Of a stretch of DNA of 64,000 bases, positions 1 to 64,000 are shown one piece after another. Each line of letters opens with the position of its first letter. Within the stretch, counting starts at the first letter, position 1. The notes under the pieces were generated by a model. The model had not been told where the DNA came from and searched no databases. It saw only the letters and a program-made list of their open reading frames with translations. Both the position numbers and the translations under genes were made by a program. The DNA is taken from the NCBI GenBank assembly GCA_015493745.1, contig WGCN01000029.1, positions 5,137 through 69,136 of the forward strand. Reading direction: 5' to 3'. This DNA comes from Calditrichales bacterium (GTDB lineage Bacteria > Calditrichota > Calditrichia > Calditrichales > J004).

Positions 1-1584
1 CATGGGCTCCAGTTCAAAGTTGGCATTGCCGATATCGGCGTTGTCAATCCGGATAGGGGTGGCATCTTCCCATGTCTCGGCATGATCATAAACCTGGGGT
101 TTGTAATCATAACCGGCCCAGCATTGCAGATAAACCGTGCTTCCGCTGGGGAAGATGGCGTCAAAGGAGTAGTTACCTAATGAATCAACCATAACATAGG
201 TGACACCGATATTGGTGGCGGTGGTATAAGCGGTTACCTGACCGAAAGGAATGGGATTGCCCAACGTATCGGTAACCGTACCGCTGATCTTATAACCGTT
301 GCTGGTATCCAGCGTGTCGAGACCAAAATCCAGCGTAATAACATCATTGGGATGAAAAACAACCTTGTCGGCCGTCAGGAATGTTGTTTGGTTGTCATAA
401 AACTCGGCGAAGAAACCGTCCGCGTTGACAAAGGCGATCAGGGAATCTTCAGCCAGCAGTGTCTGAGCATTGATGGTGTACATCCCTTTTTCATCGGTGA
501 CGGCATCGTAGCTGCGCATGGTATTTTGCGCGGCATTAACGCTGACGATGGTTACATGAGCCCCGGATATGGCAGCACCACTCTGGTTGCTGGTAACCAT
601 ACCGGTAACGGTAAAGGGCGATACATCCGGATTGGGTAAGGTGAAATCGATACCCTGGGTATCCCCTTCAATCATTACATGATCCGCCTCGGACGGTTTG
701 GATTTGCCATCATAGTAACCTATGTAGGTATAAGCTTCTTCATCAACAAAGAAAAAGGCGGTCACCTGAAATACATATTCACCCGGCGCCACATCCAGGT
801 TGAAAGTACCGTCCTGCATATTGACGTCGGTGGAGAAAGGACGTCCGGCGTTGATGGAAAAGGCACCGACCTTTATATAGCTGTAACCTTCAAAATTAGA
901 CACGGTACCGGATACGGTAACCTTCTCTACCAGATTGATGGCAAAGGCGGATATATCTCCGCTGGCTTCAAAAGCAGACCAGTAAGGCAGGTATTGGTCA
1001 TTGCCGGGAACATAGATTACATACTTCCCGAACAACAGACCACCGTTAAAGTTGCCATTGTCATCGGACATGAAATGATAAGAGGCCCAGCGCACCGGAA
1101 CAACCGGCGGGGCATAGTAGCTTTCCACCTCCTCGAAGTTGGAGAGGTCAACGCTGTCATCCAGTTTCAGCAGATAGATATCGGTGGCCACGGCGTTACC
1201 CTGAAAAGCCACGGAACCGGCGAACTGTGCATCCTGGGCACGCGCCTCCAGAGCGATATCGATGATGTAGTTGTTGGTTCCTTCCGCCGTGAATGACTTT
1301 TCGAAAGGCATGTAGGAGAATGTATCGTAGGCCGTAATAGTATAACTTACTCCCGGAATTAAGTTATAACTATATGTTCCGTCTTCCGCGGTTTCCTGCG
1401 GTAAGCCGGGAATATTCAGAGTTGTGTCCGTCGGCGAAAGAAATAGCGTAAAGCCCGGTACGGGGATGCTGTCAAGCGTCACCGTTCCCGAAACCGTCGG
1501 GAAAAGCTGGGCCTGAGCCGTGCCCATAAATAAAAACATGGTTGCAATCATAAGGGGCAACCGTCTGGTAAATATGTTTTTCAT
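1..1584 (-). CDS. Secreted protein with repeated carboxypeptidase-regulatory-like (beta-sandwich) segments; the C-terminus runs off the left edge of the window
   Basis: Hand translation of the reverse strand from the ATG at 1584..1582 (AGGAGG lies 5 nt upstream) gives MKNIFTRRLPLMIATMFLFMGTAQAQLFPTVSGTVTLDSIPVPG, a signal peptide. The segments I checked stay in frame down to position 1. SGTVT..G.P strings recur, e.g. NGYKISGTVTDTLGNPIPFG from 300..241. It is missing from the ORF track because its stop lies outside the window. Confidence 0.6.
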   Translation of the reverse strand, partial: MKNIFTRRLPLMIATMFLFMGTAQAQLFPTVSGTVTLDSIPVPGFTLFLSPTDTTLNIPGLPQETAEDGTYSYNLIPGVSYTITAYDTFSYMPFEKSFTAEGTNNYIIDIALEARAQDAQFAGSVAFQGNAVATDIYLLKLDDSVDLSNFEEVESYYAPPVVPVRWASYHFMSDDNGNFNGGLLFGKYVIYVPGNDQYLPYWSAFEASGDISAFAINLVEKVTVSGTVSNFEGYSYIKVGAFSINAGRPFSTDVNMQDGTFNLDVAPGEYVFQVTAFFFVDEEAYTYIGYYDGKSKPSEADHVMIEGDTQGIDFTLPNPDVSPFTVTGMVTSNQSGAAISGAHVTIVSVNAAQNTMRSYDAVTDEKGMYTINAQTLLAEDSLIAFVNADGFFAEFYDNQTTFLTADKVVFHPNDVITLDFGLDTLDTSNGYKISGTVTDTLGNPIPFGQVTAYTTATNIGVTYVMVDSLGNYSFDAIFPSGSTVYLQCWAGYDYKPQVYDHAETWEDATPIRIDNADIGNANFELEPM

Positions 1585-1628
1585 ATTAACCTCCTGTGAT
1601 AATGGATACTTTTGAACATCAACATCAT

Positions 1629-1644
1629 AGCAACAGGTATGCCA
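1629..1644 (-). promoter_or_regulatory. Putative sigma-54 (-24/-12) promoter for the 1..1584 gene
   Basis: The reverse strand reads TGGCATacctgTTGCT. The GG and GC dinucleotides have exactly the spacing of the consensus TGGCAC-N5-TTGCW. The element ends 44 nt upstream of the ATG at 1584. A sigma-54 activator gene lies nearby at 4071..5525. Confidence 0.55.
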
Positions 1645-1721
1645 GAACCTGTTAACCGTTGCTCTCAGCGGGATAAGGAAAAGGTTATGCGATATTTAAA
1701 TACGAAATGTCATAAAAGACT

Positions 1722-1756
1722 ATGAAAAAAATGCATAGTAATGAAAAAAATGCATA
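1722..1756 (-). repeat. Two perfect 16-bp direct repeats (atgaaaaaaatgcata on the + strand) separated by gta; a candidate upstream activator site
   Basis: The copies at 1722..1737 and 1741..1756 are identical, giving a 19-bp period. Each contains the palindrome ATGCAT. They lie about 80-130 bp upstream of the sigma-54 element, in the 176-bp intergenic gap. Confidence 0.5.
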
Positions 1757-1760
1757 TGCT

Positions 1761-2543
1761 TCAGGGCAGCGGTATTTTAATACCGAGGGAAAGCGACCCC
1801 GGAGGACTCTTTACCTGTAAAACAGGCATAGAGCGGGATAAATCAAAAATATTATATATACCCCAAATGATATAGCCGGCAATGAGTATATTGCGGCTTT
1901 TATACATCCGGTTATAGCTGCTGTACTTATCCGCGAAGGCGGAAGATTGCGATACGGACAGATAGTCTTCTTCCAGTTGCCTGGTGCGTATTGAGGTTAT
2001 GACGATAGAGGCCAGCCAGGCGCTACTGACGGCGGATTTATAGTAGGCGTCCGGTTTCATGTTCGCCTGCCAGTGTCCGCTGCCGGGTAACACAAGCGTG
2101 GATAAAACCATGGCCGGCGTGGGGTTTTGTTTAAGCGCAAAGGTTGCTTCCTCCTCTGCCGGGGGAGTGGCTTTAGGATAGCGCGGTCGTTGCTTTTTCA
2201 CCATTTCAAACAGCTCGATTATTTTAGGAGAGGTGGTTTTGGCGTCCATGCTGTAATCGTGATTTATATCCAGAATACGGTTAATATAGTTTCTGGCCCG
2301 GGCTGTATCCTGCAGGGCATAAGCCGCGTTGAGCAGGTAGGTGTATATCGCCAGGGAGTCCTTTTGGCTGATATAGGCTTCGCCCAGAAAATATTCTCCT
2401 TTTTTCAGAACCTCCCGGTATGAGAAGCGCGAGAAATCCCGGTCCAGCTCATCCAGGGCTTTTTGCGCGGACTGGGCCTGTAGTGAAAGTCCCGGGGCGC
2501 TTATTAAAAGTACGATGAGCATGCGTTTGATAAGGGTGGTCAT
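1761..2543 (-). CDS. Hypothetical protein: signal peptide, TPR-like N-terminal half, hydrophobic C-terminal half
   Basis: 260-aa ORF. The N-terminus is MTTLIKRMLIVLLISAPGLSLQAQS. Helical repeat-like text follows (YFLGEAYISQKDSLAIYTYLLNAAYALQD). C-terminal hydrophobic stretches are present (ILIAGYIIWGIYNIF). Its start overlaps the kinase stop by 4 bp. Confidence 0.55.
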   Translation of the reverse strand: MTTLIKRMLIVLLISAPGLSLQAQSAQKALDELDRDFSRFSYREVLKKGEYFLGEAYISQKDSLAIYTYLLNAAYALQDTARARNYINRILDINHDYSMDAKTTSPKIIELFEMVKKQRPRYPKATPPAEEEATFALKQNPTPAMVLSTLVLPGSGHWQANMKPDAYYKSAVSSAWLASIVITSIRTRQLEEDYLSVSQSSAFADKYSSYNRMYKSRNILIAGYIIWGIYNIFDLSRSMPVLQVKSPPGSLSLGIKIPLP

Positions 2544-4069
2544 TGTATTTCTGCCTTTTTTTCCAGCACAATGCGGCGATCAACGATAGGGGAACCGTCC
2601 CAGTTCAATGTTTCGGTATATGTCTTATAAAATTTGTTTTTAATAGTAAGCGTTTTATTGGCTTTAGTCAACAATAACGGTTTACCCAAAGGGGTTTCCC
2701 CGATGAAAATGTTGTCGACATATACCTTACCCCAGGGTTGAACCTGCAACCTCATGCTATAGCAAAGGGAGTCCAGATGATAGCCCACCTCTTTAAACTC
2801 TCCGGATTTGATAAACAGGGAGTCCGTCCAGGTGGCATAGGCCGGGTTTTGCAGTTGTATCTTGTGCCAGCCCGGCTCCAGGCTTAAGGTGTCCTTCAGC
2901 GGAGTAATGTCAATGAAATTATAATCCACATAAACACGGGCCCAGGGGTAGGCATTGATCCATAAGCGGGCCGGACCCTTCCTGCCCGTTTCCGAGGGCG
3001 ATCGGTCGCTGTTTTCTTTTGGCCTGTTTGTAACGGGGAGTCCATCCTTTTTGGCGGAAGGCGTAGCGGTCCGGCTTACCGTGTCGGGTGAAAGAACCCG
3101 GCTGGAATCGGGAACACGGATACTGCCATCGGGGGCATTCTGCAGACGGTCCCTGACCATGGTGAACATAATATAAAGCAAAAGAGGAATGATCAGAATC
3201 AACGCTCCGGCCAGAGGGTGTATGCCCTTCCTTTCATCCTCTTCAGCCGGCCCGGCGGGTGGGGAAGAGCTAAGCGTCTCTCCGGTCTGTTGTTGAAAAA
3301 GCATGGCAACAGACTGTAAATCTGTTGGTCTTCGTTCGGCCTTTTTCTGCATCATCTTCTCAACCAAAGCGGAAAACCATTCAGGGATATCCTCCGCAGC
3401 CTGAGCTAGCGGCGGTGGTTGATGGCTTATGATTTTTGCAAAGATTTCACCGTAGGAAGGCGCATCAAAAGGGTGCGCCGCGAAAAGAGAATAAAAAATG
3501 GTTCCCAGTGTAAAAATATCCGTTTGACGGGTAACCGGCAGGTTGTTTACCTGTTCCGGAGCCATGTACAAGGGGGTGCCGGTAAGTTTTTGCTCCGGAG
3601 TATGTTTTTTTATCGCTTCATGGAGTGATATGCCGAAGTCGGTTATTTTTATGCGGCCATCCCCGGTCACAAGGATATTTTCCGGTTTAAGGTCACGGTG
3701 AATGTAGCCTTTGCTGTGTATATAGGCTACCGCCTGTACGATCCGGGCACAAAGGCGGATGCGTTGTTCCCTGTCCGGTTGTTGACGCGATATGTATTGG
3801 CTCAGGTTTCCGCCTTCCACAAATTCCGCGGCAATAAAAAAGAGGTGCTCATTGGCAAAGCCGAAATCATAAATCCGGGCCACATGGTCGGATTCAAGAG
3901 CCGCCACAATGCGGGCCTCCTCCTCAAACTGAGCGATAAGCTCCTTGTCAGCGCCATCATATACTTTTAAGAGGGTTGTCCGTTTTAAGATGTCATGATG
4001 GGCGCGGTAGACGGTAATGGGGCCGTTGCGGGCGATCTCTTCGTCTATGTGGTAGCGGTCGATGATCAT
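2540..4069 (-). CDS. Hanks-type Ser/Thr protein kinase with a transmembrane segment and C-terminal PEGA-like repeats
   Basis: Kinase motifs YIHRDLKPENILV, ITDFGIS and GTPLYMAPEQ are present. A TM stretch (LAGALILIIPLLLYIMF) follows. There are two PEGA-like repeats (ARVYVDYNFIDITPL..LEPGWHKIQLQ and GKVYVDNIFIGETPL..TLTIKNKFY). Confidence 0.9.
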   Translation of the reverse strand: MIIDRYHIDEEIARNGPITVYRAHHDILKRTTLLKVYDGADKELIAQFEEEARIVAALESDHVARIYDFGFANEHLFFIAAEFVEGGNLSQYISRQQPDREQRIRLCARIVQAVAYIHSKGYIHRDLKPENILVTGDGRIKITDFGISLHEAIKKHTPEQKLTGTPLYMAPEQVNNLPVTRQTDIFTLGTIFYSLFAAHPFDAPSYGEIFAKIISHQPPPLAQAAEDIPEWFSALVEKMMQKKAERRPTDLQSVAMLFQQQTGETLSSSPPAGPAEEDERKGIHPLAGALILIIPLLLYIMFTMVRDRLQNAPDGSIRVPDSSRVLSPDTVSRTATPSAKKDGLPVTNRPKENSDRSPSETGRKGPARLWINAYPWARVYVDYNFIDITPLKDTLSLEPGWHKIQLQNPAYATWTDSLFIKSGEFKEVGYHLDSLCYSMRLQVQPWGKVYVDNIFIGETPLGKPLLLTKANKTLTIKNKFYKTYTETLNWDGSPIVDRRIVLEKKAEIQ

Positions 4070-4070
4070 C

Positions 4071-5525
4071 TTACAGTCCCAACTCCTTGGCTTTCATTTG
4101 CAGGGAACGCAGAGAAATATCCAGGCTTTTTGCCGCCAGAGTTTTATTGCCGTTAAACTGTTCTATCCTTTGGCGGATAAGCTTGTTTTTCAGCTCTTCC
4201 AGGGTACCGTCCATGCTTTCCGCCATATCGTCCAGCAGGATATCATTCTCGCGAATCACATGGCCTTCACTGACGATATGCGCCCGCTGAAGAATGTTCT
4301 CCAATTGTCGCACGTTACCCGGCCAGTTGTAGACCATCAGTTTTTTTATGGCCGCGGGAGAAATCTCCTTTACCTCTTCCCCGGAAAATTTTGTCAGGAT
4401 ATGCCGGGCCAGCAACGGAATATCATCACGGCGTTCCCGCAGGGGGGGGACGGTGATGGATATAACATTGAGCCGGTAGTATAGGTCTTCCCGGAAACGG
4501 CCTTCGGCAATCATCTGTTTTAAATCTTTATTGGTGGCGGCTAAAATACGGACATCTATTTTGCGGATGATATTCTCACCAAGCCGTTTGATCTCTTTAT
4601 TTTGTAAAACGCGCAGCAGCTTGGTTTGCAGGTCGGGAGACAATTCGGATATCTCATCCAGAAAAAGTGTACCGCCGTCCAGCGCCTCGAACAGCCCCAT
4701 CTTATCCGCATGGGCACCGGTAAAGGCTCCCTTTTTATAGCCGAACAGTTCGCTTTCCAGAATAGAGGCCGGCAGATTGCCGACAAACTGAGCCATAAAG
4801 GGTTTATCATGCCTTTTGCTCAGGCGGTGTATGGCCTGGGCCACCAAATCCTTACCGACGCCGTTTTCACCGAGTATGAGCACGGAGGCGTCGGTTGGTG
4901 CGACCTTGTGAACCAGTTTGGTTACCTGGTGTATGGCATTGGACTCTCCGATGATATTGGGCAGGTTCTCCTGGGGGAGGCGGCTTTTTAACAAGACATT
5001 CTCCCGGCGTATTTCCTTGCCCCTTAGGGCCCGGGCCAGGGTCAGGGAGGCGATCGGCGCGAAAAAAGCCAGCAATTGCCGGGATTCCTCGGTAAACTTT
5101 TGCCTGCTGTGGCGGCTGTCGAAATACATGATGCCGTAAACCTGATCATTGATGATCAGCGGAAAGGCCAGGATGGCATGGATTTGGTTGATGACGATAC
5201 TTTTGGTCTGACTGTAACCGTCGCTGCTTTCCGTATCGAAACTAAGGTGCGCCCGGCGGCTTTCCAATATCTTGCGGAAAACGGTTTGAGAAAAATACTT
5301 TGTTTCATCATGTACCGGTAGGGTGGATTCGATCAAACGCACCTCAAAACGATCGTCCGGCCGGTTGTAGTAAATGAAAGCCCCCACCTCGGCGCCAATC
5401 TGTATAACAAAGTGCTTGAGTACCGTTTTCAGGATATCCTGGTCATCCTCAAGGGTAGCCATCTTTTCCGTAAGAGCATGCAAGGCTTCCAGATCACTTA
5501 AGTTGATGGAGTCAAATTGAGACAT
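4071..5525 (-). CDS. Sigma-54-dependent transcriptional activator (GAF sensor, AAA+ core, Fis-type HTH)
   Basis: Walker A GENGVGKDL; GAFTGA sigma-54 contact loop (YKKGAFTGA); RFREDLYYRLNV; C-terminal HTH GNKTLAAKSLDISLRSLQMKAKELGL; GAF-like N-terminus. There is a 1-bp gap to the kinase gene. Confidence 0.9.
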   Translation of the reverse strand: MSQFDSINLSDLEALHALTEKMATLEDDQDILKTVLKHFVIQIGAEVGAFIYYNRPDDRFEVRLIESTLPVHDETKYFSQTVFRKILESRRAHLSFDTESSDGYSQTKSIVINQIHAILAFPLIINDQVYGIMYFDSRHSRQKFTEESRQLLAFFAPIASLTLARALRGKEIRRENVLLKSRLPQENLPNIIGESNAIHQVTKLVHKVAPTDASVLILGENGVGKDLVAQAIHRLSKRHDKPFMAQFVGNLPASILESELFGYKKGAFTGAHADKMGLFEALDGGTLFLDEISELSPDLQTKLLRVLQNKEIKRLGENIIRKIDVRILAATNKDLKQMIAEGRFREDLYYRLNVISITVPPLRERRDDIPLLARHILTKFSGEEVKEISPAAIKKLMVYNWPGNVRQLENILQRAHIVSEGHVIRENDILLDDMAESMDGTLEELKNKLIRQRIEQFNGNKTLAAKSLDISLRSLQMKAKELGL

Positions 5526-5528
5526 AAT

Positions 5529-6506
5529 TTACGGCCCATAAGTAAAAAAGAGTGGAACGGAATAGCAGATGTTGCCGGAGTTGTCTACAATGCTGACACG
5601 CGCAAAGTTGTTTACCGCCGAAAGCAAATCCAAAACGGCGCTTTCGGAAATGGTTTTGCTGTTTGTGCCGGCGGGAAGGGCGGTGTAGCTCTTTATCAGA
5701 CGGAAACTGTTGTCGATAATGGAAAAGATTTCCAATTCAAAGGTATGGGAAAAGTCAAGATTGACGTTGTTCCATTTGAAAGTGATGGTTCCGCTCAGGT
5801 TGCTTTGCGGAGCGGGCTCGGTAAAAAACAGCTCCTGTTCGATAACCCGCGTGATCGTTACCGGTATCGTTTGCAGGGAATCTCCGTTTTGATTGAACAC
5901 GCTAAAGACAAAATGCATTTCCGGCAAAGTACCGGCGGTTATATCCGCATCGATATTTATGATGTTTTTATTGGTCAGAAAAATACCGCTCATCCCGTCC
6001 AGTACCTGCAAAGTGTCCCGGTAGGAGTTCTCCAGGATACTCAGCTCGACCCGGCGTATATCCGTTGGGCCGTCATCATCGCTCACTTCCAGCCGCGCCA
6101 GATATTCCGTGGATTTGTTGGTGTTATTGTATATGGAATGGAGATTTTGAGTATGTACCACCGGTTTGGCGTTTAACAACAAGGGATCGTTAAATCCTCC
6201 GCCCCTGACGGTGGCAGCGGCTTTAAAGTAGAGGTCGCTTAATGTTTGCACCTGGTAGTAATCGACTTTACCATGGGAAAAAAGAATTTCACCGTTGGCG
6301 TCGCTTACCCCGCTCAGACCCAGCTCCGGGGCAATCACCGTTACCGAGGATACCGGCAAGGTCGGGTTGCTTAAACGGCGTAACTGGAGGAGTTCGGATT
6401 GAAGCTGATAGTTTTGTGCGTCCGGATCCAGGGGATTCAAACGCGGGGCATCACAGCTTTGTGCCGTCAACAGTACGATGGTTGCAAAAAAAAGTATTTG
6501 TTTCAT
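5529..6506 (-). CDS. Hypothetical lipoprotein
   Basis: 325-aa ORF with a lipobox-like N-terminus (MKQILFFATIVLLTAQSCDAP). No other family motif recognised. 3-bp gap to the activator gene. Confidence 0.6.
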   Translation of the reverse strand: MKQILFFATIVLLTAQSCDAPRLNPLDPDAQNYQLQSELLQLRRLSNPTLPVSSVTVIAPELGLSGVSDANGEILFSHGKVDYYQVQTLSDLYFKAAATVRGGGFNDPLLLNAKPVVHTQNLHSIYNNTNKSTEYLARLEVSDDDGPTDIRRVELSILENSYRDTLQVLDGMSGIFLTNKNIINIDADITAGTLPEMHFVFSVFNQNGDSLQTIPVTITRVIEQELFFTEPAPQSNLSGTITFKWNNVNLDFSHTFELEIFSIIDNSFRLIKSYTALPAGTNSKTISESAVLDLLSAVNNFARVSIVDNSGNICYSVPLFFTYGP

Positions 6507-6548
6507 GGCCTTTGTTAGGTCTGTGGATCAACAGCTAATTTACAAAAA

Positions 6549-7613
6549 TTACAGCTTGTAATTCCATTCCTGTAAATAGGGTTCCCAATGCCGCTGTATT
6601 TTATCCACGGTCTCCCGGCTTAATGCCGGGTATTTGTTTTTTGTATAGCTTAAACCGTTCAGGTGTGTGCTTAAACCGGGCTTGAAGTCCTCGTAACCCG
6701 AAAGTCCGTGATATCGATATATCTTCTCCACGGTCTTAAGGGGTTCTTTGTCAAGTTCATCATAGGAAATCTCCAGTAATTTTTCCCCGGGGATAAGAGC
6801 GCGTTGTTCCAGATAGGCCGAGTGAATCTGCCTGTAACGTTCTATAATCCGGCCGGTGACGTCATAGTCCGGTTTTTGCAGGGAGGAACGGGCAATGGCC
6901 GTATCGTATAAGCGGATGGTGGAGTTAAACACCTCATAGGGATGACGGTGCAGGAAGATAAACCGGGCCGCGGGAAATATCTCATGGAGCTTTTTTATCC
7001 GGGCCGTATTGAGCGGAGACTTGGACAGAATCCGTTTCCCCGGGGTCATAAAGCGGATTTTATTAAAAAAGTGGATATAACTTTTACCCCAGTTCTCAAG
7101 CAGTTCCCGGTTACATGTTTCAAAAGTGGTATAGCGATCGTAATGTGTCTGTCTTTGAGGAAACAACCAGCCGACTATGGGAGAACGCAGGGTCAGTGCC
7201 GCCAGGGCAAACTCATCCTCCGCCGGAGAAAGAAGCGATACCTTTACGTTGTCCATCGATCGCTTTTTGGCGGTTCTTTCACGCAACAACGCATTATATT
7301 TTTGATGGATATGTAGAAAGGTATGGGGATTGTTTACCTGAAAGGTACGGGGAAAGGTGAATTGTTCATCCCGGCTCAGGAGGTTATGCAAAAAGGTGGT
7401 TCCACTGCGCCAATGGCCGATAATAAAAACAGGGGCATGCTCGCCGTTAACCGTTGTTTTTCCGGGATATATTTTCTTTTCCCGGGCCAGGAACCGGTGG
7501 TTTCTGACCGTCAGGGCACTTATCAGCGCCATCCGTGCCGGACGGGCCTTAAAGCGGTTCTCCTTTAGCAGCTTAAACCATTGTCCTGGTAAAAGCCCGA
7601 TAACACTATCCAT
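6549..7613 (-). CDS. Sulfotransferase family protein (tandem paralogue 1)
   Basis: PAPS 5'-phosphosulfate loop GHWRSGTTFLHNLL. SKSPLNTARIKKLHEIFPAARFIFLHRHPYEVFNS is the 3'-phosphate motif region. The longest ORF reaches 7643. The ATG at 7613..7611 is preferred for three reasons. It has an AGGGAG Shine-Dalgarno 5 nt upstream. It forms a TAATG overlap with the upstream paralogue's stop. It also makes the two paralogue N-termini nearly equal in length. Confidence 0.85.
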   Translation of the reverse strand: MDSVIGLLPGQWFKLLKENRFKARPARMALISALTVRNHRFLAREKKIYPGKTTVNGEHAPVFIIGHWRSGTTFLHNLLSRDEQFTFPRTFQVNNPHTFLHIHQKYNALLRERTAKKRSMDNVKVSLLSPAEDEFALAALTLRSPIVGWLFPQRQTHYDRYTTFETCNRELLENWGKSYIHFFNKIRFMTPGKRILSKSPLNTARIKKLHEIFPAARFIFLHRHPYEVFNSTIRLYDTAIARSSLQKPDYDVTGRIIERYRQIHSAYLEQRALIPGEKLLEISYDELDKEPLKTVEKIYRYHGLSGYEDFKPGLSTHLNGLSYTKNKYPALSRETVDKIQRHWEPYLQEWNYKL

Positions 7614-8710
7614 TAGTTCTCCCTGTTTAGAGGATAATTCCATTTATCAAAAGCAAAGGCCCATTCCCGGTTAATGCGCGATAGCCAGGGCTCGGCCACG
7701 GGGCTATATTTATTTTTCTTATAGCTTCCTATACTTTCAAGATGCGCTTCCAGCAAGGGCTTATAGGAGGCGTAGTCCTCAAAACCGAAATGCCGGAAAA
7801 TACGCTCGATCAGTTGGAGAGGCTGCCGGTCCAGCTCCTCATAACTGACATCCAAAAACTGATCCGCCGGTAAAAGGGCGCTCTCCGTAAAAAAATTCCG
7901 GTACATGTTGCGATAACGGCCGATAATTCCTTCACGCATTTGATTCGCATCGATGCTGTCGGTCATTTGCATGGGACGGACGGTTTTTTCATATAACTTA
8001 ACCGTTGAGTTGTATACATCATAGGGATTGCGATGGACATGGATAAAGCGTGCCCGCGGAAACATCTCCCGCAGTAGTTTTATGCGTGCCGTGTGTTGCG
8101 GAGACTTAAGGATAACCGGTTTGGGGTTCCGCGTGTTCAGCTTTTTCATGAAATAGAGAAACTGTTCCTTCCAGTAGTCGATTTCTTTTTGATCGACCTC
8201 TTCAAAGGTCAGATAGCGGTCATAAAAGGCCGTTGACTTAGGAAACACCCAGGCCAGCACGGGAGACATTAAAGACATTACCGCCAGGGCAAACTCATCC
8301 TCACCGGGATCGTTGAATTTGATCTTCATTTGATCCATGGGGCGTTTTTGTTCTCCGGCTTTGGCCATTTTTTCTTCCAGCATCGGGGCCGTGTAGAGAA
8401 ACGAGTGCGGGCTGTAGATGTCAAAAACCGTGGGAAAGGTAAATTGTTTCCCCAGGCTTAAAAGCTGATGCAGGTGTGAGGTACCGCTGCGCCAATGGCC
8501 CAAAACGAATACCGGTTGGGGATGGATGACCGCATTGCGGATTTTATCACCGTAGGCTTGCAACTCTTTTGCTTCATAACGGTCGTTACGGAAATAGGTG
8601 GTGATGGTGAGCTTAAGTGCCATCGCCAGCTTATCCGCCGGGATTTCCCGGAAATGGCGCCCGGTCAGTTTTAACCAGTTCTTTAGTTTTGTTCCGACAA
8701 GTATCTGCAT
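7613..8710 (-). CDS. Sulfotransferase family protein (tandem paralogue 2)
   Basis: GHWRSGTSHLHQLL PAPS loop; LKSPQHTARIKLLREMFPRARFIHVHRNPYDVYNS. Colinear with the 6549..7613 product over its full length, with clearly related sequence. Confidence 0.85.
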   Translation of the reverse strand: MQILVGTKLKNWLKLTGRHFREIPADKLAMALKLTITTYFRNDRYEAKELQAYGDKIRNAVIHPQPVFVLGHWRSGTSHLHQLLSLGKQFTFPTVFDIYSPHSFLYTAPMLEEKMAKAGEQKRPMDQMKIKFNDPGEDEFALAVMSLMSPVLAWVFPKSTAFYDRYLTFEEVDQKEIDYWKEQFLYFMKKLNTRNPKPVILKSPQHTARIKLLREMFPRARFIHVHRNPYDVYNSTVKLYEKTVRPMQMTDSIDANQMREGIIGRYRNMYRNFFTESALLPADQFLDVSYEELDRQPLQLIERIFRHFGFEDYASYKPLLEAHLESIGSYKKNKYSPVAEPWLSRINREWAFAFDKWNYPLNREN

Positions 8711-8725
8711 GGTTTTCTCTTCGGT

Positions 8726-9448
8726 TTATTGTGTTTGCCACAAGCGTAGCCGGGGGGCACGATGTTTTATGCAAAAGGCCCCGGCATAGGGCGGGGAAAC
8801 AGGCAGGGCCCGCAACAGCCAATCCCCGGCCTGATATCCCGGATGGCGGACATCAAGCAGACGGGCCTCTTGCCCCGGAGTCAGGGTGACGTCAAAAGAG
8901 TGCAGGGGCATGGAGAGACCGAGTCCCGCCGCCTTTATAAAAGCTTCCTTACGGGTCCAGGCATTGAAAAATCCTTCTTCCCGCTGTTCGTCATTCAAGG
9001 CCAGGAAAGCCTGCACTTCCTTGTTGGAAAAAAAACGCTCGGCAATTTTGACCGTGGTCGTTTCCTTGCGAAAGTGTTCAATATCCACTCCCACCGGTGC
9101 CAGGGGGCTGATGGCGACAAGTCCCTTCTTCCCGGAGTGGGAGACGTTAAAGAAAAAGGGAGAGCTCGCCCAATAGGGTTTTCCCTGTTTGTTATATTCA
9201 AACTCTATCCGTGCCGGGGCGAGGCCGCTAAAGCCTCCCAGCCGTTCCTTCAGATAACCGCGGGTAATGGTATAGGCCCGTCGGTCCCTCTCAAAATAAA
9301 AACGCGCGGCCCGCGCCTTCTCCTTATCGGAAAGCAGGGCTTCAAACCGCGACAGGGAGGGGTAATCCTCAAAATCCAGCAGCCAGATGAAAAGTTCATT
9401 ACCGGCCGGTTGCTCTCCTTTGTAGTGCTGCCACATTACGGGTTTCAC
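8726..9448 (-). CDS. Sfp-type 4'-phosphopantetheinyl transferase
   Basis: Motifs GKPYW, FNVSHSG, VGVDIE and FFNAWTRKEAFIKAAG. The ORF-track start is a GTG; an in-frame ATG lies 12 nt downstream at 9436. Confidence 0.9.
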   Translation of the reverse strand: MKPVMWQHYKGEQPAGNELFIWLLDFEDYPSLSRFEALLSDKEKARAARFYFERDRRAYTITRGYLKERLGGFSGLAPARIEFEYNKQGKPYWASSPFFFNVSHSGKKGLVAISPLAPVGVDIEHFRKETTTVKIAERFFSNKEVQAFLALNDEQREEGFFNAWTRKEAFIKAAGLGLSMPLHSFDVTLTPGQEARLLDVRHPGYQAGDWLLRALPVSPPYAGAFCIKHRAPRLRLWQTQ

Positions 9449-9454
9449 GGAAAG

Positions 9455-10222
9455 TTACAGGGCCATGACGGCGCTGAGATCACGCATGATCAGTTCCAGT
9501 ATTTGTGCCGTATGTTTTTGCAGAAAAAAATGACCTCCGGGAAACATGCGCACGGAAAAAGAGGCGGTGGTATAGCCCTGCCAGGCATCCAAATGTTCCC
9601 GGGGCGTGCTTTCATCTTCCAGACCGCCGAGAATGGTCATGGGGATATTCAACGGCGGACGGCTTTGATGCACATAGGTTTCCACCATCTTAAAATCGGC
9701 GCGGATGATAGGCAGCAGCAGTTCCATCAGCTCCTTGTGTTGCAAAATTTCCGGTGGCGTGCCTTCGAAGCTGCGTATCTTTTCCCAAAAATCCTCATCG
9801 TTTAATTGATGAATGGGTTCTTCCCGGTCATTGAGGTGCGGTGCGCTGCGTCCGGACAGGAAAAGGAACGCCGGTTCGTTGTTATAACGGGCGGCCAGAT
9901 GATGGCTGAGTTCATAAGCCAGCGTAGCTCCCATGCTGTGTCCGAAAAAAGCGTAAGGCCGGTCCAGTTCGCCTTGAATGTTCTCGGCAATCTGTTTTAC
10001 CAGATCGGGTAAATGGGTCACCAGCGGTTCCATCAGACGCTGTCCCCGTCCGGGAATCTCCAGAGCTATGGTCTCAACGCTTTCGGGAAGGAGGCGGCCC
10101 CATTCCCGGTAAGCGACACTGCTGCCCCCGGCAAAGGGCAGGCAGATCAATTTTAATTTGGAATTCCGTTTTATTACGCTCCTGACCAACCATGGATTTT
10201 GAGTGACGTGCATTGTTTTCAT
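9455..10222 (-). CDS. Type II (editing) thioesterase
   Basis: LICLPFAGGSSVAYREW, nucleophile elbow GHSMGA, and a C-terminal GGHFF. The ~255-aa size is typical of stand-alone NRPS/PKS TEII enzymes. Confidence 0.9.
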   Translation of the reverse strand: MKTMHVTQNPWLVRSVIKRNSKLKLICLPFAGGSSVAYREWGRLLPESVETIALEIPGRGQRLMEPLVTHLPDLVKQIAENIQGELDRPYAFFGHSMGATLAYELSHHLAARYNNEPAFLFLSGRSAPHLNDREEPIHQLNDEDFWEKIRSFEGTPPEILQHKELMELLLPIIRADFKMVETYVHQSRPPLNIPMTILGGLEDESTPREHLDAWQGYTTASFSVRMFPGGHFFLQKHTAQILELIMRDLSAVMAL

Positions 10223-10834
10223 CTACCTTGCTTCTTTTCGATTGTAATAATAATGTCCCCAGGCGGTGATGACCGAGCCCAGGCTGGCCAGGGCCATATC
10301 CTTATGGGCGTCCCACACGTCGCCCTGGGTACCCAGATAGGCCTGCCCCAGATCACCGCCAAAAAGTTCCGCCACCAGCCATTCGATCAATTCATAGATC
10401 ATGGAGGTGGACATGATCAGGGTGACCGGCAGCAGATATTTTATAAACCCCTTTAGATTGAAGCGCGCCACCAGCCACTCCATCACCGGGATGGTAAACA
10501 AAAAGCCGTAGAGGAAATGCACCAGCCGGTCAAATTGGTTGCGTCCGGGGCCTAAATCCCAGCCGAACAGAGTGGCGGCCCATTCCTTATACGGCACATT
10601 GGCATAGGTGTAGTGTGAGCCCAGTACATGGAAATAAAGGAATAGAAACAGCATCACATAGGAAGAAACAGAGAGCATCTTCCTTTGATGGCTGTACCAT
10701 AACACCGGTAAAAAAAGAATAACCAGTATATTTTCCAGCAGCCAGTCCTTGCGGTCGAAAGGGGCGACGGCCGCCCAGATCCATTCCAAAACAAATAGGA
10801 TTATCAGAAGGCGCAGTAATTTTTTTTCATCCAC
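10223..10834 (-). CDS. Small polytopic membrane protein (possibly YjdF/DUF2238-like)
   Basis: 203-aa ORF with several hydrophobic helices (LLRLLIILFVLEWIWAAVAP, ILVILFLPVLWY, VMLFLFLYFHVLG). GTG start. No gap to the TEII gene. The family name is from memory only. Confidence 0.5.
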   Translation of the reverse strand: MDEKKLLRLLIILFVLEWIWAAVAPFDRKDWLLENILVILFLPVLWYSHQRKMLSVSSYVMLFLFLYFHVLGSHYTYANVPYKEWAATLFGWDLGPGRNQFDRLVHFLYGFLFTIPVMEWLVARFNLKGFIKYLLPVTLIMSTSMIYELIEWLVAELFGGDLGQAYLGTQGDVWDAHKDMALASLGSVITAWGHYYYNRKEAR

Positions 10835-10942
10835 AATGCTGTCCCTGCCTTAAATAAACCGTGACTCGGGTTCTTAACCGGATTTCCCGACAATACAGGG
10901 GCATAACCGGTAAATAAATATCTGCTAAAACAGTCCTGGAAC

Positions 10943-10964
10943 CATCGCCGGTAAACCGGCGATG
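10943..10964 (-). terminator. Perfect 9-bp stem / 4-nt loop hairpin 7 nt downstream of the MbtH-like gene stop
   Basis: The + strand reads catcgccgg-taaa-ccggcgatg. On the transcript it is followed by GUUCC rather than a U tract, so terminator function is uncertain. Confidence 0.3.
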
Positions 10965-10971
10965 AAAAGGT

Positions 10972-11184
10972 CTAGTTTTGCGCGTCCATTTTTTCGCGCA
11001 GGCTTTTAGGCCGCATATCGGTCCAAACCTCTTTTACATAGTCCAGGCACTCCTGCTTGCTGCCGGATTTACCGGCATCTTTCCAACCCGGTGCGTTTTC
11101 ACGGTCGGCCGGCCAAATTGAGTATTGCTCTTCATCGTTAACAACAACCTTGTAAACGGTTTTGTCTTCGCGTTCTTCACTCAT
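10972..11184 (-). CDS. MbtH-like protein
   Basis: 70 aa carrying the signature [28 protein letters not shown]...[15 protein letters not shown]. 4-bp ATGA overlap with the MFS gene. Confidence 0.95.
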
Positions 11185-12596
11185 AATTGACTCCTTGTTT
11201 TTTTGAATTGTTCTTCAATGAAACGTTGTTTTTGTTCTAAAATCTGATCCTTGTGTACTTTTTTTATGGTGTAGCTAAATCCGGTATGGCCGCGTTGTTC
11301 CGGTGTTTGATAGGATATAAAACGCCGGAAATCGGAACTCAGCGATATCAGTATCACCGTGACCATGATGCCCCCGCCGGCGATGGAGTAGATTACGCTG
11401 ATGTCTTTGTCGAAAAAGTCATACATAAAGCCGCCCAGGGCCATACCCAGGGGAGCAATGGCTCCGGAAAGGGTGGTCAGCGTGCCGAAAACGCGTCCCC
11501 GTATCTTGCTGGGGGTGGTGATCTGCATCAGGGTAAAAATGCTGATGGTACTGAAACCATTCATCACGCCACCGATAAAAATAAGCCCCATGGCCTGCTC
11601 CGCCGTGCTGACCCGGCCCAGAAGAATGTATCCGATCGCTTCGAACATTAAAAAGAGAATCAGCAGAATCTTACGTCCCGCCCCGTGAACATTAAAGATG
11701 CTGTACAATACCGTTCCCGCCAGGGCGCCGAGACCGAAATCGATTAAAAGATAGCCGTACCACTGGTCGCCCAGCTTTAAAAAGTCGCGTACATAAAATA
11801 TGAGCAAAATGATAATCGGTGTGGAAAAAAAGGCGGTGGCGATGGAGAGATAAAGCAGCTTCTTCAAGCCTCGGTTTTGGCCGATATAGCGCAATCCTTC
11901 CCCGATGTCACTTTTAAAAGCTTTGAGATAGGCGGCAAACCCCCTGGCCTTTTCCGGCAGGCGCTGCGGGATTTTGATAAAGGACTCGCTGAGCGCCGAC
12001 AGCAGATAACTGATGCCGTTGGCAATGACCAGCACCGGCAAGCCTAAAATCATCAACAGTTGGCTGCCGAAAAAATAGCCGAAGAACTGGCTGATTTTTT
12101 CCGAAAACTTCCCCATGGAGTTGGCGCCGGCGATACGCTTCTCCGGTACCAGGTCGGGGATGGCGGCATTGATGGCCGGGGCAAAAAAAGCGCGCATGGT
12201 GGACATGGTCATCCCGGCAATAAAAACACCGGCGATGCTGTAAAGCGGCGGCATGTCCAGATAAAAGGTGGCGGCCAAAACCAGCATGGCCAGACCGCTG
12301 ATGATATCGGTACCGACTATGATGGCCTTGCGCGGAAAGCGGTCGGCCACGGCCCCGCCCAACGCACTCATCAGGATCATCGGCAGGGCCGTAACAGCGC
12401 CGAAAATACCCATGATGGTGCCCGAGTCGGTCATCTCCTTTAGCCATATCATGATGGCAATGTTGTAAACGCTGTTTCCCAGACGACTGACAAATTGCCC
12501 CTGAAACAGCATCAGGTAGTTTCGGTTAAACAACTTGTTGCTCGTAGACAGGCTGCGTGCTTCGTCTTTCAGAATCGCGGTTTGGTTTTGACTCAT
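11181..12596 (-). CDS. MFS transporter (DHA3/EntS-like putative exporter)
   Basis: 471 aa and about 12 hydrophobic helices. MFS-type loop [17 protein letters not shown]-terminal [22 protein letters not shown]. Confidence 0.85.
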
Positions 12597-12690
12597 ATTT
12601 TCTACTTTATGCTGTACTTTTTGCCCGATAAACTTAACTTTTTTTTACTATGGAACAAAAAAATTAGTTTACGGCGCCGTCTTCCTTTTG

Positions 12691-15600
12691 TTAACCTGTT
12701 TTTTCCCGGAGCAGCCGGTCCATAGCCGCCGCCAGTTCCCGCACATCGGGATTTTGCAGCATCGCTATATGGTCTCCGGGCACATCAATGATGTCGACAC
12801 GGTCACACAACTCTCCCCAACGCAAATCCTCTTTATCACGGTTCTCTGCGGAACGAAACAGGTGGATGGCGCCCGGCAGCGGTTTATGTTTGTATTTGAG
12901 CCAGGCCTGAATCTGGGTTTCGTTTACCGTGATATAGCGCTGAAAGTCGGCCACCCGGACAAAACGGGGAACCACTTTTACCTTTTTGGCCTTTTTCAAT
13001 ACCACTTTAAACTGCTCATCCTCGGGCAGCTTGCGCAGGGCCGCGGTATCCACCTTGAAGTAACGCTTGAACATCTCCGTCAGCATTTCGGCCGTATCTT
13101 CGGGACTTTTATGTTCTACGAAGGGACCCTGATCCAGTTGCATCAACAGGGACACCTCATCTCCGCGTGCGCGGAGCTGCCGCGCCATTTCATAGGAGAT
13201 GATCACCCCCAGCGACCAGCTCCCCAGAATATAGGGGCCTTCGGGCTGTTCTTCCTTCAGGGCGCTGATATAGGCCTCGGCCATCTCCTCCACGGTTTTA
13301 TGCAAGGCGGTTTTGCCGTCCAGCCCCTGGGCCTGAATACCGTAAAAACGCAGACCCGTGGTCAGGCGCCCGGCCAGTTCCTGATAGTGGTGTACGGCCC
13401 CTCCGGAGGGGTGCACAAAAAAGATGGCCGGTTTTTTTGTATCGCCCTTGGCCAGCAGCATCAGTTTTACACCACTTTCTTCTTTGCTTTCTTCCGTCAG
13501 CAGGGCGGCCAGGTGTTCGATGGTCGGTTCCTTGAAAAAGTCGATCAGGGTGACGTCTTTTTTAAATTGCTTCTCAATGGCGTTCAGCAACTGCATGGCC
13601 ATCAGTGAGTGGCCGCCCAATTCAAAAAAGTTATGGCGCACACCGATTGGATTGATACCGAGAATGGTTTCCCAGATTTCGGCCAGGCGTGTTTCCATGG
13701 CATTGCGCGGGGCGATAAACTCGCTGCCGCTCTCTTCCGGTCGTATGGCGGCTTCGGGCAGGGCGCGGTAATCCACCTTGCCGTTGGGCGTCAACGGTAT
13801 CTGTTCGATGCCGGTAAAAACGGCGGGTATCATATAGTCCGGTAACTGTTCGCTCAGGGCCGATTTTAAAGCGGCCGCATCAGCTTTTTCCTTCCAGATG
13901 ACATAAGCGGCCAGATAGGACAGGCCGTTGTCATCGCGTTGCAGGCTTAAAACGGCATCCTTCACGGCGGGGTGCGCGCGCATCCGTGCTTCGATCTCAC
14001 CCGGCTCAATGCGGAAACCGCGCACTTTCAGCTGGCTGTCCGCCCGGCCCAGGAATTCCAGATGTCCGCTTTCCAGCCAGCGCACCTTGTCCCCGGTACG
14101 GTACATACGCGCGCCGGGTTTTCCGGAAAAGGGATCGGGCAGGAAACGCTCCGCCGTCAGAGCGGGGCGGTTCAGGTAACCGCGGGCCAGATTGGTTCCG
14201 GCCAGATAAAGCTCGCCCGGAATACCGGTAGGGCTCAGGTTCATATTTTCATCCAGAACATAGAGCCGCACATTGCCCAGGGCGGTGCCGATGGGAATGG
14301 TGGCCCGGCTGTCGGCGTCGCGTACCTCATAGCGGCTGGCACATACGGTGTTTTCCGTCGGGCCGTAGGCGTTAAGCAGGCGGCATTTGGCTGACCAGTG
14401 ACGCGCCAGATCCGGAGCCAGGGCTTCACCGGCGGAGATAAGGGTATGCAGATCCGGCAGCGCTTCATCCTTGATTATGTTAAGCAGCGATGGTGGCAGG
14501 GTTACCGTGGAGATGCGGCTGTCACGCATCAGGTTGGTCAGACGGGTTGTGGATGTTTGCGTGGCCCTGTCCATCAGGTAGAGAGCCGCGCCGCTGACCA
14601 GCGTGGTAAATATTTCCGATACGGAGGCGTCGAAGCTGAAACTGGCAAACTGCAGACAGCGCCGTTCCGGAGTCAGTTGGAAGTCCTCGATCTGCCGCAG
14701 GGTCAGGTTGCACAAACCGCGGTGGGTAAGCATGGTCCCCTTGGGCCGGCCGGTGGATCCGCTGGTATAAATGACATAAGCCAGGTTATCCGGTTGATTG
14801 AGATAGATCGGATTTTCCGTCTTGTTGCCGTAGGTGCCGGGAAGGGCTTCGTCCAGCAAAATGAGCCGGGCGTCCAGGTCCCGGAAGCGATCCTTAAGCG
14901 AACGGGAAGTCAGTAGCCAGGGACTGTTGGCGTCCTTTAAGATGTAGGCGATACGTTCCAGCGGATAGTCCGGGTCCACGGGAACATAAACCCCGCCGGC
15001 CTTGATGACGGCCAGCAATCCCACCACCATCTCCATGGAACGTTCCACCGATATGGCCACCAGTTTTTCCGGCCCGACACCGCTCGCGCGCAGTAAATGG
15101 GCCAGGCGGTTGGCCTGGGCGTTCAACTCCCTGAATGTCAGGGAACGATCCTTAAAAACCACCGCCGTTTGATGGGGATAACGCAGTACCGTTTCTTCAA
15201 ACAGATGCTGGATCAGGGGCTGTCCGGGAGCGGGATGCTGCTCGCCCCGCCCGAGGGCGAGAACCTTTTCCCGTTCCTTTTCCGGCAAAAGGGAGAGCCG
15301 GAGCAGCGGACGGTCGTACTTTTCGGCCAGTATATCCAGAAGATAGGCAAAGCGTTCCTGCATGCGCCGGATGGTTTTTTCACGGAACAGATCGGTATTG
15401 TATTCAAACTCCACCATCAAGCCGTGCTCGGCCTCCATGGCAATCAGCGACAGATCGTATTTGGCGATTTTTTGTTCCGCTTCGATGGGACGTATGCGGC
15501 TGTCCTCCATGTCCACTTCACCGCTGGGGGTGTTCTGCAGGACAAACATCACCTGGAAAATGGGGGAGTGGCTCATATTTCTTTCCGGCTGAAGTATCTC

Positions 15601-18600
15601 CACCAGTTGTTCGAAGGGCAGATCCTGGTGACCGTAGGCATCCAGAGTATCCCGGCGGGTGCGGGTCAGAAGCTGGCGGAAGGTCAGTCGGTCGTCAAAG
15701 TCCGCGCGAAAGACCAGTGTGTTCACGAAGAAACCGATCAGCGCTTCCGTCTCCGAGCGGGTACGATTGGCAATGGGCGAACCGACCAATATCTCATCCT
15801 GCCCGCTGTAGTGGCGCAGAAAGGTTTGAAAGGCGGCCAAGAGGGTCATGAACAGGGTTACCCCTTCCCGCTGCCCAAAGGCTTTCAGCTTTTCCAGCGT
15901 CTCCTTTTCCACGGTGAAGGGAATGCTGTCGCCATTAAAGGTCTGTACGGCGGGGCGTTGGAAATCCAACGGCAGTTGCAGGGCCGGCGGGTTAAGGCCG
16001 ATGTGCCGTTTCCAATAGTCGATCTGTTTTTGCAGCACCTCATCCTTTAGCCAGGAGCGCTGCCAGACGGCATAATCGGCATACTGCAGGGGCAACGGCG
16101 GCAAGGGGTTTTCCCGGCCGCGCTCAAAGCTTTGATAGAGAATGGTGAACTCACGCATCAGGATGCCGACGCTCCAGCCGTCGGAAATAATGTGATGCAT
16201 GGTGAACAGCACCAGATGGTCATTGGGCGCTATGATGACTATTTTGGCGCGGAACAGCGGTCCCAGCTCCAGGTCAAAGGGCTCATTGGCTTCATCATTG
16301 ACCAGCCGCCGGGCCTCTTCCTCGCGGATATCCTCCGAGAGACCTGACAGGTCGATAACATCCACTTCGGTGATGGAGCGCGGATGAACATGCTGGTAGG
16401 GTTGTCCCTCTTCCACGTTAAAGGTGGTACGCAGCACTTCATGGCGCATGATCAGCGCCTCAACGGTTTTTTTGAAGGCCTCGATGTTCAGCTTGCCGCG
16501 GTGGCGGATGGAGGCCGGGATATTGTAAAAGGATTGATCCGGCGCCAGTTGATCGAGAAACCACAACCGTTGCTGGGCAAAGGAGAGCGGCAGCCGCCGG
16601 TCGCGCTCCACGGGCACCAGCGGAATGGACCGGCCGGCGCCCCCCTGGCGGGCGCTTTGCAGCACCAGAGCGGTGAAGGCGCTGATGGTCGGCGCCTCAA
16701 ACAACAGGCGCAGCTCCACTTCGGTTTCAAAACGATCGCGTACCCGGCTGACCAACTGCGTGGCCAGCAGCGAATGGCCGCCGATTTCGAAAAAGTTGTC
16801 ATGGATACTGATCTTTTCCTGTTTCAGTACCTCGCACCAAATGTCGGTCATCTTTTGCTCATCGTCGTTCCTCGGCGCCTGGTAGGGGCGGCGGGCGTCT
16901 GTTTCCGTCCATTGCGGTTCCGGCAGGGCGCGCTTATCCACTTTTCCGTTGGGCGTTAAGGGAAAGGACTGTAAATGCACATAGGCCGCCGGTTGCATGT
17001 AGTGGGGCAGGCGGCCGGCCATATGGGCGCGTAAGGCGGCGGCGTCAATCTTTTCCGGGGCGACGTAGTAGGCTGCCAGCTGTTGCTGATCACCGGCATT
17101 GCGCACCATGATCACGGCATCGGCTATACCGGGATAGTGGCTCAGTTGATGCTCAATCTCACCGGGCTCAATGCGAAAGCCGCGCAGCTTTAACTGTTCA
17201 TCCATGCGTCCTAAAAATTCGAGTACGCCGCTGTCCAGCAGCCGCACGCGGTCACCGGTGCGGTACATACGTGCACCGGGAATCCCGCTGAAAGGTTCCG
17301 GGACAAAGCGTTCCGCCGTCAGCTCGGGTCGTTTAAAATATCCGCGGGTCAGGCTGTCCCCGGCCAGATACAGTTCGCCGGGCACGCCAAAGGGTTGGGG
17401 GTGCATGCGGCTGTCCAGCACATAAACCCGGACATTGTCAATGGGCGACCCGATGGGCACGGTAGACTGCTCCGCCGGCCGGTTGAGCACAAAGCGGGTG
17501 GCGCAGACGGTGTTTTCCGTGGGCCCATAGGCATTAATCAGGCGCCGGTTATTGCTCCGCCAGCGGTTGGCCACCTCCATCGGCAGCGCTTCCCCGGCGG
17601 AGACCAGGGTATCCAGTTCCGGAAAATCTTCCGGGTTGAGCAGGGCCGACACCGAAGGAGGCAGGGTGATCGTCGTGATATGCTCATCGCGCATCAGCTT
17701 AACCAGACCGGGGCCGGGCATCATCTCTTCCTTGTCGGCCAGCACCAGAGTGGCCCCGCTGACCAACGTGGTGAAAATTTCCGATACGGAGGCGTCAAAG
17801 CTAAAACTGGCAAATTGCAGGCAGCGCTTGTGTTCGTTAAGCAGAAAGTCCTTGATCTGAAAGGTGGTCAGGTTACACAGGCTGCGATGTTCCACCATGG
17901 TGCCCTTGGGCCTGCCCGTGGAGCCCGAGGTGTAGATCATATAGGCCATGTTGCGCGGATGGTTGACGGGGGCGGGATTGGTCTCCGGGAATTCCCCGTC
18001 GATTTCCTCGTCCAGAAAAAGGATGGTATCCGGCCCGGCCTCCCGCAACACACCCTTCATCCGCTGCATCGTTTTTTGCGTGGTCAGCAGCATGCCGATG
18101 CCGGCATCCTCCAGAATGTAGCGGATGCGCTCATCGGGATATTCGGGGTCTATGGGCACATATACGCCACCGGCCTTGAGCACGGCCAGCAGGGCGATAA
18201 CCATATGGGGTGAGCGCTCCAGGGAGATGCCGACCAGCTGCTCCGCTTTCAGTCCCGCCTTACGCAACTGATGGGCCCGGCGGTTGGCCGCCCGGTTTAA
18301 ATCGGCAAAAGTAAAGCTCTGATGTTTGTAACGCAGGGCCTCCTTTGTGGCAAAGGTTTCCGCGGTCTGCTCAAATAGCTGCTGGATGAGATGGTTATCG
18401 GGAAAGGGACGCGACTCCCCGGCAAGCAGACGGGCCTGACCGGCAAGGGCGGCCGCATCCATCAGACTCAGGGCGCCGATGGGTTGAGCGGGGTTTTGGG
18501 TCACCTGTTGCAATAACAGCTTAAAATGTTCCATTAGCCGCCGGGCCGTGGCTGCTTTAAAAAGATCGGTGTTGTATTCCAGTTGCGCCTTAAGGGTGGA

Positions 18601-21600
18601 ATCGCCCTCCAGCATGGAGAGGGTCAGGTCGAATTTGGATATCTGCTCGTCACTTTCAAACGCCTCGATGGTTAGCCGGTCGCTTTCCATGTTGGCCACC
18701 GGGGTGTTTTGCAACACGAACATCACCTGAAACAGGGGAGAGCGGCTCATGTCACGATCGCGGACCAGGGCGTCCACCAACTGCTCAAAGGGGATATCCT
18801 GATGGGCCTGCGCTTCAAGGCTGTTTTGGCGTACCTGCCGCAGCACATCCATAAAAGTCAAACGGTTGTCCATATCGGCGCGCATCACCAGGGTATTGAC
18901 GAAAAAGCCGATCAACGGTTCCGTTTCCCGGAAACGGCGGTTGGCCACGGGGGTGCCGGTGAAAAAGGTTTCCTGTCCGCTGTACTTGTACATCAGCGTG
19001 TTCCAGGCGGCCATTAATACCATGTACAGGGTAAAATTGTTTTCCAGGGCCAGAGCCTTAACCGCTTCCGTCAGCTTTTCATCCAGACTGAAATCCAGCA
19101 CGGCACCGTTAAAGGTTTGCATGGCCGGGCGGGCAAAGTCCGTGGGCAGTTGTAGCGGCGGCGGGTTGATGCCTATTTTGTTTTTCCAGTATGCAAGTTG
19201 CTGTTCCAGCACCTCGTCAACCAGCCAGCGGCGCTGCCAGATAGCGTAATCGGTATACTGCAGGGGCAGCGGCGGCAACGGAGCTTCTTCTCCGCGGGCA
19301 AAAGCCCGGTACAGGATGCTCACTTCGCGCATCAGCACCGAAGTGGACCAGCCGTCCGATATGATATGATGCATGTTGAGCATCAGCAGATGGCTTTGCT
19401 CCTCAAGGCGCACCACGGTCAGGCGTAGCAGCGGGCCCCGGTGCAGGTCAAAGGGCTTAACGGCCTCTGTGGCGGCAATCTGCCGGGCGCGCCGCAAGCG
19501 CTCCGCCGCTTCCATTTCGCGGATATCCATGAAATCAACGGCCGGTTTGAGCCGCTCATGTATAACCACAAAGGGTTTGCCCTGATCGCTGTCAAAAGTG
19601 CTGCGCAGGGTCTCATGACGCTCGACGATGGCTTCCAGGGTACGCCGCAGGGCTTCATGATCCAGGTGGCCCTTTAACACAAAAGCGGCGGGGATATTAT
19701 AGAGGGCGCTGCCGGGGTTGAGCTGATCCAGAAACCACAGGCGTTGCTGGGCGAAAGAGAGGGGCAGGGGCTCCTCGCGGGGCAGGGCCGTCAACGGCGG
19801 CAGGGCCGTCAGACCGCTTTGATCCAGTTGATCCAACTGAGCGGCCAGGCCTTCCAGCGTCGGACTTTCAAACAACAGGCGCAGGGGAGCTTCCAGGGAA
19901 AACTGTTCGCGGATGCGGGCCATCAGTTGTGTGGCCAACAGGGAATGGCCGCCCAGTTCGAAAAAATTATCCAGCCTGCCCACCTGATCCACCTGCAGCA
20001 GGGCCTCCCAGATTTCCGCCAGTTTTTGCTCGCTCTCCGTTTCCGGGGCGATGTATTTACGGGAAAGCGCGGAACGGTCCAACTCCGGCGCGGGCAGGGC
20101 CTGGCGATCCACTTTACCGTTGGGGGTGAGCGGAATGTTCTCCAGAGCCACATAGGCCGAAGGCTGCATATATTCGGGCAGGGCGCGGGCCAGGGCCTGG
20201 CGGATGGTTTCCGTTTGCGCCGTTTCATCGGCGGGAACCCAGTAGGCCACAATACGCTTGTCGCCGGGAACATCCTCGCGAACGATGGCCACCGCTTCCC
20301 TGACCGCTTCCTGTTCATTGAGCAGGGCTTCAATCTCACCCAGTTCGATACGGTACCCGCGAACTTTAACCTGATCATCCGCGCGGCCCAAAAATATCAA
20401 CTGTCCGTTATTGAGATAGCGAACGATATCGCCGGTTTTATACATGCGGCTGCCGGGCCGGCCAAAGGGATCGGGTAAAAAACGCTCGGCGGTAAGCGCC
20501 GGACGCAAATGATAACCGCGGGCCACACCCGCCCCCCCGATATAGAGCTCGCCGGGAACACCGTGGGGAACCGGTTGCAGACGGCTGTCCAAAACATAAA
20601 CCGGCGTGCCGGGGATGGAACGGCCGATGGGCACGGAACCCTGGCCCTGCCAGCCGCGCGCGTCAAAAACCACGCAGCCCACCACCGTTTCCGTGGGGCC
20701 GTATTCGTTAAACAGATGGGTATCCGCGGCCTGTTGTTGCCAAAAGGCGATCTGGTCGGCGCTCAGGTTTTCCCCGCCGATCACAAAAGCGCGGGTCAGC
20801 GAGGCGGCCTGATCCGCGGGAATCTGATGCGCCAGCAGATCGAGGTGGGCCGGGGTGATCTTGACGATATTAAAATCCTTGTAGCGCAACAGGGCCCCGG
20901 CCAATGCTTCCAGATCGTTTCCGGCGGAGGCCAGGGTGATGGTTTGCCCGTTTATCAAAGGGGTGTATACGGCGGTCACCGTGGCGTCAAAGGCCAGGGT
21001 GGCATGCACCAGGGAACCGCGTCCCTCCCCAAGGGGATAGCCCTGCGCCGTCCAGCTCAGATAGTGCATCAGACCGGCGTGCGTAATCAGTGTGCCCTTG
21101 GGCTTACCGGTGGAGCCGGAGGTGTAAATCATATAAGCCAGTTGTTGCGGCTCCGGGGATGGGCGCGGATTTTCAACGGACTCGGCGGCCAGTTCATCCC
21201 CGCCGATGGTAACCTCTATACGGGGCACGGATACGGTCAGCCCCTCCAAAACCCCGGCTGTGGGCTGATGATGCAGGAGCAGGGCCAGGTTGGCGTCATG
21301 CACCATATAGGTGATGCGTTCCGCGGGATAGGCCGGGTCTATGGGCACATAGGCGGCGCCGCTTTTAAGGATGGCGAACAGGGCTATGATCATTTCCGGG
21401 CTGCGCTGGAAACAGAGACCGACGCGTTGCTCGGGGCCCAGGCCTTTTTTAATCAACAGATGGGCCAGGCGGTTGATCTCTTCGTTAAATTGACGGTAGC
21501 TGTAACGCGCGTCATCCTGTTCCAGAGCGGTTTTTTCAGCGGAGACGTCAGCCTGATGTTCCAGCAGGCGCACCACATTGTCGAAAGGCGGTTGCGGCGC

Positions 21601-24600
21601 CGGGGTGCTGTTGTATTCCCGGATAAGCCGATCCAGTTCCGGGGGATCGATAAAGGGAACGGCGTCCACCGGCACATGGGGCTGGCGGATAAGTTGCAGG
21701 GTCAGCCGCTTAAAGTGTCCGGCCATGCGCTCCATGGTGTCGGCGTCAAACAGGTCGGTGGCATATTCAAAGGCGCCGGCCCAGGCACCGTTCTCTTCCA
21801 GCATGAACAGGGTGATGTCAAACTTGGACATACCGCTGTGCGCCTCCACCGGTTCCACGCGAAAGGCGGCATCGGGGTCTTCGGCCCGCTCGCGGGCCGG
21901 TTTCCCGGCGTTTTGCAGGGCGAACATCACCTGAAAGAGCGGCGTGTGGCTCATACTGCGATCCGGTTGCAGCCGGTCGACGATTTTTTCAAACGGAACA
22001 TCCTGATGGGCAAAGGCATCCAGGGCGGTTTCCCGGATCTGTTCCAGCAAAGCGCTGAAAGTGGGTTGCCCTTCCAGCCGGACCGGCAAGACCAGGGTGT
22101 TTACAAAGAAACCGATCAGAGGTTCTGTTTCGGCGCGGTTACGGTTGGCGATAGGCGTGCCGATGTTGAAACTCTCCTGTCCGCTGTAGCGATAAAGCAG
22201 GGTTTCAAAGGCCGCCAGCAGGGTCATAAAGGGCGTCAGGCCGTGATCCCGGGTAAAGGTGTTGATGGCCGCGCTCTCCCCGGGGGTAAAGGCAAAGGTC
22301 AGGTAGCTGCCTTTTTGCGAGGGCATTTTGGACCGTGGCCGGTCGGTGGGCAACTCCAGTACCGGCGCCACACCGGCAAGGGTTTCCTGCCAAAAACGTA
22401 GCTGCTCTTCCAGCACCTCGCCGGAGAGCCAGGTTTGCTGCCAGTGGGCAAAATCGGCGTACTGTACCGGCAGAGGGGGCAGGGGCGAGGACTCTCCCTT
22501 CAGGAAGGCCTCGTACAAAATACCCAGCTCGCGGATAAAAACCTGCGTGGACCAGTCATCGCTGATAATATGATGGATGGTTATCAGCAGGATAAAGTCA
22601 TCTTCATTCATGTGCACCAAACCGGCGCGCAACAGGGGACCTTCGGAAAGGTTGAAAATGGTTTTGGCAAAACGGTCGGCGATGCGCAGGGCCTCTTTTT
22701 CCCGGGTCGCTTCATCCATTTCACGCAGATCAAAGCGTTCCAGCTCCACGGTGCGTTCCTTATGGATCACCAGCGCCGGATGACCGTCCCGGCTGATAAA
22801 ATTGGTGCGCAGGTTTTCATGCCGGGCGATGATGGTGTTCAGGCAGCGCTGAAAAAGGGCGGCATCCAGTTTGCCCTTGATACGTACCGATTCGGGGATG
22901 TTGTAGTTGGCCGTGCCCGGTTCCAGTTCTTCCAGAAACCACAAGCGCTGCTGGGAAAAGGAGAGCGGCAGTTCCTGAGAGCGGGAAACGGCCATGATCG
23001 GCGGCGCCTGCACCGTGGGCGTGCCCCGCTGTGTAATCTCGATCTTTTCCGCCAGTCCGGCCACGGTAGGGTATTCGAAAATGGATCGCAGGGGGATGTC
23101 GAGATCAAAGGCTTCCCGTACCCGGGAGATCAATTGGGTGGCCAGCAGGGAATGACCGCCCAGGTCAAAAAAGTTGCTGTTGATGCCCACCTTTTCCAGG
23201 CCCAGCACCTCTCCCCACACGGCGGCCATTTTTTCCTCGGTCTCGTTGCGCGGGGCCACATAACTTTCACCGGAGCCATAGTCCTTCTCCGCCGGTTTGG
23301 GCAGGGCCTTGCGATCCACCTTACCGTTGGGGGTCAGCGGGATTTTATCCAGACGAACAAAGGCGTTGGGGATCATATAGTCGGGCAGCTTTTCCAGCAG
23401 GAAGGATTTCAGTGCCGACAGTCCGGGAGCGGGTTCCTGTTCCAGGGTGTAGTAGGCCACCAGCCGCTTGTCGCCGGGGCTATCTTCGCGGACGATGACC
23501 ACGGCATGGTCAATGGCCGGGTGGCGGGCCAGGGCGGACTCGATTTCACCCAGTTCAATGCGGAAACCGCGCAGTTTTACCTGGAAATCGATACGGCCCA
23601 TAAACTCGATGTTGCCGTCGGGCAGGAATTTCCCCTTATCGCCGGTGCGGTACATGCGCGCGCCCGCTTGTTCGCCGAAGGGATCGGGAATGAATTTTTC
23701 CGCCGTCAGGGCCGGACGTCCATGATAGCCGCGGGCCACGCCGGCGCCGCCGACGCATATCTCTCCCGGCACGCCGATGGGCTGCGGGTTCAGGTGGCTG
23801 TCCACGATGTATATTTGCATGTTGGCAAAGGGGCGGCCGATGGGCACATTGCGATCGGCGGGCAGATCGAGCTTGCTGGCTTCAAAATAGGTGCTGTCGA
23901 TGGCGGCTTCGGTAAGGCCGAAGGAGTTGATCAGACGGGTTGCGCTTCCGCCATACTCCAAAAACCGGCGATATTCGCCCACATACCAGGCATCGGAACC
24001 GGCGATCAGACAGCGCATGAAGGAAAGGTCTTTACCGATCTCGTCGAGATAGCTTGTCAGATTGCGTAAAACCGCCGGAACAAACTCGGCGATGGTGACC
24101 TCTTCGCGAAGCATCTCACGGTACAGTTTTTCGGCATTGAGCAGCGTTTCCCTGGGGATCAGGGTCAGCTTGCCGCCGGAACACAAGGCGCGGATGGTAT
24201 CGCCGGCAAAAACATCAAAGGAAAAGTTGGCCATCTGCAAGTGGGAGCGGCAACGGGTTTTGAGCTCATAGGCCTCTTCCCAGGCGTAATAGGAGTTCAC
24301 CCAGCTTTGATGGCTGATGACGGTACCCTTGGCCTGCCCCGTGGTGCCGGAGGTGTAAATCATATAGGCCATGTTTTGCGGGTTAAGCGGGACATCCGGA
24401 TTGTCCGCTTCATATTGTTCCAGGGTCTCCTGCTCGCGGTCCAGGCAAATAAACTTTGCCGCGCTTTGCGGAAGGCGCTCCACCAGGCTGCCGTGAGTGA
24501 TCAATACCGGCGTGGCCGAATCCTCGATCATGTAGGCCAGACGCTCGGGCGGATAGTCGGGATCCATGGGCACATAACCGCCGCCTGCTTTGAGCACAGC

Positions 24601-26247
24601 CAGCACGGCCACCATCAGATCCGGTGACTTTTCCAGGCTGATGCCCACGGGGACTTCGGCCCCAACGCCCAGGGAACGTAAATGGCGGGCCAGTTGGTTG
24701 GCGCGGCGGTTTAATTGCTCATAGGTGATATGGGCGCCGTCAATGGCCACGGCCACGGCCGCGGGCTGCCGGCGGACCTGCTCTTCCACCAGATGGTGCA
24801 TACAGCGCTGCCAGTTGTAGTGGACAGCGGAACGGTTCCACTCTTTCAGAATAAGATGCCGTTCCTGTTCACTGAGAACGGAAAGATCGCTGATACGGCT
24901 TTGCGGGTGGGCGGCCACGGCCGCCAACAGGTTTTCATATTGGCGGATAAAACGTTCTATGGTTTCCTGTTCGAAAAGATCGGTGCAATATTCCACCGAA
25001 GCCAACAGCCCCCGGGTCTGATCGGCCAGGGAAACGGTGATGTCAAAGGTGGCCGTGCCGGCATCCACTTCGATCTGTTCCATTTGGATGGAGGAAACAG
25101 CCGCCGTGTTATCTGCGCCCATGGCGCCGCCGGTGGCGTTTTGCAAAATGAACATGACCTGGAACAGGGGAGAATGGCTCATGCTGCGTTCCGGCTGTAA
25201 CACTTCCACCAGCATTTCAAAAGGAACGTCCTGATGGGCGTAAGATTCCAAAGTGCGCTTGCGGGTACGTTGCAGCAATTCACTAAAAGTGGGATTGCCG
25301 CTCAGGTCGGTGCGCAGGACCAGGGTGTTGACAAAAAAGCCGATCAGCCCTTCGGTTTCGCTTTGGGTGCGGTTGGCAATGGGCGTGCCGACACAGATAT
25401 CTTCCTGACCGCTGTAGCGGTAGAGTAAAATATTGAATACGGCCAGCAGAGACATAAAGGGCGTAACCCCTTCCCGGCGGCTGAGCGCGATGATCTGCTC
25501 ATACAACTCCCGGGGAATGCGGTGGTGGAAATTGGCGCCCCGGCTGGACTGGATGGCCGGACGTGGTTTGTCGGTGGGCAGCTCCAGCACAGGCGTAACC
25601 GGGCCCAGAGTCTCTTTCCAGTAGTTAAGCTGTTTCTCAAGCACTTCCCCCTGTAACCAGTCCCGCTGCCATTTGGAAAAATCGGCGTACTGGATGGGCA
25701 GTTCCGGCAGGGGCACATCCTGATCCCTGGTAAAGGCGTCGTAGATCAGGGCCACTTCGCGCATAAACACACCGATGCTCCAGCCGTCGCTGATGATGTG
25801 ATGCATGGTGACCAGCATGATGGCTTCATCATCCTGAAGACGGATCAGCCGGGAGCGGAACAGGGGGCCTTTTTGCAGATCAAAGGGGGTGCGGGCTTCG
25901 TTCAGGGCCAGCCGCTGTCCTTCGGCTTCACGCTCCTCTTTTTCCAGTGAGCGCAGATCGATTATTTCCAGCGGACATTCCATATCCGGGTGGATCACTT
26001 GTACCGGTTCGTTGTTTTCCTTGTCAAAGGTGGTGCGCAGGGATTCATGGCGGTAGACGATTTCGTCTATGGTGTCCTGCAGGGCCGCAATGTCCAGCGT
26101 TCCCTTTATGCGCACCGCGGTGGGAATATTGTAAAAGGGAGAACCGGGCTCAAACTGATCCAGAAACCACAACCGTTGCTGGGCAAAGGATGTGGGGAAT
26201 ATGTACAGTTCCTGTTCCGCCATTTCATTCTGGTTTTTATCTGTCAT
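12691..26247 (-). CDS. NRPS, modules 10-13 plus terminal thioesterase (C-A-T x4, then TE)
   Basis: Four HHIISD(G/D)WS C motifs. Four A3 motifs (YTSGTTGQAKG and three YTSGSTG(K/R)PKG). Four carriers (GGHSLLATQ x3, GGHSLMAMQ). TE with FFVHPSGG and GSWSLG. Hand-extracted codes: DVGEIGSIDK (Orn), DATKVGEVGK (Asn), DASTVAAVCK (Tyr), DASTIAAVCK (Tyr). Confidence 0.97.
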   Translation of the reverse strand: MTDKNQNEMAEQELYIFPTSFAQQRLWFLDQFEPGSPFYNIPTAVRIKGTLDIAALQDTIDEIVYRHESLRTTFDKENNEPVQVIHPDMECPLEIIDLRSLEKEEREAEGQRLALNEARTPFDLQKGPLFRSRLIRLQDDEAIMLVTMHHIISDGWSIGVFMREVALIYDAFTRDQDVPLPELPIQYADFSKWQRDWLQGEVLEKQLNYWKETLGPVTPVLELPTDKPRPAIQSSRGANFHHRIPRELYEQIIALSRREGVTPFMSLLAVFNILLYRYSGQEDICVGTPIANRTQSETEGLIGFFVNTLVLRTDLSGNPTFSELLQRTRKRTLESYAHQDVPFEMLVEVLQPERSMSHSPLFQVMFILQNATGGAMGADNTAAVSSIQMEQIEVDAGTATFDITVSLADQTRGLLASVEYCTDLFEQETIERFIRQYENLLAAVAAHPQSRISDLSVLSEQERHLILKEWNRSAVHYNWQRCMHHLVEEQVRRQPAAVAVAIDGAHITYEQLNRRANQLARHLRSLGVGAEVPVGISLEKSPDLMVAVLAVLKAGGGYVPMDPDYPPERLAYMIEDSATPVLITHGSLVERLPQSAAKFICLDREQETLEQYEADNPDVPLNPQNMAYMIYTSGTTGQAKGTVISHQSWVNSYYAWEEAYELKTRCRSHLQMANFSFDVFAGDTIRALCSGGKLTLIPRETLLNAEKLYREMLREEVTIAEFVPAVLRNLTSYLDEIGKDLSFMRCLIAGSDAWYVGEYRRFLEYGGSATRLINSFGLTEAAIDSTYFEASKLDLPADRNVPIGRPFANMQIYIVDSHLNPQPIGVPGEICVGGAGVARGYHGRPALTAEKFIPDPFGEQAGARMYRTGDKGKFLPDGNIEFMGRIDFQVKLRGFRIELGEIESALARHPAIDHAVVIVREDSPGDKRLVAYYTLEQEPAPGLSALKSFLLEKLPDYMIPNAFVRLDKIPLTPNGKVDRKALPKPAEKDYGSGESYVAPRNETEEKMAAVWGEVLGLEKVGINSNFFDLGGHSLLATQLISRVREAFDLDIPLRSIFEYPTVAGLAEKIEITQRGTPTVQAPPIMAVSRSQELPLSFSQQRLWFLEELEPGTANYNIPESVRIKGKLDAALFQRCLNTIIARHENLRTNFISRDGHPALVIHKERTVELERFDLREMDEATREKEALRIADRFAKTIFNLSEGPLLRAGLVHMNEDDFILLITIHHIISDDWSTQVFIRELGILYEAFLKGESSPLPPLPVQYADFAHWQQTWLSGEVLEEQLRFWQETLAGVAPVLELPTDRPRSKMPSQKGSYLTFAFTPGESAAINTFTRDHGLTPFMTLLAAFETLLYRYSGQESFNIGTPIANRNRAETEPLIGFFVNTLVLPVRLEGQPTFSALLEQIRETALDAFAHQDVPFEKIVDRLQPDRSMSHTPLFQVMFALQNAGKPARERAEDPDAAFRVEPVEAHSGMSKFDITLFMLEENGAWAGAFEYATDLFDADTMERMAGHFKRLTLQLIRQPHVPVDAVPFIDPPELDRLIREYNSTPAPQPPFDNVVRLLEHQADVSAEKTALEQDDARYSYRQFNEEINRLAHLLIKKGLGPEQRVGLCFQRSPEMIIALFAILKSGAAYVPIDPAYPAERITYMVHDANLALLLHHQPTAGVLEGLTVSVPRIEVTIGGDELAAESVENPRPSPEPQQLAYMIYTSGSTGKPKGTLITHAGLMHYLSWTAQGYPLGEGRGSLVHATLAFDATVTAVYTPLINGQTITLASAGNDLEALAGALLRYKDFNIVKITPAHLDLLAHQIPADQAASLTRAFVIGGENLSADQIAFWQQQAADTHLFNEYGPTETVVGCVVFDARGWQGQGSVPIGRSIPGTPVYVLDSRLQPVPHGVPGELYIGGAGVARGYHLRPALTAERFLPDPFGRPGSRMYKTGDIVRYLNNGQLIFLGRADDQVKVRGYRIELGEIEALLNEQEAVREAVAIVREDVPGDKRIVAYWVPADETAQTETIRQALARALPEYMQPSAYVALENIPLTPNGKVDRQALPAPELDRSALSRKYIAPETESEQKLAEIWEALLQVDQVGRLDNFFELGGHSLLATQLMARIREQFSLEAPLRLLFESPTLEGLAAQLDQLDQSGLTALPPLTALPREEPLPLSFAQQRLWFLDQLNPGSALYNIPAAFVLKGHLDHEALRRTLEAIVERHETLRSTFDSDQGKPFVVIHERLKPAVDFMDIREMEAAERLRRARQIAATEAVKPFDLHRGPLLRLTVVRLEEQSHLLMLNMHHIISDGWSTSVLMREVSILYRAFARGEEAPLPPLPLQYTDYAIWQRRWLVDEVLEQQLAYWKNKIGINPPPLQLPTDFARPAMQTFNGAVLDFSLDEKLTEAVKALALENNFTLYMVLMAAWNTLMYKYSGQETFFTGTPVANRRFRETEPLIGFFVNTLVMRADMDNRLTFMDVLRQVRQNSLEAQAHQDIPFEQLVDALVRDRDMSRSPLFQVMFVLQNTPVANMESDRLTIEAFESDEQISKFDLTLSMLEGDSTLKAQLEYNTDLFKAATARRLMEHFKLLLQQVTQNPAQPIGALSLMDAAALAGQARLLAGESRPFPDNHLIQQLFEQTAETFATKEALRYKHQSFTFADLNRAANRRAHQLRKAGLKAEQLVGISLERSPHMVIALLAVLKAGGVYVPIDPEYPDERIRYILEDAGIGMLLTTQKTMQRMKGVLREAGPDTILFLDEEIDGEFPETNPAPVNHPRNMAYMIYTSGSTGRPKGTMVEHRSLCNLTTFQIKDFLLNEHKRCLQFASFSFDASVSEIFTTLVSGATLVLADKEEMMPGPGLVKLMRDEHITTITLPPSVSALLNPEDFPELDTLVSAGEALPMEVANRWRSNNRRLINAYGPTENTVCATRFVLNRPAEQSTVPIGSPIDNVRVYVLDSRMHPQPFGVPGELYLAGDSLTRGYFKRPELTAERFVPEPFSGIPGARMYRTGDRVRLLDSGVLEFLGRMDEQLKLRGFRIEPGEIEHQLSHYPGIADAVIMVRNAGDQQQLAAYYVAPEKIDAAALRAHMAGRLPHYMQPAAYVHLQSFPLTPNGKVDKRALPEPQWTETDARRPYQAPRNDDEQKMTDIWCEVLKQEKISIHDNFFEIGGHSLLATQLVSRVRDRFETEVELRLLFEAPTISAFTALVLQSARQGGAGRSIPLVPVERDRRLPLSFAQQRLWFLDQLAPDQSFYNIPASIRHRGKLNIEAFKKTVEALIMRHEVLRTTFNVEEGQPYQHVHPRSITEVDVIDLSGLSEDIREEEARRLVNDEANEPFDLELGPLFRAKIVIIAPNDHLVLFTMHHIISDGWSVGILMREFTILYQSFERGRENPLPPLPLQYADYAVWQRSWLKDEVLQKQIDYWKRHIGLNPPALQLPLDFQRPAVQTFNGDSIPFTVEKETLEKLKAFGQREGVTLFMTLLAAFQTFLRHYSGQDEILVGSPIANRTRSETEALIGFFVNTLVFRADFDDRLTFRQLLTRTRRDTLDAYGHQDLPFEQLVEILQPERNMSHSPIFQVMFVLQNTPSGEVDMEDSRIRPIEAEQKIAKYDLSLIAMEAEHGLMVEFEYNTDLFREKTIRRMQERFAYLLDILAEKYDRPLLRLSLLPEKEREKVLALGRGEQHPAPGQPLIQHLFEETVLRYPHQTAVVFKDRSLTFRELNAQANRLAHLLRASGVGPEKLVAISVERSMEMVVGLLAVIKAGGVYVPVDPDYPLERIAYILKDANSPWLLTSRSLKDRFRDLDARLILLDEALPGTYGNKTENPIYLNQPDNLAYVIYTSGSTGRPKGTMLTHRGLCNLTLRQIEDFQLTPERRCLQFASFSFDASVSEIFTTLVSGAALYLMDRATQTSTTRLTNLMRDSRISTVTLPPSLLNIIKDEALPDLHTLISAGEALAPDLARHWSAKCRLLNAYGPTENTVCASRYEVRDADSRATIPIGTALGNVRLYVLDENMNLSPTGIPGELYLAGTNLARGYLNRPALTAERFLPDPFSGKPGARMYRTGDKVRWLESGHLEFLGRADSQLKVRGFRIEPGEIEARMRAHPAVKDAVLSLQRDDNGLSYLAAYVIWKEKADAAALKSALSEQLPDYMIPAVFTGIEQIPLTPNGKVDYRALPEAAIRPEESGSEFIAPRNAMETRLAEIWETILGINPIGVRHNFFELGGHSLMAMQLLNAIEKQFKKDVTLIDFFKEPTIEHLAALLTEESKEESGVKLMLLAKGDTKKPAIFFVHPSGGAVHHYQELAGRLTTGLRFYGIQAQGLDGKTALHKTVEEMAEAYISALKEEQPEGPYILGSWSLGVIISYEMARQLRARGDEVSLLMQLDQGPFVEHKSPEDTAEMLTEMFKRYFKVDTAALRKLPEDEQFKVVLKKAKKVKVVPRFVRVADFQRYITVNETQIQAWLKYKHKPLPGAIHLFRSAENRDKEDLRWGELCDRVDIIDVPGDHIAMLQNPDVRELAAAMDRLLREKTG
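12694..13464 (-). other. Terminal thioesterase (TE) domain of the 4518-aa NRPS
   Basis: Follows the last carrier (Ser codon at 13606..13608). Motifs KKPAIFFVHPSGGAVHHY, YILGSWSLGVIISYE and DVPGDHIAML. Confidence 0.85.
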
Positions 26248-26285
26248 CGATTTTTAAATCTCGTCTATGGTTATACCGTATGGGT

Positions 26286-29200
26286 TTAAGGCTTCCGTGA
26301 CCGGCGCGCCGGGCGTTTGGCGGCACGCGGGCCGCGTTCCACTTTCTCAATCTTCGGCTTGGCTTTAATGCCGCTGGCTTTGGCCACCTCCACGGCATCG
26401 GCCAGTTCGGCAACGGTCGGTTTTTCGAACAGGGTCAGCAGCGGCAGTTCGATGTCAAAGGTTTCCCTTATGCGCGACATAAACTGTGTGGCCAGCAGGG
26501 AGTGGCCGCCCAGGTCAAAAAAGTTATCAAAGACCCCCACCTTTTCATGGTGCAACAGCGCGGCCACAATCGTGACCAGGGTTTCTTCAATCTCGTTGCG
26601 TGGCGCCATATACTCCACGGTCAGGGTGGCACGATCCCGCTGCGGCAAGGGCAGGGCTTTGCGATCCACCTTGCCGTTGGGAGTCAGCGGCATGCTCTCC
26701 AACAGCATAAAATCGGCCGGTACCATATAATCGGGCAAGTGCTTTTTCAGATGGGCGATGACCGGCGCCGGATCACTATTTTCCTTTTCCGCGGCCACCC
26801 AATAGGCCACCAGCCGGTTCTCACCCCCCGCATCGGGCCACACGGTTACAAATTGATCGCGTACCAGCGGCGATTGGCTCATCACCGCCTCTATTTCGCC
26901 CAGTTCGATACGGAAACCGCGTACTTTGACCTGGTCATCTATTCGGCCCAGGAATTCCAGTTGACCGTCCGGCCGCCGCCGCACCAGATCCCCGGTGCGA
27001 TATAGCCGTTCACCGGGATTATCGGCGTAAGGGTGGGGGACAAATTTTTCCACGGTCAGTTCCGGCCGGTTATGATAACCGCGGGCCACACCGGTTCCCG
27101 ACACGCACAACTCACCGGGAACACCGGTTGCAACCGGGTTGAGCTTATCATCCAGTACGTAGGTTTTAAAATTGGCGTTGGCCATGCCGATGGGCGGCGT
27201 GGAGCTGTAGTTTCCTTCGCAGCGGTGCATGGTGGCGCAGACGGTGGTTTCCGTGGGGCCGTAGGCGTTGAAGAAACGGCGATCCCGGCTCCACTTATTG
27301 ACCAGGGGGCCGGGGACGGCCTCACCGGCGGTAATGATTGTCGTTAAATCCGGCAGTTGTTTATCCGGCCAAACCGCCAAAACGGAAGGCGGCAGGGTAA
27401 TGGTGGTAACCTTTTGCTCTTCCAGAAGGGTGGTTAACGCTTCAGCGTCGGCAATGGTCTCTTTCGAGGTCAGCACCAGCGCGGAACCGGAAAGCAGGGC
27501 CATCAGAAACTCCCAGGTGGCGGCGTCGAAACTGAGTGAGGCAAATTGCAGGATGCGACTGCCGGGGCCGGTTTCAAAGGCCTGTTGTTGCAGGGCGGCC
27601 AGATTGCAGGCGCCGCCGTGATGCAGCAGCGTGCCCTTGGGCCGGCCGCTGGAACCGGAAGTGTAGATGACATAGGCGAGATTGTCGGCATGCAGGCTAA
27701 CCCGGGGGGACTCCTCACTAAAACCGGCAAAGGCCTCGCTCCGGTCAACCGTGATGGTTTCTACCCGCTCATGGGTAAAAAGCGCCGACAGTTTTTCGCT
27801 GGTTACGATCTTTTGCAGACCGGAATCCCCGATCATGTAGGCGATACGCTCCCGGGGATATTGCGGATCGATGGGCAGATAGGCGGCGCCGCTTTTCAGG
27901 ATGCCCAGCATGGCAATGATCATTTCCGGGCCGCGTTCCACGGAGATGCCGATGATCTCTTCCCGCCGTACCCCGTCCTGAAGCAGCATATGCGCCAGAC
28001 GGTTGGCGGCGCGGTTCAGTTGCTCATAGGAGAGGATGACACTCTCCCTGCCGGGAGCGGACTGGAAAATAAGGGCCGGTTCACCGGGATGGCGTTGCGC
28101 CATGTCCTCGAACTTACCGGGGACGGTATGGGGTCCCCCGAATTCCGTTTCCGTTTGGTTGCCGTCCCGCAACAAGCGCTTTTTCTCTTCTTCGTCAAGG
28201 TATTCCGCTTCATCCACGGGAACTTCGATGTCTTCCAATACAGTATGCAGAATATTCTCAAAATGACCCATCATGCGCCGGATGGTTTCTTCACGGAAAA
28301 GGTCGCTGTTGTATTCAAACTGCCAGGCCATCGACTCGCCGGGGCTCACCGTAACCGACAGGTCGAATTTCGCGGTATGGGATGTATGTTCCAGAGCTTC
28401 CAGTTGAATGCCGGAAACCTCCACCGCGCTCTGCGGCAGGTTCTGATAGACGAACATAACCTGAAAAATGGGTGAGCGGCTGGTATCGCGCCGGGTGACC
28501 AGGGCGTCCACAATCTGCTCGAAGGGCACATCCTGATGGGCGTAAGCCTCCAGCATAAAATCACGTACCTCTAGTACCAGCGTTTCAAAATCGGGTTGGC
28601 CGCTGAAGTCGCTTTTCAGTATCAGGTTATTGACAAAAAAACCGATCAGCTTTTCCGTGCCGCTGTGGTTGCGGTTGGCGATGGGTGAACCGACGATGAT
28701 CTCGTCTTGCCGGCTATAACGGTGCAGCAGTGTTTGAAATGCGGCCAGCATGAACATAAAGGGGGTTACGCCGAGGGCGGCGCTTTCTTCACGGATGCGG
28801 GCGCTGAGCTCAGGCGAAAGGGTTTGCTGCACGGCGGCGCCGTTAAAGGTTTGCACGGCGGGCCGGGGAAAATCGTAAGGCAGTTCCAGCACCGGCGGGT
28901 TGTTGCCCAGGGAGGAACGCCAAAAATCGATCTGCCGCTCAAGAACCTCGCCCTGAAGCCATTGCTGCTGCCACAGGGCATAGTCGGCGTACTGCACTTC
29001 CAGGGGCGGAAGCTGGGCCGTTTTTTGCTCGCTGAAGGCGCGGTAAAGTTCGGCCATCTCGGAGATAAAGACCCCCATGGACCAGCCGTCGGCTATGGTG
29101 TGGTGCAGGGTGAGGGTGAAAATATGCGAGCCGGGACTTAGCACATGCAGACAGCTATGCCACAAGGGGCCGCGGGCCAGGTTGAAAACCTGACGGGCCG

Positions 29201-32200
29201 CCGCCTGTACCGCCCGGGATATTTTTTCATCCCGCTCCTCCGGGGATAGAGCCGAATGGTCTTCCACGGAAAAGGGCAGGGGGGCCTGATCATGAATCAC
29301 CTGTACCGGTTTTCCGCCGTTATCGGCAAAGGTGGTCCGCAGCACTTCATGCCGGCGGACGATGGCGGCCAGGGCCTTTTCCAGGGCGTCGACGTTCAGC
29401 GGGCCCTTGATGGCAAAGGCCGCCGGAATATTGTAAAAGGTACCGCCAGGTTGTAACTGATCCAAAAACCACAAACGCTGCTGGGCAAAGGAAAGCGGAA
29501 TATCCGCCGGACGGTCCATCGCTTTTAACGGGGGCAGGGTATACCCTTTTTCGGAATTCATTTCCTCCTCGATGAGCCGGGCCAGCCAGGCAATGGTCGG
29601 TTGCTCAAACAGGCGACGCAAGGGAATCTCCACATCAAAGGCGTCACGTATGCGGGAAACCAGCTGGGTGGCCAGCAGGGAGTGTCCGCCGATGTGAAAG
29701 AAATTATCGTTAACGGAGATGTTTTCCATATTCAGCACATCGCGCCACAGGGCCAGCAGCAGCTCCTGAACCGGTGTGGCCGCCGTCGTGTCCGTTGCCG
29801 TGCCCGCCTGTTCAAAATCGGGCTCGGGCAGGGCGCGGCGGTTAACCTTGCCGTTATGGGTCAGCGGAAAGGCGTCCATAAGGGTGAACGATGCGGGTTG
29901 CATATATTCCGGCAGCCGTTCCCGCAGGTCGTTCCGTAGTTTATCCACGTCAAAATCATCCGTGGCGGGAACAACGTAGGCCGCCAGCCGAAGACTTTGC
30001 GGATCGGCGCCGACGGCACGTACCACGGCTTCCTTAACGCTCTTTTCCCGGAGAAGGGCGGCTTCAATCTCGCCCAGTTCGATGCGGTTGCCGCGGATCT
30101 TAACCTGAAAATCGATGCGCCCGATAAACTCTATGGTGCCGTCATCCAGCCAGCGGGCCAGATCGCCGGAAAGGTATAAACGGCTGTCGCCGTCGGCGGA
30201 AAAAGGATTGGCCACAAAACGCTCGGCCGTCAGTTCGCTGCGGTGCAGATAGCCGTAGGCCAGGCCGGGACTCTCGATACACAGTTCCCCGGGAACGCCC
30301 ACCGGCTGCGGATGCATAAAGGGGTCGACGATGTAAATACGGTCATTGTAAATAGGCTTCCCGATGGGAGCGGTATGCGTCTCATCGGACAGGGATTCCA
30401 CTTGTCCCCAGACGCAGCCGATGGTTGCTTCCGTCGGGCCGTAACCGTTAAAAAAACGGCAGCGTTTCATCCATTGCCGGGCCAGGGGGACGGGACAGGC
30501 TTCACCCACGGAGATCACCGTTTCCAGGTGGGGCAGCTTCACATCGGTGAGCAGTGTCAGCAACGAAGGCGGCAGGGTGACATAGCTGATCCTGTGCCCG
30601 TTTAAAAAGGCGGTGAATTCATCCCTGGAGAGAATGGTTTCCTTTTCGATGATATAGAGGGCGGCGCCGCTGAGCAGGGCGGAAAAAACCTCACTGACGG
30701 CGGCGTCAAAGCTGTAACTGGCAAATTGCAAACCGCGCGATTCCGGGGTGATGCGGAAATCGAGCTGTTGGGCATAAATGGTATTGATCAACCCTTGATG
30801 ATGCAGTAAGACGCCCTTGGGCTTGCCGGTAGAGCCTGATGTATAGATGATATAGGCCGTTTCCGGGCTTTCAATTTTCAGGTTAAGATTGCTTTCGTCC
30901 TGCTCCGCGCCGTTCAGCTCTTCCGGGAACAGGGTGCGGAGGGAGGCGGTATCGATTTTGTCCATCAGCACCGCATCGGTAATCAGCACCTGTACCCCGG
31001 CGTCCTTCAGCATGTAGTTGATGCGTTCGGCGGGATAATCGGCGTCAATGGGCACATAGGCCGCCGCGCATTTCAATATGGCCAGGGTGGCGATAATCAT
31101 CTCCGGGGAACGTGGCAGGCAAAGAGCCACATAGTCGCCACGCTGCACGCCGTGGCTTTGCAATACACGCGCCCAGCGATTGGCCCGGGCGTTAAGGGTA
31201 CGGTAGTCCAGCTTTTGTTCATGGTGCACCACGGCCGCATGATCCGGATATTGCTCCACAATGGCCTCGAAAAGGCTGACCACGGACTGATCCAGGGGGA
31301 AATCCCGCGCCGTATCGTTCCACGCCGTCAATACCTGTTTGCTCTCGGCGGGGGTAAGCAGGGAAATATCCCGGAGTAGCAGTTGTGGATTCCCGGCCAT
31401 CAGTTCCAGCACCCGCAGCATGTGTCCGGCCAGGCGGTCCACGGCGGTTTCCGGCAGGCGTCCGCTGTCAAAAGCCATTTCCATGGCAATGGGGTTGCCG
31501 GGAGCGGCCACGATGGTCAACGGATAGTTGCTGCGTTCGATCATCCGCACATCACTGACGGAAAGGTCGGACTTCTGCTGTTGCATGGTTTCGCCGACGG
31601 GATAGTTTTCAAAAACAAAAAGTGTTTCGAACAGGGGCTGATCGGCGCTCAGTTCGCTGGCTTTTTGTATTTCCACCAACGGGGTGAATTCCCAGGCCCG
31701 GGCTTCGTTTTGTTCGGCATGCAGTTGTTTTAAAAAGTTTTGCAGACTGTCCGCGTAGTTTATGCGCGCCCGTACCGGCAGGGTGTTGATAAACAGGCCG
31801 ACCATGGTTTCAATCCCCGGAATTTCGGCCGGGCGTCCGGAAACGGTGGCGCCGAAGACAACATCGTCGCTGCGGTTGTAAATGGCCTGAACCAGGGCCC
31901 AGGCGCCCTGCATAATCGTATTGAGCGTGATGCGCATCTCCCGGGCCAGAGTATGCAGCTTGTCGCTGGACTCCGGGGAAAGGGTGTAGCGTTTTTTCAG
32001 ATAGGGCTGATTCTCTTGCGGCATATTGCGATCCACCACCAGGGCGGTGGGGCTGTAAAATCCCCGCAACCGTTCGCGCCAGAAGGAGGCAGCCTGGTCC
32101 TTGTCTTGCTCCTGTAGCCAGGCGATATAGTTTTTAAAGGGCAGGGTGGGCGGCAGATGCGGTGCCAGCCCCTTGTCCAGGCGGTCATACAGTTGAAAAA

Positions 32201-32669
32201 CCTCACCGAGCACCAGCGGCATGGCCCAGCCGTCCAGCAGGATGTGGTGATAGGTAAAGATAAAGGCGTGTGCCTCCGGGGAAAGCCGGATCAGGATAAT
32301 GCGCAGCAGGGGAGCGTCGGTCAGTTCAAAACCCCGGTCACGCTCCCTGAGTCGCAAATCATCCAGGGCTCTGTTTTGTGCTTCGGTGTCGCGGTCGCTC
32401 CAATCCAAAAGTTCAAAGGGCAGTTCCAGGCTTTCATGCACCACCTGCAACGGTTCCTCCACATCTTCCCATACAAAGGCGGTGCGCAGCACGTCATGGC
32501 GGTTAAGCACCGCCTGCCAGGCATTCTTAAAAGCACCGGTGTTTAAGGTGCCGTTAAAAACAGCGCTCATCTGTTCGGTGTAATTACCGCTCTCCGGTGC
32601 GTAAAGGGTGTGAAACAGCATACCCTGCTGCATGGGTGACAAAGGATAAATATCTTGAATGTTTTCCAT
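26286..32669 (-). CDS. NRPS, modules 8-9 (DCL-type C-A-T-C-A-T)
   Basis: The N-terminus IQDIYPLSPMQQGMLFH is the type seen after E domains. HHILLDGWA and HHTIADGWS. Carriers GGHSLLATQ x2. Codes DASTIVGIGK (unassigned) and DAWTIAAVCK (Phe). Basic C-terminal tail RGPRAAKRPARRSRKP. Confidence 0.97.
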   Translation of the reverse strand: MENIQDIYPLSPMQQGMLFHTLYAPESGNYTEQMSAVFNGTLNTGAFKNAWQAVLNRHDVLRTAFVWEDVEEPLQVVHESLELPFELLDWSDRDTEAQNRALDDLRLRERDRGFELTDAPLLRIILIRLSPEAHAFIFTYHHILLDGWAMPLVLGEVFQLYDRLDKGLAPHLPPTLPFKNYIAWLQEQDKDQAASFWRERLRGFYSPTALVVDRNMPQENQPYLKKRYTLSPESSDKLHTLAREMRITLNTIMQGAWALVQAIYNRSDDVVFGATVSGRPAEIPGIETMVGLFINTLPVRARINYADSLQNFLKQLHAEQNEARAWEFTPLVEIQKASELSADQPLFETLFVFENYPVGETMQQQKSDLSVSDVRMIERSNYPLTIVAAPGNPIAMEMAFDSGRLPETAVDRLAGHMLRVLELMAGNPQLLLRDISLLTPAESKQVLTAWNDTARDFPLDQSVVSLFEAIVEQYPDHAAVVHHEQKLDYRTLNARANRWARVLQSHGVQRGDYVALCLPRSPEMIIATLAILKCAAAYVPIDADYPAERINYMLKDAGVQVLITDAVLMDKIDTASLRTLFPEELNGAEQDESNLNLKIESPETAYIIYTSGSTGKPKGVLLHHQGLINTIYAQQLDFRITPESRGLQFASYSFDAAVSEVFSALLSGAALYIIEKETILSRDEFTAFLNGHRISYVTLPPSLLTLLTDVKLPHLETVISVGEACPVPLARQWMKRCRFFNGYGPTEATIGCVWGQVESLSDETHTAPIGKPIYNDRIYIVDPFMHPQPVGVPGELCIESPGLAYGYLHRSELTAERFVANPFSADGDSRLYLSGDLARWLDDGTIEFIGRIDFQVKIRGNRIELGEIEAALLREKSVKEAVVRAVGADPQSLRLAAYVVPATDDFDVDKLRNDLRERLPEYMQPASFTLMDAFPLTHNGKVNRRALPEPDFEQAGTATDTTAATPVQELLLALWRDVLNMENISVNDNFFHIGGHSLLATQLVSRIRDAFDVEIPLRRLFEQPTIAWLARLIEEEMNSEKGYTLPPLKAMDRPADIPLSFAQQRLWFLDQLQPGGTFYNIPAAFAIKGPLNVDALEKALAAIVRRHEVLRTTFADNGGKPVQVIHDQAPLPFSVEDHSALSPEERDEKISRAVQAAARQVFNLARGPLWHSCLHVLSPGSHIFTLTLHHTIADGWSMGVFISEMAELYRAFSEQKTAQLPPLEVQYADYALWQQQWLQGEVLERQIDFWRSSLGNNPPVLELPYDFPRPAVQTFNGAAVQQTLSPELSARIREESAALGVTPFMFMLAAFQTLLHRYSRQDEIIVGSPIANRNHSGTEKLIGFFVNNLILKSDFSGQPDFETLVLEVRDFMLEAYAHQDVPFEQIVDALVTRRDTSRSPIFQVMFVYQNLPQSAVEVSGIQLEALEHTSHTAKFDLSVTVSPGESMAWQFEYNSDLFREETIRRMMGHFENILHTVLEDIEVPVDEAEYLDEEEKKRLLRDGNQTETEFGGPHTVPGKFEDMAQRHPGEPALIFQSAPGRESVILSYEQLNRAANRLAHMLLQDGVRREEIIGISVERGPEMIIAMLGILKSGAAYLPIDPQYPRERIAYMIGDSGLQKIVTSEKLSALFTHERVETITVDRSEAFAGFSEESPRVSLHADNLAYVIYTSGSSGRPKGTLLHHGGACNLAALQQQAFETGPGSRILQFASLSFDAATWEFLMALLSGSALVLTSKETIADAEALTTLLEEQKVTTITLPPSVLAVWPDKQLPDLTTIITAGEAVPGPLVNKWSRDRRFFNAYGPTETTVCATMHRCEGNYSSTPPIGMANANFKTYVLDDKLNPVATGVPGELCVSGTGVARGYHNRPELTVEKFVPHPYADNPGERLYRTGDLVRRRPDGQLEFLGRIDDQVKVRGFRIELGEIEAVMSQSPLVRDQFVTVWPDAGGENRLVAYWVAAEKENSDPAPVIAHLKKHLPDYMVPADFMLLESMPLTPNGKVDRKALPLPQRDRATLTVEYMAPRNEIEETLVTIVAALLHHEKVGVFDNFFDLGGHSLLATQFMSRIRETFDIELPLLTLFEKPTVAELADAVEVAKASGIKAKPKIEKVERGPRAAKRPARRSRKP

Positions 32670-32726
32670 AGAAATAATCGTAAATCCTCATTGATTAGCT
32701 TTTAAAAAGGAGCCCGGCGGCGCCGG

Positions 32727-35700
32727 TTAACGGCGGCGGCCCTTTTTCTTTTTCCCCAATTGACCCAGGACTTTGTCGAGTTTTTTGTTATCCAGTCCGG
32801 CCATTTTAAAGTCGGAAGCGGTTTTGACGGCCGCCTGCGGATTCTTACAATGCTCCAATATCCCGCGGAGCTCCGCGATAAAGTCCTCAGCCCAGGAACG
32901 GATCGTTTCCTCGCGATGGAGTTCCCGGCTGTAACTGAACGTAAATTTAAGTATTCCGGCGCTGATCTGGCCGTTTATTTCCACGGCGGCCAGCCGCTCG
33001 GCGCCGGGATCATGATCCGGCCCCTGCCAGCTCCCGGATTCCCGGAACGGGCCTTCTTCCTCACCGCCGTCAAATTGTCCCAGATAGTTAAATATTATCT
33101 GCATCTTGTCCAACGGCTTTAGCGCATCCCGCATGGTTTTATCAGCAGACAAATAACGTAACACACCGAAACTTAGTCCATTGTGCGGAATCGCATGAAA
33201 CTGCTCTTTTATCGCTTTGATCTGCTCGCCGGTATCAACCGCCTTGCCCAGATCCAGCAACAGAGGATAAAGGGCGGTGAACCAGCCGATGGTATGGGAA
33301 ACATCCAGACTTTCCCGTATCTGTTCCCGGCCATGTCCTTCCAGATGAAGCAACATGCGCCGCTGCCCGCTCCATTTCCCGTAAGCGCGGATCAAGGCGC
33401 TGAGCAGAAGATCATTGATTTCCGTGTTGTAAGCCTTGTGCGCTTCACCGGTCAGCAACCGGCTTTGTTCGGCATCCAGGGAGACACTGATGTCGGCCTT
33501 GTCCTTTTCCAGATTGCGACCCCCGTTATAATCAACGGGTATTTGGGGCAGATTCTTACGACTCATGGCCTGCCAATAGGGGGCGTCTTCGCGGGCCTTG
33601 TCTGCCGCAAACTCCATTAAGGCCGCCGCCCATTGACGGTAGGAGCTGGTTTTTGCGGAAAGAATAATCTCCTGATCCAGGACGGCCAGGGCATAGGCCT
33701 GTTGAAAATCCTCCAGCAGGATTCGCCAACTGACGCCATCCATGGCCAGGTGATGAACGATAATGGCCAGATGGTCGTCCTTCTCTCCCCGGAAATACAA
33801 CACCTTTACGATGGGGCCCTTTTCCAGGTCGAATGAAGCCTGGGCCCGACGGCAATGACCTTCGATCTCATTATTTTCGTCACCGGAAAGGGCTATCTCT
33901 TCCAGTACGGCGTCGATGGCCGTGTTGTCGTCATAAAAGGCCTGCCGCCCTTCCCCGGAACTCCGGAACCGTAAACGCAGGGCGTCATGACGGGCGATCA
34001 GGGCCTGTACGGTTTTATGAAGGGCCGTGCTTTGCAGTTTTTCCGTCAGTTGGAACAGCACCGACTGATTCCAGTGCTGCATATGGGTTAAATTCCGCTC
34101 AAAGAAAAAATGCTGAATGGGCGTCAGGGGAAGTTCACCGCTTAGAACCCCTTCCTCGGTGTCCGTTTCCTTTCCTTTTTGGGCCACCAGCGCCAACTGG
34201 GCAATGGTCTGGTTCTGGAACATCTGCATGGGGGTCAGAAACAGCCCCTGCTCCCGGGCGCGGGAGATGACCTGGATGCTCATGATCGAATCCCCGCCCA
34301 GTTCAAAAAAGTTGTCATGGATGCCGACCTGTTTGATTTTCAGCACACCGCAAACGATATCGGCCAGAATCTTTTCATTCTCCGTGGAGGGTGCTACAAA
34401 TTTTGTTTCCAACTCCGGACGCGTATTATCGGGAAGGGGCAGGGCCTTGATGTCAATTTTTTTGTTGGGCGTCAGAGGAAAGGACTCCAGCCAGATGAAT
34501 ACGGCGGGAACCATATAATCCGGCAGGTGGGCCTTAAGAGTATCACGCAACTGGGGTACGGAGGGCCTGGCTCCTTCGCCGGCTGTCAGATAGGCCACCA
34601 GTCTTTGCATGCCCGGGCTGTCCTCACGGACGATGACCACGGCGTCCCGCACCCCGGAGGCTTCCTTCAGCCGGGATTCAATTTCACCCAGCTCGATGCG
34701 GAAGCCGCGCACCTTGACCTGATGATCTGCCCGGCCGATAAACTGTACCTGGCCGTCCCTGCGGTAACGCACAAGATCGCCCGTCCGGTACATGCGGGCG
34801 CCGGCCTTATCCGTAAACGGATCGGGAAGAAATTTTTCCGCGGTCAGTCCGGGCCGTTTCAGATAGCCCCGGGCCAGACCGGCCCCGGAGATGTAAAGTT
34901 CTCCGGCCACGCCCGGCGGTACGGGCTGCATATGGTCGTCGAGTATGTAGAAGGCGGCATTGGCCACCGGTTTGCCGATCACCGGGGTTTCGCCCGCCTC
35001 CCGGAGGTCGCAGATGGTGGAATCCACCGCGCATTCGGTGGGGCCGTACATGTTGAAGGTGGCCACATCCCGCGCTTCACGCAGTGTGTTCCATACCGAA
35101 GCGTCCAGGGCTTCGCCACCGGGCAAGAGCACCCGGGGTTTAAAGTGTTCGCCATCGAGCAGTCCGGCCTCGAGAATCAGTTTAAGTTGCGAGGGAACGC
35201 AGTCATAAACGGCAATGTGCTGTCCGCGGATGTATTCCAGCAACTGCCGGCCGTCGGCGCGGATTTCATCGGGGATGATAACCAGGCAATGTCCCAGAGC
35301 CATCATGACGATCTGCTGCATGGAAGCGTCAAAGGGCAGCGGCGCGTTAAGACTGATGCGCTGTTTCTCCGGCCCAAGGGGGGCATAGACTGTTGCCCGC
35401 AGGTTGTGCATCAGGTTGAGCGCGGCCCGGTGGCTGATCATTACCCCCTTGGGGCGCCCCGTGGAGCCGGAAGTGTAAATGACATAGGCCAGTTGGCGCG
35501 TATCCGCGACCAGGGGGGGGCAACTGTCGGTGTAGCTTTCAAAGCGCTCCCGGTCATCGATATCCACGGCCCGGGTTTGAGCCAGTTCCTCCAGGGCCAT
35601 GCCCGCGCGCATCAGGCAGAAGGCGGCCCGGGAATCCTTGAGCATGTAACTTATCCGCTCGGGAGGATAAAAGGGGTCCAGCGGCAGGTAGACGCCCCCG

Positions 35701-38700
35701 GCCTTCATTATCGCCCACAAAGCAATAAGCGCCTCCGGGGAACGGGGCATATAAACGGCGACGATGTCTTCCTTTTGCAGCCCCTGATCCAAAAGATAGC
35801 GGGCCAGACGGTTGGAACGTTTTTCCACTTCGGCAAAGCTCAGCGTCTGTTCACCCATAACGATTGCCGGGGCCGCGGGCGTTTTCGAGGCCTGCGCGGA
35901 AAAAAGAGCGGGCAGGGGGGCGTCCAGATCAAATTCCGCCGTCGTGCGGTTCCACTCCCTGAGAAGCCGGTCTTGTTCCTTGTCGCTTAAAAGCGCCAGA
36001 TCGGATATGGTGCTGTCGGGTTGACGGATAAAATTCTCCGTCAGTTGGATATAATGGCTGATCAGGGCCTCTATGGTGGCAGCGTCAAAAAGATCGGTGT
36101 TGTATTCCACATCGCCTATGATCTGTTCATCCGACTCGGTTAAATTTAAGGTCAGATCGAATTTGGACAGTTTGTTCTCCACTTCGATGAAAGCCATGTT
36201 CAGGTCACCGGAACGGGTTTCCCGCCGGGGTTGGTTTTGCAGGGCAAACATCACCTGAAACAGGGGGCTGTAACTGGGGTCGCGCACGGCATCCAAAACA
36301 TCCACAACCTTTTCAAAGGGCAGGTTTTGATGAGCAAAGGCATCAAAGGCGATGTGTTTTACCTGACGCAGATAGTCCCGTACCCGGCTAGTGGAGTCGA
36401 CACGGCTGCGCAGAACCAGGGTGTTGACAAAAAAACCGATCAGCGGTTCCAGTTCCGACAGGGGGCGGTTGGCAACCGGCGTACCCACGCTTATGTCATC
36501 CTGACCGCTGTATTTGGACAGCAGAATCTTGAACAGCCCCAGGGTGGTCATAAATAGCGTCAGCCCCTCCCGGCGTGAGAAATCGTTAAGGGCGGCCGAT
36601 GTTTGCGGCGAGAGTTTAAAATAGATATGGGCACCGTTATAGCTTTGAACCGCCGGACGCGGCCGGTCGGCGGGCAGCTCCAGCAAAGCCGGGGCGCCGG
36701 CCAGGGTTTGCCTCCAGAAGGCACTCAGTTGTTCGAGGGGCTCTCCCCGCAGCCACTGCCGCTGCCACCGGGCATAATCTTTATACTGTACCGGAAGCGC
36801 CGGCAATGACAGCTTCTCATCCTTGTCAAAATGGGCGTAGTATTGGCCGATTTCATAAAACAGAATATTGACCGACCAGCCGTCCGATATGATGTGGTGC
36901 ATATTCAGCAATAAGACCGATTCCCCGGCGGCCATACGGATAATGTGTACGTGAAAAAGCGGCGGCCGCGCTAAATCGAAGGAGCGGCGGGCCTCCCGGA
37001 AAATAGCCTGCCGGATGTGTGATTCCTGTTCATCCGCCGGCAGCGCGGAGATATCCTCCTCGCTCAGCGGGAGGGGAACCGCGTCGGTCACAAAGACCTC
37101 CGGCTGGCCCGCGCTGGTTCTGAATCCGGTGCGGAAGGACTCCTGCCGGCGGATGATCTCTTCCAGGGCCCGGCCAAAGGCTTCCCGGTTCAGGCGACCC
37201 GAGGCGCGGATGGCCACGGGAATATTGTATTGCGGGCTGCCGGGCTCCAGTTGATCCAGAAACCAGAGCCGCTGCTGGGAAAAGGATAGCACCAGGGGGT
37301 GTTCATCACCGGTGGCGGTCAGGGGCGGCAGTTTTATGGCCGCCGGTGAATCGGCGCTGGTTTCGATACGCCGGGCCAGATCCTGCACGGTATGTGTTTC
37401 GAAAATGGCGCGGACTTCCAGTTCAATGTCAAAAACATCGCGGATGCGTGAAATCAATCGCGTGGCCAGCAGGGAATGGCCTCCCAGATCAAAAAAGCTG
37501 TCGTTCCGCCCCACCTTATCCACGGAAAGCAGTCCGGCGAAAATGGCGGCCAGTTCGCGCTCCGTTTCTCCCTCGGGGGCCACATATTCCTTTTCACTTT
37601 CGATGGTCACATCCATGGCCAGCAGGGCGCGCCGGTCTACCTTGCCGCTGGGGGAGAGGGGAATGGCCTGTAAAAACAGAAACAGGCCGGGCACCATGTA
37701 GTCGGGCAGATTGCGGGCCAGGGATTGGCGCAGCGTCTCCTCATCCGTTTCATCGGCAAGCTGTACATAAGCCACCAGCCGTTGATCATCCGCGCCAAAA
37801 TCCTTAACCAACACCACGGCGTCGGCCACGGCTTCCATATTCTTCAGGGCGTTTTCGATTTCACCCAGTTCAATGCGCAGGCCGCGCAGCTTTACCTGAT
37901 GATCGATACGTCCCAGGAACTCCACGGCGCCGTTTTCCATAAATCGGGCCAGATCGCCGGTGCGGTACAAACGGCTTCCGGGCCGGTCGCTGAAAGGATC
38001 GGGGATAAATTTCTCCGCGGTCAGCTCCGGCCGCCGGTGGTAGCTGCGTGCCAGTTGCACTCCGCCGATAAGCAATTCTCCGGCAACACCGGGGGGTAAA
38101 AGATGCTGTTGGCTGTCAACGATATAGATTTGGGTATTGGCAATGGCCTGTCCGATGGGCGTGCTGCCATGCTGGTCATCGGCATGACACAGCCATTGGG
38201 TCACATCCACCGCCGCTTCCGTGGGGCCGTAGAGGTTATGCAGCTCCGCCGTGCTGGCCCGGTAAAATTGTTGTACCAACTCGCGGGAAAGGGCTTCGCC
38301 GGAGCAGATTACCCGTTTTAACGCCGTGCAGGAAGAGATATCCGCGCTGTTGAGAAAGGCCTGCAACATGGAGGGCACAAAGTGGATGGTGGTGATCTTT
38401 TCGGTCGCCATCAGTTGCCGCAGATAGGCGGGATCCTTATGACCGCCGGGTTTGGCGATCACCAGGGTCGCCCCGCATTGCAGGGGCCAGAAAAACTCCC
38501 AGACGGAAACATCGAAACTGTAAGGGGTTTTTTGCAGCACGCGGTCTTCTGCGGTTAAACCGTATTTTTCCTGCATCCATTGCAGGCGGTTCCAGATGGC
38601 GCGGTGGCTGATAACCACCCCCTTGGGCCTGCCGGTGGAACCCGAAGTGTAAATCATATAGGCCGCCTGATCGACATCCCGCTCCACGGGGCGTAAAGGG

Positions 38701-40550
38701 GCTGATTCGGGGATATCGTCGCACAGCAGCACCGCTTGTCCGCTGAGCGCGGGATGGCCCCTGAGGGCTTTTTCGCTAATGATCACCCCGGCTCCGGCGT
38801 CTTCAATCATATAGCGAATGCGCTCTTCGGGGTAGTCAGGGTCCAGGGGCACGTAGGCGGCGCCGGCCTTCAGGATGGCGTACATGGCGATGACCAGCCG
38901 CGGTGATCGTTCCAGGTAAAGACCGACAAAGTGTTCGGGGCCGACACCTCTTTCCTGCAAACGGGCCGCCAGCTCTCCGGCGGCGCGGTCAAGACCGGCA
39001 TAGGAGATATCTTCATCACCGAACCTGAGGGCGATATGATCGGGAGTCTTTTTTACCTGATCCTCAAAAAGGGATAAAAGCGGCCGGGCTGCGGGATAGG
39101 CGGTGGCGGTGTCATTCCATACCTTTAAAATACGCTCTTTTTCCGTCGCTGTGATAAGTTCGATGTCGGAGATGCCGGCCGGTCGCTTTTCGCTCAGACG
39201 GCTCAGCAAGCCGACGAAGTGGTCGGCCAGGCGCCCGCAAAAGGTGTCGGAATAGAGGTCGCTGTTGTACTCAAAGGTAATGGTTAAGCCATTGTCCGTT
39301 TCCTGGGTAAACAGGGAGAGTTCAAACTTGGCACTGGTGATTTCAATATCCAGGGGTTCGATGGAAAAGGGTCCCGGCCGGGCGGGCAGGGCGCTGCGCG
39401 GCGTATGGGTGAAAAAGGCCTGAAACAGCGGACTGTGGCTCATATCCCGTGCCGGCTGCAACTCCTGAACCAGCATCTCAAAGGGAATATCCTGATGGGC
39501 AAAGGCGGAAAGCGCCGTCTCCCGCACACGCTTAAAGAAAGTTTCGGGACTGTCGTTTTCATCAAAAGCACACCTTAACACCAGCGTGTTGACAAAAAAA
39601 CCGATCAGCGATTCGGTTTCGGCCCGGTTGCGGTTGGCCACCGGTGTTCCGATGCAGATATCCTCCTGGCGGGTGTAGCGATGTAACAGCAGGTAAAAGG
39701 CGCCAAGCAGCAGCATAAAATCGGTGAGTTGTTCCGCCGAGGCCTGATCTTTTAGCTTTTTCCAGATAGCATTGTCCAGATGACGGTAAATCTGGGCGCC
39801 GCGATTGGAGAGTTGCCGGGGGCGGGGCTTGTCGCCCGGCAATTCCAGAACCGGCGGTGACGAGGTCAGCGTTTTGCGCCAATAAGTCAACTGCTGTTGC
39901 AGCCGTTCGCCCTCCAGCCATTTTTTTTGCCAGGCGGCGAAATCGGCGTATTGAATTTTAAGCGGCGGCAGGGGGCTTTCCTTTTCCTGTCTCAGGGCGT
40001 CATAGATTACACTGAACTCACGGATCAGCACCCCCATGGACCAGCCGTCGGAAATGATATGATGCATGACCATCACCATCACATATTCTCCGGGGGCCAG
40101 GGTGATAAGGCTGATGAGTCCCAGGGGGCCCTTTTCAAGATCGAAGGAGGTTTGGGCCTTTTGACGCACCAGGCTTTCGATCTCTCCGGCGCCGGCCTCC
40201 AGACGTTCGATGCCGATGCTTGCTTTTGTGCTGACCACCTGGCGCACTTCCCCCTTAACCTCGCGGAAGGTGGTACGCAGAATTTCATGACGGCGGATAA
40301 TCTTTTTAATGGCCGCTTCAAAAATATCCGGCTTCAGATCACCCTTTATCCGGATGGCAAAAGGCAGGTTGTATACCGGGCTGCCGGGATTCAGGCGTTC
40401 CAGAAACCACATGCGCTGCTGGGCATAGGAGAGGGGGAACAGGTGAATCTGTTTTTTTGCCTTTAACTTCTGAGCCAGTAGCTTTTTCTGTTCCGGGCTA
40501 AGGTGAGCCAGTTTATCCGCGGCTTTACTCATGTTCGTCTTCGTCTCCAT
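32727..40550 (-). CDS. NRPS, modules 6-7 (C-A-T-C-A-T-E)
   Basis: HHIISDGWS x2. Codes DVWHISLVDK (Ser) and DAQDLGMVDK (Gln-like). The second carrier is GGDSIMSIQ. E motif HHLAMDGVSWRIL. An alternative start at 40532 (MSKAADK) forms an ATGAGTAA overlap with the upstream stop. Confidence 0.97.
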   Translation of the reverse strand: METKTNMSKAADKLAHLSPEQKKLLAQKLKAKKQIHLFPLSYAQQRMWFLERLNPGSPVYNLPFAIRIKGDLKPDIFEAAIKKIIRRHEILRTTFREVKGEVRQVVSTKASIGIERLEAGAGEIESLVRQKAQTSFDLEKGPLGLISLITLAPGEYVMVMVMHHIISDGWSMGVLIREFSVIYDALRQEKESPLPPLKIQYADFAAWQKKWLEGERLQQQLTYWRKTLTSSPPVLELPGDKPRPRQLSNRGAQIYRHLDNAIWKKLKDQASAEQLTDFMLLLGAFYLLLHRYTRQEDICIGTPVANRNRAETESLIGFFVNTLVLRCAFDENDSPETFFKRVRETALSAFAHQDIPFEMLVQELQPARDMSHSPLFQAFFTHTPRSALPARPGPFSIEPLDIEITSAKFELSLFTQETDNGLTITFEYNSDLYSDTFCGRLADHFVGLLSRLSEKRPAGISDIELITATEKERILKVWNDTATAYPAARPLLSLFEDQVKKTPDHIALRFGDEDISYAGLDRAAGELAARLQERGVGPEHFVGLYLERSPRLVIAMYAILKAGAAYVPLDPDYPEERIRYMIEDAGAGVIISEKALRGHPALSGQAVLLCDDIPESAPLRPVERDVDQAAYMIYTSGSTGRPKGVVISHRAIWNRLQWMQEKYGLTAEDRVLQKTPYSFDVSVWEFFWPLQCGATLVIAKPGGHKDPAYLRQLMATEKITTIHFVPSMLQAFLNSADISSCTALKRVICSGEALSRELVQQFYRASTAELHNLYGPTEAAVDVTQWLCHADDQHGSTPIGQAIANTQIYIVDSQQHLLPPGVAGELLIGGVQLARSYHRRPELTAEKFIPDPFSDRPGSRLYRTGDLARFMENGAVEFLGRIDHQVKLRGLRIELGEIENALKNMEAVADAVVLVKDFGADDQRLVAYVQLADETDEETLRQSLARNLPDYMVPGLFLFLQAIPLSPSGKVDRRALLAMDVTIESEKEYVAPEGETERELAAIFAGLLSVDKVGRNDSFFDLGGHSLLATRLISRIRDVFDIELEVRAIFETHTVQDLARRIETSADSPAAIKLPPLTATGDEHPLVLSFSQQRLWFLDQLEPGSPQYNIPVAIRASGRLNREAFGRALEEIIRRQESFRTGFRTSAGQPEVFVTDAVPLPLSEEDISALPADEQESHIRQAIFREARRSFDLARPPLFHVHIIRMAAGESVLLLNMHHIISDGWSVNILFYEIGQYYAHFDKDEKLSLPALPVQYKDYARWQRQWLRGEPLEQLSAFWRQTLAGAPALLELPADRPRPAVQSYNGAHIYFKLSPQTSAALNDFSRREGLTLFMTTLGLFKILLSKYSGQDDISVGTPVANRPLSELEPLIGFFVNTLVLRSRVDSTSRVRDYLRQVKHIAFDAFAHQNLPFEKVVDVLDAVRDPSYSPLFQVMFALQNQPRRETRSGDLNMAFIEVENKLSKFDLTLNLTESDEQIIGDVEYNTDLFDAATIEALISHYIQLTENFIRQPDSTISDLALLSDKEQDRLLREWNRTTAEFDLDAPLPALFSAQASKTPAAPAIVMGEQTLSFAEVEKRSNRLARYLLDQGLQKEDIVAVYMPRSPEALIALWAIMKAGGVYLPLDPFYPPERISYMLKDSRAAFCLMRAGMALEELAQTRAVDIDDRERFESYTDSCPPLVADTRQLAYVIYTSGSTGRPKGVMISHRAALNLMHNLRATVYAPLGPEKQRISLNAPLPFDASMQQIVMMALGHCLVIIPDEIRADGRQLLEYIRGQHIAVYDCVPSQLKLILEAGLLDGEHFKPRVLLPGGEALDASVWNTLREARDVATFNMYGPTECAVDSTICDLREAGETPVIGKPVANAAFYILDDHMQPVPPGVAGELYISGAGLARGYLKRPGLTAEKFLPDPFTDKAGARMYRTGDLVRYRRDGQVQFIGRADHQVKVRGFRIELGEIESRLKEASGVRDAVVIVREDSPGMQRLVAYLTAGEGARPSVPQLRDTLKAHLPDYMVPAVFIWLESFPLTPNKKIDIKALPLPDNTRPELETKFVAPSTENEKILADIVCGVLKIKQVGIHDNFFELGGDSIMSIQVISRAREQGLFLTPMQMFQNQTIAQLALVAQKGKETDTEEGVLSGELPLTPIQHFFFERNLTHMQHWNQSVLFQLTEKLQSTALHKTVQALIARHDALRLRFRSSGEGRQAFYDDNTAIDAVLEEIALSGDENNEIEGHCRRAQASFDLEKGPIVKVLYFRGEKDDHLAIIVHHLAMDGVSWRILLEDFQQAYALAVLDQEIILSAKTSSYRQWAAALMEFAADKAREDAPYWQAMSRKNLPQIPVDYNGGRNLEKDKADISVSLDAEQSRLLTGEAHKAYNTEINDLLLSALIRAYGKWSGQRRMLLHLEGHGREQIRESLDVSHTIGWFTALYPLLLDLGKAVDTGEQIKAIKEQFHAIPHNGLSFGVLRYLSADKTMRDALKPLDKMQIIFNYLGQFDGGEEEGPFRESGSWQGPDHDPGAERLAAVEINGQISAGILKFTFSYSRELHREETIRSWAEDFIAELRGILEHCKNPQAAVKTASDFKMAGLDNKKLDKVLGQLGKKKKGRRR
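32826..34154 (-). other. Epimerization (E) domain, module 7
   Basis: Preceded by a GGDSI-type carrier (Ser codon 34287..34289). Contains VHHLAMDGVSWRILLEDF. The next gene starts with a DCL-type C domain. Confidence 0.85.
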
Positions 40551-43500
40551 CGCTGTCGTTCAATAAGGCGTTCAATTCATCTTCGGAGAGATCATCAAGG
40601 CTGTCCAGCAGTTCATCGTCATCTTCCTGCTCGCGATCCAGCGCTTCCAGAAGCGGTTCGTCTTTATCGATGATACGCACATCGGGACCGGACAGGACAC
40701 GGGCCATTCCTTCAATGGTGGGGTTTTCAAACAGCAGACGCAGGGGCACCTCCACGGCCAGGTTATCCCGCAGCCGGGCCACAAAACGGGTGGCCAGCAG
40801 GGAGTGGCCGCCCAATTCAAAAAAGTTGTCATGGATGCCCACCTGCTCCAGATGCAGCAGATCGCGGACAATGGCGGCAATGGTTTCTTCCTGTTCGTTG
40901 CGCGGCGCCACAAATTCCGTGGAAAGCTGTTCACGATCCATCTCCGGTACCGGCAGGGCCGCGCGATCGACCTTGCCGTTGCTTGTCAGGGGCAGGCTTT
41001 TCATAAACACAAAAGAGGCCGGGATCATATATTCCGGCAGATGCTCGGCCAGCACCTTTCTCAGAGCCACACTTTTCAACTCTTCGGCCGTGGCAATATA
41101 GGCGGTTAACCGTTGCTCTCCGGTGATATCTTCCCGTACCATCACATAAGCGTCCTGTACCTCATCGATAGCAAGCAGACTGTTTTGGATTTCCCCCAAT
41201 TCGATACGGAAACCCCTCAATTTGACCTGATGATCGATACGGCCCAGAAACTCGATGGCCCCGTCGTCTCGTCGCTTTACCAGGTCGCCGCTGCGATAGA
41301 GCCGCGCTCCGGGAGGGCCATAGGGGTGGGCGATAAATTTTTCTTCCGTAAGATCGGGGCGATTGAGATAGCCGTGAGCCAGGCCCACGCCCCCGATGCA
41401 CAGCTCCCCGGGTACGCCCACGGGCAGAAGTTGCAAATGTTCGTCAAGGACATGTAGATCAAAGCCGCCGAGGGGATAGCCGATGGGCGGATCGGCCTCT
41501 TCGCGGGCATCGGTCTCATACAGGCTGGCACAAACGGTGGTTTCCGTGGGGCCATAGGCATTGACCATCTGACGTCCGGGTTGAAAACGTTTAACCAGCG
41601 CCTGGGGACATTTTTCTCCGGCGGTGATAATGGTACGCAGGCCGGGCATGGGCCGGTCATCGAAAAGTGACAGCACCGAAGGCGGCAGGGTAACGGTGCT
41701 AATGTTTCGTTCCACCAGCGCTTCCTGCAGCTTTTCCACCGAGGCCTGTGTTTCGCTGTCGATCAATATCAGGGTGGCGCCGTTGAGCAGGGCCATAAAG
41801 GTTTCCCAGGTGGCGGCGTCAAAACTAAGCGACGCAAATTGCAGTATGCGGCTCTCTTTGTCTATGTGGAAAGCCTTTTTTTGTTCGCGGGCCAGGTTCA
41901 GCAGGCCGGCATGATGCAACAGGGTTCCTTTGGGTTTACCCGTTGAACCGGAAGTGTATATAACATAAGCCGTCTGCTGCGGGTGAATCTCCGGCATTTC
42001 TTGTGATGTATCCTTCAAATCCAGCAGGGTTTCCAAGGTATATTGGCTGATATGTTCACCAAATACGGCCCGGCTGTGGGCGGCGGTTTCCGCGTTGGTT
42101 AATATGCGCGTGGTGTTGGAGTCTCCGGTCATATAACGCAGGCGTTCCGCCGGATAGGTGGGGTCAAGCGGCAGGTAGGCCGCGCCCGCCTTTAGAATGG
42201 CCAGCATGGCGATGATCATTTCCGGGCCGCGGGACATGCATATACCCACCAGGCTTCCCGGTGTCACGCCCATGTTAATCAACTTCCCGGCCACGGAATC
42301 CGACAGGGTATCCAGTTCTCCGTAAGAGACAATCCGCTCATTCATAATCAAGGCCGCATGGCCGGGATCCCCGGCGGCCACGGCTTTAAAGGCCCGGGGA
42401 ACAGCGGAAAAGGGTATGTCTTCCTGCGCTGCGGCCCGCGCGCCGGAAAGCAGCAGGGCTTGTTCCTCATCCGGCATGAAATTTAATCGGCTTACGCGAC
42501 CGGCGGGGTTGGCCGTCATGGAAGATAGCAGCATGCTCAGATGCCGGGCCATGCGTTCAATGGTGTTTTCCCGGAACAGATCGCTGTTGTATTCCAGCCG
42601 TAAACGCAGCCCTTCACGGGTTTCGCTGGCATAGAGGCTGATGTCAACCTTGGCCACCACCGAATCGGGAACGATCTCCTCAAACCGCAGCCCGGAGATT
42701 TCCGGTTCCGTTGTTTGCCGGTTCTGCAGGATAAAGGCCGCCTGGAACAAGGGAGGATGGGACAGATCGCGCTCGGGCTGCAGCAAATCCACCAACTGTT
42801 CAAACGGCAGGGATTGATGGGCATGCGCCTCCAGTACGTTCCGGCGTATGCGCATCAGGGCCTCCTTCAGGGTGGTATCGCTGTCGTATTGGCCCTTGAT
42901 CACCAGCGTGTTGACGAAAAAACCGATCAGGGCATTGGCCTCCTCCAGCAGGCGGCCCGTAACCGGCGTTCCGATGAGGATGGTGTGCTGACGGCTGTAA
43001 CGGTGCAGCAGGATTTGCCAGGCGGTCATCAGCGTCATAAACAGAGTGACCCCGTTTTCCCGGCTGAAACGGTTCAGGGCCTGCGTCAGGCCGGATTCCA
43101 GTTCAAAATCAAATTGACGGCCGTTAAAGGTTTGCACGGCGGGCCGGGGAAAATCGGTCGGTAACTCCAAAACAGGCGGCTGAAGGCCGATATGTTCTTT
43201 CCAGTAGCCGATATGCCGTTCGAGTATATCGCCGCTCAGCCATTGACGCTGCCAGTGGGCATAGTCGGCGTACTGAAAGGGCAAAGGAGGCGGTTGCGGA
43301 TTTTCCCCGCGGGAAAGAGCATCGTAGTTTTGCAACACTTCCCGGATCAGGATGCCCATGGAGAGACCGTCGCTGATGATGTGATGGATTACCCCGCAGA
43401 GCAGATAATCTTCTTCACCGAGGGCGATGATCTTCATGCGCAATAAGGGCAGTTTGCTCAGGTCAAAAACCGTGGCGGCCATTTCCGAGGTGGCTGACCG

Positions 43501-46500
43501 TATCAGATCGGTCATGCGCTGCGGCTTTGTATTCTGGTCAAATTCCAGCTCGAAACGGTATTCGGGATGAATGGTCAGATAAGGGGTACCGTCGCGGTTG
43601 GTAAAAGAAGTTCTCAATATCTCATGACGTTCCACCACCAACCGGATGCTTTGCTGCAGAATCTCCCGCTCCAGGGGGCCGTGTATGCGCAAAGCCAGAT
43701 TGATATTGTAAGCTGTGGTGCCCGGGTTAAACTGATCGATAAACCACAGGCGCTGTTGCGGCAGGGAAACCGGTAAGCGGTCATTCCGGGACACGGGTTC
43801 CAGCGGAGGAAGGGCCGGTTTATTGCCCATGGCCTGCTCCATTTCCACCAGCAGGGCCTGGCGGGCGATGGTGGTGGCCTCGAACAGGGCCGCCAGGGGG
43901 ATTTCCACGTCAAAGGCCTGGCGAAAGCGCGTCACCAGCCGCGTTGCGAGGATGGAGTGTCCTCCCAACTGAAAAAAATCGGTATGGATACTGATGTTGT
44001 CCGTTTCCAGAATGTCCTGCCAGATGGAGTGGATTGTCCGTTCGATCTCATTGGTGGGAGCGACGACGGTTTGCGGGCTGTCCGTTACGGGGCCCGGCTT
44101 CGGCAGGGCCCGGCGATCCACCTTACCGTTGGGAGTGAGCGGGAAGTCTTCCAGGGGGATGATATGCACGGGGATCATATAATCCGGCAGCCGGGAGGCC
44201 AGGGCGGAACGCATGCCTTGCGGGTCGATCTCCGCCCGGGATGCGGGTATGACATACGCCGCCAGTTGTTTGTTGCCCGCCTGGGGCTCATACACCGTGA
44301 CAACGGCCTCACGAATTTGCGGAAGCTGCGCCAGATGATGTTCAATTTCGCCCAGCTCGATGCGGAAACCGCGTATTTTCAGTTGAAAATCGATCCGTGA
44401 CAGATAGTCGATATGGCCATCGGGCAAACGGCGCACCAGATCGCCGGTGCGGTACATACGGGTACCGGGGACGGATGCGTAGGGATCGGCGATAAATTTT
44501 TCCGCCGTCAGGCCCGGTCGGCGGTGATAGCCGCGCGCCAGTTGCACGCCGGCGATGAACAATTCACCGGGTACGCCCACCGGCACGGGATTCAGCCGCT
44601 CATCCAGAACATAGATACGGGTATTGGCCACCGGCAATCCTATGGGAAGCAGGGCGTAGGGTGATTCCACGGGACAGGGGTACCAGGTGACGTCAACGGC
44701 CGCTTCCGTGGGACCGTAAAGATTGTGCAGTTCGGCGTTCAGTTTTGAGAAAAAGCGATTTTTCAGATCATAGGGAAGCGCTTCGCCGCTGCAGATTACT
44801 CTTTTCAGCGACCGGCACGTTTCCACCTGCCATGCTTCCAGAAAAACCTGCAACATGGGCGGCACAAAGTGTATGGTTGTAACCTGATGATCACGGATAG
44901 CCTCCACCAGATAGGCGGTATCCTTATGTCCGCCGGGACGGGCAATGACCAGCGTGGCGCCATACATCAGGGGCCAGAAAAACTCCCAGACGGAAACGTC
45001 AAAGGTGAAGGGGGTTTTTTGTAAAATACGATCCTCCTCGGTGAGGGGGAAGGTGTCCTGCATCCATTGCAGGCGATTGCGTATGGCCTCGTGGGAAACC
45101 AGTGTGCCCTTGGGCCGGCCGGTGGAACCGGAGGTGTAAATCATATAGGCCGCTTGTTGCGGCTCCGGATGCAGCGGCGGATTGTCGTCACGCTCTTCGG
45201 GCAGGGCCTGGCGATCCACCACCAGGATGTTTTGTCCCCTGAGCAGGGCATCATCCTTATGGTGCGCCGTGCATAGCAACAGACGGGCATTACTGTCTTC
45301 CAGCATGAAAAGGACACGATCGCGCGGGTTATCGGGGGCGATGGGCACATAGGCGGCCCCGGCTTTATGGATGGCGTAAAGGGCAAGCACCAGTTCGATG
45401 GAGCGCTCCATATACACCGCGATACGGTCATCCGGCCGTACGCCCATTTTTATCAGGTGATGGGCCAGGCGATTGACGGCACGGTTGAACTGCGAATAAC
45501 TTAACCGTTCCTCCTCAAAAACAAGCGCCGTCCGTCCGGGGGTTGCCGCGGCCTGGCGCTCAAAGCGGACGGGCAGGATTTCAGCGGCATCATAGGCCGT
45601 TTCCGTTTCGTTCCAATGGCGGATCATCTCTTTCGCCTGCGGCGGGGAGAGAAGCTGGTGATACCGTAACGGGGCCGTGCCGTTACGGGCCAGGGAAAGA
45701 ATCAGGTTCTTCATGTGTTGCAGCATGGAAGCGATGGCCTCTTCCGTAAAACGGGTGGGCTGGTAGGAGGCGTCGATGATCAGTTCGCGGTCGGCCGCTA
45801 TCAGGAGTGTCAGCGGGAAGTTGGTCTGTTCGTAAACGGCAAAATCGGTCAGAGTCAGGCTGGTTTTTTGTTTACCCATCTCCTCTTCCACCGGGTAGTT
45901 TTCAAAAACCAGAATGCTCTCAAAAAGGGGCAGGGTTCCTTCCACGCCGCTTTGTTTTTGAACATCGGCCAGGGCGCTGTATTCATAGTCGCGCAAGGCG
46001 AGCCCCTGTTGCTGGATTTCCCGCAACCAGAAATTGGTGGCTTTTTCGCCCTCCAGGTTTACGCGCATGGGCAGGGTATTGATAAACAGGCCCACCATAT
46101 TTTGCACATCGGGAATCTGAGCCGGGCGTCCCGAAACCGTGGCGCCGAAAATAACTTTTTCCTCACGGCTGTAGTGGTGCAGCAGCAGACTCCAGGCCCC
46201 CTGAACCACGGTATTGATGGTAACGTTTTCCCGCCGGGCCATCTGCCGTACCTGCTCCGCCTCCTCCACGGTAAGGCGGATACTTTTCTTGCCATAACGA
46301 TCGGCCCGGGTTACGGGATTGGGCAGCCTGTCCACATTAAAGGGCGTGGGGGCGCTGACATCGGCCAGAAGTTCCTTCCAGTACCGGGTCGCTTGTTCCT
46401 TATCCTGTTTTTGCAGCCAGACGATGTATTCTTTAAAGGGCCGGGCCGGCGGCAAGTCCACCCGGCCGCCCCGCATGGCGGATTCATAAAAGAAAAAGAG

Positions 46501-46989
46501 CTCCTTCAGCAGCACCGGGTTGGACCAGCCGTCCAGAATAATATGGTGATTGCTCCACAATACCTGCCACCGTTCTTTGTTCAGGCGGATAAGATGGATG
46601 CGCAGTAACGGCGCCTTGGACAGATTAAACCCCCGGCGCCGGTCTTCGTCCAACAGCCGTCGGAAAGCCCTGTCCTGTTCATCGGCGGACAGATCCTGCC
46701 AGTCCAGCAAGGTCAACGGCAGATCAACGGTTTTACGAACCACCTGAAGCAGTTTTTCACTTTTTTTGTAGATAAAGGCCGTGCGTAAAACGGCATGCCG
46801 CTGTATGAGGTTGCTCAGGGCCTGTTTAAAACGCTCCATATCTATCGTGCCGCGGAGCTTGAAAAACATCTGCTCGTTATAGGTCGGGCTGTCCGGTTCC
46901 AGCAGGGCATGGAACAACATGCCTTGCTGCATCGGTGACAGGGGATAGATATCTTCTATATTTTTTTTAGGGGACGTATTTTTATTCAT
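40525..46989 (-). CDS. NRPS, modules 4-5 (DCL-type C-A-T-C-A-T)
   Basis: N-terminus IEDIYPLSPMQQGMLFH. HHIILDGWS and HHIISDGLS. Codes DVWHISLVDK (Ser) and DAWTIAAVCK (Phe). Carriers GGHSILATR and GGHSLLATR. Acidic tail LDDLSEDELNALLNDSDGDEDEHE. Confidence 0.97.
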   Translation of the reverse strand: MNKNTSPKKNIEDIYPLSPMQQGMLFHALLEPDSPTYNEQMFFKLRGTIDMERFKQALSNLIQRHAVLRTAFIYKKSEKLLQVVRKTVDLPLTLLDWQDLSADEQDRAFRRLLDEDRRRGFNLSKAPLLRIHLIRLNKERWQVLWSNHHIILDGWSNPVLLKELFFFYESAMRGGRVDLPPARPFKEYIVWLQKQDKEQATRYWKELLADVSAPTPFNVDRLPNPVTRADRYGKKSIRLTVEEAEQVRQMARRENVTINTVVQGAWSLLLHHYSREEKVIFGATVSGRPAQIPDVQNMVGLFINTLPMRVNLEGEKATNFWLREIQQQGLALRDYEYSALADVQKQSGVEGTLPLFESILVFENYPVEEEMGKQKTSLTLTDFAVYEQTNFPLTLLIAADRELIIDASYQPTRFTEEAIASMLQHMKNLILSLARNGTAPLRYHQLLSPPQAKEMIRHWNETETAYDAAEILPVRFERQAAATPGRTALVFEEERLSYSQFNRAVNRLAHHLIKMGVRPDDRIAVYMERSIELVLALYAIHKAGAAYVPIAPDNPRDRVLFMLEDSNARLLLCTAHHKDDALLRGQNILVVDRQALPEERDDNPPLHPEPQQAAYMIYTSGSTGRPKGTLVSHEAIRNRLQWMQDTFPLTEEDRILQKTPFTFDVSVWEFFWPLMYGATLVIARPGGHKDTAYLVEAIRDHQVTTIHFVPPMLQVFLEAWQVETCRSLKRVICSGEALPYDLKNRFFSKLNAELHNLYGPTEAAVDVTWYPCPVESPYALLPIGLPVANTRIYVLDERLNPVPVGVPGELFIAGVQLARGYHRRPGLTAEKFIADPYASVPGTRMYRTGDLVRRLPDGHIDYLSRIDFQLKIRGFRIELGEIEHHLAQLPQIREAVVTVYEPQAGNKQLAAYVIPASRAEIDPQGMRSALASRLPDYMIPVHIIPLEDFPLTPNGKVDRRALPKPGPVTDSPQTVVAPTNEIERTIHSIWQDILETDNISIHTDFFQLGGHSILATRLVTRFRQAFDVEIPLAALFEATTIARQALLVEMEQAMGNKPALPPLEPVSRNDRLPVSLPQQRLWFIDQFNPGTTAYNINLALRIHGPLEREILQQSIRLVVERHEILRTSFTNRDGTPYLTIHPEYRFELEFDQNTKPQRMTDLIRSATSEMAATVFDLSKLPLLRMKIIALGEEDYLLCGVIHHIISDGLSMGILIREVLQNYDALSRGENPQPPPLPFQYADYAHWQRQWLSGDILERHIGYWKEHIGLQPPVLELPTDFPRPAVQTFNGRQFDFELESGLTQALNRFSRENGVTLFMTLMTAWQILLHRYSRQHTILIGTPVTGRLLEEANALIGFFVNTLVIKGQYDSDTTLKEALMRIRRNVLEAHAHQSLPFEQLVDLLQPERDLSHPPLFQAAFILQNRQTTEPEISGLRFEEIVPDSVVAKVDISLYASETREGLRLRLEYNSDLFRENTIERMARHLSMLLSSMTANPAGRVSRLNFMPDEEQALLLSGARAAAQEDIPFSAVPRAFKAVAAGDPGHAALIMNERIVSYGELDTLSDSVAGKLINMGVTPGSLVGICMSRGPEMIIAMLAILKAGAAYLPLDPTYPAERLRYMTGDSNTTRILTNAETAAHSRAVFGEHISQYTLETLLDLKDTSQEMPEIHPQQTAYVIYTSGSTGKPKGTLLHHAGLLNLAREQKKAFHIDKESRILQFASLSFDAATWETFMALLNGATLILIDSETQASVEKLQEALVERNISTVTLPPSVLSLFDDRPMPGLRTIITAGEKCPQALVKRFQPGRQMVNAYGPTETTVCASLYETDAREEADPPIGYPLGGFDLHVLDEHLQLLPVGVPGELCIGGVGLAHGYLNRPDLTEEKFIAHPYGPPGARLYRSGDLVKRRDDGAIEFLGRIDHQVKLRGFRIELGEIQNSLLAIDEVQDAYVMVREDITGEQRLTAYIATAEELKSVALRKVLAEHLPEYMIPASFVFMKSLPLTSNGKVDRAALPVPEMDREQLSTEFVAPRNEQEETIAAIVRDLLHLEQVGIHDNFFELGGHSLLATRFVARLRDNLAVEVPLRLLFENPTIEGMARVLSGPDVRIIDKDEPLLEALDREQEDDDELLDSLDDLSEDELNALLNDSDGDEDEHE

Positions 46990-46998
46990 ATAGGCTTA

Positions 46999-47946
46999 TT
47001 AATTCCAATCTTCATCGCTGTATAGTTTATCGCTTACCGGGGAGGTTAAATGACGAATCGTATCTATTTCCCCGGTGGATAGCTGGGACTGCCATATCTT
47101 TATGTTCTCCAGACTGTTGCGCCGGAGAGTGTGCATTTTACCCTCCTTAGCCGCCGTGCGGTTTTGGGCGCCCGTGAATTTTTCTATTTGTCTTATTATC
47201 GAATCATCATAGACAAGACCAATTTCCCGGTATATTTTTTTAAAACTTTCGATAGGTTTCCTGGAAAGGTCTTCATGGCGGTAAAAAAGCCAGTCCTTGT
47301 GTCCATCGCGATACCGCAGCATAACCGTGGTAAAGATATTCCACACCAGGGCCTGGGTTTCGATGCTAAAGGGAATGAACTCTTGCGGCGCCCATTTGAG
47401 TATCTCGTCTCTGAAGTCCGCCAGCACTTCCTCCATAAGCGCCTCCTGCCGGGCCAGCCAGTCAAAGTTAAAGCCCCACTTCATCCTTTTCATACTGTTG
47501 ATGTATGCCGCGGGATGGCGGAACAGAAAAAGCATGCGGATATCGAGCCGGCGGCCAAGCCAGGGGGCCATGAAGATGGCAAAGGGATCCTGAATAACGG
47601 GGCGCATATGTTTTTTAAGGCGATGGTTGAGGGTAAAGTAACGCACCAGGTGATACAAATGGTACTTGGGCGAGGATGACTGCTTCATGTATATCTTTAA
47701 TTCCTGCCCGCTCAGACTAAGCCCCAGTCCGCTGCGCATTTTAAGAAACAACTCTTCATCCACTTCGGGAAAAAACGGGAAATTGGTACCGGCCCCAAAC
47801 AGGTGGATCGGTTCCCTTAAAAAATTAAACGGTTCCAGAACGTAAAACATCTCCGGTGACAAGGCGATCATTTTCGCCGTCCAGGTTGTACCGGATCGTT
47901 GCAGGCCGCTGACCAGAAGTGGTTTTTTGGTGTAATTTTCAGACAT
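46999..47946 (-). CDS. Sulfotransferase family protein (third free-standing copy, between two NRPS genes)
   Basis: 315 aa. PAPS loop SGLQRSGTTWTAKM near the N-terminus. LFLFRHPAAYINSMKR is the 3'-phosphate motif region. 9-bp gap to the downstream NRPS start and 203-bp gap to the upstream NRPS stop. Confidence 0.8.
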   Translation of the reverse strand: MSENYTKKPLLVSGLQRSGTTWTAKMIALSPEMFYVLEPFNFLREPIHLFGAGTNFPFFPEVDEELFLKMRSGLGLSLSGQELKIYMKQSSSPKYHLYHLVRYFTLNHRLKKHMRPVIQDPFAIFMAPWLGRRLDIRMLFLFRHPAAYINSMKRMKWGFNFDWLARQEALMEEVLADFRDEILKWAPQEFIPFSIETQALVWNIFTTVMLRYRDGHKDWLFYRHEDLSRKPIESFKKIYREIGLVYDDSIIRQIEKFTGAQNRTAAKEGKMHTLRRNSLENIKIWQSQLSTGEIDTIRHLTSPVSDKLYSDEDWN

Positions 47947-48149
47947 GGGTTACGCTTCTGTTTAGTATTTTTCTCTTGAATGCCGGTATCACATCCCCGC
48001 CGTTTCTTCCCGATAAAACAGGATTCTCGGGGAAAAGGGCAATTTATCCGTTTTTTCCGCTTTGCCGTATTCCGTATGTCACAAAATAAGCTGTAAAACT
48101 TTTATCATCATTTGCTTTTTTTGCAGAGCCCTTAAACCCCGGCAGGCGG

Positions 48150-51100
48150 CTATTCCAGGTCATCCAGCTCGGACAGAATATCATCCAACTCGTCCTGATC
48201 CACGCCCGCTTCACTGAAATCCGATGGCGTATAGCCGCCCGCATCCCCGCTCAGGCTGTGTTCAATGATTTCCTCAAGGGCCGCTATAAGCTGCCGGGCC
48301 AGGGACTCGATTCCGCTTTCTTCAAGCGTACCGGCGGAATAGTTAAAGTTGAAATTCAATTTACCGTCCAAAATACTTGAAGTAATCTCAAGCAGGTGAC
48401 TGCGCCTGTTCAGCGGCCCCACCTCGTCCCCGGTTTCGCCGGGCATCATCTCAAAACGTCTTTTCATGGCTTCATCCTGCTCAAACTGACCGAGATAGTT
48501 AAACAGGACGGTGGCCCGGGGCAGCCCGGCCATGGCCGCGCGTATTTCATCCCCGGCCAGGTAGCGCATCAGCCCGTAGCCCATGCCGTTTCCGGGAATG
48601 GAACGGAAATCTTCCTTAATGTTTTTAATGATTTCACCCGTATCCCCGGCCGTGGTATGCAGATGAAAGGGGTAGAGCGTGGTAAACCAGCCGATGGTAC
48701 GGGCCAGATCCACCTCTTCGAACAGGGCTTCCCGGCCGTGACCCTCCATGTCGATGAGCAGGCTCCGTTTTCCGTGAAGCCGGCGCCAGGCCATGAACAG
48801 AGCGCTGAGTATATTTTCCACGATGCGTGTGTTATAGGTCTCCGGCACTTCCCGTTGCAGCTTGTCGGTTAAGGCGGCCGACAGGCTTACCGAAAGGGTT
48901 TTCATCTCCTTTTGCAGGTTTTCGCCTTTACCGTCGGCCGTAAGCGTAACGGCCTCCGCGCCGATATGCCGCTGCCAGAAATTCAGTTCATCCTGCCAGT
49001 CGTGTTCCCGGGCATATCTTTGTAAGCGTTCGGCCCAATAGCGGAACGAGGTCGATTTGGCAGGCAAAGAGGGTTCCGCCCCTTCCTGCAGCCGGGCATA
49101 GGCCCATTGCAGGTCTTCCAGTAAAATACGCCAGGAAACGGCGTCCACCACCGTATGGTGCATGGAGATAAACAGACGGTCTCCCAAACGGCCGTCCAGG
49201 GAAATATAGACCATTTTAAACAGGGGACCGTTTATAAAATCATGTCCCGCCTGCGTGCGGCGGACTATTGCCTGCAATTCTTCCTGTTGCCGTTTCAGGT
49301 CAAGCTTTTTTAGGTCATACCGGGCAAAAATATCCTGTTCCGCAGGCGCAGCGATCTCGGGACCACTATCCGGCCAGCGCAGGCGCAGCATGTCATGATG
49401 GGTGAAAAGGGTGTGCGCCACTTTTTCCAAAAGGGTGGTATCCAGCTCTTCATGACTTTTCAGCATGATCGACTGGTTCCAATGATGACGCCGGGCCAGG
49501 GGGAGTTCCGAAAACCAGCGGAGTATGGGAGTGGCGGTAAGCGCGCCGGAGACCGGCTCCTGTTCGGCGTGTATGGCCACACCCTCGCGGGCCACGGCCG
49601 CCAGTCCTTCGATGGTCGGGTATTCAAACAACTCGCGGGGGGTAAAGCTGAGTCCCGCGCGTCCGGCGGCGGAAATAAGCTGTATGCCCACGATGGAATC
49701 ACCGCCCAGTTCAAAGAAATTGTCCAAAACACCCACTTTTTCCAATTTGAGCGTTTTCTGCCAAAGTTCGGCCAGCAGGGCCTCCCGTTCATTCCGGGGA
49801 GCCACATAACTTGTTTCCAACCGGCTGCGACCCAGTTCCGAGGGATCGGGCAGGGCTTTGCGGTCGATCTTTCCGTTGGCGGTCAGGGGAATGGCCTCCA
49901 CAAAAATCCAGGCCGAGGGAATCATATAATCGGGCAGGGCCGATTTTAGCTCCTCACGCAGGGCACCCGGCGACGGCTGTTCGTCACGGCTGACGATATA
50001 GGCCACCAGGGCTTTTTCACTGCTGCCGAAAGCACGTACCAGTACCACGCAATCCTCCACGGAGGGCAGGTGGCGCAGAGCCTGTTCGATCTCCCCCAGT
50101 TCAATACGGAAACCGCGCACCTTGACCTGATGGTCGATGCGGCTGATGTATTCGATCTCCCCGTTTGGCAGAAAACGGCACACATCGCCGGTTTTATACA
50201 TGCGTGCGCCGGGACGGCTGCTGAAAGGATCCGGGATAAACTTCTCTGCGGTCAGATCGGGACGGTTGGCGTAGCCGCGGGCCAGTTGAACGCCGCCGAT
50301 ATGCAGTTCACCGGAAACACCCACGGGCACCGGGTTCAATGCCGGATTGAGAATGTAGAGCTGTGTATTGGCCACGGGACGGCCGATGGGCAGTTTCTCA
50401 TCCTCCCGTTGACTTGGGCAGGTGTAGTGGCTGACGTCGATGGAGGCCTCCGTGGGGCCGTAAAGGTTATGCAGCCGCGCCGAGGGCAGAATGCGGTAAA
50501 AATCGCGGCTCAGGGCGTAGGGCAGGGCCTCGCCCGAGCAGATAACATTTTTCAGGGAAGCACAGCCGGCGGCGGCAGGATCCTCCAGGAATACCTTGAG
50601 CATGGGCGGCACAAAATGCATGGTGGTGATATGTTCCCGTCGGATCAGCTCCGTAAGATAGGCCGTATCCTTGTGTCCTTCCTCCCGGGCCACCACCAGT
50701 CGCGCGCCATACATAAAAGGCCAGAAAAATTCCCAGACAGAAACATCAAAACTAAAGGGGGTTTTTTGCAGAACCGTATCCGCTTCCGTCAGCGGGTAGG
50801 CCTGCTGCATCCATTGCAAACGGTTAAGAAAACCCTCATGGGGTAACAGGGTACCCTTGGGCTTGCCTGTCGAGCCGGAGGTGTATATCATATAGGCCAG
50901 TTGCCGGGGATGGAAATCCGTTTTTGGCACAGGCGCGCCTGTACCGTCCAGCTCTTTATCCCAGTGGTCGGTTAGCACCAACCGGGTCGTCGTATCGGCA
51001 AATTTTTCGCTCAGGTCTGAGGAGGTGATAACGATCGGCGCTCCGGCGTCTTCCAGCATAAAACGTGTACGCTCCAGCGGATGCGCCGGATCCAGCGGCA

Positions 51101-54100
51101 CATAAACGCCTCCGGCGCGCATAATGCCGTGCAGGGCGATTACCAGCTTATCGGAGCGCTGCAGGCATACGCCCACGCGGTCTTCCTTTTTCAAACCGCT
51201 TTCCCTCAGGATGTGAACCAGCCGGTTTATCCGCCGGTCAAACTCATCGTAAGGGATCGTTTTGCCCTCATAGGTCAATGCCGGAGCGTCGGGTGTTTTC
51301 CCCGCCTGCTCCATGATCCGTTCCGGTACGGTTTTCCCCGTGTCGTAGCGCACCTCCGTCCGGTTCCACTGATAAAGGAGCTTGCCTTGCTCATCACCGG
51401 TACAGAGGGTGATGTTCCGCACCGGGGTATCCGTAGCGCTAACCACCTGCCGCAGGAGGTGTTTATAATGTTCCAGCAGCCGTTCAATGGTGTCATCGCG
51501 GAACAGGGCGCTGTTGTACTCAAAGGCGCCGCGTAAATTATCACTGTCAAACATTTCCAGCAACAGGTCAAATTTGGCCGTACCGCTGTCGGTGCGGTAA
51601 GGCTTTACCTGAAAGTGTTTGCTAAACTCGCGGGTATCATCCCCCTGCATGGAAAACATCACCTGAAAAAGAGGGGTGTGTTCCAGACTGCGTTCCACCT
51701 TAAGGGCGTCCAGCAGCTTTTCAAAAGGGTAATCCTGATGGCTGAGTATTTCCCGCGCCTTCTCCTGAACCCGGGCCAAAACATCGCGAAAACGGTCACC
51801 TTCTTTAAAACGGGTACGCATAACGATGGTATTGACAAAAAAGCCGATCAGGGCTTCCATTTCTTTTTGTGTTCGTCCGGCCACGGGGGTGCCGATAAGC
51901 ACATCGTTCTGGTTGGCATAATGATGCATCAATGTCTGAAAGGCAGCCATGAGAACCATAAAGGCGGTGGTGCCTTCGTCGGTACAGCAGTTGCGTATTT
52001 GCCGGGAAAGGTCTTCGCCCAGATCAAAATAAATGCGCCTCCCCTCGGCCTGGCCTCCCGCTTTGCGCGGAAAATCGGTGGGGATTTCCAGCAGCGGAGG
52101 CGCTCCCGCCAGTTCTTTCTCCCAAAATTGCAACTGACGGCGGGCATGGTCGCTTTCGATCCACTCGCGCTGCCAGACGGCCACATCTACATATTGTATG
52201 GCCAGGGGAGCCGTGTCCGGCTGCTGTTTTTCCACAAGACGGTCGTAATTCCGGCTCAGCTCGTGAATGAATATACCGTTCGACCAACCGTCGGTAATGA
52301 TGTGGTGGGCCACCAGCACCAGTATGGATTCATCTTCCCGCAAACGGATCAGATCCGTATGAAACAGGGGCAGCGTATCCAGTTGAAAGCTCACCCGGGA
52401 AAGGGCTTCCACCAGTTGGCGCGCTTTGTCTTCCGCCTCGCCAAAGGGCAGGGCGCGCAGGTCGTGTACCCTGAGCTTACAATGAAAACGGCCGTGGATT
52501 TTTTGCATGCCCTGTCCTTCCACCGTGTGAAAGGTGGTGCGCAGGATTTCATGCCGGTTTATCAGAAAATTCAGGCTTTGCTCAAACAGCCTGCTCTCCA
52601 CCGCTCCGTGGATGCGTATGGCTCCCGGTACGTTGTATTGCTTGTTACCCGGTTCCAGCTGGTCAATAAACCACAGACGCTGCTGGGCAAAGGAAAGCGG
52701 CATATAGGTTTGCCGGGCCACGCTTTTGATACGGGTCAGTTCGGCGGAAAAAACAGACGGGGATATTTCCGTCCGGGTTTCGTAATTAAACAAGGCGGCC
52801 AGTTCTTCCGTCCGCGCCGACAGAAAATCTTCCTTATGGAATTTGCGCCATTTATCGGCAACATTGTTGTTGATGTTTTGATGCAGGTAAAATTTAAAAT
52901 CACCAACCATCTGTGAGCTGTCCTTAAGGCCGTCGGTCATTTTTTGCCCCTGATACGGCTGAAGCATTTCTTCGGAAAAGGGGAGGGACAGAAAATCACA
53001 CAGACGCCGTATTTCCGCTTCCGGCCGGAAAAGCAAATCTTCAAAACGCAGCAGGATATGCCGCTCACCCGGTATCCGCTGCAAAAAGTCCAGAATATTT
53101 TGATGACTGTTAAGCCAGATCAGTTCTGCCAGTTGCTGACGGTTAAAGGGGTGTTTGTACTTAAAAAAGTTTTTATCCAGCTTGGCTTCGATAAAAGAAT
53201 AGATCATGGCGTAGGGATGCCGCAACAGATGGATATAGAGCGGCTGGTCAAAATCCTCTTCGGCCCGTTGCAGGATGGCCGGATCCAGGGCATAGGACGG
53301 TGTCTTGTCGACCAGCAGTTTCTGCTGGAGCCCCTCCTGCAGAAAATGATAAAAGTCCTTTACCGTGGTATCCTTGTTTTCGATATCACGCATAATCTTT
53401 TCGGCCTCTGCGGTGGAGAGGTGTTTGATCTCTTTCAGGGCCTGGGTGGTGGCTTCCAGCCACAGCGGCAGCTTTTCTTCCTTAAAAAAGCGATAACGCT
53501 CGCCCATGGTATTGAAGGAGAGAAGGTCTAACTCCGGTGGTGAAAACAGACCCGGATTCCCGGCCAACATGACCCGCAACAGGGTGGAGCCTGAGCGTGG
53601 CGGGGAAAGCAGAAAAACGGCTTTTTTATTTTTAGCCTTGTGCACCGGAGGAACCGTGCGCGGGGCCAGGGGCCGTACAATGCCCCGGAAGAGTTCGATG
53701 TCTTCCTCACGCAGCTTGTTTTTGGCCGATATGGGACTGCTGGACAGGACATAGTTCTTTTGTTCGGGAAAGGAAACATTGAATTGTTTCAGCACTTCCT
53801 GGGAAAAATATTCCTGGGCAAACATGGCAAATTCGGCGATACGCGGAGCCTGAAAGATCATGCCCACATGCAATTTTTGCTCCACCACCTCCTGCAAGCG
53901 GTTCATCAGCACCGCCGCCTTAAGCGAGTTCCCCCCCAGATCGAAGAAATTGTCATACATACTGATTCTCGAAACACCGAGAATATCCTGCCAGACCTCT
54001 GCCAGGTAAGACTCCAGCCGGTTCCGGGGGGAAACAAAACGGGCCTTGGCACGGGAAGTCTCTATGTTGATGTCCGGCAAGGCGCGGCGGTCGATTTTCC

Positions 54101-57056
54101 CGTTGGCGGTTAGCGGAAAGCTTTTTAGGGCGATGAAAAAGCCGGGAATCATATAGTCGGGAAGTTTCCGGCCGGCATATTGGCGCAGGTCGTCCGTCGG
54201 AATTTCCTGACCGTTTTCCGTAACATACCAGGCGGTGATGGCCTTTTCCGCGGACTCACCCCGTACCAGTACGACACATTCTTTAATTTTCGGGTGATCA
54301 AGCAACACCGCTTCTATTTCACCCAGTTCGATGCGGAAACCGCGCACCTTAACCTGATGGTCGATACGTTCCAGATATTCGATGTTGCCGTCGGGAAGAT
54401 AGCGGCACAGGTCGCCGGTTTTATACATCCGGCCGCCGTTGGCGGAGGTATAGGGATTGGCTATGAATTTTTCCGCGGTCAGAGCCGGCCGGTTGGCATA
54501 ACCGCGCGCCAGTTGCACCCCGGCGATGTAGAGCTCGCCCGCCACGCCCGGCGGTACGGGATTGAGGGCCTCATCCAGGATATAAACCCGGGTATTGGCT
54601 ATCGGCTTGCCGATGGGCAGCTTTTTATCGGATCGCTCCTGTGGGCAGATATAGGCGGTTACATCAACCGCTGCTTCCGTCGGCCCGTACAGGTTGATCA
54701 GGGTCGTATCCGGCAGGGTGCGGTAAAATTGTTGGCTCAGGGCATAGGGCAAAGCCTCTCCCGAGCAGATAACCCGTTTCAGCGAGCGGCATTCCGCGCT
54801 TTGCCGGTTTTCCAGAAAGACCTTGAGCATGGGTGGTACAAAGTGCATGGTGGTAACGCCGTGGCTCCGGATGATGTCGCAAAGATAGGCGGTATCCTTA
54901 TGACCCTCGGCATGAGCCACGGCCAGGGTGGCACCGTACATGAAGGGCCAAAAAAACTCCCAGACGGAGACGTCGAAGCTGAACGGTGTTTTTTGCAAAA
55001 CAACATCGCTCATGCCCAGGGGATAGCTCCTTTGCATCCAGATCAGACGGTTGAGGATGGCGCGATGTTCCAGCAGGGTGCCCTTGGGTTTACCCGTGGA
55101 ACCGGAGGTGTAGATCATGTAGGCCAATTGACGCGGGTCGATTTCAACCTGCGGAGCATCGGCCGCCTGGGAATTGAGCATTCCCAAATCCCTCTCGAGA
55201 ACAAGGGTTTTAACCGGCTGTTTATCAAACAATCCCTTAAGTGCCGGCTGGGTAATCATCAGCTTTACGCCGGAATCTTTCAACATATAGGCGCGGCGGT
55301 CGGCGGGATGGTGCGGATCGAATGGAACATAGGCGCCACCGGCCTTTAAAATCGCGTGCAGGGTGATTACCATTTCCACCGAACGTTCCATGCAAACACC
55401 GACACGGTTGTCCCGTCCCACGCCTTCGGCGATCAACAGGCGGGCCAGTTGATTGCTGCGCCGCTCAAAATCGGCATAGCTGATCCGGCCCTCATCAAAC
55501 AACAGGGCGGGGTGTTCCGGATGTTCCCGGGCGAAACGCTCCGTGTACTGATGGATGAACGGCCTTTGCGGGTAGTCCTCTTCCGTTTGATTCCAGTCCC
55601 CGAGTATGGCCTTTTTCTCTGCCGGCGTCAGAAGATTGATGTGATTCAGGGCGGTGCGCGGCTCGCGGCCGATCTGTTCCAGTAGATGGGTGAAATGGTG
55701 CATCATGCGTTCGATCGTTTCCGGTTCAAACAGGGCGCTGTTGTATTCGATGACACCATGGAGGCTGTCACGGCAGTCTTCCATGATCAACAGCAGATCA
55801 AATTTTGCCGTACCCGTTTCAAAATCTATGTTTTCCAGGGTCAGATCGCCGAAATTGAGCCCGGCCAGGGCGTCGCCCTGAAGTTCAAACATCACCTGGA
55901 AAAGAGGGGAAACCTGGTTGTTCCTTTGGGGTTGTACCTTCTCCACCACCTGTTCAAACGGCACATCCTGATGGTCATAGGCCTGGAAGGCCCGTTTTTT
56001 AACCCGGGAGAGAAAATCGAGAAAAGAGATATCTCCCTGACAGCGGGCGCGGATCACCAGAGTGTTGACAAAAAATCCGATCAGGGTTTCCAGCTCTTTT
56101 TTATTGCGGTTGGCAATGGGGATGCCCACGCCGAAGTCATCCTGATGGGAATAGCGGTACAGCAGGGTCTGGAAGGCGGCCAGCAGAGTAATGAATAAGG
56201 TGGTACCCGCCTGCCGGGATAATTCATGCAGTCTTTTTGTGGTGGCCGCGTCAATGGAAAAGTGATGATGACTTCCCTTAAAACTTTGCACGGCCTCACG
56301 CTTATGGTCGAAGGGCAATTCCAGCAGTGTGGGCATGCCTTTCAGTTCGGAAGACCAGAAATCGAGTTGTTTACGCAGCTTTTTTTCATCGGCGGCATTT
56401 TTTTGCCACCAGGCATAATCAAAATACTGGATGGGCAGGGCCTCGAGCGTGACGGAGGTATCTCCGTTGAAACGGCGGTAAAAGCGGGCCGTCTCATTGA
56501 TGAAAACGCCCATGGACCAGCCATCGGCCACAATGTGGTGGATGGTCAGCATCAAAACATGTGTCTGTTCGTCCAGACGGATCAGCCGGGTACGGATAAG
56601 CGGGGCCCGGGTTAGGTCAAAAGGAGTCTGGGCCTCGGCGGCGGCGATCTCTTCCAGGGAACGGGCATCCTTATTTTCCATGATCAGGGGGATAAAAAGC
56701 CCCTCCGCCTTATGCTGAACAGGCGCCCCTTTTTCGGTGCGGAAGAAAACCTGCAAAACCTCATGACGCTCGACAACGGCATTGATGCTTTTTTCCAGAT
56801 GGGCCGCGTTTAAGGGGCCGTAAAACTTAACCGCCGCACTGATGTTGTACAGCGGGCTTCCGGGAACAAGCTGGTCAAAAAACCATAAACGCTCCTGGGC
56901 ATAGGAGAGGGGATAGCTCTCCCTGTCCGGCCGGGGTTGTATGGTTTCCGGGCGGCTTTCTGCCGTACTCTTTTTTTTGCGGGCCTGTAATTTTTTCAGG
57001 AGAAGTTCGCGCTGTTCAGGGCTTAGGTTTTGCAGCTTTTTGGAAAGATCGCTCAT
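48150..57056 (-). CDS. NRPS, modules 2-3, with an embedded sulfotransferase domain (C-A-T-ST-C-A-T-E)
   Basis: HHIVADGWS and HHIITDGWS. Both A domains carry Ser-type codes (DVWHISLVDK, DVWHISLIDK). Carrier 1 is GGNSLKAAV. A ~280-aa ST insert follows. Carrier 2 is GGDSIVGIQ. E motif MHHTVVDAVSWRIL. Acidic tail DELDDILSELDDLE. Confidence 0.97.
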   Translation of the reverse strand: MSDLSKKLQNLSPEQRELLLKKLQARKKKSTAESRPETIQPRPDRESYPLSYAQERLWFFDQLVPGSPLYNISAAVKFYGPLNAAHLEKSINAVVERHEVLQVFFRTEKGAPVQHKAEGLFIPLIMENKDARSLEEIAAAEAQTPFDLTRAPLIRTRLIRLDEQTHVLMLTIHHIVADGWSMGVFINETARFYRRFNGDTSVTLEALPIQYFDYAWWQKNAADEKKLRKQLDFWSSELKGMPTLLELPFDHKREAVQSFKGSHHHFSIDAATTKRLHELSRQAGTTLFITLLAAFQTLLYRYSHQDDFGVGIPIANRNKKELETLIGFFVNTLVIRARCQGDISFLDFLSRVKKRAFQAYDHQDVPFEQVVEKVQPQRNNQVSPLFQVMFELQGDALAGLNFGDLTLENIDFETGTAKFDLLLIMEDCRDSLHGVIEYNSALFEPETIERMMHHFTHLLEQIGREPRTALNHINLLTPAEKKAILGDWNQTEEDYPQRPFIHQYTERFAREHPEHPALLFDEGRISYADFERRSNQLARLLIAEGVGRDNRVGVCMERSVEMVITLHAILKAGGAYVPFDPHHPADRRAYMLKDSGVKLMITQPALKGLFDKQPVKTLVLERDLGMLNSQAADAPQVEIDPRQLAYMIYTSGSTGKPKGTLLEHRAILNRLIWMQRSYPLGMSDVVLQKTPFSFDVSVWEFFWPFMYGATLAVAHAEGHKDTAYLCDIIRSHGVTTMHFVPPMLKVFLENRQSAECRSLKRVICSGEALPYALSQQFYRTLPDTTLINLYGPTEAAVDVTAYICPQERSDKKLPIGKPIANTRVYILDEALNPVPPGVAGELYIAGVQLARGYANRPALTAEKFIANPYTSANGGRMYKTGDLCRYLPDGNIEYLERIDHQVKVRGFRIELGEIEAVLLDHPKIKECVVLVRGESAEKAITAWYVTENGQEIPTDDLRQYAGRKLPDYMIPGFFIALKSFPLTANGKIDRRALPDINIETSRAKARFVSPRNRLESYLAEVWQDILGVSRISMYDNFFDLGGNSLKAAVLMNRLQEVVEQKLHVGMIFQAPRIAEFAMFAQEYFSQEVLKQFNVSFPEQKNYVLSSSPISAKNKLREEDIELFRGIVRPLAPRTVPPVHKAKNKKAVFLLSPPRSGSTLLRVMLAGNPGLFSPPELDLLSFNTMGERYRFFKEEKLPLWLEATTQALKEIKHLSTAEAEKIMRDIENKDTTVKDFYHFLQEGLQQKLLVDKTPSYALDPAILQRAEEDFDQPLYIHLLRHPYAMIYSFIEAKLDKNFFKYKHPFNRQQLAELIWLNSHQNILDFLQRIPGERHILLRFEDLLFRPEAEIRRLCDFLSLPFSEEMLQPYQGQKMTDGLKDSSQMVGDFKFYLHQNINNNVADKWRKFHKEDFLSARTEELAALFNYETRTEISPSVFSAELTRIKSVARQTYMPLSFAQQRLWFIDQLEPGNKQYNVPGAIRIHGAVESRLFEQSLNFLINRHEILRTTFHTVEGQGMQKIHGRFHCKLRVHDLRALPFGEAEDKARQLVEALSRVSFQLDTLPLFHTDLIRLREDESILVLVAHHIITDGWSNGIFIHELSRNYDRLVEKQQPDTAPLAIQYVDVAVWQREWIESDHARRQLQFWEKELAGAPPLLEIPTDFPRKAGGQAEGRRIYFDLGEDLSRQIRNCCTDEGTTAFMVLMAAFQTLMHHYANQNDVLIGTPVAGRTQKEMEALIGFFVNTIVMRTRFKEGDRFRDVLARVQEKAREILSHQDYPFEKLLDALKVERSLEHTPLFQVMFSMQGDDTREFSKHFQVKPYRTDSGTAKFDLLLEMFDSDNLRGAFEYNSALFRDDTIERLLEHYKHLLRQVVSATDTPVRNITLCTGDEQGKLLYQWNRTEVRYDTGKTVPERIMEQAGKTPDAPALTYEGKTIPYDEFDRRINRLVHILRESGLKKEDRVGVCLQRSDKLVIALHGIMRAGGVYVPLDPAHPLERTRFMLEDAGAPIVITSSDLSEKFADTTTRLVLTDHWDKELDGTGAPVPKTDFHPRQLAYMIYTSGSTGKPKGTLLPHEGFLNRLQWMQQAYPLTEADTVLQKTPFSFDVSVWEFFWPFMYGARLVVAREEGHKDTAYLTELIRREHITTMHFVPPMLKVFLEDPAAAGCASLKNVICSGEALPYALSRDFYRILPSARLHNLYGPTEASIDVSHYTCPSQREDEKLPIGRPVANTQLYILNPALNPVPVGVSGELHIGGVQLARGYANRPDLTAEKFIPDPFSSRPGARMYKTGDVCRFLPNGEIEYISRIDHQVKVRGFRIELGEIEQALRHLPSVEDCVVLVRAFGSSEKALVAYIVSRDEQPSPGALREELKSALPDYMIPSAWIFVEAIPLTANGKIDRKALPDPSELGRSRLETSYVAPRNEREALLAELWQKTLKLEKVGVLDNFFELGGDSIVGIQLISAAGRAGLSFTPRELFEYPTIEGLAAVAREGVAIHAEQEPVSGALTATPILRWFSELPLARRHHWNQSIMLKSHEELDTTLLEKVAHTLFTHHDMLRLRWPDSGPEIAAPAEQDIFARYDLKKLDLKRQQEELQAIVRRTQAGHDFINGPLFKMVYISLDGRLGDRLFISMHHTVVDAVSWRILLEDLQWAYARLQEGAEPSLPAKSTSFRYWAERLQRYAREHDWQDELNFWQRHIGAEAVTLTADGKGENLQKEMKTLSVSLSAALTDKLQREVPETYNTRIVENILSALFMAWRRLHGKRSLLIDMEGHGREALFEEVDLARTIGWFTTLYPFHLHTTAGDTGEIIKNIKEDFRSIPGNGMGYGLMRYLAGDEIRAAMAGLPRATVLFNYLGQFEQDEAMKRRFEMMPGETGDEVGPLNRRSHLLEITSSILDGKLNFNFNYSAGTLEESGIESLARQLIAALEEIIEHSLSGDAGGYTPSDFSEAGVDQDELDDILSELDDLE
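48237..49559 (-). other. Epimerization (E) domain, module 3
   Basis: Downstream of the GGDSI carrier (Ser codon 49695..49697). Contains HHTVVDAVSWRILLEDLQWAY. The next NRPS in the line begins with a DCL-type C domain. Confidence 0.85.
52782..53627 (-). other. Embedded CurM/olefin-synthase-type sulfotransferase (ST) domain, aa ~1144-1425 of the 2968-aa NRPS
   Basis: AVFLLSPPRSGSTLLRVMLAGNPGLFSPPELDLL (the Ala codon is at 53621..53619), LLVDKTPSY, YIHLLRHPYAMIYSF and LLRFEDLLFRPEAEIRRLCDFLSLPF. It lies between carrier Ser 1044 (53925..53927) and the next C domain, which starts MPLSFAQQRLWF at ~52715. Confidence 0.85.
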
Positions 57057-57079
57057 AAAGGTTGTTAATTCCTGTCGTT

Positions 57080-60000
57080 CTAATCTTCATTTAATAGGGC
57101 GTTGAGATCGTCATCGGATAAGTCGGTGACGTCTCCCAGTAAATCGGCCAGTTCCTCTTCATCCAGGGATTCGGTCAGCGCCTCGGTTATGGCGGCGGCG
57201 ATACCGTCCACGGTGGGGTTCTCAAACAGCACACGCAGGGGGACTTCCACCGCGAATTTTTCCTGTATCAGGGACATTACCTGTGTTCCCAGCATGGAGT
57301 GGCCGCCCAGTTCGAAAAAATTGTCATAAACCCCCACTTTCTCAATGCGCAACACCGAGGCGACGATGGCGGCCAGTTCTTCTTCCGTTTCGGTGCGCGG
57401 CGCCACATATTCGGCGCTGAGCTGGCTGCGCAGGTCTTCGGGAACCGGCAGGGCGCGGCGGTTGACCTTGCCGCCGGGAAGCATGGGGATGGTGTCCAAC
57501 TCGATAAAAGCCGCGGGTACCATGTAAGGCGGCAGTTGTTTTTGCAGGAAGTCTCTTAATGCGCTGATCTCCGGCCGGCTACCGGCATGGGGGCGGAAAT
57601 AGCCCACCAGTTGTTTTTCGCCATGACCATCCCTTTTAACCGCCACCAGGGCCGTATCCAGATCGGGATGCGCGGCCAGGATGTTTTCCACCTCGCCGGG
57701 TTCGATTCGGAAGCCGCGAATTTTTACCTGCTGATCCACGCGGCCCATAAATTCCAGATTCCCGTCATCATGCAGGCGCACCTTGTCTCCCGTGCGATAC
57801 ATCCGCCCCTTCTCCGCAAACGGATGGGGGACAAAAGCGGCGCTTTCCTCCTCCGGACGGTTCAGATAACCCAGGGCCAGATTGTCGCCGGCAATGCACA
57901 GTTCGCCGGGCAGACCCGGGGGCAGCAGGTTGCGGTGGTTATCCAACACATAAAGCTCGCGGTTGGCGTTGGCCGTGCCGATGGGGATACTGTGATAGCG
58001 TTCCAGGACAGTCTCATCGGCGGGCACGTCATAACAGGTGGCGGTAATGACCGTCTCCGTGGGCCCGTAGGCATTGATCAGTCTTACCTGCCGGAAAGGC
58101 GAGGCCCACCACTGTTTTAAGGCGGCGGGGCTCATGGCATCGCCACCGGAAATTACCAGACGCAGGGTGGGACAGGTGATTTCCTTTTCGTTTTTTTGCA
58201 GATAGGCACACCACAGGTTCCAGTAAGCGGTAGTGGGATTGACCACGGTCAGGCCGTATTCGTTTATCTTTTCGGCGAAGCGTTCCACGGGCCAGATATC
58301 CTCATCACGCATAACGATGGTGGCCCCGGCCAGCAGGGGGGATAATATCTGCTCCAGGGAGGCGTCAAAGTTCATGGCCGCGAATTGCAGGGTCACATCA
58401 TCCGCGCTCAGGGTAAAGTATTGCGTCATGTCCACGGTATGGTCGGCCATGGCGCGATGACTGACGAGCACGCCCTTGGGTTTCCCAGTGGAGCCGGAGG
58501 TATAAATCAGATAGGCGGGGGCCTCTTCCCCCGGCGCGTCCCCGGGCTCTGCCGCGGCAGCCTGATCATTTGTATCCATTACCGTTAAGCGCTCGCCGGA
58601 AAACAATTCCTTTCCCAAAGAGGCCAGTTCTTCTTCCACCATCAGGGTGACGGCTCCGCTGTCTTCCAGCATAAATTGTAAACGCTCCCGCGGGTAGGAC
58701 GGGTCTATGGGTAAATAGACGGCGCCGTGTCCCATAACCGCCAGCATGGCGGCCACGGTGTGTGGTGAGCGCCGGGCCAGCACGGCCACTACCTGACCGG
58801 GTTGGATATGTTTATCCCGCAGTTGCTTCCTCAGACTATAAATCCGTTTTCTCAGCCCGGCATAGCTCATCGAAGTGTTGCCGGCACGCAGGGCCGTTTT
58901 TTCGCCCCGTAGTTCACATTGTGCCAGTATGGAAGGGATGAGAAGTTCCGTGGCCCGTACCCGTCTGCTGTTTTTCTTACTCCGGTGCAACGCTTGTTCT
59001 TGTTCGGCGGAGCTTAGCAGGGGCAGCAGTTCGATTTCCCGGGTGGCCTCCCGGCTCATCTCCCGCACGATGCGTTCAAAGTGGCGGATCATGCGTTTAA
59101 CGGTTTCGCCCTTAAACAGATCGGTGTTATACTCGACCTTGCCATCGAGGCGTTCATTCTGTTCCGTAAAATTAAAAATGAGATCAAATTTTGTGGTTTT
59201 GTTTTCAAACTCAAGCAGTTCCAGTTCAACGCCGGGCAATTTCAGGGCGCCCACGGGGGCATTGTTAAACACCAGCATGGTCTGGAACAGGGGAGAGTGG
59301 CTCATGCTTCTTTCGGGATCGAGTTTCTCCACCAGGGTTTCAAAGGGCAAATCCTGATGACCGTAAGCGCCGATCATGGTCTCCTTTACCCGTTTTAACA
59401 AAGTGGCCACGCTGGGATTGTCGCGCACATCGGCACGGATGACCAGGGTGTTGATAAAAAAACCGATCAGCGGCTCGGTTTCGGCGCGGTTGCGGTTGGC
59501 GATGGGGGTGCCGACGGCAAAATCATCCTGGCCGCTATAACGCAGCATCAGAATCTCAAAAGCGGCCATTAAGGCCATGAACAGGGTGACGTCATGGGCG
59601 TCGGCCAGCTTTTTTAAGGCTGCCGTGTTTTCGGTATCAAGCTGAAAGGTAATGTAATCCCCGTTATGGCTTTGATAGGCCGGCCGGGGAAAGTCCGTGG
59701 GCAGGTCAAGCACCGGAGGCAGACCGTCCAGCTTTTCCGTCCAGTAATCCAGTTGTTTTTGCAGGGTTTTCCCGGAGAGCCATTTACGCTGCCAGGCGGC
59801 AAAATCGGCATACTGTATGGTCAAGGGGGTAAAGTCAACCGTTTTTCCTGCGGCCAGGGGCGGGTAGAGCTCCATAAACTCTTTTATCAGCACACCGGTG
59901 GACCAGTTGTCCGATACAATGTGATGCAGGGTCAATACCAGCACATGTTCCTTGTCATGCTGGCGAAACAGACGAACACGTATCGGGGCCTTATCCCTCA

Positions 60001-60433
60001 GGTTAAAGGAATGGCCGGCCTCCGCCTTGATGGCCTCGTGAATATCTCCGGTGGCGCCGTGATCGATAATTTCAAAATCCAGCTTAAAGTCACTATGAAC
60101 TTTTTGCCGGGCTTCGGCGCCCTCTTTAAAAAAAGTGGTGCGCAGCACTTCATGCTTGTTCACGATCAGCTCAAAGGCCCGGCGCAGGGCCTCAACATTA
60201 AGCTCTCCGGTAATGCGCACCGGCGAACAAATATTATAAAGCGGACTGCCCGGTTCCAGCTGATCCAGGAACCATAAACGCTGCTGGGCAAAGGAGAGGG
60301 GAAAGCTCTCCTCATCACCGCTGCGGGGCAGTATGGGCATTTGTGAAAGATCCACCCCCTGTTCCTGAAGCATCATCTCTAACACCGCCCGTTTTTCAGG
60401 GGGCAGCTTGGCTATTTGGTCGTAAATCGACAT
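57080..60433 (-). CDS. NRPS, module 1 (C-A-T)
   Basis: FPLSFAQQRLWFLDQLEPG, HHIVSDNWS, YTSGSTGKPKG, carrier GGHSMLGTQ. Hand-extracted code DAENIGAITK; the nearest canonical code I recall is Lys, DAESIGSVCK. Acidic tail DLSDDDLNALLNED. Confidence 0.95.
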   Translation of the reverse strand: MSIYDQIAKLPPEKRAVLEMMLQEQGVDLSQMPILPRSGDEESFPLSFAQQRLWFLDQLEPGSPLYNICSPVRITGELNVEALRRAFELIVNKHEVLRTTFFKEGAEARQKVHSDFKLDFEIIDHGATGDIHEAIKAEAGHSFNLRDKAPIRVRLFRQHDKEHVLVLTLHHIVSDNWSTGVLIKEFMELYPPLAAGKTVDFTPLTIQYADFAAWQRKWLSGKTLQKQLDYWTEKLDGLPPVLDLPTDFPRPAYQSHNGDYITFQLDTENTAALKKLADAHDVTLFMALMAAFEILMLRYSGQDDFAVGTPIANRNRAETEPLIGFFINTLVIRADVRDNPSVATLLKRVKETMIGAYGHQDLPFETLVEKLDPERSMSHSPLFQTMLVFNNAPVGALKLPGVELELLEFENKTTKFDLIFNFTEQNERLDGKVEYNTDLFKGETVKRMIRHFERIVREMSREATREIELLPLLSSAEQEQALHRSKKNSRRVRATELLIPSILAQCELRGEKTALRAGNTSMSYAGLRKRIYSLRKQLRDKHIQPGQVVAVLARRSPHTVAAMLAVMGHGAVYLPIDPSYPRERLQFMLEDSGAVTLMVEEELASLGKELFSGERLTVMDTNDQAAAAEPGDAPGEEAPAYLIYTSGSTGKPKGVLVSHRAMADHTVDMTQYFTLSADDVTLQFAAMNFDASLEQILSPLLAGATIVMRDEDIWPVERFAEKINEYGLTVVNPTTAYWNLWCAYLQKNEKEITCPTLRLVISGGDAMSPAALKQWWASPFRQVRLINAYGPTETVITATCYDVPADETVLERYHSIPIGTANANRELYVLDNHRNLLPPGLPGELCIAGDNLALGYLNRPEEESAAFVPHPFAEKGRMYRTGDKVRLHDDGNLEFMGRVDQQVKIRGFRIEPGEVENILAAHPDLDTALVAVKRDGHGEKQLVGYFRPHAGSRPEISALRDFLQKQLPPYMVPAAFIELDTIPMLPGGKVNRRALPVPEDLRSQLSAEYVAPRTETEEELAAIVASVLRIEKVGVYDNFFELGGHSMLGTQVMSLIQEKFAVEVPLRVLFENPTVDGIAAAITEALTESLDEEELADLLGDVTDLSDDDLNALLNED

Positions 60434-60471
60434 ATGTGTTTTCTTTTTCCTTTAAAACCAGCGGTTGCTAA

Positions 60472-63400
60472 TTAAGAATCGTTCCTTTTCAGCATGGCTT
60501 TGATCTCTTCCTCACTCATATTTTCCACCTTGCTCAGCATGTCGCTTAACATATCTTCCTGCTTCTCCGTGGTAGAACGGGCCTGTTCAATCTGCACGGC
60601 CACACCGGCGATGGTCGGATTCTCAAAAAGGCTTTTAACCGGTACATCCACTTTAAAGCGTTCACGCATGCGTGATATAAGCTGGGTGCCCATCAGTGAG
60701 TTGCCCCCCAGGTCGAAAAAGTCGTCATGAATGCCCACCTGTCCGATACCTAAAAGCTGTTGCCAGACCGTGGCGATCTCTTTTTCCAGATCGTTGCGCG
60801 GCGCGACATAAGGGGTGGGCAGGTTGGGGCGGTCATACAGGGTACGCTCTTCCGCGTCATTTTCCCCCTCCGCGGCCCGGCCGTACTGCCACTTTTCAAA
60901 ACGTTCATCCAGGTTCTCCGTGGAAACGGCCATCTGGTTGATGTGGGTTTGTGAAAAAAGAAGGTCAAACAATGCCGGAGCCTGTTCCGCCTTAATGCCA
61001 TGCCCCGAATCGCCGGGGTTAAAAATCCAGCCGTCCCAGTTTACCGTGATCAATCCCGCTTGCTCATGGGAAAGCGCCAGCGCATCCATATAGGCATTGG
61101 CCGTTCCGTAGGCGCCGAAACCGTATCCCCCCAGAAGGGCCGAAAGGGACGATTGGAGGAATACCCGGGGCACATTATGTTCCCGGGCAAATTTTACAAC
61201 ATGGTCGCTTCCTTTGACCTTGGCGGAAAAGGTCTCTTCGGCAGACCCGTCCGTCCGGCCCGCCACGGGGACGATGATACTGTTTCCCACAAGACCGGCG
61301 GCATGGATCAGGATATCCGGCGACAAGTCCGCGGGCCAGACTTTTTCCAGGGCGCCCTCCACGCTGATGTCGGCTTGCAAAAAGGAAATACGGCTGCCCC
61401 TTTTTTCGGCACGGGCATATATCTCCGCTTTGCGCTGTTGTGCCTCATTCAGGGCACCGGGGGCGTTCCACGTCTTAGCCTCCGGAAATCCGGAGCGGCT
61501 CAGCAGATAAAAACGGGCGCTGCATTTTTGACTGATATAGTCTATGTACAAGGCGGCCAGATTGCCTGTTCCGCCGGTGATCAGAATAACGGGCTGATTG
61601 AAATTATCCCAGAAGGCACCGTCGCTTTTTGCCGGAAGGTGTTCGAATTCCTGCGTAAAGAGCTGTCCGTTACGCAGGGCGGTTAGCTTATTGTTGAAGG
61701 TCTTGCCGTCCAGCAGGGCGGGGATGCGTTCCAGGCTCTGGCGGTCGCTGTCAACCCAACTGAAGCTAAAAGCGGCCTGCTCCACAACCAGTGAACGTAA
61801 CAGGGCCGTCAGCGCCGCGATAGCCGGCACACCCTTTTCATCCGGTAAAACCTTAAAGGCCTGTGTGGTGATCAGGAAGAGGTGGCGGGGGCTGTCAAAA
61901 GATAGCTCCGACAGGGCGGATTTCAGGCGGTTGAAGTTTTGGGCCAGATCTTCTCCGGAATCGGGGGAAAATATCAGATTTTCGCCCTTATCATCCGCGC
62001 TGTAACTTTTCAGGTTCAGCCTGTGGTTTGCAAAAACATCTTTCAGTTCAGCGGGCAAATCACCCAGGGTGAGGAGATAACCGGATACTTCGGCGCGGGG
62101 ATTTTCAAAAGACCGTTTCCAGTAGGGTGCGTAGAACCATTGCCGGGGATTGTTGCCGCTGCCGATGACCTTTGCCCCCCCTTTGGGTATGGCCAGCAAA
62201 TAGGGTTTCTTTTCAAAAGGATAGGTGGGCAGGGGGACACGCAACCGTTTCTCATCCTCAAAAAGTGTTTCCGGCTTCAGCGGCAAACCGGCCAGCCAAA
62301 AGCGGCCCAGGGTGGTCAGGAAGAAAGAGACGTCGTCCATTTCTTCCCGCGGATGACGCATGGAGGAGAGGATGACCCGGTTTAAATCCTTGGACGGGTG
62401 CCGTACTGCCAGGGAGTTGAGGGTTTTCCCGGGACCCACCTCCAGAAGAATACCGTCAAAATCCTGATAAAGGGTACTCAGATTGTCGTTGAAACGAACC
62501 GTGGAACGTAAATGACGGGCATAGTAGGACGGTGAGGTCGCCTCTTCCGCGGTGATCCAGTCGCCGCTGACATTGGAGAGGTAGGCAATTTGCGGTTTGT
62601 GCATGGGGATTTGCGCGCAAACCTGCTCAAACTCTTTTAGAATCGGATCCATCATCGGGGAATGAAATGCGTGAGAGGTATGCAGCGACCGGCATTCGAT
62701 CCCCTTTGCTTTCAAGGCCTCCGCCACGGCGGAGATGGCCTCTCCCGTACCGGAAAGGACCGTCGAGCCTTTACTGTTTATGGCGCCGATGACCACCTCA
62801 CCGGAAAGATACGGAGCCACGGCATGTTCATCGAGGGGCACGCTGAGCATGGCACCCTCCGGCAGGGATTGCATCAGACGGCCGCGCAGGGCCACCAGTT
62901 TCAAAGCATCATCCAACGAGAAAACCCCGGCCAAATGGGCGGCCACATATTCGCCGATGGAATGTCCGGCCATGGCTTGCGGCGTAACGCCAAAGCTTTC
63001 CCATAAACGGCTGAGCGCATACTCGGTTACAAAAAGGGCCGGCTGGGTGTATTGCGTTTGCATCAAATGCAGGGCGGCCGTTTCGCGATCCTTGTCATCT
63101 GCCAGGATTAGATCGCGGATATCCCTGTTGAGATGGGGCTGCAAACTTTCGGCGCATTCATCCACCGCATTGCGGTAAACGGAATATTTTTGATAAAGCC
63201 CTTTACCCATAAGGGCATACTGACTGCCCTGTCCGGAAAATAAAAAGGCGGTCTTGGGGGGATGGGGGTCTTTTTTATGTCCCATGCCCAGCAGCCGCTT
63301 GGGATCGCTGCCGCGCAGCAGTTCCACGGCTTCCCGGGCCGAGTGTGCCAGAACAAAACGGCGTTGGGAAAAAGCCTTGCGTCCCACGATAAGCGTATGG

Positions 63401-64000
63401 GCAATGTCTGCCGGATTTTGCTCCGGGTGGGCTTCAATATGATCCACCAGGCGCCGGGTTTGTGCATCAAGGGCCGCCGGGGTCTTGGCCGAAAGGGTCA
63501 ATAAAAAAGGCCCCGGTGATGACATGCTTTCAACCGGGGGGGGCTCCTGGATGATCACATGGGCGTTGGTACCGCCGATGCCGAAGGAGCTTATGGCCGC
63601 CCGGCGGGGCAGACCGTTTTTGACAGGCCAGTCCTGTAAGCGGTTATTGACATAAAAGGGGGTCTGGCTAAAGTCGATTTGCGGATTGGGACTTTGATAA
63701 TGAACCGTGGGTGGAATCTGTTTATGCTGCAAGGCCAGCACGCTTTTGATAAAACCGGCGATTCCGGCGGCGGCGTCCAGATGACCGATATTGCTTTTGA
63801 CCGATCCGATGGCGATGCTTTGCGGCTGCCACTCTTCCTCAGTGAAAATTTGTTTTAAGGCGGCCACTTCGATGGGGTCACCCAGTTCGGTACCGGTGCC
63901 GTGGCACTCGATATAACCTATATCCGCGGGAGAGATTCCGGCCAGGGCCTGGGCCGTGGCGATGGCGTCAGCCTGACCTTCCACGCTGGGGGCGGTATAA
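60472..64000 (-). CDS. Type I PKS module (KS-AT-KR-carrier); the 5' end lies beyond the right edge of the window
   Basis: The reading frame is open to position 64000, so the M at 63984 is internal. KS C-terminal motifs ECHGTGTELGDP and NIGHLDAAAG. AT motifs GQGSQ, GHSIGE and HAFHS (malonyl type). KR motifs ITGGTGNLA, AKVKG and YGTANAY. Carrier FFDLGGNSL. Confidence 0.95.
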   Translation of the reverse strand, partial: YTAPSVEGQADAIATAQALAGISPADIGYIECHGTGTELGDPIEVAALKQIFTEEEWQPQSIAIGSVKSNIGHLDAAAGIAGFIKSVLALQHKQIPPTVHYQSPNPQIDFSQTPFYVNNRLQDWPVKNGLPRRAAISSFGIGGTNAHVIIQEPPPVESMSSPGPFLLTLSAKTPAALDAQTRRLVDHIEAHPEQNPADIAHTLIVGRKAFSQRRFVLAHSAREAVELLRGSDPKRLLGMGHKKDPHPPKTAFLFSGQGSQYALMGKGLYQKYSVYRNAVDECAESLQPHLNRDIRDLILADDKDRETAALHLMQTQYTQPALFVTEYALSRLWESFGVTPQAMAGHSIGEYVAAHLAGVFSLDDALKLVALRGRLMQSLPEGAMLSVPLDEHAVAPYLSGEVVIGAINSKGSTVLSGTGEAISAVAEALKAKGIECRSLHTSHAFHSPMMDPILKEFEQVCAQIPMHKPQIAYLSNVSGDWITAEEATSPSYYARHLRSTVRFNDNLSTLYQDFDGILLEVGPGKTLNSLAVRHPSKDLNRVILSSMRHPREEMDDVSFFLTTLGRFWLAGLPLKPETLFEDEKRLRVPLPTYPFEKKPYLLAIPKGGAKVIGSGNNPRQWFYAPYWKRSFENPRAEVSGYLLTLGDLPAELKDVFANHRLNLKSYSADDKGENLIFSPDSGEDLAQNFNRLKSALSELSFDSPRHLFLITTQAFKVLPDEKGVPAIAALTALLRSLVVEQAAFSFSWVDSDRQSLERIPALLDGKTFNNKLTALRNGQLFTQEFEHLPAKSDGAFWDNFNQPVILITGGTGNLAALYIDYISQKCSARFYLLSRSGFPEAKTWNAPGALNEAQQRKAEIYARAEKRGSRISFLQADISVEGALEKVWPADLSPDILIHAAGLVGNSIIVPVAGRTDGSAEETFSAKVKGSDHVVKFAREHNVPRVFLQSSLSALLGGYGFGAYGTANAYMDALALSHEQAGLITVNWDGWIFNPGDSGHGIKAEQAPALFDLLFSQTHINQMAVSTENLDERFEKWQYGRAAEGENDAEERTLYDRPNLPTPYVAPRNDLEKEIATVWQQLLGIGQVGIHDDFFDLGGNSLMGTQLISRMRERFKVDVPVKSLFENPTIAGVAVQIEQARSTTEKQEDMLSDMLSKVENMSEEEIKAMLKRNDS
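60580..60798 (-). other. Carrier domain of the PKS module, with PCP-like sequence
   Basis: YVAPRNDLEKEIATVWQQLLGIGQVGIHDDFFDLGGNSLMGTQLISRMRERF. This follows the same YVAPRN...FF.LGG.SL pattern as the NRPS carriers in this window. Confidence 0.75.
60910..61593 (-). other. Ketoreductase catalytic subdomain
   Basis: VILITGGTGNLAALY Rossmann motif, then K (AKVKG), S (LQSSLSA) and Y (AYGTANAY). There is no LDD motif after HAAG (HAAGLVGNS), which suggests an A-type KR, at low confidence. Confidence 0.7.
62350..63252 (-). other. Acyltransferase domain, malonyl-CoA type
   Basis: FLFSGQGSQY; GHSIGE (Ser codon 62959..62961); HTSHAFHSPMM, i.e. the HAFH motif associated with malonate rather than YASH. 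Confidence 0.8.
63541..64000 (-). other. KS domain, C-terminal part
   Basis: YIECHGTGTELGDPIE, SVKSNIGHLDAAAGIAG and GGTNAHVIIQEPP. Confidence 0.85.

What the first reader, a model, noticed from the sequence alone, without database searches (positions are those of the whole stretch)
6549..8710. Tandem paralogous sulfotransferase genes in the tailoring operon, giving four ST catalytic units in one cluster
Two adjacent genes of ~355-365 aa both carry GHWRSGT(T/S) PAPS loops and are colinear throughout. They sit in a tightly packed run with the membrane protein, TEII and PPTase genes (gaps of 0, 6 and 15 bp). Together with the third free ST (46999..47946) and the embedded ST domain, the cluster has four sulfotransferase units. 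The predicted peptide offers four Ser, two Tyr and one 3-hydroxyacyl hydroxyl as candidate acceptors. The ST duplication parallels the near-duplicate Tyr-Tyr modules, so one ST per Tyr is a tempting hypothesis, but it is unproven. No PAPS-synthesis genes (ATP sulfurylase, APS kinase) and no sulfatase are visible in this window.
Basis: partly seen in the sequence, partly recalled or inferred. Interest (0 to 1): 0.62.

Follow-up and report, generated by a model that had tools for sequence, protein, structure and literature searches.

The report
Paired sulfotransferases tailoring a Calditrichota lipopeptide
Two adjacent, intact sulfotransferase genes sit at the end of a large lipopeptide-synthesis gene cluster from an uncultured marine bacterium; comparing related clusters suggests, without proving it, that each enzyme adds sulfate to one of the peptide's two C-terminal tyrosines.

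Summary
Window 7613-8710 (ST-A, 365 aa) and 6549-7613 (ST-B, 354 aa from the likely start) on the minus strand are colinear paralogues (40% identity, E 1e-92). Both match Pfam Sulfotransfer_3 (E ~1e-35) and keep every residue that is invariant in a 78-member family alignment. ST-A models at pLDDT 96 and is closest in structure to the mycobacterial sulfotransferases Stf1 and Stf9.

The cluster does hold four sulfotransferase (ST) units, from three different lineages:
- ST-A and ST-B (Stf-like);
- a free 315-aa ST (46999-47946) from a tiny family;
- a CurM-type domain embedded after the Ser2 carrier domain.

The pair is an old duplication. Both copies persist across Calditrichota relatives whose upstream copy is 40-84% identical to ST-A, and in two of those relatives they are not adjacent.

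Across 19 related NRPS clusters, the number of Stf-like STs follows the number of tyrosine-type C-terminal modules. All 7 two-ST loci have two such modules. Of the 12 one-ST loci, 8 have one and 4 have two. One Caldithrix relative lacks both ST-A and the penultimate Tyr module. This supports "one ST per Tyr", but the loci are related by descent and nothing has been tested biochemically. No characterised product or family member was found in the searchable literature. Interest is moderate: a new variant of a known kind of tailoring.

The parts
7613..8710 (-). ST-A, a 365-aa Stf1/Stf9-like PAPS-type sulfotransferase (the derived paralogue)
   Evidence: PF13469 E 6e-35. 100% identical to P0001, named 'sulfotransferase [Caldithrix abyssi]'. 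AF2 model pLDDT 96. Foldseek top hits Stf1 2zq5 and Stf9 2z6v. Orthologous clade has 63% bootstrap support.
6549..7613 (-). ST-B, a 354-aa paralogue (the ORF extends to 7643, but the likely start is ATG 7613-7611, overlapping the ST-A stop as TAATG)
   Evidence: PF13469 E 4e-36. 40% identity to ST-A, with the alignment starting at Met11 of the long ORF. RBS-like AGGGAG before that ATG. Closest to the single STs of one-ST clusters.
8477..8500 (-). ST-A 5'-phosphosulfate-binding loop GHWRSGTS (aa 71-78)
   Evidence: Invariant G71 H72 W73 R74 G76 T77 in the 78-sequence alignment A2; coordinates.
7395..7418 (-). ST-B 5'-phosphosulfate-binding loop GHWRSGTT (aa 66-73)
8006..8032 (-). ST-A 3'-phosphate-binding motif R227-x7-S235 (RNPYDVYNS)
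   Evidence: R227, P229 and S235 are invariant in A2 and in the four-unit alignment A1. Coordinates computed from the residue numbers.
6921..6947 (-). ST-B 3'-phosphate-binding motif (RHPYEVFNS)
   Evidence: Aligned to the ST-A motif. Coordinates computed from the residue numbers.
8285..8308 (-). ST-A PGEDEFAL motif with invariant E137 and E139, candidate catalytic base (the equivalent in ST-B is PAEDEFAL at 7203-7226)
   Evidence: Invariant in A2; coordinates. The role as base is inferred, not tested.
8726..9448 (-). Sfp-type phosphopantetheinyl transferase, 15 bp upstream of ST-A
   Evidence: PF01648 and PF22624.
9455..10222 (-). Type II thioesterase
   Evidence: PF00975 E 2.5e-50.
10223..10834 (-). 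DUF2238 membrane protein (absent from several related clusters)
   Evidence: PF09997. Absent in L004, L005 and L007.
10972..11184 (-).
   Evidence: ORF. Homologous genes annotated PF03621 in L001, L003 and L004.
11181..12596 (-). MFS_3 transporter
   Evidence: PF05977 and PF07690.
16633..19797 (-). Module 12 of the final NRPS (C-A-T), A-domain code DASTVAAVC (Tyr); proposed acceptor residue for ST-A
   Evidence: Motifs, code. This module is absent from the visible part of one-ST locus L050. Boundaries are approximate.
13462..16632 (-). Module 13 (C-A-T), code DASTIAAVC (Tyr); proposed acceptor residue for ST-B
   Evidence: Position conserved as Tyr or as DAETIAGVC/DADTTAGVC variants in relatives.
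12754..13425 (-). Terminal thioesterase domain
   Evidence: PF00975 at aa 4275-4498.
46999..47946 (-). ST3, a free 315-aa sulfotransferase of a separate, very small family, lying between NRPS genes
   Evidence: PF13469 27.7 bits and PF00685. Only 12 homologues found. Same position after the ST-containing NRPS in L170.
52971..53618 (-). CurM/OLS-type sulfotransferase domain embedded in NRPS module 2 (C-A(Ser)-T-ST)
   Evidence: PF13469 E 7e-26. E 3.5e-65 to CurM ST 4gbm. Domain order. Conserved in L170.
5529..6506 (-). 325-aa protein with no family match; its N-terminus looks like a signal peptide followed by Cys (..LLTAQSC, read by eye). Follows ST-B after 42 bp and is syntenic in all Calditrichota-type relatives
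   Evidence: No Pfam or NCBIfam hit. Synteny. Whether it belongs to the cluster is not settled.

Best explanation
ST-A and ST-B are two catalytically competent, PAPS-dependent O-sulfotransferases of the mycobacterial Stf1/Stf9-like branch of the Sulfotransfer_3 family. They were recruited as dedicated tailoring enzymes of a PKS-NRPS lipotridecapeptide in a Calditrichota bacterium.

Predicted product: 3-hydroxyacyl-X-Ser-D-Ser-Ser-Phe-Ser-D-Gln-X-Phe-Orn-Asn-Tyr-Tyr.

They are old paralogues with separate jobs. The ST-B type is the ancestral copy found in single-ST clusters of several phyla. ST-A is a later duplicate confined to the Calditrichota-type cluster.

The most likely division of labour is regiospecific O-sulfation of the two C-terminal tyrosine phenols: ST-A on Tyr12 and ST-B on Tyr13. 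The N-terminal serines would be handled by the other two units, the in-line CurM-type domain on carrier-bound Ser2 and the small free ST3.

Shown: the genes, family membership, intact cofactor-binding motifs, the fold of ST-A, conserved linkage to the NRPS, and the co-variation of ST number with Tyr modules.

Inferred: PAPS as donor, the peptide as acceptor, tyrosine as the site, the ST-to-residue assignment, and the timing (on the carrier or after release, which is unknown).
For: Functional sulfotransferases:
- Pfam E ~1e-35 for both.
- Both keep all 19 invariant positions of the 78-sequence family alignment. These include the GHWRSGT loop, R123, D126, E137, E139, S203, P204, T207 and the R227-x7-S235 motif.
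- ST-A AF2 model pLDDT 96, pTM 0.93.
- Best structural matches are Stf1 2zq5 (E 1e-11, TM 0.67) and Stf9 2z6v (TM 0.69), followed by OLS/CurM STs and tyrosylprotein STs. Sequence hits to the same entries.

Cluster-dedicated:
- 15-bp gap to the PPTase gene and a 1-nt overlap between the two STs.
- The run NRPS(TE)-MFS-MbtH-TEII-PPTase-ST-ST recurs in relatives whose upstream ST is 84%, 61%, 54%, 46%, 45%, 44% and 42% identical to ST-A.
- STs of the same family sit in the same MFS/MbtH/TEII/PPTase cassette in NRPS clusters of Cytophagia, Melioribacteraceae, Anaerolineae and Blastocatellia MAGs.

Separate, old functions:
- ST-A and ST-B are 40% identical and no closer to each other than to STs of other genomes.
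- Upstream copies form one clade (63% bootstrap).
- Downstream copies diverge faster (74/51/43% identity against 84/61/54% in the same relatives).

Tyrosine link:
- All 7 two-ST loci with both terminal modules visible end in two aromatic-type modules: DASTVAAVC (DASTIAAVC in L091), followed by DASTxAAVC, DAETIAGVC, DAETIAGVA or DADTTAGVC.
- The one-ST Caldithrix locus L050 ends Asn-(DAETIAGVC)-TE. It therefore lacks the DASTVAAVC module, and its lone ST is of the ST-B type (47-51% to downstream copies against 43-45% to upstream copies).
- Contig Ga0675948_0000250 (L170 and L172) keeps Ser2-ST domain-Ser3 and ST3. It has non-Ser codes at positions 4 and 6, one Tyr module near the end, and exactly one Stf-like ST.
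- 8 of 12 one-ST loci show a single Tyr-like code in the visible modules. One-sided Fisher test 0.0065 by locus.
Against: - No biochemical or metabolite data exist. Nothing on this cluster or ST subfamily was found in the searchable literature.
- The co-variation is confounded by common descent. All two-ST clusters belong to one lineage, so the independent events are few: the origin of ST-A and probably one loss in L050.
- Four one-ST loci (L038, L103, L157 and L024) show two Tyr-like codes.
- Only the last 2-3 modules and 10 kb on each side were visible in relatives, so extra STs or Tyr modules elsewhere cannot be excluded.
- The ST-B-type group is not resolved in the tree (bootstraps 3-24%).
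- The only functional label found for this branch (Stf3, sulfating an aliphatic hydroxyl) comes from JGI names on homologues and from my own recollection, and it concerns an aliphatic acceptor. No phenol-sulfating member is known to me.
- Most family members in genomes are not NRPS-linked (about 69 of the 80 best loci).
- A-domain codes were read by aligning to a GrsA fragment written from memory. The residue calls also come from recalled reference codes.
- No PAPS-synthesis genes lie in the window.
Confidence: 0.5

Rival explanations
1. ST-A and ST-B tailor the same lipopeptide but sulfate aliphatic hydroxyls (Ser side chains or the 3-hydroxyacyl group) rather than tyrosines. The count of four ST units against four Ser modules would then be the real correspondence.
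For: - Four Ser codes and four ST units in the window.
- Some homologues carry the JGI name 'omega-hydroxy-beta-dihydromenaquinone-9 sulfotransferase' (Stf3), an aliphatic-alcohol sulfotransferase.
- CurM and OLS STs, which act on beta-hydroxyls, are the next structural matches.
Against: - In contig Ga0675948_0000250, positions 4 and 6 are not Ser. ST3 and the embedded ST remain, and the Stf-like ST number drops to one together with the Tyr number.
- No Ser code was seen among the visible C-terminal modules of any ST-linked NRPS, whereas a Tyr-like code was seen in nearly all.
- L050 lost ST-A together with a Tyr module, not visibly with a Ser module.
Confidence: 0.22
2. The two sulfotransferases act on a substrate unrelated to the peptide, such as an envelope glycolipid, polysaccharide or quinone. 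They would lie beside the NRPS only through conserved chromosomal synteny with the downstream sigma-54 activator and kinase genes.
For: - Most family members in Planctomycetota, Verrucomicrobiota and Rhodobacterales are not next to NRPS genes.
- GC3 of ST-A and ST-B (0.55-0.58) matches the flanking genes rather than the NRPS genes (0.64-0.70).
- The downstream genes are syntenic with the STs in all Calditrichota-type loci.
Against: - Same-family STs are embedded in the NRPS accessory cassette in at least five phylum-level groups that lack the downstream activator/kinase set.
- Their position inside the cassette varies: after the NRPS, between MbtH and TEII, or after the PPTase. They stay within it in every case.
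- The gap to the PPTase gene is 15 bp.
Confidence: 0.1
3. Only one of the pair is catalytic. The other is a degenerate or regulatory partner, or the two work as an obligate heterodimer on a single site.
For: ST-B-type copies evolve faster than ST-A-type copies (74/51/43% against 84/61/54% identity in the same relatives). The genes overlap by one base, which suggests coupled translation.
Against: - Both retain every invariant residue of the family.
- The two genes are separated by TEII and PPTase in L004 and L007.
- Clusters with a single ST exist.
Confidence: 0.05

Closest known systems
Mycobacterial sulfotransferases Stf1 (M. tuberculosis, PDB 2zq5) and Stf9 (M. avium, PDB 2z6v), with their paralogue Stf3 (sulfomenaquinone synthesis)
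   Same: Closest in sequence and structure: E 9e-10 and 5e-8 by sequence, TM 0.67-0.69 over essentially the full length, including the N-terminal part. Similar size (365 and 392 residues in the PDB chains). Same cofactor motifs. Some homologues of ST-A are named Stf3 by JGI.
   Different: Only 18-19% identity. The context here is an NRPS cassette rather than mycobacterial lipid or quinone genes. The substrates of Stf1 and Stf9 are, to my knowledge, unknown. Stf3 sulfates an aliphatic terminal hydroxyl (my own knowledge, not tested here).
Teg12/Teg13/Teg14 and StaL, tailoring sulfotransferases of glycopeptide antibiotic clusters (from my own knowledge)
   Same: Functional analogy: several paralogous PAPS-dependent STs encoded side by side in one NRPS cluster, each sulfating a different phenolic hydroxyl of the finished peptide.
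   Different: As I recall, those enzymes are shorter, cytosolic-type Sulfotransfer_1 proteins. ST-A and ST-B score best with Sulfotransfer_3. No such chain is named among the PDB sequence hits at E<=1 or among the 50 Foldseek matches listed. This is analogy, not membership.
CurM / OLS 'activating' sulfotransferase domains (PDB 4gbm, 4gox)
   Same: Third and fourth best structural matches to ST-A and weak sequence matches (E 3e-4 to 9e-3). The embedded domain of this same cluster is a true member (E 3.5e-65).
   Different: ST-A and ST-B are free-standing, about 80 residues longer, and only 16-17% identical. No decarboxylating TE partner is implied.
Sulfotransferase domain of the Planktothrix cyanopeptolin synthetase (oci) and the stand-alone SulN of sulfazecin biosynthesis
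   Same: Precedents for sulfation built into, or acting alongside, an NRPS assembly line (PMC2533009; PMC11298585).
   Different: The oci domain goes with a glyceric-acid loading domain at the N-terminal side chain (PMC2533009). SulN belongs to the sulfazecin monobactam pathway, whose beta-lactam derives from diaminopropionate (PMC11298585). Neither was compared with ST-A or ST-B by sequence here.
Tyrosylprotein sulfotransferases (TPST1/2, tick TPST; bacterial RaxST from my own knowledge)
   Same: Sulfotransfer_3-type enzymes that sulfate peptide tyrosines. Detected as structural neighbours (E ~1e-5, TM 0.42-0.46), with one marginal sequence hit for ST-B (E 0.07).
   Different: Much weaker similarity than to Stf1 and Stf9. 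They act on ribosomal proteins or peptides. No shared acceptor-site motif was examined.

Membership tests
PAPS-dependent sulfotransferase superfamily, Pfam Sulfotransfer_3 (PF13469) | Profile match above the curated gathering score | tested here: met
   ST-A 121.8 bits and ST-B 125.7 bits against a cut-off of 27.
PAPS-dependent sulfotransferase superfamily, Pfam Sulfotransfer_3 (PF13469) | 5'-phosphosulfate-binding loop (xRSGT/S) | tested here: met
   GHWRSGTS and GHWRSGTT; invariant in 78 family members.
PAPS-dependent sulfotransferase superfamily, Pfam Sulfotransfer_3 (PF13469) | 3'-phosphate-binding Arg-x7-Ser motif | tested here: met
   R227...S235 in ST-A and the aligned RHPYEVFNS in ST-B; invariant.
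PAPS-dependent sulfotransferase superfamily, Pfam Sulfotransfer_3 (PF13469) | Sulfotransferase fold | tested here: met
   ST-A model pLDDT 96. All 50 Foldseek PDB matches listed are sulfotransferases or the sulfotransferase-like retinol dehydratase. ST-B was not modelled, but it is colinear with ST-A at 40% identity.
PAPS-dependent sulfotransferase superfamily, Pfam Sulfotransfer_3 (PF13469) | Sulfuryl transfer from PAPS to an acceptor | not testable with these tools
   Needs an enzyme assay.
Mycobacterial Stf1/Stf9-type sulfotransferases | Significant full-length sequence and structural similarity to Stf1 and Stf9 | tested here: met
   phmmer E 9e-10 and 5e-8 for ST-A, 1e-6 and 7e-5 for ST-B. 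Foldseek E 1e-11 and 2e-10, TM 0.67-0.69, 375-405 aligned columns.
Stf3, omega-hydroxy-beta-dihydromenaquinone-9 sulfotransferase (EC 2.8.2.40) | Genomic association with menaquinone-modifying genes, and orthology to Rv2267c | tested here: not met
   The context is an NRPS accessory cassette in every Calditrichota-type locus. Orthology to Rv2267c itself was not tested. The name appears only as a JGI label on distant homologues.
Glycopeptide-type tailoring sulfotransferases (StaL, Teg12-14) | Sulfotransfer_1-type protein homologous to StaL and Teg12 | tested here: not met
   PF00685 is only the secondary hit (E 2e-11 and 9e-7). No such chain is named among the PDB sequence hits at E<=1 or in the listed Foldseek matches.
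CurM/OLS activating sulfotransferase domains | Close homology to CurM ST and location in a synthase next to a carrier domain | tested here: not met
   ST-A and ST-B: E 3e-4 to 9e-3 and free-standing. For contrast, the embedded domain at 52971-53618 does meet it (E 3.5e-65, directly after a T domain).
NRPS tailoring enzyme of this cluster | Conserved co-localisation with the synthetase genes across divergent genomes | tested here: met
   Linkage is kept in relatives down to about 40% ST identity and in five phylum-level groups.
NRPS tailoring enzyme of this cluster | Product carries the modification; loss of the gene removes it | not testable with these tools
   Needs product isolation, heterologous expression or knock-outs.

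The most novel reading that the evidence does not exclude
The Stf1/Stf9-like sulfotransferases linked to the MFS-MbtH-TEII-PPTase cassette would form a previously unrecognised, multi-phylum class of non-ribosomal-peptide tyrosine O-sulfotransferases. This Calditrichota cluster would then make a polysulfated lipopeptide in which three unrelated ST lineages divide the work. That would include in-line sulfation of carrier-bound Ser2 by a CurM-type domain, either kept as O-sulfoserine or used as a leaving group to form dehydroalanine.
Probability: 0.3. Interest if true: 0.65.

Novelty: new variant of a known kind. Interest (0 to 1): 0.45.

Why it matters
Sulfated non-ribosomal peptides are rare. 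To my knowledge, the tailoring sulfotransferases characterised so far come from other ST lineages, such as the glycopeptide enzymes.

If the Stf-like enzymes here are peptide tyrosine sulfotransferases, three things follow:
- A function would be suggested for a large, uncharacterised branch of the family to which the structurally solved but functionally unassigned Stf1 and Stf9 belong.
- A genome-mining marker for sulfated lipopeptides would become available in Calditrichota, Cytophagia, Ignavibacteriota-related (Melioribacteraceae), Anaerolineae and Acidobacteriota (Blastocatellia) MAGs.
- A pair of regiospecific enzymes would be available for peptide sulfation.

It would also point to a highly anionic lipopeptide as a conserved product of Calditrichota, from which I found no characterised natural product in the literature searches.

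Tried and rejected
- Recent tandem duplication: rejected. Identity is 40%, other genomes' STs are equally close, and both copies are conserved across relatives.
- 'Near-duplicate' Tyr modules: rejected (51% identity).
- One ST per Ser: disfavoured by L170/L172.
- Pseudogene or inactive copy: rejected, since all invariant residues are kept.
- L050 as a decaying cluster: the apparent stop in its MFS gene is just the natural stop.
- A second ST hidden in the L012 insertion: no, it is a 772-aa repeat protein with a hydrophobic N-terminus.
- NCBIfam gave no model for ST-A or ST-B.
- The promoter/terminator scan was not above shuffled expectation. It showed no minus-strand terminator between ST-B and the next gene.
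- The first bootstrap tree timed out. The replacement is NJ with Kimura distances only. The first unsupported NJ tree placed the two clades apart, and the deep order is unresolved.
- The Foldseek afdb50 library was unavailable.
- Literature searches for Caldithrix or Calditrichota NRPS sulfotransferases, sulfated NRPs, tyrosine O-sulfate lipopeptides and Stf1/Stf9 returned no study of this cluster or subfamily.


Full report
OBSERVATION

The two ORFs exist as described: 7613..8710(-) of 365 aa (ST-A) and 6549..7643(-) of 364 aa (ST-B). Both match Pfam Sulfotransfer_3 far above the gathering score (E 6e-35 and 4e-36) and Sulfotransfer_1 more weakly. They align end to end at 40% identity (E 1e-92).

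The alignment starts at Met11 of the longer ST-B ORF. That ATG (7613-7611) follows AGGGAG and overlaps the ST-A stop codon as TAATG. ST-B is therefore most likely 354 aa and translationally coupled to ST-A.

A 70-aa MbtH gene at 10972-11184(-) was overlooked.

THE CLUSTER

Every gene from the truncated PKS at the window's end down to 1761 lies on the minus strand with small gaps. Pfam and motif scans together with A-domain codes give this order:

| Element | Content |
|---|---|
| PKS | KS-AT-KR-ACP |
| NRPS 1 | C-A(DAENIGAIT)-T |
| NRPS 2 | C-A(Ser)-T-ST-C-A(Ser)-T-E |
| free ST3 | 315 aa |
| NRPS 3 | Ser, Phe |
| NRPS 4 | Ser, Gln/Glu-like, E |
| NRPS 5 | DASTIVGIG, Phe |
| NRPS 6 | Orn, Asn, Tyr(DASTVAAVC), Tyr(DASTIAAVC), TE |
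| accessory run | MFS, MbtH, DUF2238, TEII, PPTase, ST-A, ST-B |

The codes were read by alignment to a GrsA fragment that I wrote from memory. The residue calls also come from recalled reference codes, so they are indicative rather than definitive. The ORFs scanned against Pfam gave no PAPS-synthesis or sulfatase family.

FOUR ST UNITS, THREE LINEAGES

ST3 and the embedded domain are only 19% identical to ST-A, yet all four units keep the RSG(T/S) loop and the R-x7-S motif.
- The embedded domain is a close homologue of the CurM and OLS sulfotransferase domains (E 3.5e-65 and 1.9e-61). It sits directly after the carrier domain of the Ser2 module.
- ST3 scores barely above the Pfam cut-off and belongs to a tiny family of 12 proteins in the 5.8-billion-sequence search.
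- In a divergent relative (L170, ST3 58% identical), the order NRPS - NRPS with embedded ST - ST3 - NRPS is the same.

WHAT ST-A AND ST-B ARE

ST-A is 100% identical to a protein annotated as a sulfotransferase from a Caldithrix abyssi MAG. More than 1,100 homologues of about 360 aa were found.

In a 78-sequence alignment that includes both window proteins, 19 positions are invariant: G6, G71, H72, W73, R74, G76, T77, R123, D126, E137, E139, F156, S203, P204, T207, P218, R227, P229 and S235.

The AF2 model of ST-A is confident (pLDDT 96.1, pTM 0.93). Its best PDB matches are M. tuberculosis Stf1 and M. avium Stf9 (TM 0.67-0.69), then the OLS and CurM STs, then tyrosylprotein sulfotransferases. 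Sequence searches agree. NCBIfam has no model for them.

The family is widespread: at least 595 loci among GTDB species representatives, mostly Planctomycetota, Verrucomicrobiota and Rhodobacterales, plus some archaea. Most members are not NRPS-linked.

CONSERVATION OF THE PAIR

The run NRPS(TE)-MFS-MbtH-(DUF2238)-TEII-PPTase-ST-ST recurs in the following loci:

| Locus | Upstream ST identity to ST-A |
|---|---|
| L001 | 84% |
| L003 | 61% |
| L006 | 46% |
| L010 | 45% |
| L005 | 44% |
| L023 | 42% |

In each it is followed by a 325-aa protein with no family match, a GAF/sigma-54 activator, a Ser/Thr kinase with a PEGA domain, a 260-aa protein with no family match, and (where the locus reaches that far) a protein with a Por_Secre_tail hit.

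In L004 and L007 (54%) the ST-A orthologue lies between MbtH and TEII, so the two STs are not adjacent.

ST-A and ST-B are no more similar to each other than to STs of other genomes. Upstream copies form a clade with 63% bootstrap support. All Calditrichota-type STs together get 67%. The ST-B-type sequences are an unresolved grade. ST-B-type copies diverge faster (74/51/43% against 84/61/54% in the same relatives). The duplication is therefore ancient and both copies have been kept, which argues for distinct functions.

LINK TO THE PEPTIDE AND TO TYROSINE

Same-family STs sit in the MFS/MbtH/TEII/PPTase cassette of NRPS clusters in Cytophagia, Melioribacteraceae, Anaerolineae and Blastocatellia MAGs, usually as a single gene. 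These single STs, like the lone ST of the one-ST Caldithrix locus L050, resemble ST-B-type copies more than ST-A-type copies. ST-B therefore looks ancestral and ST-A derived.

I read the A-domain codes of the visible C-terminal modules in each locus.

| Group | Loci | C-terminal modules seen |
|---|---|---|
| Two-ST (7 loci) | window, L001, L003, L004/L007 | Tyr-Tyr |
| Two-ST | L005, L010 | DASTVAAVC, then DAETIAGVC or DADTTAGVC |
| Two-ST | L091 | DASTIAAVC, then DAETIAGVA |
| One-ST | L050 | Asn-(DAETIAGVC)-TE, so no DASTVAAVC module and no ST-A |
| One-ST | L170/L172 | one Tyr module near the end, one Stf-like ST |
| One-ST, single Tyr-like code | L011, L096, L098, L015, L008, L107 | one |
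| One-ST, exceptions | L038/L103/L157, L024 | two |

The contig holding L170 and L172 is informative. It keeps Ser2-ST domain-Ser3 and ST3, yet has non-Ser codes at positions 4 and 6, a single Tyr module near the end, and a single Stf-like ST.

The tally is 7 of 7 two-ST loci with two aromatic-type modules against 4 of 12 one-ST loci (one-sided Fisher 0.0065). The two-ST clusters are one lineage, however, so the independent events are few. Only the last 2-3 modules and 10 kb on each side were visible.

The pattern fits Stf-like STs following Tyr, and it does not fit them following Ser.

The Tyr12 and Tyr13 modules are each other's nearest relatives within the cluster, but only at 51% identity (A domains 55%). 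They are not near-duplicates.

MECHANISM PROPOSED

Two PAPS-dependent O-sulfotransferases each sulfate one C-terminal tyrosine phenol: ST-A on Tyr12 and ST-B on Tyr13. The embedded CurM-type domain acts on carrier-bound Ser2, and ST3 acts on another N-terminal hydroxyl.

Shown: genes, motifs, fold, linkage and co-variation.
Inferred: donor, acceptor, site, enzyme-to-residue assignment and timing.

I put about 0.8 on 'functional STs that tailor this peptide' and about 0.5 on the full statement including tyrosine.

Rivals are aliphatic (Ser or 3-hydroxyacyl) acceptors (0.22), an unrelated substrate (0.10), and an inactive or heterodimeric partner (0.05).

COMPARISON WITH WHAT IS KNOWN

By membership, ST-A and ST-B belong to Sulfotransfer_3 and within it to the Stf1/Stf9-like branch. 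They are not members of the CurM type, nor of the glycopeptide StaL/Teg type. They are not demonstrably Stf3 orthologues, because the context does not fit.

By analogy, the closest system is the trio Teg12, Teg13 and Teg14, which are paralogous STs in one glycopeptide cluster that each sulfate a different phenol (from my own knowledge).

Assembly-line sulfation has precedents in the oci cyanopeptolin ST domain (PMC2533009) and in SulN of sulfazecin (PMC11298585). No paper on this cluster or this ST subfamily was found.

VERDICT

It is a new variant of a known kind of tailoring. Interest is moderate (0.45), because the function rests on comparative inference alone.

Noticed in passing
window 52971-53618 (-), inside the NRPS gene 48150-57056: The embedded ST is a CurM/OLS-type 'activating' sulfotransferase domain (E 3.5e-65). 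It sits immediately after the carrier domain of a Ser module (C-A(Ser)-T-ST-C) and is conserved in relative L170. Carrier-bound serine has a beta-hydroxyl like CurM's substrate, so the domain could make O-sulfoserine or use sulfate as a leaving group to form dehydroalanine. In both loci the motif after the PAPS loop reads SPPELDLL, against SPPELHLL in CurM and OLS.
   Followed up: partly
window 10972-11184 (-): A 70-aa MbtH-like gene overlaps the MFS stop by 4 nt.
   Followed up: yes
window 1761-6506 (-): Four more co-directional, tightly packed genes follow ST-B: a 325-aa protein with no family match and a signal-peptide-plus-Cys N-terminus, a GAF/sigma-54 activator, a Ser/Thr kinase with a PEGA domain, and a 260-aa protein with no family match. 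No terminator-like site lies in the 42-bp gap. They are syntenic with the STs in all Calditrichota-type loci but absent from ST-linked NRPS clusters of other phyla, so they may be a lineage-specific regulatory or export part of the cluster.
   Followed up: partly
window 46999-47946 (-): ST3 belongs to a very small family: only 12 proteins at E<=1e-3 in the 5.8-billion-sequence search. The closer members sit between NRPS genes, while a 43%-identical member (L171) is not NRPS-linked. No sulfotransferase chain appears among its PDB sequence hits at E<=1.
   Followed up: partly
window 12691-63984 versus 679-12596 and 46999-47946: The NRPS and PKS genes have higher GC (0.55-0.58) and GC3 (0.64-0.70) than the three free ST genes (GC 0.48, GC3 0.55-0.59) and most other accessory and flanking genes. 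The MFS and DUF2238 genes approach the NRPS GC3 range. This may reflect different histories or amino-acid composition.
   Followed up: no
window 26286-32669 (-), first A domain of that NRPS (module 8): Code DASTIVGIG resembles tyrosine-type codes.
   Followed up: no
L005, L010, L023, L050, L091 (last NRPS module): In several relatives the final module has the unusual codes DAETIAGVC, DAETIAGVA or DADTTAGVC instead of DASTxAAVC. I could not assign a substrate. If the substrate is not tyrosine, the proposed ST-B acceptor differs in those clusters.
   Followed up: no
L012 2362-4680: One relative carries a 772-aa repeat protein with a hydrophobic N-terminus, inserted between its single ST and the 325-aa gene.
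   Followed up: no

Follow-up and report, generated by a model that had tools for sequence, protein, structure and literature searches.

A conserved PKS-NRPS gene cluster from a hydrothermal vent Calditrichia bacterium, predicted to make a sulfated 14-residue lipopeptide

What is made by an assembly line that carries a CurM-type sulfotransferase (ST) inside one of its NRPS elongation modules, and does the sulfate stay on the product? The window, i.e., the whole 64,000-nucleotide stretch of DNA analysed here, carries a genuine and conserved PKS-NRPS gene cluster; the host is an uncultivated member of the Calditrichia that comes from hydrothermal deposits in the deep sea. As judged from sequence, the product should be a sulfated lipopeptide of 14 residues. 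The reading we prefer, with a probability of roughly 70%, is a FAAL-primed hybrid PKS-NRPS line in which the in-line ST most likely decorates Ser2.

The source contig (163 kb) comes from a vent metagenome. Within the window all cluster genes lie on the minus strand; they run on past base 64000, and the start of the cluster is outside the window. An assembly artefact is unlikely because the NRPS modules are only 60–74% identical to one another at the DNA level and 16903 of 16921 bases are the same in an independent assembly. Pfam scans bear out the colinear cluster that had been proposed, with 13 C-A-T modules, two E domains, and one TE, all with intact core motifs. The scanned order is KS(partial)-AT-KR-ACP, C-A-T, C-A-T-ST-C-A-T-E, a small ST, C-A-T-C-A-T, C-A-T-C-A-T-E, C-A-T-C-A-T, and four C-A-T modules with the TE, followed by MFS, MbtH, DUF2238, TEII, PPTase, and two ST genes. 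This agrees with the order originally read from motifs, except that the KS is present in the window only as its C-terminal part. Full-text literature searches returned no published counterpart, either cluster or compound, in line with the earlier view that this is not a recognised compound family. The synthetase genes and domains are as follows.

60472..>64000, minus strand: PKS module gene, KS(C-terminal half)-AT(malonyl)-KR-ACP by Pfam scans, cut by the window end
57080..60433, minus strand: NRPS module 1, C-A-T, code DAENIGAITK (ApnA-A1-like), C motif HHIVSDNWS
48150..57056, minus strand: NRPS modules 2-3, C-A(Ser, DVWHISLVDK)-T-ST-C-A(Ser, DVWHISLIDK)-T-E
48150..49589, minus strand: E domain closing module 3 (HHTVVDAVS), with a DCL-type C domain first in the NRPS gene that follows
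40525..46989, minus strand: NRPS modules 4-5, C(DCL)-A(Ser, DVWHISLVDK)-T-C-A(Phe, DAWTIAAVCK)-T
32727..40550, minus strand: NRPS modules 6-7, C-A(Ser, DVWHISLVDK)-T-C-A(Gln-like, DAQDLGMVDK)-T-E
26286..32669, minus strand: NRPS modules 8-9, C(DCL)-A(DASTIVGIGK)-T-C-A(Phe, DAWTIAAVCK)-T
12691..26247, minus strand: NRPS modules 10-13 and TE, A codes DVGEIGSIDK (Orn), DATKVGEVGK (Asn), DASTVAAVCK (Tyr), and DASTIAAVCK (Tyr)
about 12754-13425, minus strand: TE of the last NRPS gene

The specificity codes are reproducible. Each A domain was aligned to GrsA-PheA with MAFFT, with the GrsA numbering verified (D235, T278, I299, A301, A322, I330, C331, and K517), and all 13 ten-residue codes previously derived by hand were recovered letter for letter. 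The two genes downstream of the E domains both open with IYPLSPMQQGMLFH, and their first C domains stand apart from the rest, sharing 42% identity between themselves against 21–27% with the other C domains. This fits the DCL type anticipated for both. The C domains following PKS ACPs carry HHxxxD(N/M)WS where DG is usual. The module-1 A domain has ApnA A1 of the anabaenopeptin synthetase (4d4g) as its best single-stretch PDB match, and its code equals DVESIGAIAK (Arg/Tyr) and DVEDIGAIEK (Arg) at 7 of 10 positions each (PMC5311044). It departs from the ApnA A1 codes at positions 236, 278, and 331, so no substrate can be called from this likeness; residue X1 could be basic or large polar.

The PKS module is most simply placed inside the peptide line. 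Its full gene, read from locus L007, encodes 1461 aa from a start at window-equivalent position 64857. The KS active-site Cys lies beyond base 64000, and the KS of the full gene is intact for Cys/His/His (VQTACSTS, HGTGT, and NIGH). GHSIG and HAFH in the AT confirm the malonyl type called earlier. The KR (Pfam match, 79 bits) has the NADPH motif GGTGNLA and the Ser/Tyr region, while the LDD and W stereo-motifs were both missing on motif inspection; Pfam scans and a motif check of the window PKS gene found no DH or ER besides the KS, AT, KR, and ACP. The preceding gene, on the same strand, stops 5 nt short of the PKS gene. Precomputed Pfam families of its 3963-aa product, the source for the N-terminal 2107 aa, include AMP-binding, AMP-dom_DIP2-like (FAAL type), PP-binding (ACP), KS, and AT, as foreseen when a FAAL/ACP loading module was expected past 64000. 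Our own scan of the last 1856 aa gave ER-KR-ACP-C-A-T, closing with a Tyr-like code, DASTIAAVCK. This domain order recurs in an ortholog fragment, P0133, where the code differs little (DASTIAAICK), and a DH domain is presumed in the upstream product from homolog P0140.

These features place the window KS-AT-KR-ACP between two NRPS modules, because the upstream gene ends in a complete C-A-T. The layout is that of a statine-type step, with a C-A-T ending one gene, a KS-AT-KR-ACP without DH or ER, and a next gene opening with C, and the product of the module should be a gamma-amino-beta-hydroxy (statine-like) acid built from the Tyr-like residue. The original prediction, read from the window alone, where KS-AT-KR-ACP precedes 13 NRPS modules, had the PKS make a 3-hydroxy fatty acyl starter N-linked to a tridecapeptide. 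That model is now very improbable and we reject it, as it is contradicted by the upstream FAAL-ACP-KS-AT-…-ER-KR-ACP-C-A(Tyr-like)-T, which itself begins with the predicted loading domains and a reducing PKS module. The lipid would instead come from the FAAL and the fully reducing PKS module of the upstream gene, and the peptide would contain 14 amino acids. The original observation of the cluster is confirmed and its structural reading is partly supported.

The cluster encodes four STs, one in-line and three stand-alone, consistent with the multiple STs first noted. The in-line domain is the following.

52737..53669, minus strand: in-line ST domain of the CurM/olefin-synthase (OLS) type, between T2 and C3; PDB 4gbm and 4gox

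Its PDB matches are strong (4gbm, E = 7.1e-71; 4gox, E = 6.1e-67), and it retains PRSGST, PPEL, VDK, and RHPY, i.e., the PAPS-binding loops together with Glu in PPEL and Lys in VDK. It lies in C-A(Ser)-T-ST-C rather than in the off-loading position KS-AT-KR-ACP-ST-TE, and the sole TE is 11 modules downstream. CurM and OLS STs make sulfate as a leaving group, and both solved members of the family, one from curacin biosynthesis and one from an olefin synthase, are known for this. Retention of sulfate is therefore not assured. Sulfated Ser on T2 might lose sulfate before or during the next condensation, giving dehydroalanine or, via a neighbouring nucleophile, a ring or cross-link; elimination should be chemically easy given the acidic alpha-proton of an O-sulfonated Ser thioester, and three other STs are left for decorative sulfation. 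Ser or Thr also stands ahead of 8 of 10 in-line STs in Calditrichia-type loci. We nevertheless regard such activation as unlikely: neither a TE nor another known eliminating partner adjoins the ST, the next C domain has the ordinary motif HHIITDGWS, and the ST of locus L011 sits after a Val-like module. Moreover, the NRPS-embedded STs of OciA (PMC2533009) and DysB (PMC6520454) are reported to leave sulfate in place on a carrier-bound 3-hydroxy acid.

Orthologous clusters bear on the site of sulfation. They occur on at least seven other contigs, three with Calditrichia names, and L009, L010, L011, L013, L016, L017, and L018 share a common gene order. The module 2-3 protein is whole in six of these loci (L010, L011, L013, L016, L017, and L018), with 43–68% identity and a GC content of 41–56%; the gene order is kept despite this divergence, which argues that it is under selection. 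An NRPS-embedded ST is also found in eight related loci, and the A-domain code just ahead of the in-line ST reads Ser in seven of nine loci and Thr in L008. This pattern argues against the ST acting elsewhere on the T2-bound intermediate, either on the X1 side chain or on the statine-like beta-hydroxyl that the KR sets two modules upstream. Several observations do point that way. In L011 the module ahead of the orthologous ST, whose motifs are intact, is Val-like (DALWLGGTFK), and this locus has another ST directly behind an X1-related code, DAEHVGAITK. The code DAENIGAITK, the motif HHIVSDNWS, and the upstream KS-AT-KR module are conserved in the orthologs checked, the code and the PKS module being the invariant upstream features of every ortholog. 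The natural substrates of CurM STs are KR-derived secondary alcohols. In addition, the codes ahead of the CurM-type STs in two unrelated NRPSs (P0168 and P0211) differ from the Ser/Thr codes here, so the residue added by its own module is not necessarily what an ST acts on. However, the statine hydroxyl lies two residues from the thioester, unlike the CurM substrate, and ApnA A1 codes of the Arg/Tyr/Lys type, which the X1 code resembles, provide no secondary alcohol. We consider action at either site likewise unlikely, and the Ser beta-hydroxyl remains the preferred target.

The remaining STs and the helper genes complete the cluster.

46999..47946, minus strand: g4, stand-alone 315-aa ST inside the NRPS operon; borderline Pfam Sulfotransfer_3, RSGTT and RHP motifs
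11181..12596, minus strand: MFS transporter, Pfam MFS_3 and MFS_1
10972..11184, minus strand: MbtH-like protein, Pfam MbtH E = 1.2e-22
10223..10834, minus strand: DUF2238 membrane protein, Pfam DUF2238 E = 2.2e-48
9455..10222, minus strand: type II thioesterase (TEII), Pfam Thioesterase E = 2.5e-50
8726..9448, minus strand: PPTase, Sfp/HetI-type, Pfam ACPS; NCBIfam HetI E = 7e-44, below the curated cut-off
7613..8710, minus strand: ST_A, stand-alone, mycobacterial Stf-like; Sulfotransfer_3 E = 6e-35; PDB 2z6v and 2zq5
6549..7643, minus strand: ST_B, stand-alone; Sulfotransfer_3 E = 4e-36; start ambiguous (364 or 354 aa)

By its AF2 model (pLDDT 80, pTM 0.82), g4 has a TPST-like sulfotransferase fold: the best 50 Foldseek matches listed against the PDB are all sulfotransferases, with TPST2/TPST1 on top (E = 1e-7). 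Its position is kept in five other loci. The PDB matches of ST_A are described as Stf9 (2z6v) and Stf1 (2zq5), and ST_B is 41% identical to ST_A. The predicted MbtH, TEII, PPTase, and MFS genes all have Pfam matches and lie co-directionally in the operon with gaps of 0–137 nt; the MFS protein is the probable product exporter.

We propose the following route. Outside the window, a FAAL-ACP would load a fatty acid, a reducing PKS module would add one extension unit, and the acyl chain would be condensed with a Tyr-like amino acid (module 0). The window KS-AT(malonyl)-KR-ACP would then add C2 with reduction to give the 4-amino-3-hydroxy (statine-like) unit, and the 13 modules would add X(ApnA-A1-like code)-Ser-D-Ser-Ser-Phe-Ser-D-Gln-Z-Phe-Orn-Asn-Tyr-Tyr, where Z stands for the residue of module 8 (DASTIVGIGK). 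After T2, the in-line ST most likely performs PAPS-dependent O-sulfonation of the carrier-bound intermediate, probably at the beta-hydroxyl of the Ser thioester, which would be positioned like the beta-hydroxyacyl-ACP substrate of CurM, and this sulfate is most likely retained. The TPST-like g4 and the two Stf-like STs may add more sulfates, with Tyr, Ser, and statine hydroxyls as candidate sites. The terminal TE would release the chain, presumably by hydrolysis or cyclisation, MbtH, TEII, and PPTase would support the synthetase, and the MFS protein would export the product.

The proposed line resembles known systems in its parts. One related group comprises the FAAL-primed lipopeptide synthetases of the didemnin and grassystatin type, hybrid PKS/NRPS lines that include an NRPS-PKS-NRPS step for a statine unit. 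In common with them, the cluster has C-A-T modules, a KS-AT-KR-ACP placed within the line directly behind an amino-acid module, a TE at the end, the helpers MbtH, TEII, and PPTase, and, by prediction, FAAL-ACP loading, whereas the Calditrichia phylum, the Ser-rich 14-mer, the four STs, and the lack of DG in the C domains after PKS ACPs set the window cluster apart. The in-line ST is 41% identical to the CurM ST and, as in CurM/OLS, is fused straight after a carrier domain with a beta-hydroxy thioester. In contrast, its carrier is the PCP of a Ser-activating NRPS module, a C domain and 11 further modules come after it in place of a decarboxylating TE, Asp replaces the His that follows PPEL in CurM, and a terminal alkene is not expected. 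Pfam scans found no FkbH or GA domain in the window's synthetases. OciA (cyanopeptolin/oscillapeptin) and DysB (dysinosin), compared here by description and not by sequence, likewise have an ST built into an NRPS, and the sulfated glyceric acid of their products is credited to these ST-containing proteins (PMC2533009, PMC6520454). Their STs are reported next to a domain for glycerate loading (GA-loading or FkbH) and serve the N-terminal unit in short peptides of cyanobacteria, whereas the window ST belongs to an elongation module (T-ST-C), behind an A domain for Ser, in a cluster that encodes three more STs.

Pfam domain assignments resolve the very long minus-strand open reading frames that run in succession from about 12.7 kb to the right end of the window into one PKS gene and six NRPS genes, accompanied by accessory genes and stand-alone sulfotransferases (STs). 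The cluster genes in the window are all co-directional, and their spacing ranges from slight overlaps to 203 nt.

Features of the cluster and its flank in the window (Pfam unless another source is given)
60472..>64000, minus strand: PKS gene (Ketoacyl-synt_C, KS-AT linker, Acyl_transf_1, KR, PP-binding)
57080-60433, minus strand: NRPS gene, C-A-T
48150-57056, minus strand: NRPS gene g3, C-A-T-Sulfotransfer_3-C-A-T-C(E)
52737-53669, minus strand: in-line ST of g3, residues ~1130-1440 (CurM ST 4gbm, E = 7.1e-71; olefin-synthase ST 4gox, E = 6.1e-67)
46999-47946, minus strand: g4, stand-alone gene with a borderline Sulfotransfer_3 match
40525-46989, minus strand: NRPS gene, two C-A-T modules
32727-40550, minus strand: NRPS gene, C-A-T-C-A-T-E
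26286-32669, minus strand: NRPS gene, two C-A-T modules
12691-26247, minus strand: NRPS gene, four C-A-T modules and a thioesterase
11181-12596, minus strand: MFS
10972-11184, minus strand: MbtH
10223-10834, minus strand: DUF2238
9455-10222, minus strand: type II thioesterase
8726-9448, minus strand: PPTase
7613-8710, minus strand: ST_A, strong Sulfotransfer_3 protein
6549-7643, minus strand: ST_B, strong Sulfotransfer_3 protein
1761-6506, minus strand: four genes after ST_B, on the same strand (domain scans)

The cluster described in the original prediction is borne out by this domain order, by the specificity codes and by assembly agreement. Each A domain was aligned to GrsA-PheA after the numbering had been verified (D235, T278, I299, A301, A322, I330, C331 and K517), and the ten-residue codes were identical to those derived by hand in all 13 cases. 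The C domains opening both genes that follow E domains begin with IYPLSPMQQGMLFH and share 42% identity, against only 21–27% with the other C domains, which fits their assignment as DCL type and a gene order that equals the assembly order. The AT of the window PKS carries GHSIG and HAFH and is thus of the malonyl type. DNA identity among modules is only 60–74%, and an independent assembly has the same base as the window at 16903 of 16921 positions, so an assembly artefact or collapsed repeats are unlikely. GC content is 0.49–0.51 in the flanking and accessory genes (window 1-12000) versus 0.54–0.60 in the PKS/NRPS genes (12000-64000); the step at ~12000 may stem from the amino-acid composition of megasynthases or from synthetase genes of foreign origin. 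Rfam and tRNA scans gave no match, and promoter-scan matches were not above shuffled expectation. Downstream, a 325-aa lipoprotein-like protein without a family match begins 42 nt after ST_B, followed by a GAF-sigma-54 activator, a Ser/Thr kinase with a PEGA domain and a 260-aa unknown protein (successive gaps of 3 and 1 nt, then a 4-nt overlap). These four genes may be cluster regulators or mere neighbours; immediately past this group is a gene for a T9SS-tail protein.

The cluster extends past the window. Exact-protein look-ups placed window proteins on a 163-kb contig (ENA ERZ23495238, REYS20-1_SAMN12239312_METAG-scaffold_12), and also on contigs from several further assemblies, among them one with the label hydrothermal-vent metagenome and the MAGs GCA_011051485.1 and GCA_027047915.1. 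The source locus around the 1117-aa protein (L007) reaches 6.4 kb past base 64000. The complete PKS gene encodes 1461 aa, with the KS active-site Cys (VQTACSTS) beyond the window, and a gene for a 3963-aa protein ends 5 nt upstream of it; the cluster therefore spans ~70 kb (window-equivalent 6549 to ~76750). The N-terminal half of the 3963-aa protein is known from a precomputed Pfam list only, which begins with AMP-binding, AMP-dom_DIP2-like, PP-binding, KS and AT, and our own domain scan of the last 1856 aa gave ER, KR, ACP, C, A and T. We infer a DH domain in this reducing PKS module from the homolog P0140. The code of its A domain, DASTIAAVCK, is the Tyr-like code of module 13, and an ortholog fragment (P0133, 55% identity) likewise reads ER-KR-ACP-C-A-T with the code DASTIAAICK. 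A metagenome scan with the upstream protein matched solely an unrelated, 29%-identical locus (L012), and the 120 proteins listed in a homolog search did not include the 3963-aa protein itself, the longest being 3243 aa.

Because the upstream gene ends in C-A-T, the window PKS module is internal, flanked by two NRPS modules. The 3-hydroxyacyl tridecapeptide of the original prediction is accordingly not supported, and the remainder of that reading stands. In a colinear reading, a predicted FAAL-loaded fatty acid would be extended once by the reducing PKS module and condensed onto a Tyr-like residue; the window KS-AT-KR-ACP would then add a C2 unit and reduce the ketone, giving a statine-like 4-amino-3-hydroxy-5-aryl-pentanoyl unit. 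Thirteen more residues would follow, X(DAENIGAITK)-Ser-D-Ser-Ser-Phe-Ser-D-Gln-Z(DASTIVGIGK)-Phe-Orn-Asn-Tyr-Tyr, before release of the chain by the TE. The KR of the internal module (aa 1091-1275 of the full protein) scores 79 bits versus 177 bits for that of the upstream module. Since it has neither the LDD (B-type) nor the W (A-type) motif, the configuration of the statine-like hydroxyl is not predictable. For residue X, the best single-stretch solved relative in a PDB search was ApnA A1 (4d4g), and seven of the ten positions of DAENIGAITK recur in the Arg and Arg/Tyr codes of ApnA A1 (PMC5311044, Table 2); X may plausibly be basic, or large and polar. LgrA, the top PDB match of this A domain, owes its rank to the summing of two A domains and is not evidence for Gly.

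The in-line ST lies between the T domain of module 2 and the next C domain. It retains the PAPS loops PRSGST and RHPY together with the PPEL Glu and the VDK Lys, the counterparts of Glu60 and Lys133 in CurM. When only the ST domain served as query, the homologs returned were chiefly ACP-ST didomain proteins of ~430 aa and a few NRPS fragments; the window's own protein was not among the matches. These didomain proteins (e.g., P0012, P0041 and P0076) form a large family, 45–52% identical to the in-line ST and seen in cyanobacteria, Thiothrix, Ideonella, Rubrivivax and many metagenomes, for which, to our knowledge, no function has been assigned.

The arrangement around the in-line ST is conserved among related loci. 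A scan of GTDB species genomes yielded the orthologous loci L009, L010 and L011 (81, 69 and 65% identical across the ST-C junction), each from a MAG bearing the name Calditrichia, Calditrichaeota or Calditrichaceae, and look-ups anchored on g4 homologs added L013, L016, L017 and L018. C-A-T followed by C-A-T-ST-C-A-T-E is common to all seven, in L009 as far as the locus reaches. The PKS gene lies upstream in all three GTDB loci; downstream, L010, L013, L016, L017 and L018 have g4 and the next NRPS genes. L011 lacks g4, and L009 ends before the g4 position. In the six loci with a complete module 2-3 protein (those other than L009), this protein is 43–68% identical to that of the window; GC of the loci is 41–56%. 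The code of residue X and the motif HHIVSDNWS in the C domain that follows the PKS ACP are kept wherever checkable. Three C domains carry HHxxxD(N/M/D)WS in place of HHxxxDGWS, namely that of 57080-60433 (~aa 170), that of the upstream gene (L007:1-5571) and the second of 12691-26247. The two accepting PKS-ACP donors (HHIVSDNWS and HHIISDMWS) retain the changed motif in L009, L010, L011 and P0133, and HHxxxD(N/M)WS may mark C domains taking polyketide-ACP donors.

Sulfonation of the Ser beta-hydroxyl of a carrier-bound intermediate is the best-supported role predicted for the in-line ST. Being a 3-hydroxyacyl thioester, a Ser thioester offers the position attacked by CurM STs, and the A domain preceding the in-line ST is a Ser domain in seven loci, with Ser or Thr preceding eight of the ten in-line STs of this group; both points argue for this target. 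The variant in L011 (CAZIBE010000001.1, 6557-21139), where an in-line ST follows a Val-like module (DALWLGGTFK) and precedes a Gln-like module with E, suggests, as a less likely alternative, another hydroxyl, that of the statine unit or of residue X; a second in-line ST in this locus follows a DAEHVGAITK module. The CurM family name suggests a leaving-group role, with the ST recruited into an elongation module to activate Ser or Thr on the carrier and on-line sulfate loss leading to dehydroalanine, a ring or a cross-link; if so, dehydro-amino acids would arise in nonribosomal peptides by a new route. We consider this unlikely. Retention of the sulfate on the product is the favoured prediction, since no eliminating partner adjoins the in-line ST, the cluster encodes three further STs, and the NRPS-embedded STs of OciA and DysB accompany products with sulfated glyceric acid.

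Other in-line STs occur in different settings. A 29%-GC MAG (L008; GCA_024275455.1, JAJRZB010000166.1, ~1425-7543) encodes C-A(Thr, DFWNIGMVHK)-T-ST-T-ST-C, a tandem T-ST in which a stop or frameshift interrupts the linker joining the two copies. The g4 homolog of this MAG (43% identity) is located elsewhere, and neither an NRPS nor a PKS gene lies within 10 kb of it. Two unrelated NRPSs with CurM-type STs, P0168 and P0211, have codes before the ST that differ from the Ser/Thr codes of this group. P0168 reads T-ST-C after a DCL-type module, and P0211 terminates in A-T-ST-TE, which places a CurM-like off-loading arrangement on an amino-acid module.

The cluster encodes four STs in all. ST_A and ST_B are similar to two mycobacterial sulfotransferases in the PDB, 2z6v (described as Stf9) and 2zq5 (Stf1). 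ST_B has an ambiguous start: the 364-aa reading frame overlaps ST_A by 31 nt, and the 354-aa version in most public gene calls overlaps it by one base. The 315-aa g4 protein has only 12 detectable homologs, had no match in a PDB sequence search and reached a probability of 3% when two-sequence alignments were compared with hhalign. An AlphaFold model built from the 12 homologs (pLDDT 80, pTM 0.82) had sulfotransferases as all of its best 50 Foldseek matches in the PDB, led by human tyrosylprotein sulfotransferases 2 and 1 (E ~1e-7). Structure prediction and Foldseek together settle the predicted fold of g4 as that of a sulfotransferase, and there is a weak hint that it may act in peptide-Tyr sulfation.

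The conservation of the cluster across at least eight different contigs, several of which are vent-associated, suggests a metabolite of ecological relevance. The predicted poly-sulfated lipopeptide with a Tyr-statine unit would be an unusual chemotype, plausibly a protease inhibitor or surfactant. Our literature search found no compound described from Calditrichia/Calditrichota, and a 2026 survey names Calditrichota only as one of the vent phyla in which NRPS clusters are expressed. Literature searches for DAENIGAITK and DASTIVGIGK, Calditrichota gene clusters, a CurM-type ST beside a C domain and O-sulfoserine peptides gave no counterpart; the only match was scleritodermin A, whose serine is N-sulfo and O-methyl. 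The logic of the cluster is that of an ordinary modular PKS/NRPS. In contrast to the CurM/OLS off-loading module, no TE follows the in-line ST, and in contrast to OciA/DysB, the Pfam scans of the window synthetases show no glycerate-loading domain; thus, the cluster belongs to neither type. It differs from anything found in its phylum (Calditrichia), in its CurM-type ST in an elongation module (T-ST-C), in its four STs and in the predicted Tyr-derived statine-like unit at the lipid-peptide junction. By placing a curacin-type ST in a peptide elongation module, T-ST-C raises the questions of whether such enzymes accept aminoacyl or peptidyl carriers and whether the sulfate is kept as a charge-bearing decoration or serves as a leaving group.

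What the first reader, a model, noticed from the sequence alone, without database searches (positions are those of the whole stretch)
26286..57056. The assembly line contains a duplicated four-module block, and only the first copy carries the sulfotransferase insertions
Genes 48150..57056 plus 40525..46989 and genes 32727..40550 plus 26286..32669 share the same architecture: C-A-T-C-A-T-E followed by DCL-A-T-C-A-T. They start with similar heads (MSDLSKKLQNLSPEQRELLLKKLQARKKK versus MSKAADKLAHLSPEQKKLLAQKLKAKKQ; IEDIYPLSPMQQGMLFH versus IQDIYPLSPMQQGMLFH). They encode parallel tetrapeptides, Ser-D-Ser-Ser-Phe and Ser-D-Gln-X-Phe. The first copy differs by the in-line ST domain after its first carrier and by the free ST gene inserted between its two genes. 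This looks like an ancient ~14-kb block duplication followed by ST acquisition in one copy. The second copy therefore serves as a natural ST-free comparison for locating the insertion boundaries.
Basis: partly seen in the sequence, partly recalled or inferred. Interest (0 to 1): 0.6.

Follow-up and report, generated by a model that had tools for sequence, protein, structure and literature searches.

The report
Repeated NRPS architecture, not provable duplication
Two four-module stretches of a Caldithrix lipopeptide assembly line share the same domain order and make similar tetrapeptides. Their sequences are no more alike than unrelated NRPS domains, apart from the amino-acid-selecting cores, so a 14-kb block duplication cannot be shown, and the sulfotransferase arrived as a carrier-plus-sulfotransferase cassette.

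Summary
G1+G2 and G3+G4 are C-A-T-C-A-T-E followed by DCL-A-T-C-A-T. Specificity codes predict Ser-D-Ser-Ser-Phe and Ser-D-Gln-X-Phe. Only G1 carries an in-line sulfotransferase (ST), and a free ST gene sits between G1 and G2.

- There is no collinear DNA similarity.
- Positional partners are 38-43% identical in C and E domains. That is at or below other in-cluster pairs and below many NRPS domains from other phyla.
- Single-domain trees pair only the Phe A domains (99%) and the two carriers that precede E domains, which is a functional subtype.
- Sliding windows show excess similarity only in the Ser and Phe A-domain cores.
- Concatenated trees give moderate support (47-100%), so a very old, eroded duplication is not excluded.
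- Six further orthologous Calditrichota clusters (seven with the window; the G2 protein is 46-84% identical to the window's) already have the full 4+4 layout and the free ST. The five whose G1 is on the contig also have the in-line ST.

The in-line ST is CurM-type and travels with its own carrier subtype as a T-ST cassette that is widespread in NRPS modules. The free ST is unrelated to it. Two more ST genes lie at 6549-8710.

The parts
48150..57056 (-). G1, 2968 aa: LCL(45-485)-A(506-987, Ser code)-T(1017-1078)-ST-LCL(1449-1894)-A(1915-2396, Ser code)-T(2427-2487, GGDSI)-E(2506-2946, HHxxxDA variant)
52722..54059 (-). T-ST cassette (G1 aa ~1000-1445). The carrier has a GGNSL core and is followed by a CurM/OLS-type sulfotransferase. 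The extra sequence relative to a normal 22-aa T-C linker is aa ~1085-1431 (52764..53804). The CurM-like core is aa ~1136-1428 (52773..53651).
46999..47946 (-). Free-standing probable sulfotransferase, 315 aa. It has no significant similarity to the in-line ST and is conserved between G1 and G2 in all 7 orthologous clusters.
40525..46989 (-). G2, 2154 aa: DCL(12-456)-A(477-956, Ser code)-T(985-1046)-LCL(1069-1514)-A(1535-2006, Phe code)-T(2036-2097)
32727..40550 (-). G3, 2607 aa (start possibly 40532): LCL(35-475)-A(496-970, Ser code)-T(999-1060)-LCL(1083-1530)-A(1551-2031, Gln code)-T(2061-2121, GGDSI)-E(2140-2580, HHxxxDG)
26286..32669 (-). G4, 2127 aa: DCL(5-447)-A(468-941, code DASTIVGIGK, unassigned)-T(970-1031)-LCL(1054-1500)-A(1521-2000, Phe code)-T(2030-2091)
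40702..41970 (-). Phe A-domain core plus T2 of G2. This is the one diagonal DNA match between the blocks: 64.5% over 1311 bp to 26400..27677 in G4. The two Phe A domains are robust in-cluster paralogues.
26400..27677 (-). Phe A-domain core plus T2 of G4, the partner of 40702..41970
37854..38669 (-). Ser A-domain core of G3.A1. It matches all three Ser A cores of block 1 off the diagonal at 66-69% DNA identity: 44341..45156 (G2.A1), 50076..50898 (G1.A2) and 54312..55125 (G1.A1).
12691..26247 (-). G5, 4518 aa: four LCL-A-T modules (Orn, Asn, Tyr, Tyr codes) plus a C-terminal thioesterase. It supplies the in-cluster comparison domains. Modules 3 and 4 are the clearest tandem module duplicate (C 50%, A 56%).
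57080..60433 (-). U1, 1117 aa: LCL-A-T. It has the same kind of N-terminal head as G1 and G3. Its C domain shares a rare 4-residue deletion with G1.C1 and G3.C1.
6549..8710 (-). Two tandem free sulfotransferase genes (364 and 365 aa, 40% identical to each other). They are unrelated by BLAST to the other two STs.

Best explanation
The window holds a hybrid PKS/NRPS lipopeptide cluster from a Caldithrix-like bacterium (Calditrichota).

The predicted order of the line is:
- a PKS module (KS-AT-KR-ACP)
- U1 (one residue)
- G1 (Ser, D-Ser)
- G2 (Ser, Phe)
- G3 (Ser, D-Gln)
- G4 (X, Phe)
- G5 (Orn, Asn, Tyr, Tyr, thioesterase)

The two four-module stretches look alike because they follow the same assembly-line logic, not because a recognisable 14-kb segment was copied. 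In each, a two-module subunit ends in an epimerase. The next two-module subunit starts with a DCL condensation domain that accepts the D-residue. Carriers that feed an epimerase carry the GGDSI signature.

Demonstrable in-cluster paralogy is limited to A-domain cores sorted by substrate, plus G5 modules 3 and 4:
- four Ser cores, with G1.A1 and G1.A2 closest to each other
- the two Phe cores
- the two Tyr cores, within the G5 module 3/4 pair, whose C domains also pair (C 50% identity, 70% bootstrap)

Whatever copying built the line predates the radiation of this cluster family. All seven orthologous clusters already have the 4+4 layout and the free ST, and the six whose G1 is available also have the in-line ST.

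The in-line ST is a CurM/OLS-type enzyme. It came with its own carrier subtype as a T-ST cassette and most likely O-sulfonates the carrier-bound serine of G1 module 1.

Shown here: the architecture, the specificity codes, the similarity ranks, ST homology and the cassette distribution.
Inferred: the D-configuration of the residues, the ST substrate and the product.
For: No collinearity at DNA level.
- The strongest block1/block2 hits are three off-diagonal Ser A cores that all match G3.A1, plus one diagonal Phe A core.
- Hits to G5 are comparable in strength.

Identity matrices.
- The positional LCL pairs are 38, 40 and 41% identical, within an in-cluster range of 36-50%.
- G1 without its ST against G3 is 42.4%, and G2 against G4 is 43.3%. 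Comparisons with G5 windows give 41-45%.

BLAST ranks against about 190 outgroup NRPS proteins.
- 60-290 of 366 outgroup LCLs outscore the positional partner.
- 38-79 of 98 outgroup E domains do.
- 12-68 of 212 outgroup DCLs do.

NJ bootstrap with 7 orthologous clusters.
- LCL pairs: 0-26%.
- E pair: 4-19%.
- Phe A pair: 99-100%.
- G1.A1+G1.A2: 97-100%.

Other tests.
- Sliding windows: the partner exceeds all outgroups only in the A cores.
- There are no block-specific shared rare residues or indels. The one rare deletion is shared by U1.C1, G1.C1 and G3.C1.
- Profile-profile scores rank the positional LCL pairs 2nd, 6th and 14th of 15.
- G1.T2 and G3.T2 both have GGDSI cores.
- The family is conserved.

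ST evidence.
- The in-line ST matches 4gbm (CurM ST) at 5.7e-71.
- 95 of about 150 representative hits have the context A-T-ST-LCL.
- G1.T1 scores higher against carriers that precede STs (median 62 bits) than against other carriers of the same proteins (48 bits). All other window carriers show the reverse.
- A domains of such modules are enriched for Ser and Thr codes.
Against: Concatenated NJ analyses do group the partners.
- G2+G4: 100% against 138 outgroup di-modules. With in-cluster alternatives (LCL+T of the second module) this falls to 65-72%.
- G1+G3: 47-80% against G5 windows and outgroups.
- G2.DCL+G4.DCL are sisters in the point-estimate tree: 97% with the 42 nearest outgroups, 34-38% with all 212.
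- G2.C2+G4.C2 are sisters in the point-estimate tree.

Orthologues within the family fall to 42-47% identity in the DCL domain. A pre-family duplication would therefore be expected to look like background.

NJ with simple distance corrections is vulnerable to long-branch effects in either direction, and no ML or site-heterogeneous analysis could be run.

Identical 10-residue codes at positions 1 and 4 of both blocks fit a duplication as well as they fit selection on the product.
Confidence: 0.58

Rival explanations
1. A true ancient duplication of the whole four-module block. It would be older than the radiation of the cluster family. It would have been followed by saturation of C/E/T divergence, A-domain swaps at positions 2 and 3, and replacement of the first carrier of copy 1 by a T-ST cassette.
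For: - The architecture is identical and the products follow a periodic Ser-D-x-x-Phe pattern.
- Concatenated NJ support is 47-100%.
- The DCL pair is sister in the point-estimate tree.
- Phe A cores pair at 99%.
- The T-ST cassette replacement would explain why G1.T1 does not pair.
Against: - G1.C1/G3.C1 never pair (0-1%, rank 14 of 15). U1.C1 is closer to G3.C1 (37-52%) and shares the rare deletion.
- The E domains are separated by outgroups in the full tree.
- Outside the A cores, partner similarity mostly falls at or below the outgroup median for G1/G3 and never exceeds all outgroups in either pair.
- There are no block-specific rare states or indels.
- The subtype-bound pairs (E, DCL, GGDSI carriers) have no in-cluster alternative and so carry no weight.
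Confidence: 0.27
2. Only the second subunits (G2 and G4, DCL-A-T-C-A-T) are ancient gene duplicates. G1 and G3 were assembled independently.
For: - G2+G4 is an exclusive clade at 100% against 138 outgroup di-modules. It stays at 100% without both A domains and is 66-88% on smaller domain subsets.
- DCL sister at 34-97%.
- C2 sister in the point-estimate tree, and 2nd of 15 by hhalign.
- G2.T1's best hit overall is G4.T1.
- Phe A at 99%.
Against: - The sliding-window excess is confined to the Phe A core.
- With in-cluster alternatives the LCL+T support is 32-72%.
- G4[A1..T2] is more similar to G5 modules 3-4 (45.1%) than to G2 (43.3%).
- 3-5 in-cluster LCLs outscore the partner.
Confidence: 0.15

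Closest known systems
Module or subunit duplication in NRPS evolution (the general, well-known mode of assembly-line growth)
   Same: - The subunit architecture is repeated and the product has a periodic residue pattern.
- Some domains are clear in-cluster paralogues: the Ser, Phe and Tyr A cores, and G5 modules 3 and 4.
   Different: - There is no collinear similarity across the proposed 14-kb unit.
- Condensation and epimerisation domains at matching positions are no closer than unrelated NRPS domains.
E | DCL subunit junctions of multi-protein NRPSs (for example the gramicidin S, tyrocidine and surfactin type; docking review PMC9113145 seen but not read)
   Same: - An epimerase sits at the C-terminus of one subunit and a DCL condensation domain at the N-terminus of the next.
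- The carrier before the epimerase has a GGDSI core.
   Different: - The docking (COM) helices were not examined.
- G1's epimerase has a conserved HHxxxDA in place of HHxxxDG.
CurM / olefin synthase ACP-ST-TE (PDB 4GBM, 4GOX)
   Same: - The in-line ST is a close homologue (E 5.7e-71 and 5.7e-67).
- Its PAPS loop PRSGSTLLRVMLAG is identical.
- It sits directly after a carrier domain.
   Different: - Here it follows a Ser-loading NRPS carrier and is followed by a condensation domain, not a thioesterase.
- Decarboxylative elimination is therefore not the obvious outcome.
In-line STs of NRPS loading modules: cyanopeptolin OciA (PMC2533009) and dysinosin DysB (PMC6520454)
   Same: A sulfotransferase domain is embedded in an NRPS protein, and in those pathways the sulfate is retained in the product.
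   Different: - Those act on glyceric acid loaded by an FkbH-type domain in a starter module.
- This one sits in a Ser elongation module, and Pfam finds no FkbH domain in G1.

Membership tests
Segmental (block) duplication | Collinear similarity along the whole unit at DNA or protein level, above background | tested here: not met
   - blastn finds only A-core hits, mostly off the diagonal.
- Sliding windows show an excess only in the A cores.
- Global identity is 42-43%, the same as against G5 windows.
Segmental (block) duplication | Domains at matching positions are each other's closest in-cluster relatives | tested here: not met
   - Met only for the Phe A2 pair (99%).
- Met trivially for E, DCL and the GGDSI carriers, which have no in-cluster alternative.
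- Not met for C1, C2 of G1/G3, C2 of G2/G4 (16-26%), A1, A2 of G1/G3, A1 of G2/G4, T1 of G1/G3 and T2 of G2/G4.
Segmental (block) duplication | Partners form an exclusive clade when outgroups are added | tested here: inconclusive
   - E: 4-19%.
- DCL: 34-97%, depending on sampling.
- Concatenations: 47-100%.
- NJ only; no ML analysis was possible.
Segmental (block) duplication | Shared derived characters (rare residues or indels) specific to the partners | tested here: not met
   - Shared-rare-state counts are 1-3 for positional pairs and up to 5 for non-positional pairs.
- The one rare deletion is shared by U1.C1, G1.C1 and G3.C1.
Modular NRPS with epimerisation | C, A, T and E domains with core motifs; DCL domain after E | tested here: met
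   - Pfam hits.
- HHxxxDG is present in the C domains.
- EGHGRE and FNYLG are present in both E domains.
- DCLs are 21-28% identical to LCLs and 43% to each other.
CurM/OLS-type activating sulfotransferase | Sequence homology to the CurM ST, including the PAPS-binding loop | tested here: met
   4gbm_A at 5.7e-71 over 293 residues, with the PRSGSTLLRVMLAG stretch identical.
CurM/OLS-type activating sulfotransferase | ACP-ST-TE arrangement giving decarboxylative elimination to a terminal alkene | tested here: not met
   - The ST is followed by an LCL condensation domain.
- 95 of about 150 representative homologues have A-T-ST-LCL.
CurM/OLS-type activating sulfotransferase | Sulfonation of a beta-hydroxyl on a carrier-bound substrate | not testable with these tools
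   This is inferred only. The upstream A domain has a Ser code, and A domains of T-ST modules are enriched in Ser and Thr codes.
Carrier subtype preceding E domains (PCP-E) | GGDSI core instead of GGHSL | tested here: met
   G1.T2 has FFELGGDSIVG and G3.T2 has FFELGGDSIMS. Ten other carriers have a GGHS[LIM] core and G1.T1 has GGNSL.
NRPS loading-module ST (OciA/DysB type) | ST together with FkbH-type glycerate loading | tested here: not met
   The Pfam scan of G1 lists only Condensation, AMP-binding, AMP-binding_C, PP-binding and Sulfotransfer families.

The most novel reading that the evidence does not exclude
C-A-T-ST may be a widespread, essentially uncharacterised NRPS module type. It would consist of a CurM-type sulfotransferase fused to its own carrier subtype (GG[DN]S[IL] core) and would sulfonate the side-chain hydroxyl of a carrier-bound Ser or Thr during chain elongation. 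The sulfate would then either be kept in the product or serve as a leaving group for dehydroalanine/dehydrobutyrine formation by the next condensation domain.

The Caldithrix cluster would then be one member of this type. Its second block would not be a pre-insertion relic but simply a stretch of ordinary modules.
Probability: 0.45. Interest if true: 0.6.

Novelty: new member of a known kind. Interest (0 to 1): 0.3.

Why it matters
For the finding as stated, the result is mostly a caution. Identical NRPS domain order and similar N-terminal motifs do not show duplication. Epimerase/DCL junctions, carrier subtypes and substrate-matched A cores produce the same picture. The second block therefore cannot serve as a sequence-level 'before' state for the ST insertion.

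Three results are useful:
1. The insertion is mapped. The extra sequence is G1 aa ~1085-1431, and the co-inherited T-ST cassette is aa ~1000-1445.
2. The cluster has four sulfotransferases from three lineages that are unrelated by sequence.
3. The cluster family is conserved across divergent Calditrichota, a phylum for which the literature search found no papers on nonribosomal peptides.

The widespread A-T-ST-C module type deserves its own follow-up.

Tried and rejected
- **Raw identity and BLAST ranks alone.** I rejected these as sufficient because rate differences can hide sister relationships. I added orthogroups from six further clusters and NJ bootstraps.
- **DCL sisterhood at 97%**. It looked like support, but it dropped to 34-38% with all 212 outgroups. 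Mean partner identity (40.9%) is below the best outgroups (43-46%). I treat it as unstable.
- **Concatenated G2+G4 at 100%**. That test has no in-cluster alternatives. With them, support is 32-72%.
- **My first regex for the 'LSPEQR' head.** It found 0 of 52 outgroup heads because it was too strict. Reading the heads showed the same L-x-P-E-x-R-x-L-L helix in U1, P0141, P0103, P0095 and the Pseudomonas synthetases.
- **Concerted evolution of the A cores.** I looked for it and rejected it. Within-genome paralogue identity is not raised over between-genome values, except mildly in L013.
- **In-line and free STs as paralogues.** Rejected: BLASTP E = 0.039, limited to the PAPS loop.
- **Literature searches** for an in-line ST in NRPS elongation modules and for Caldithrix NRPS found nothing specific.
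- **Not used:** the third homologous-protein search (orthologues of G5), genome-contig scans, and structure prediction.
Full report
**1. What is there**

All genes in question lie on the minus strand. Pfam counts and domain mapping with seeds and HMMs built from the window give the following.

| Gene | Window coordinates | Domains |
|---|---|---|
| U2 | 60472..63984 | PKS end: KS-AT-KR-ACP |
| U1 | 57080..60433 | LCL-A-T |
| G1 | 48150..57056 | LCL-A-T-ST-LCL-A-T-E |
| free ST | 46999..47946 | 315 aa |
| G2 | 40525..46989 | DCL-A-T-LCL-A-T |
| G3 | 32727..40550 | LCL-A-T-LCL-A-T-E |
| G4 | 26286..32669 | DCL-A-T-LCL-A-T |
| G5 | 12691..26247 | four LCL-A-T modules plus thioesterase |

I extracted Stachelhaus codes by aligning to a GrsA-PheA segment. 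I recalled that segment from memory and checked it: it returns DAWTIAAICK. The codes are:
- G1: DVWHISLVDK, DVWHISLIDK
- G2: DVWHISLVDK, DAWTIAAVCK
- G3: DVWHISLVDK, DAQDLGMVDK
- G4: DASTIVGIGK, DAWTIAAVCK

Against published codes (from memory) these read Ser, Ser, Ser, Phe and Ser, Gln, unassigned, Phe. G5 reads Orn, Asn, Tyr, Tyr. Both E domains carry the EGHGRE and FNYLG motifs. G1's E has a conserved HHxxxDA in place of HHxxxDG.

**2. Source and conservation**

- The free ST protein occurs identically in a MAG (GCA_054032435.1) and in hydrothermal-vent metagenomes.
- The G4 protein is 99% identical to a protein labelled 'MAG TPA: Caldithrix abyssi'. That species belongs to the phylum Calditrichota.
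- Six further contigs carry orthologous clusters. Five have the layout U1, G1 with in-line ST, free ST, G2, G3, G4. The sixth (L013) is cut off upstream and shows free ST, G2, G3, G4.
- Their G2 proteins are 84, 66, 66, 58, 56 and 46% identical to the window's.
- The 4+4 layout and the free ST are therefore older than this whole family. The in-line ST is seen in every cluster whose G1 is on the contig.

**3. Test of the duplication at DNA level**

blastn of 40525..57056 against 26286..40550 gives no collinear diagonal.
- The best hits are the ~830-bp cores of the three Ser A domains of block 1. All three match the single Ser A domain of block 2 (G3.A1) at 66-69%.
- There is one diagonal hit between the Phe A domains (64.5% over 1.3 kb).
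- Hits of either block to G5 are of comparable strength.

**4. Test at protein level, domain by domain**

Identity within the window:
- Positional LCL pairs are 38, 40 and 41% identical. The 55 in-cluster LCL pairs range from 36 to 50%.
- G1.C1 is closer to G5.C1 and U1.C1 (43%) than to G3.C1.
- A domains group by substrate. The four Ser domains are 51-59% identical and the two Phe domains are 51%.
- The DCL pair (43%) and the E pair (39%) have no in-cluster alternative.

Comparison with about 190 NRPS proteins from other organisms:
- 60-290 of 366 outgroup LCLs outscore the positional partner.
- 38-79 of 98 outgroup E domains do.
- 12-68 of 212 outgroup DCLs do.

NJ trees using all seven orthologous clusters as orthogroups:

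| Pair | Bootstrap for an exclusive clade |
|---|---|
| G1.C1+G3.C1 | 0-1% |
| G1.C2+G3.C2 | 9-12% |
| G2.C2+G4.C2 | 16-26% (sister in the point-estimate tree) |
| E pair | 4-19% |
| DCL pair | 97% with the 42 nearest outgroups; 34-38% with all 212 |
| Phe A pair | 99-100% |
| All other positional A pairs | 0% |
| G1.T2+G3.T2 | 88% |
| Other T pairs | 0-13% |

- G1.T2 and G3.T2 are the only GGDSI carriers, that is, carriers that precede an E domain.
- In the full E tree, G1.E sits next to an outgroup and G3.E next to a group of seven outgroups.
- The robust in-cluster pairs are G1.A1+G1.A2 (97-100%) and G5.A3+G5.A4 (96-100%).

**5. Aggregate and fine-scale tests**

Concatenations give more support.
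- G2+G4 scores 100% against 138 outgroup DCL-A-T-LCL-A-T segments, even without the A domains. That test has no in-cluster alternatives.
- At module level with alternatives, LCL+T gives 65-72% for G2m2+G4m2 and 75-82% for G1m2+G3m2. The latter falls to 17% without the GGDSI carrier.
- Di-module G1+G3 against G5 windows gives 47-80%.

Sliding windows of 80 columns show that partner identity exceeds every outgroup only in the A cores. These are the Phe core for G2/G4 and the Ser core for G1/G3. Elsewhere it never exceeds all outgroups, and for G1/G3 it mostly falls at or below the outgroup median.

Further checks:
- Counts of shared rare conserved residues show no excess for positional pairs.
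- The only shared rare indel is a 4-residue deletion common to U1.C1, G1.C1 and G3.C1.
- hhalign scores between orthogroup profiles rank the positional LCL pairs 2nd, 6th and 14th of 15.
- Global identities are 42.4% for G1 without ST against G3, and 43.3% for G2 against G4. Comparisons with G5 windows give 41.4-45.1%.

**6. Reading of these results**

It is not excluded either:
- Orthologues within the family already fall to 42-47% in the DCL domain.
- A pre-family duplication would therefore look like background.
- The concatenated NJ support is moderate.

I could only run NJ with simple corrections. Long-branch effects could create or hide the grouping.

I put about 0.58 on 'same logic, no recognisable block duplication, paralogy limited to A cores'. 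I put 0.27 on an eroded whole-block duplication and 0.15 on a duplication of the G2/G4 subunit only.

**7. The heads**

- The L-S-P-E-Q-R/K-x-L-L head of G1 and G3 is also present in U1 (KLPPEKRAVLEMML).
- It appears in similar form in unrelated synthetases, including P0141, P0103, P0095 and the Pseudomonas lipopeptide synthetases.
- The IxDIYPLSPMQxGMLFH string is the start of the DCL domain and occurs in 69 of 211 outgroup DCLs.
- Neither motif is evidence for a block relationship.

**8. The sulfotransferases**

*In-line ST.* It is a close homologue of the CurM and olefin-synthase STs (4gbm 5.7e-71, 4gox 5.7e-67, identical PAPS loop).

*Free ST.* It shows no significant similarity to the in-line ST and has no PDB hit on its own. 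A profile of its seven orthologues finds only weak hits, nearly all of them sulfotransferases.

*Distribution of the T1+ST region.* A full-database search with G1 aa 1005-1448 found 2573 proteins at E ≤ 1e-30. The alignments span carrier and ST together.
- Of the top 150 representatives, 95 have the context A-T-ST-LCL, and some carry two such units.
- G1.T1 (core GGNSL) scores higher against carriers that precede STs in non-family proteins (median 62 bits) than against the other carriers of the same proteins (48 bits). Every other carrier of the window shows the reverse.
- Carriers before STs have GG[DN]S[IL] cores rather than GGHSL.
- A domains of these modules are enriched for Ser (DVWH..., 23 of 115) and Thr (DFW[NS][IV]GMVHK, 21 of 115) codes. 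Among the other A domains of the same proteins, 10 of 167 have Ser codes.

*Boundaries.*
- Along G1, similarity to non-family C-A-T-ST-C segments exceeds similarity to ST-less in-cluster modules from about aa 1000 to 1445.
- Relative to the six ordinary 21-22-aa T-C linkers of the cluster, the extra sequence is aa ~1085-1431.
- The C-terminal half of the linker (RIKSVARQTYMPLSF) is retained.
- The unit that was acquired is therefore a T-ST cassette, not an ST dropped into a T-C linker.

*Other ST genes.* Two more ST genes lie in tandem at 6549..7643 and 7613..8710. They score 4e-36 and 6e-35 against Sulfotransfer_3 and are 40% identical to each other. They sit next to a PPTase, a type II thioesterase, a DUF2238 protein and an MFS transporter.

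**9. Mechanism (inferred)**

- The line should make an acylated or polyketide-primed tridecapeptide: X-Ser-D-Ser-Ser-Phe-Ser-D-Gln-X-Phe-Orn-Asn-Tyr-Tyr.
- The in-line ST most likely sulfonates the hydroxyl of the Ser held on G1.T1. The basis is the Ser code, the CurM-type enzyme fused to its own carrier, and the Ser/Thr enrichment elsewhere.
- Whether the sulfate is retained or eliminated was not testable. Retention is the outcome in the OciA/DysB precedents (PMC2533009, PMC6520454).
- The three free STs could act on other Ser or Tyr residues, including those of the 'ST-free' second block.

**10. Comparison with known systems and novelty**

This is a new member of a known kind: a modular PKS/NRPS with E|DCL subunit junctions. 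The repeated architecture is ordinary.

The T-ST cassette in an elongation module is a variant that I did not find described in four full-text searches. The known cases are:
- ACP-ST-TE in CurM and the olefin synthases
- STs in glycerate-loading NRPS starter modules

**Verdict.** Interest for the finding as stated is low to moderate (0.3).

Noticed in passing
window 6549..7643 and 7613..8710 (- strand): Two more free sulfotransferase genes lie in tandem. They score 4e-36 and 6e-35 against Pfam Sulfotransfer_3 and are 40% identical to each other. They are unrelated by BLAST to the in-line ST and to the free ST at 46999. The cluster therefore has four STs of three lineages.
   Followed up: partly
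window 8726..12596 (- strand): Cluster accessory genes: PPTase (8726..9448), type II thioesterase (9455..10222), DUF2238 membrane protein (10223..10834) and MFS transporter (11181..12596). Further out lie a GAF/sigma-54 activator (4071..5525) and a Ser/Thr kinase with a PEGA domain (2540..4069).
   Followed up: partly
G1 aa 1005-1448 (window 52713..54044) and proteins P0209-P0358: The T-ST didomain is widespread, with 2573 proteins at E ≤ 1e-30. Among the top 150 representatives, 95 are A-T-ST-LCL NRPS modules. Several proteins carry two cassettes, and P0213 has T-ST-T-ST in tandem. Upstream A domains are enriched for Ser and Thr codes.
   Followed up: partly
window 48219..49541 (G1 E domain) and orthologues: The epimerase of G1 has HHxxxDA instead of HHxxxDG in all six available orthologues, whereas G3's epimerase is canonical. 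U1's C domain has HHIVSDN.
   Followed up: no
L008, L009, L011, L012, L013 compared with the window (A domains of G2 and G3): Specificity codes differ between otherwise orthologous clusters. G3.A2 has a Gln code in the window and L007 but an Asn code (DATK[IV]GEVGK) in the other five. G2.A1 has an Asn code in L011 and DVIIVGGVCK in L013. G3.A1 is DAEDVGSIIK in L013. These orthologous A domains are only 36-41% identical, which points to A-domain replacement.
   Followed up: partly
L013 7730..15931: The G3 orthologue is 2733 aa, against about 2600 elsewhere. Its second A domain is split by the HMM into 1569-1715 and 1749-2155, which suggests an insertion.
   Followed up: no
window 39126..40448, 55602..56924, 58988..60313: U1.C1, G1.C1 and G3.C1 share a rare 4-residue loop deletion that is present in 41 of 366 outgroup LCLs. 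All three follow an N-terminal L-x-P-E-x-R-x-L-L head. G5.C1 has neither feature.
   Followed up: partly
window 40525..40550: The longest G3 ORF overlaps the end of G2 by 26 nt. Orthologues and one gene call start 6-7 codons later (MSKAADKL...), which gives the 8-nt overlap seen in the other clusters.
   Followed up: no
whole window: G+C is 0.47-0.52 in the flank at 1-12 kb, 0.57-0.60 across G5-G3, and 0.51-0.56 across the free ST, G1 and U1/U2. The composition is uneven along the cluster.
   Followed up: no
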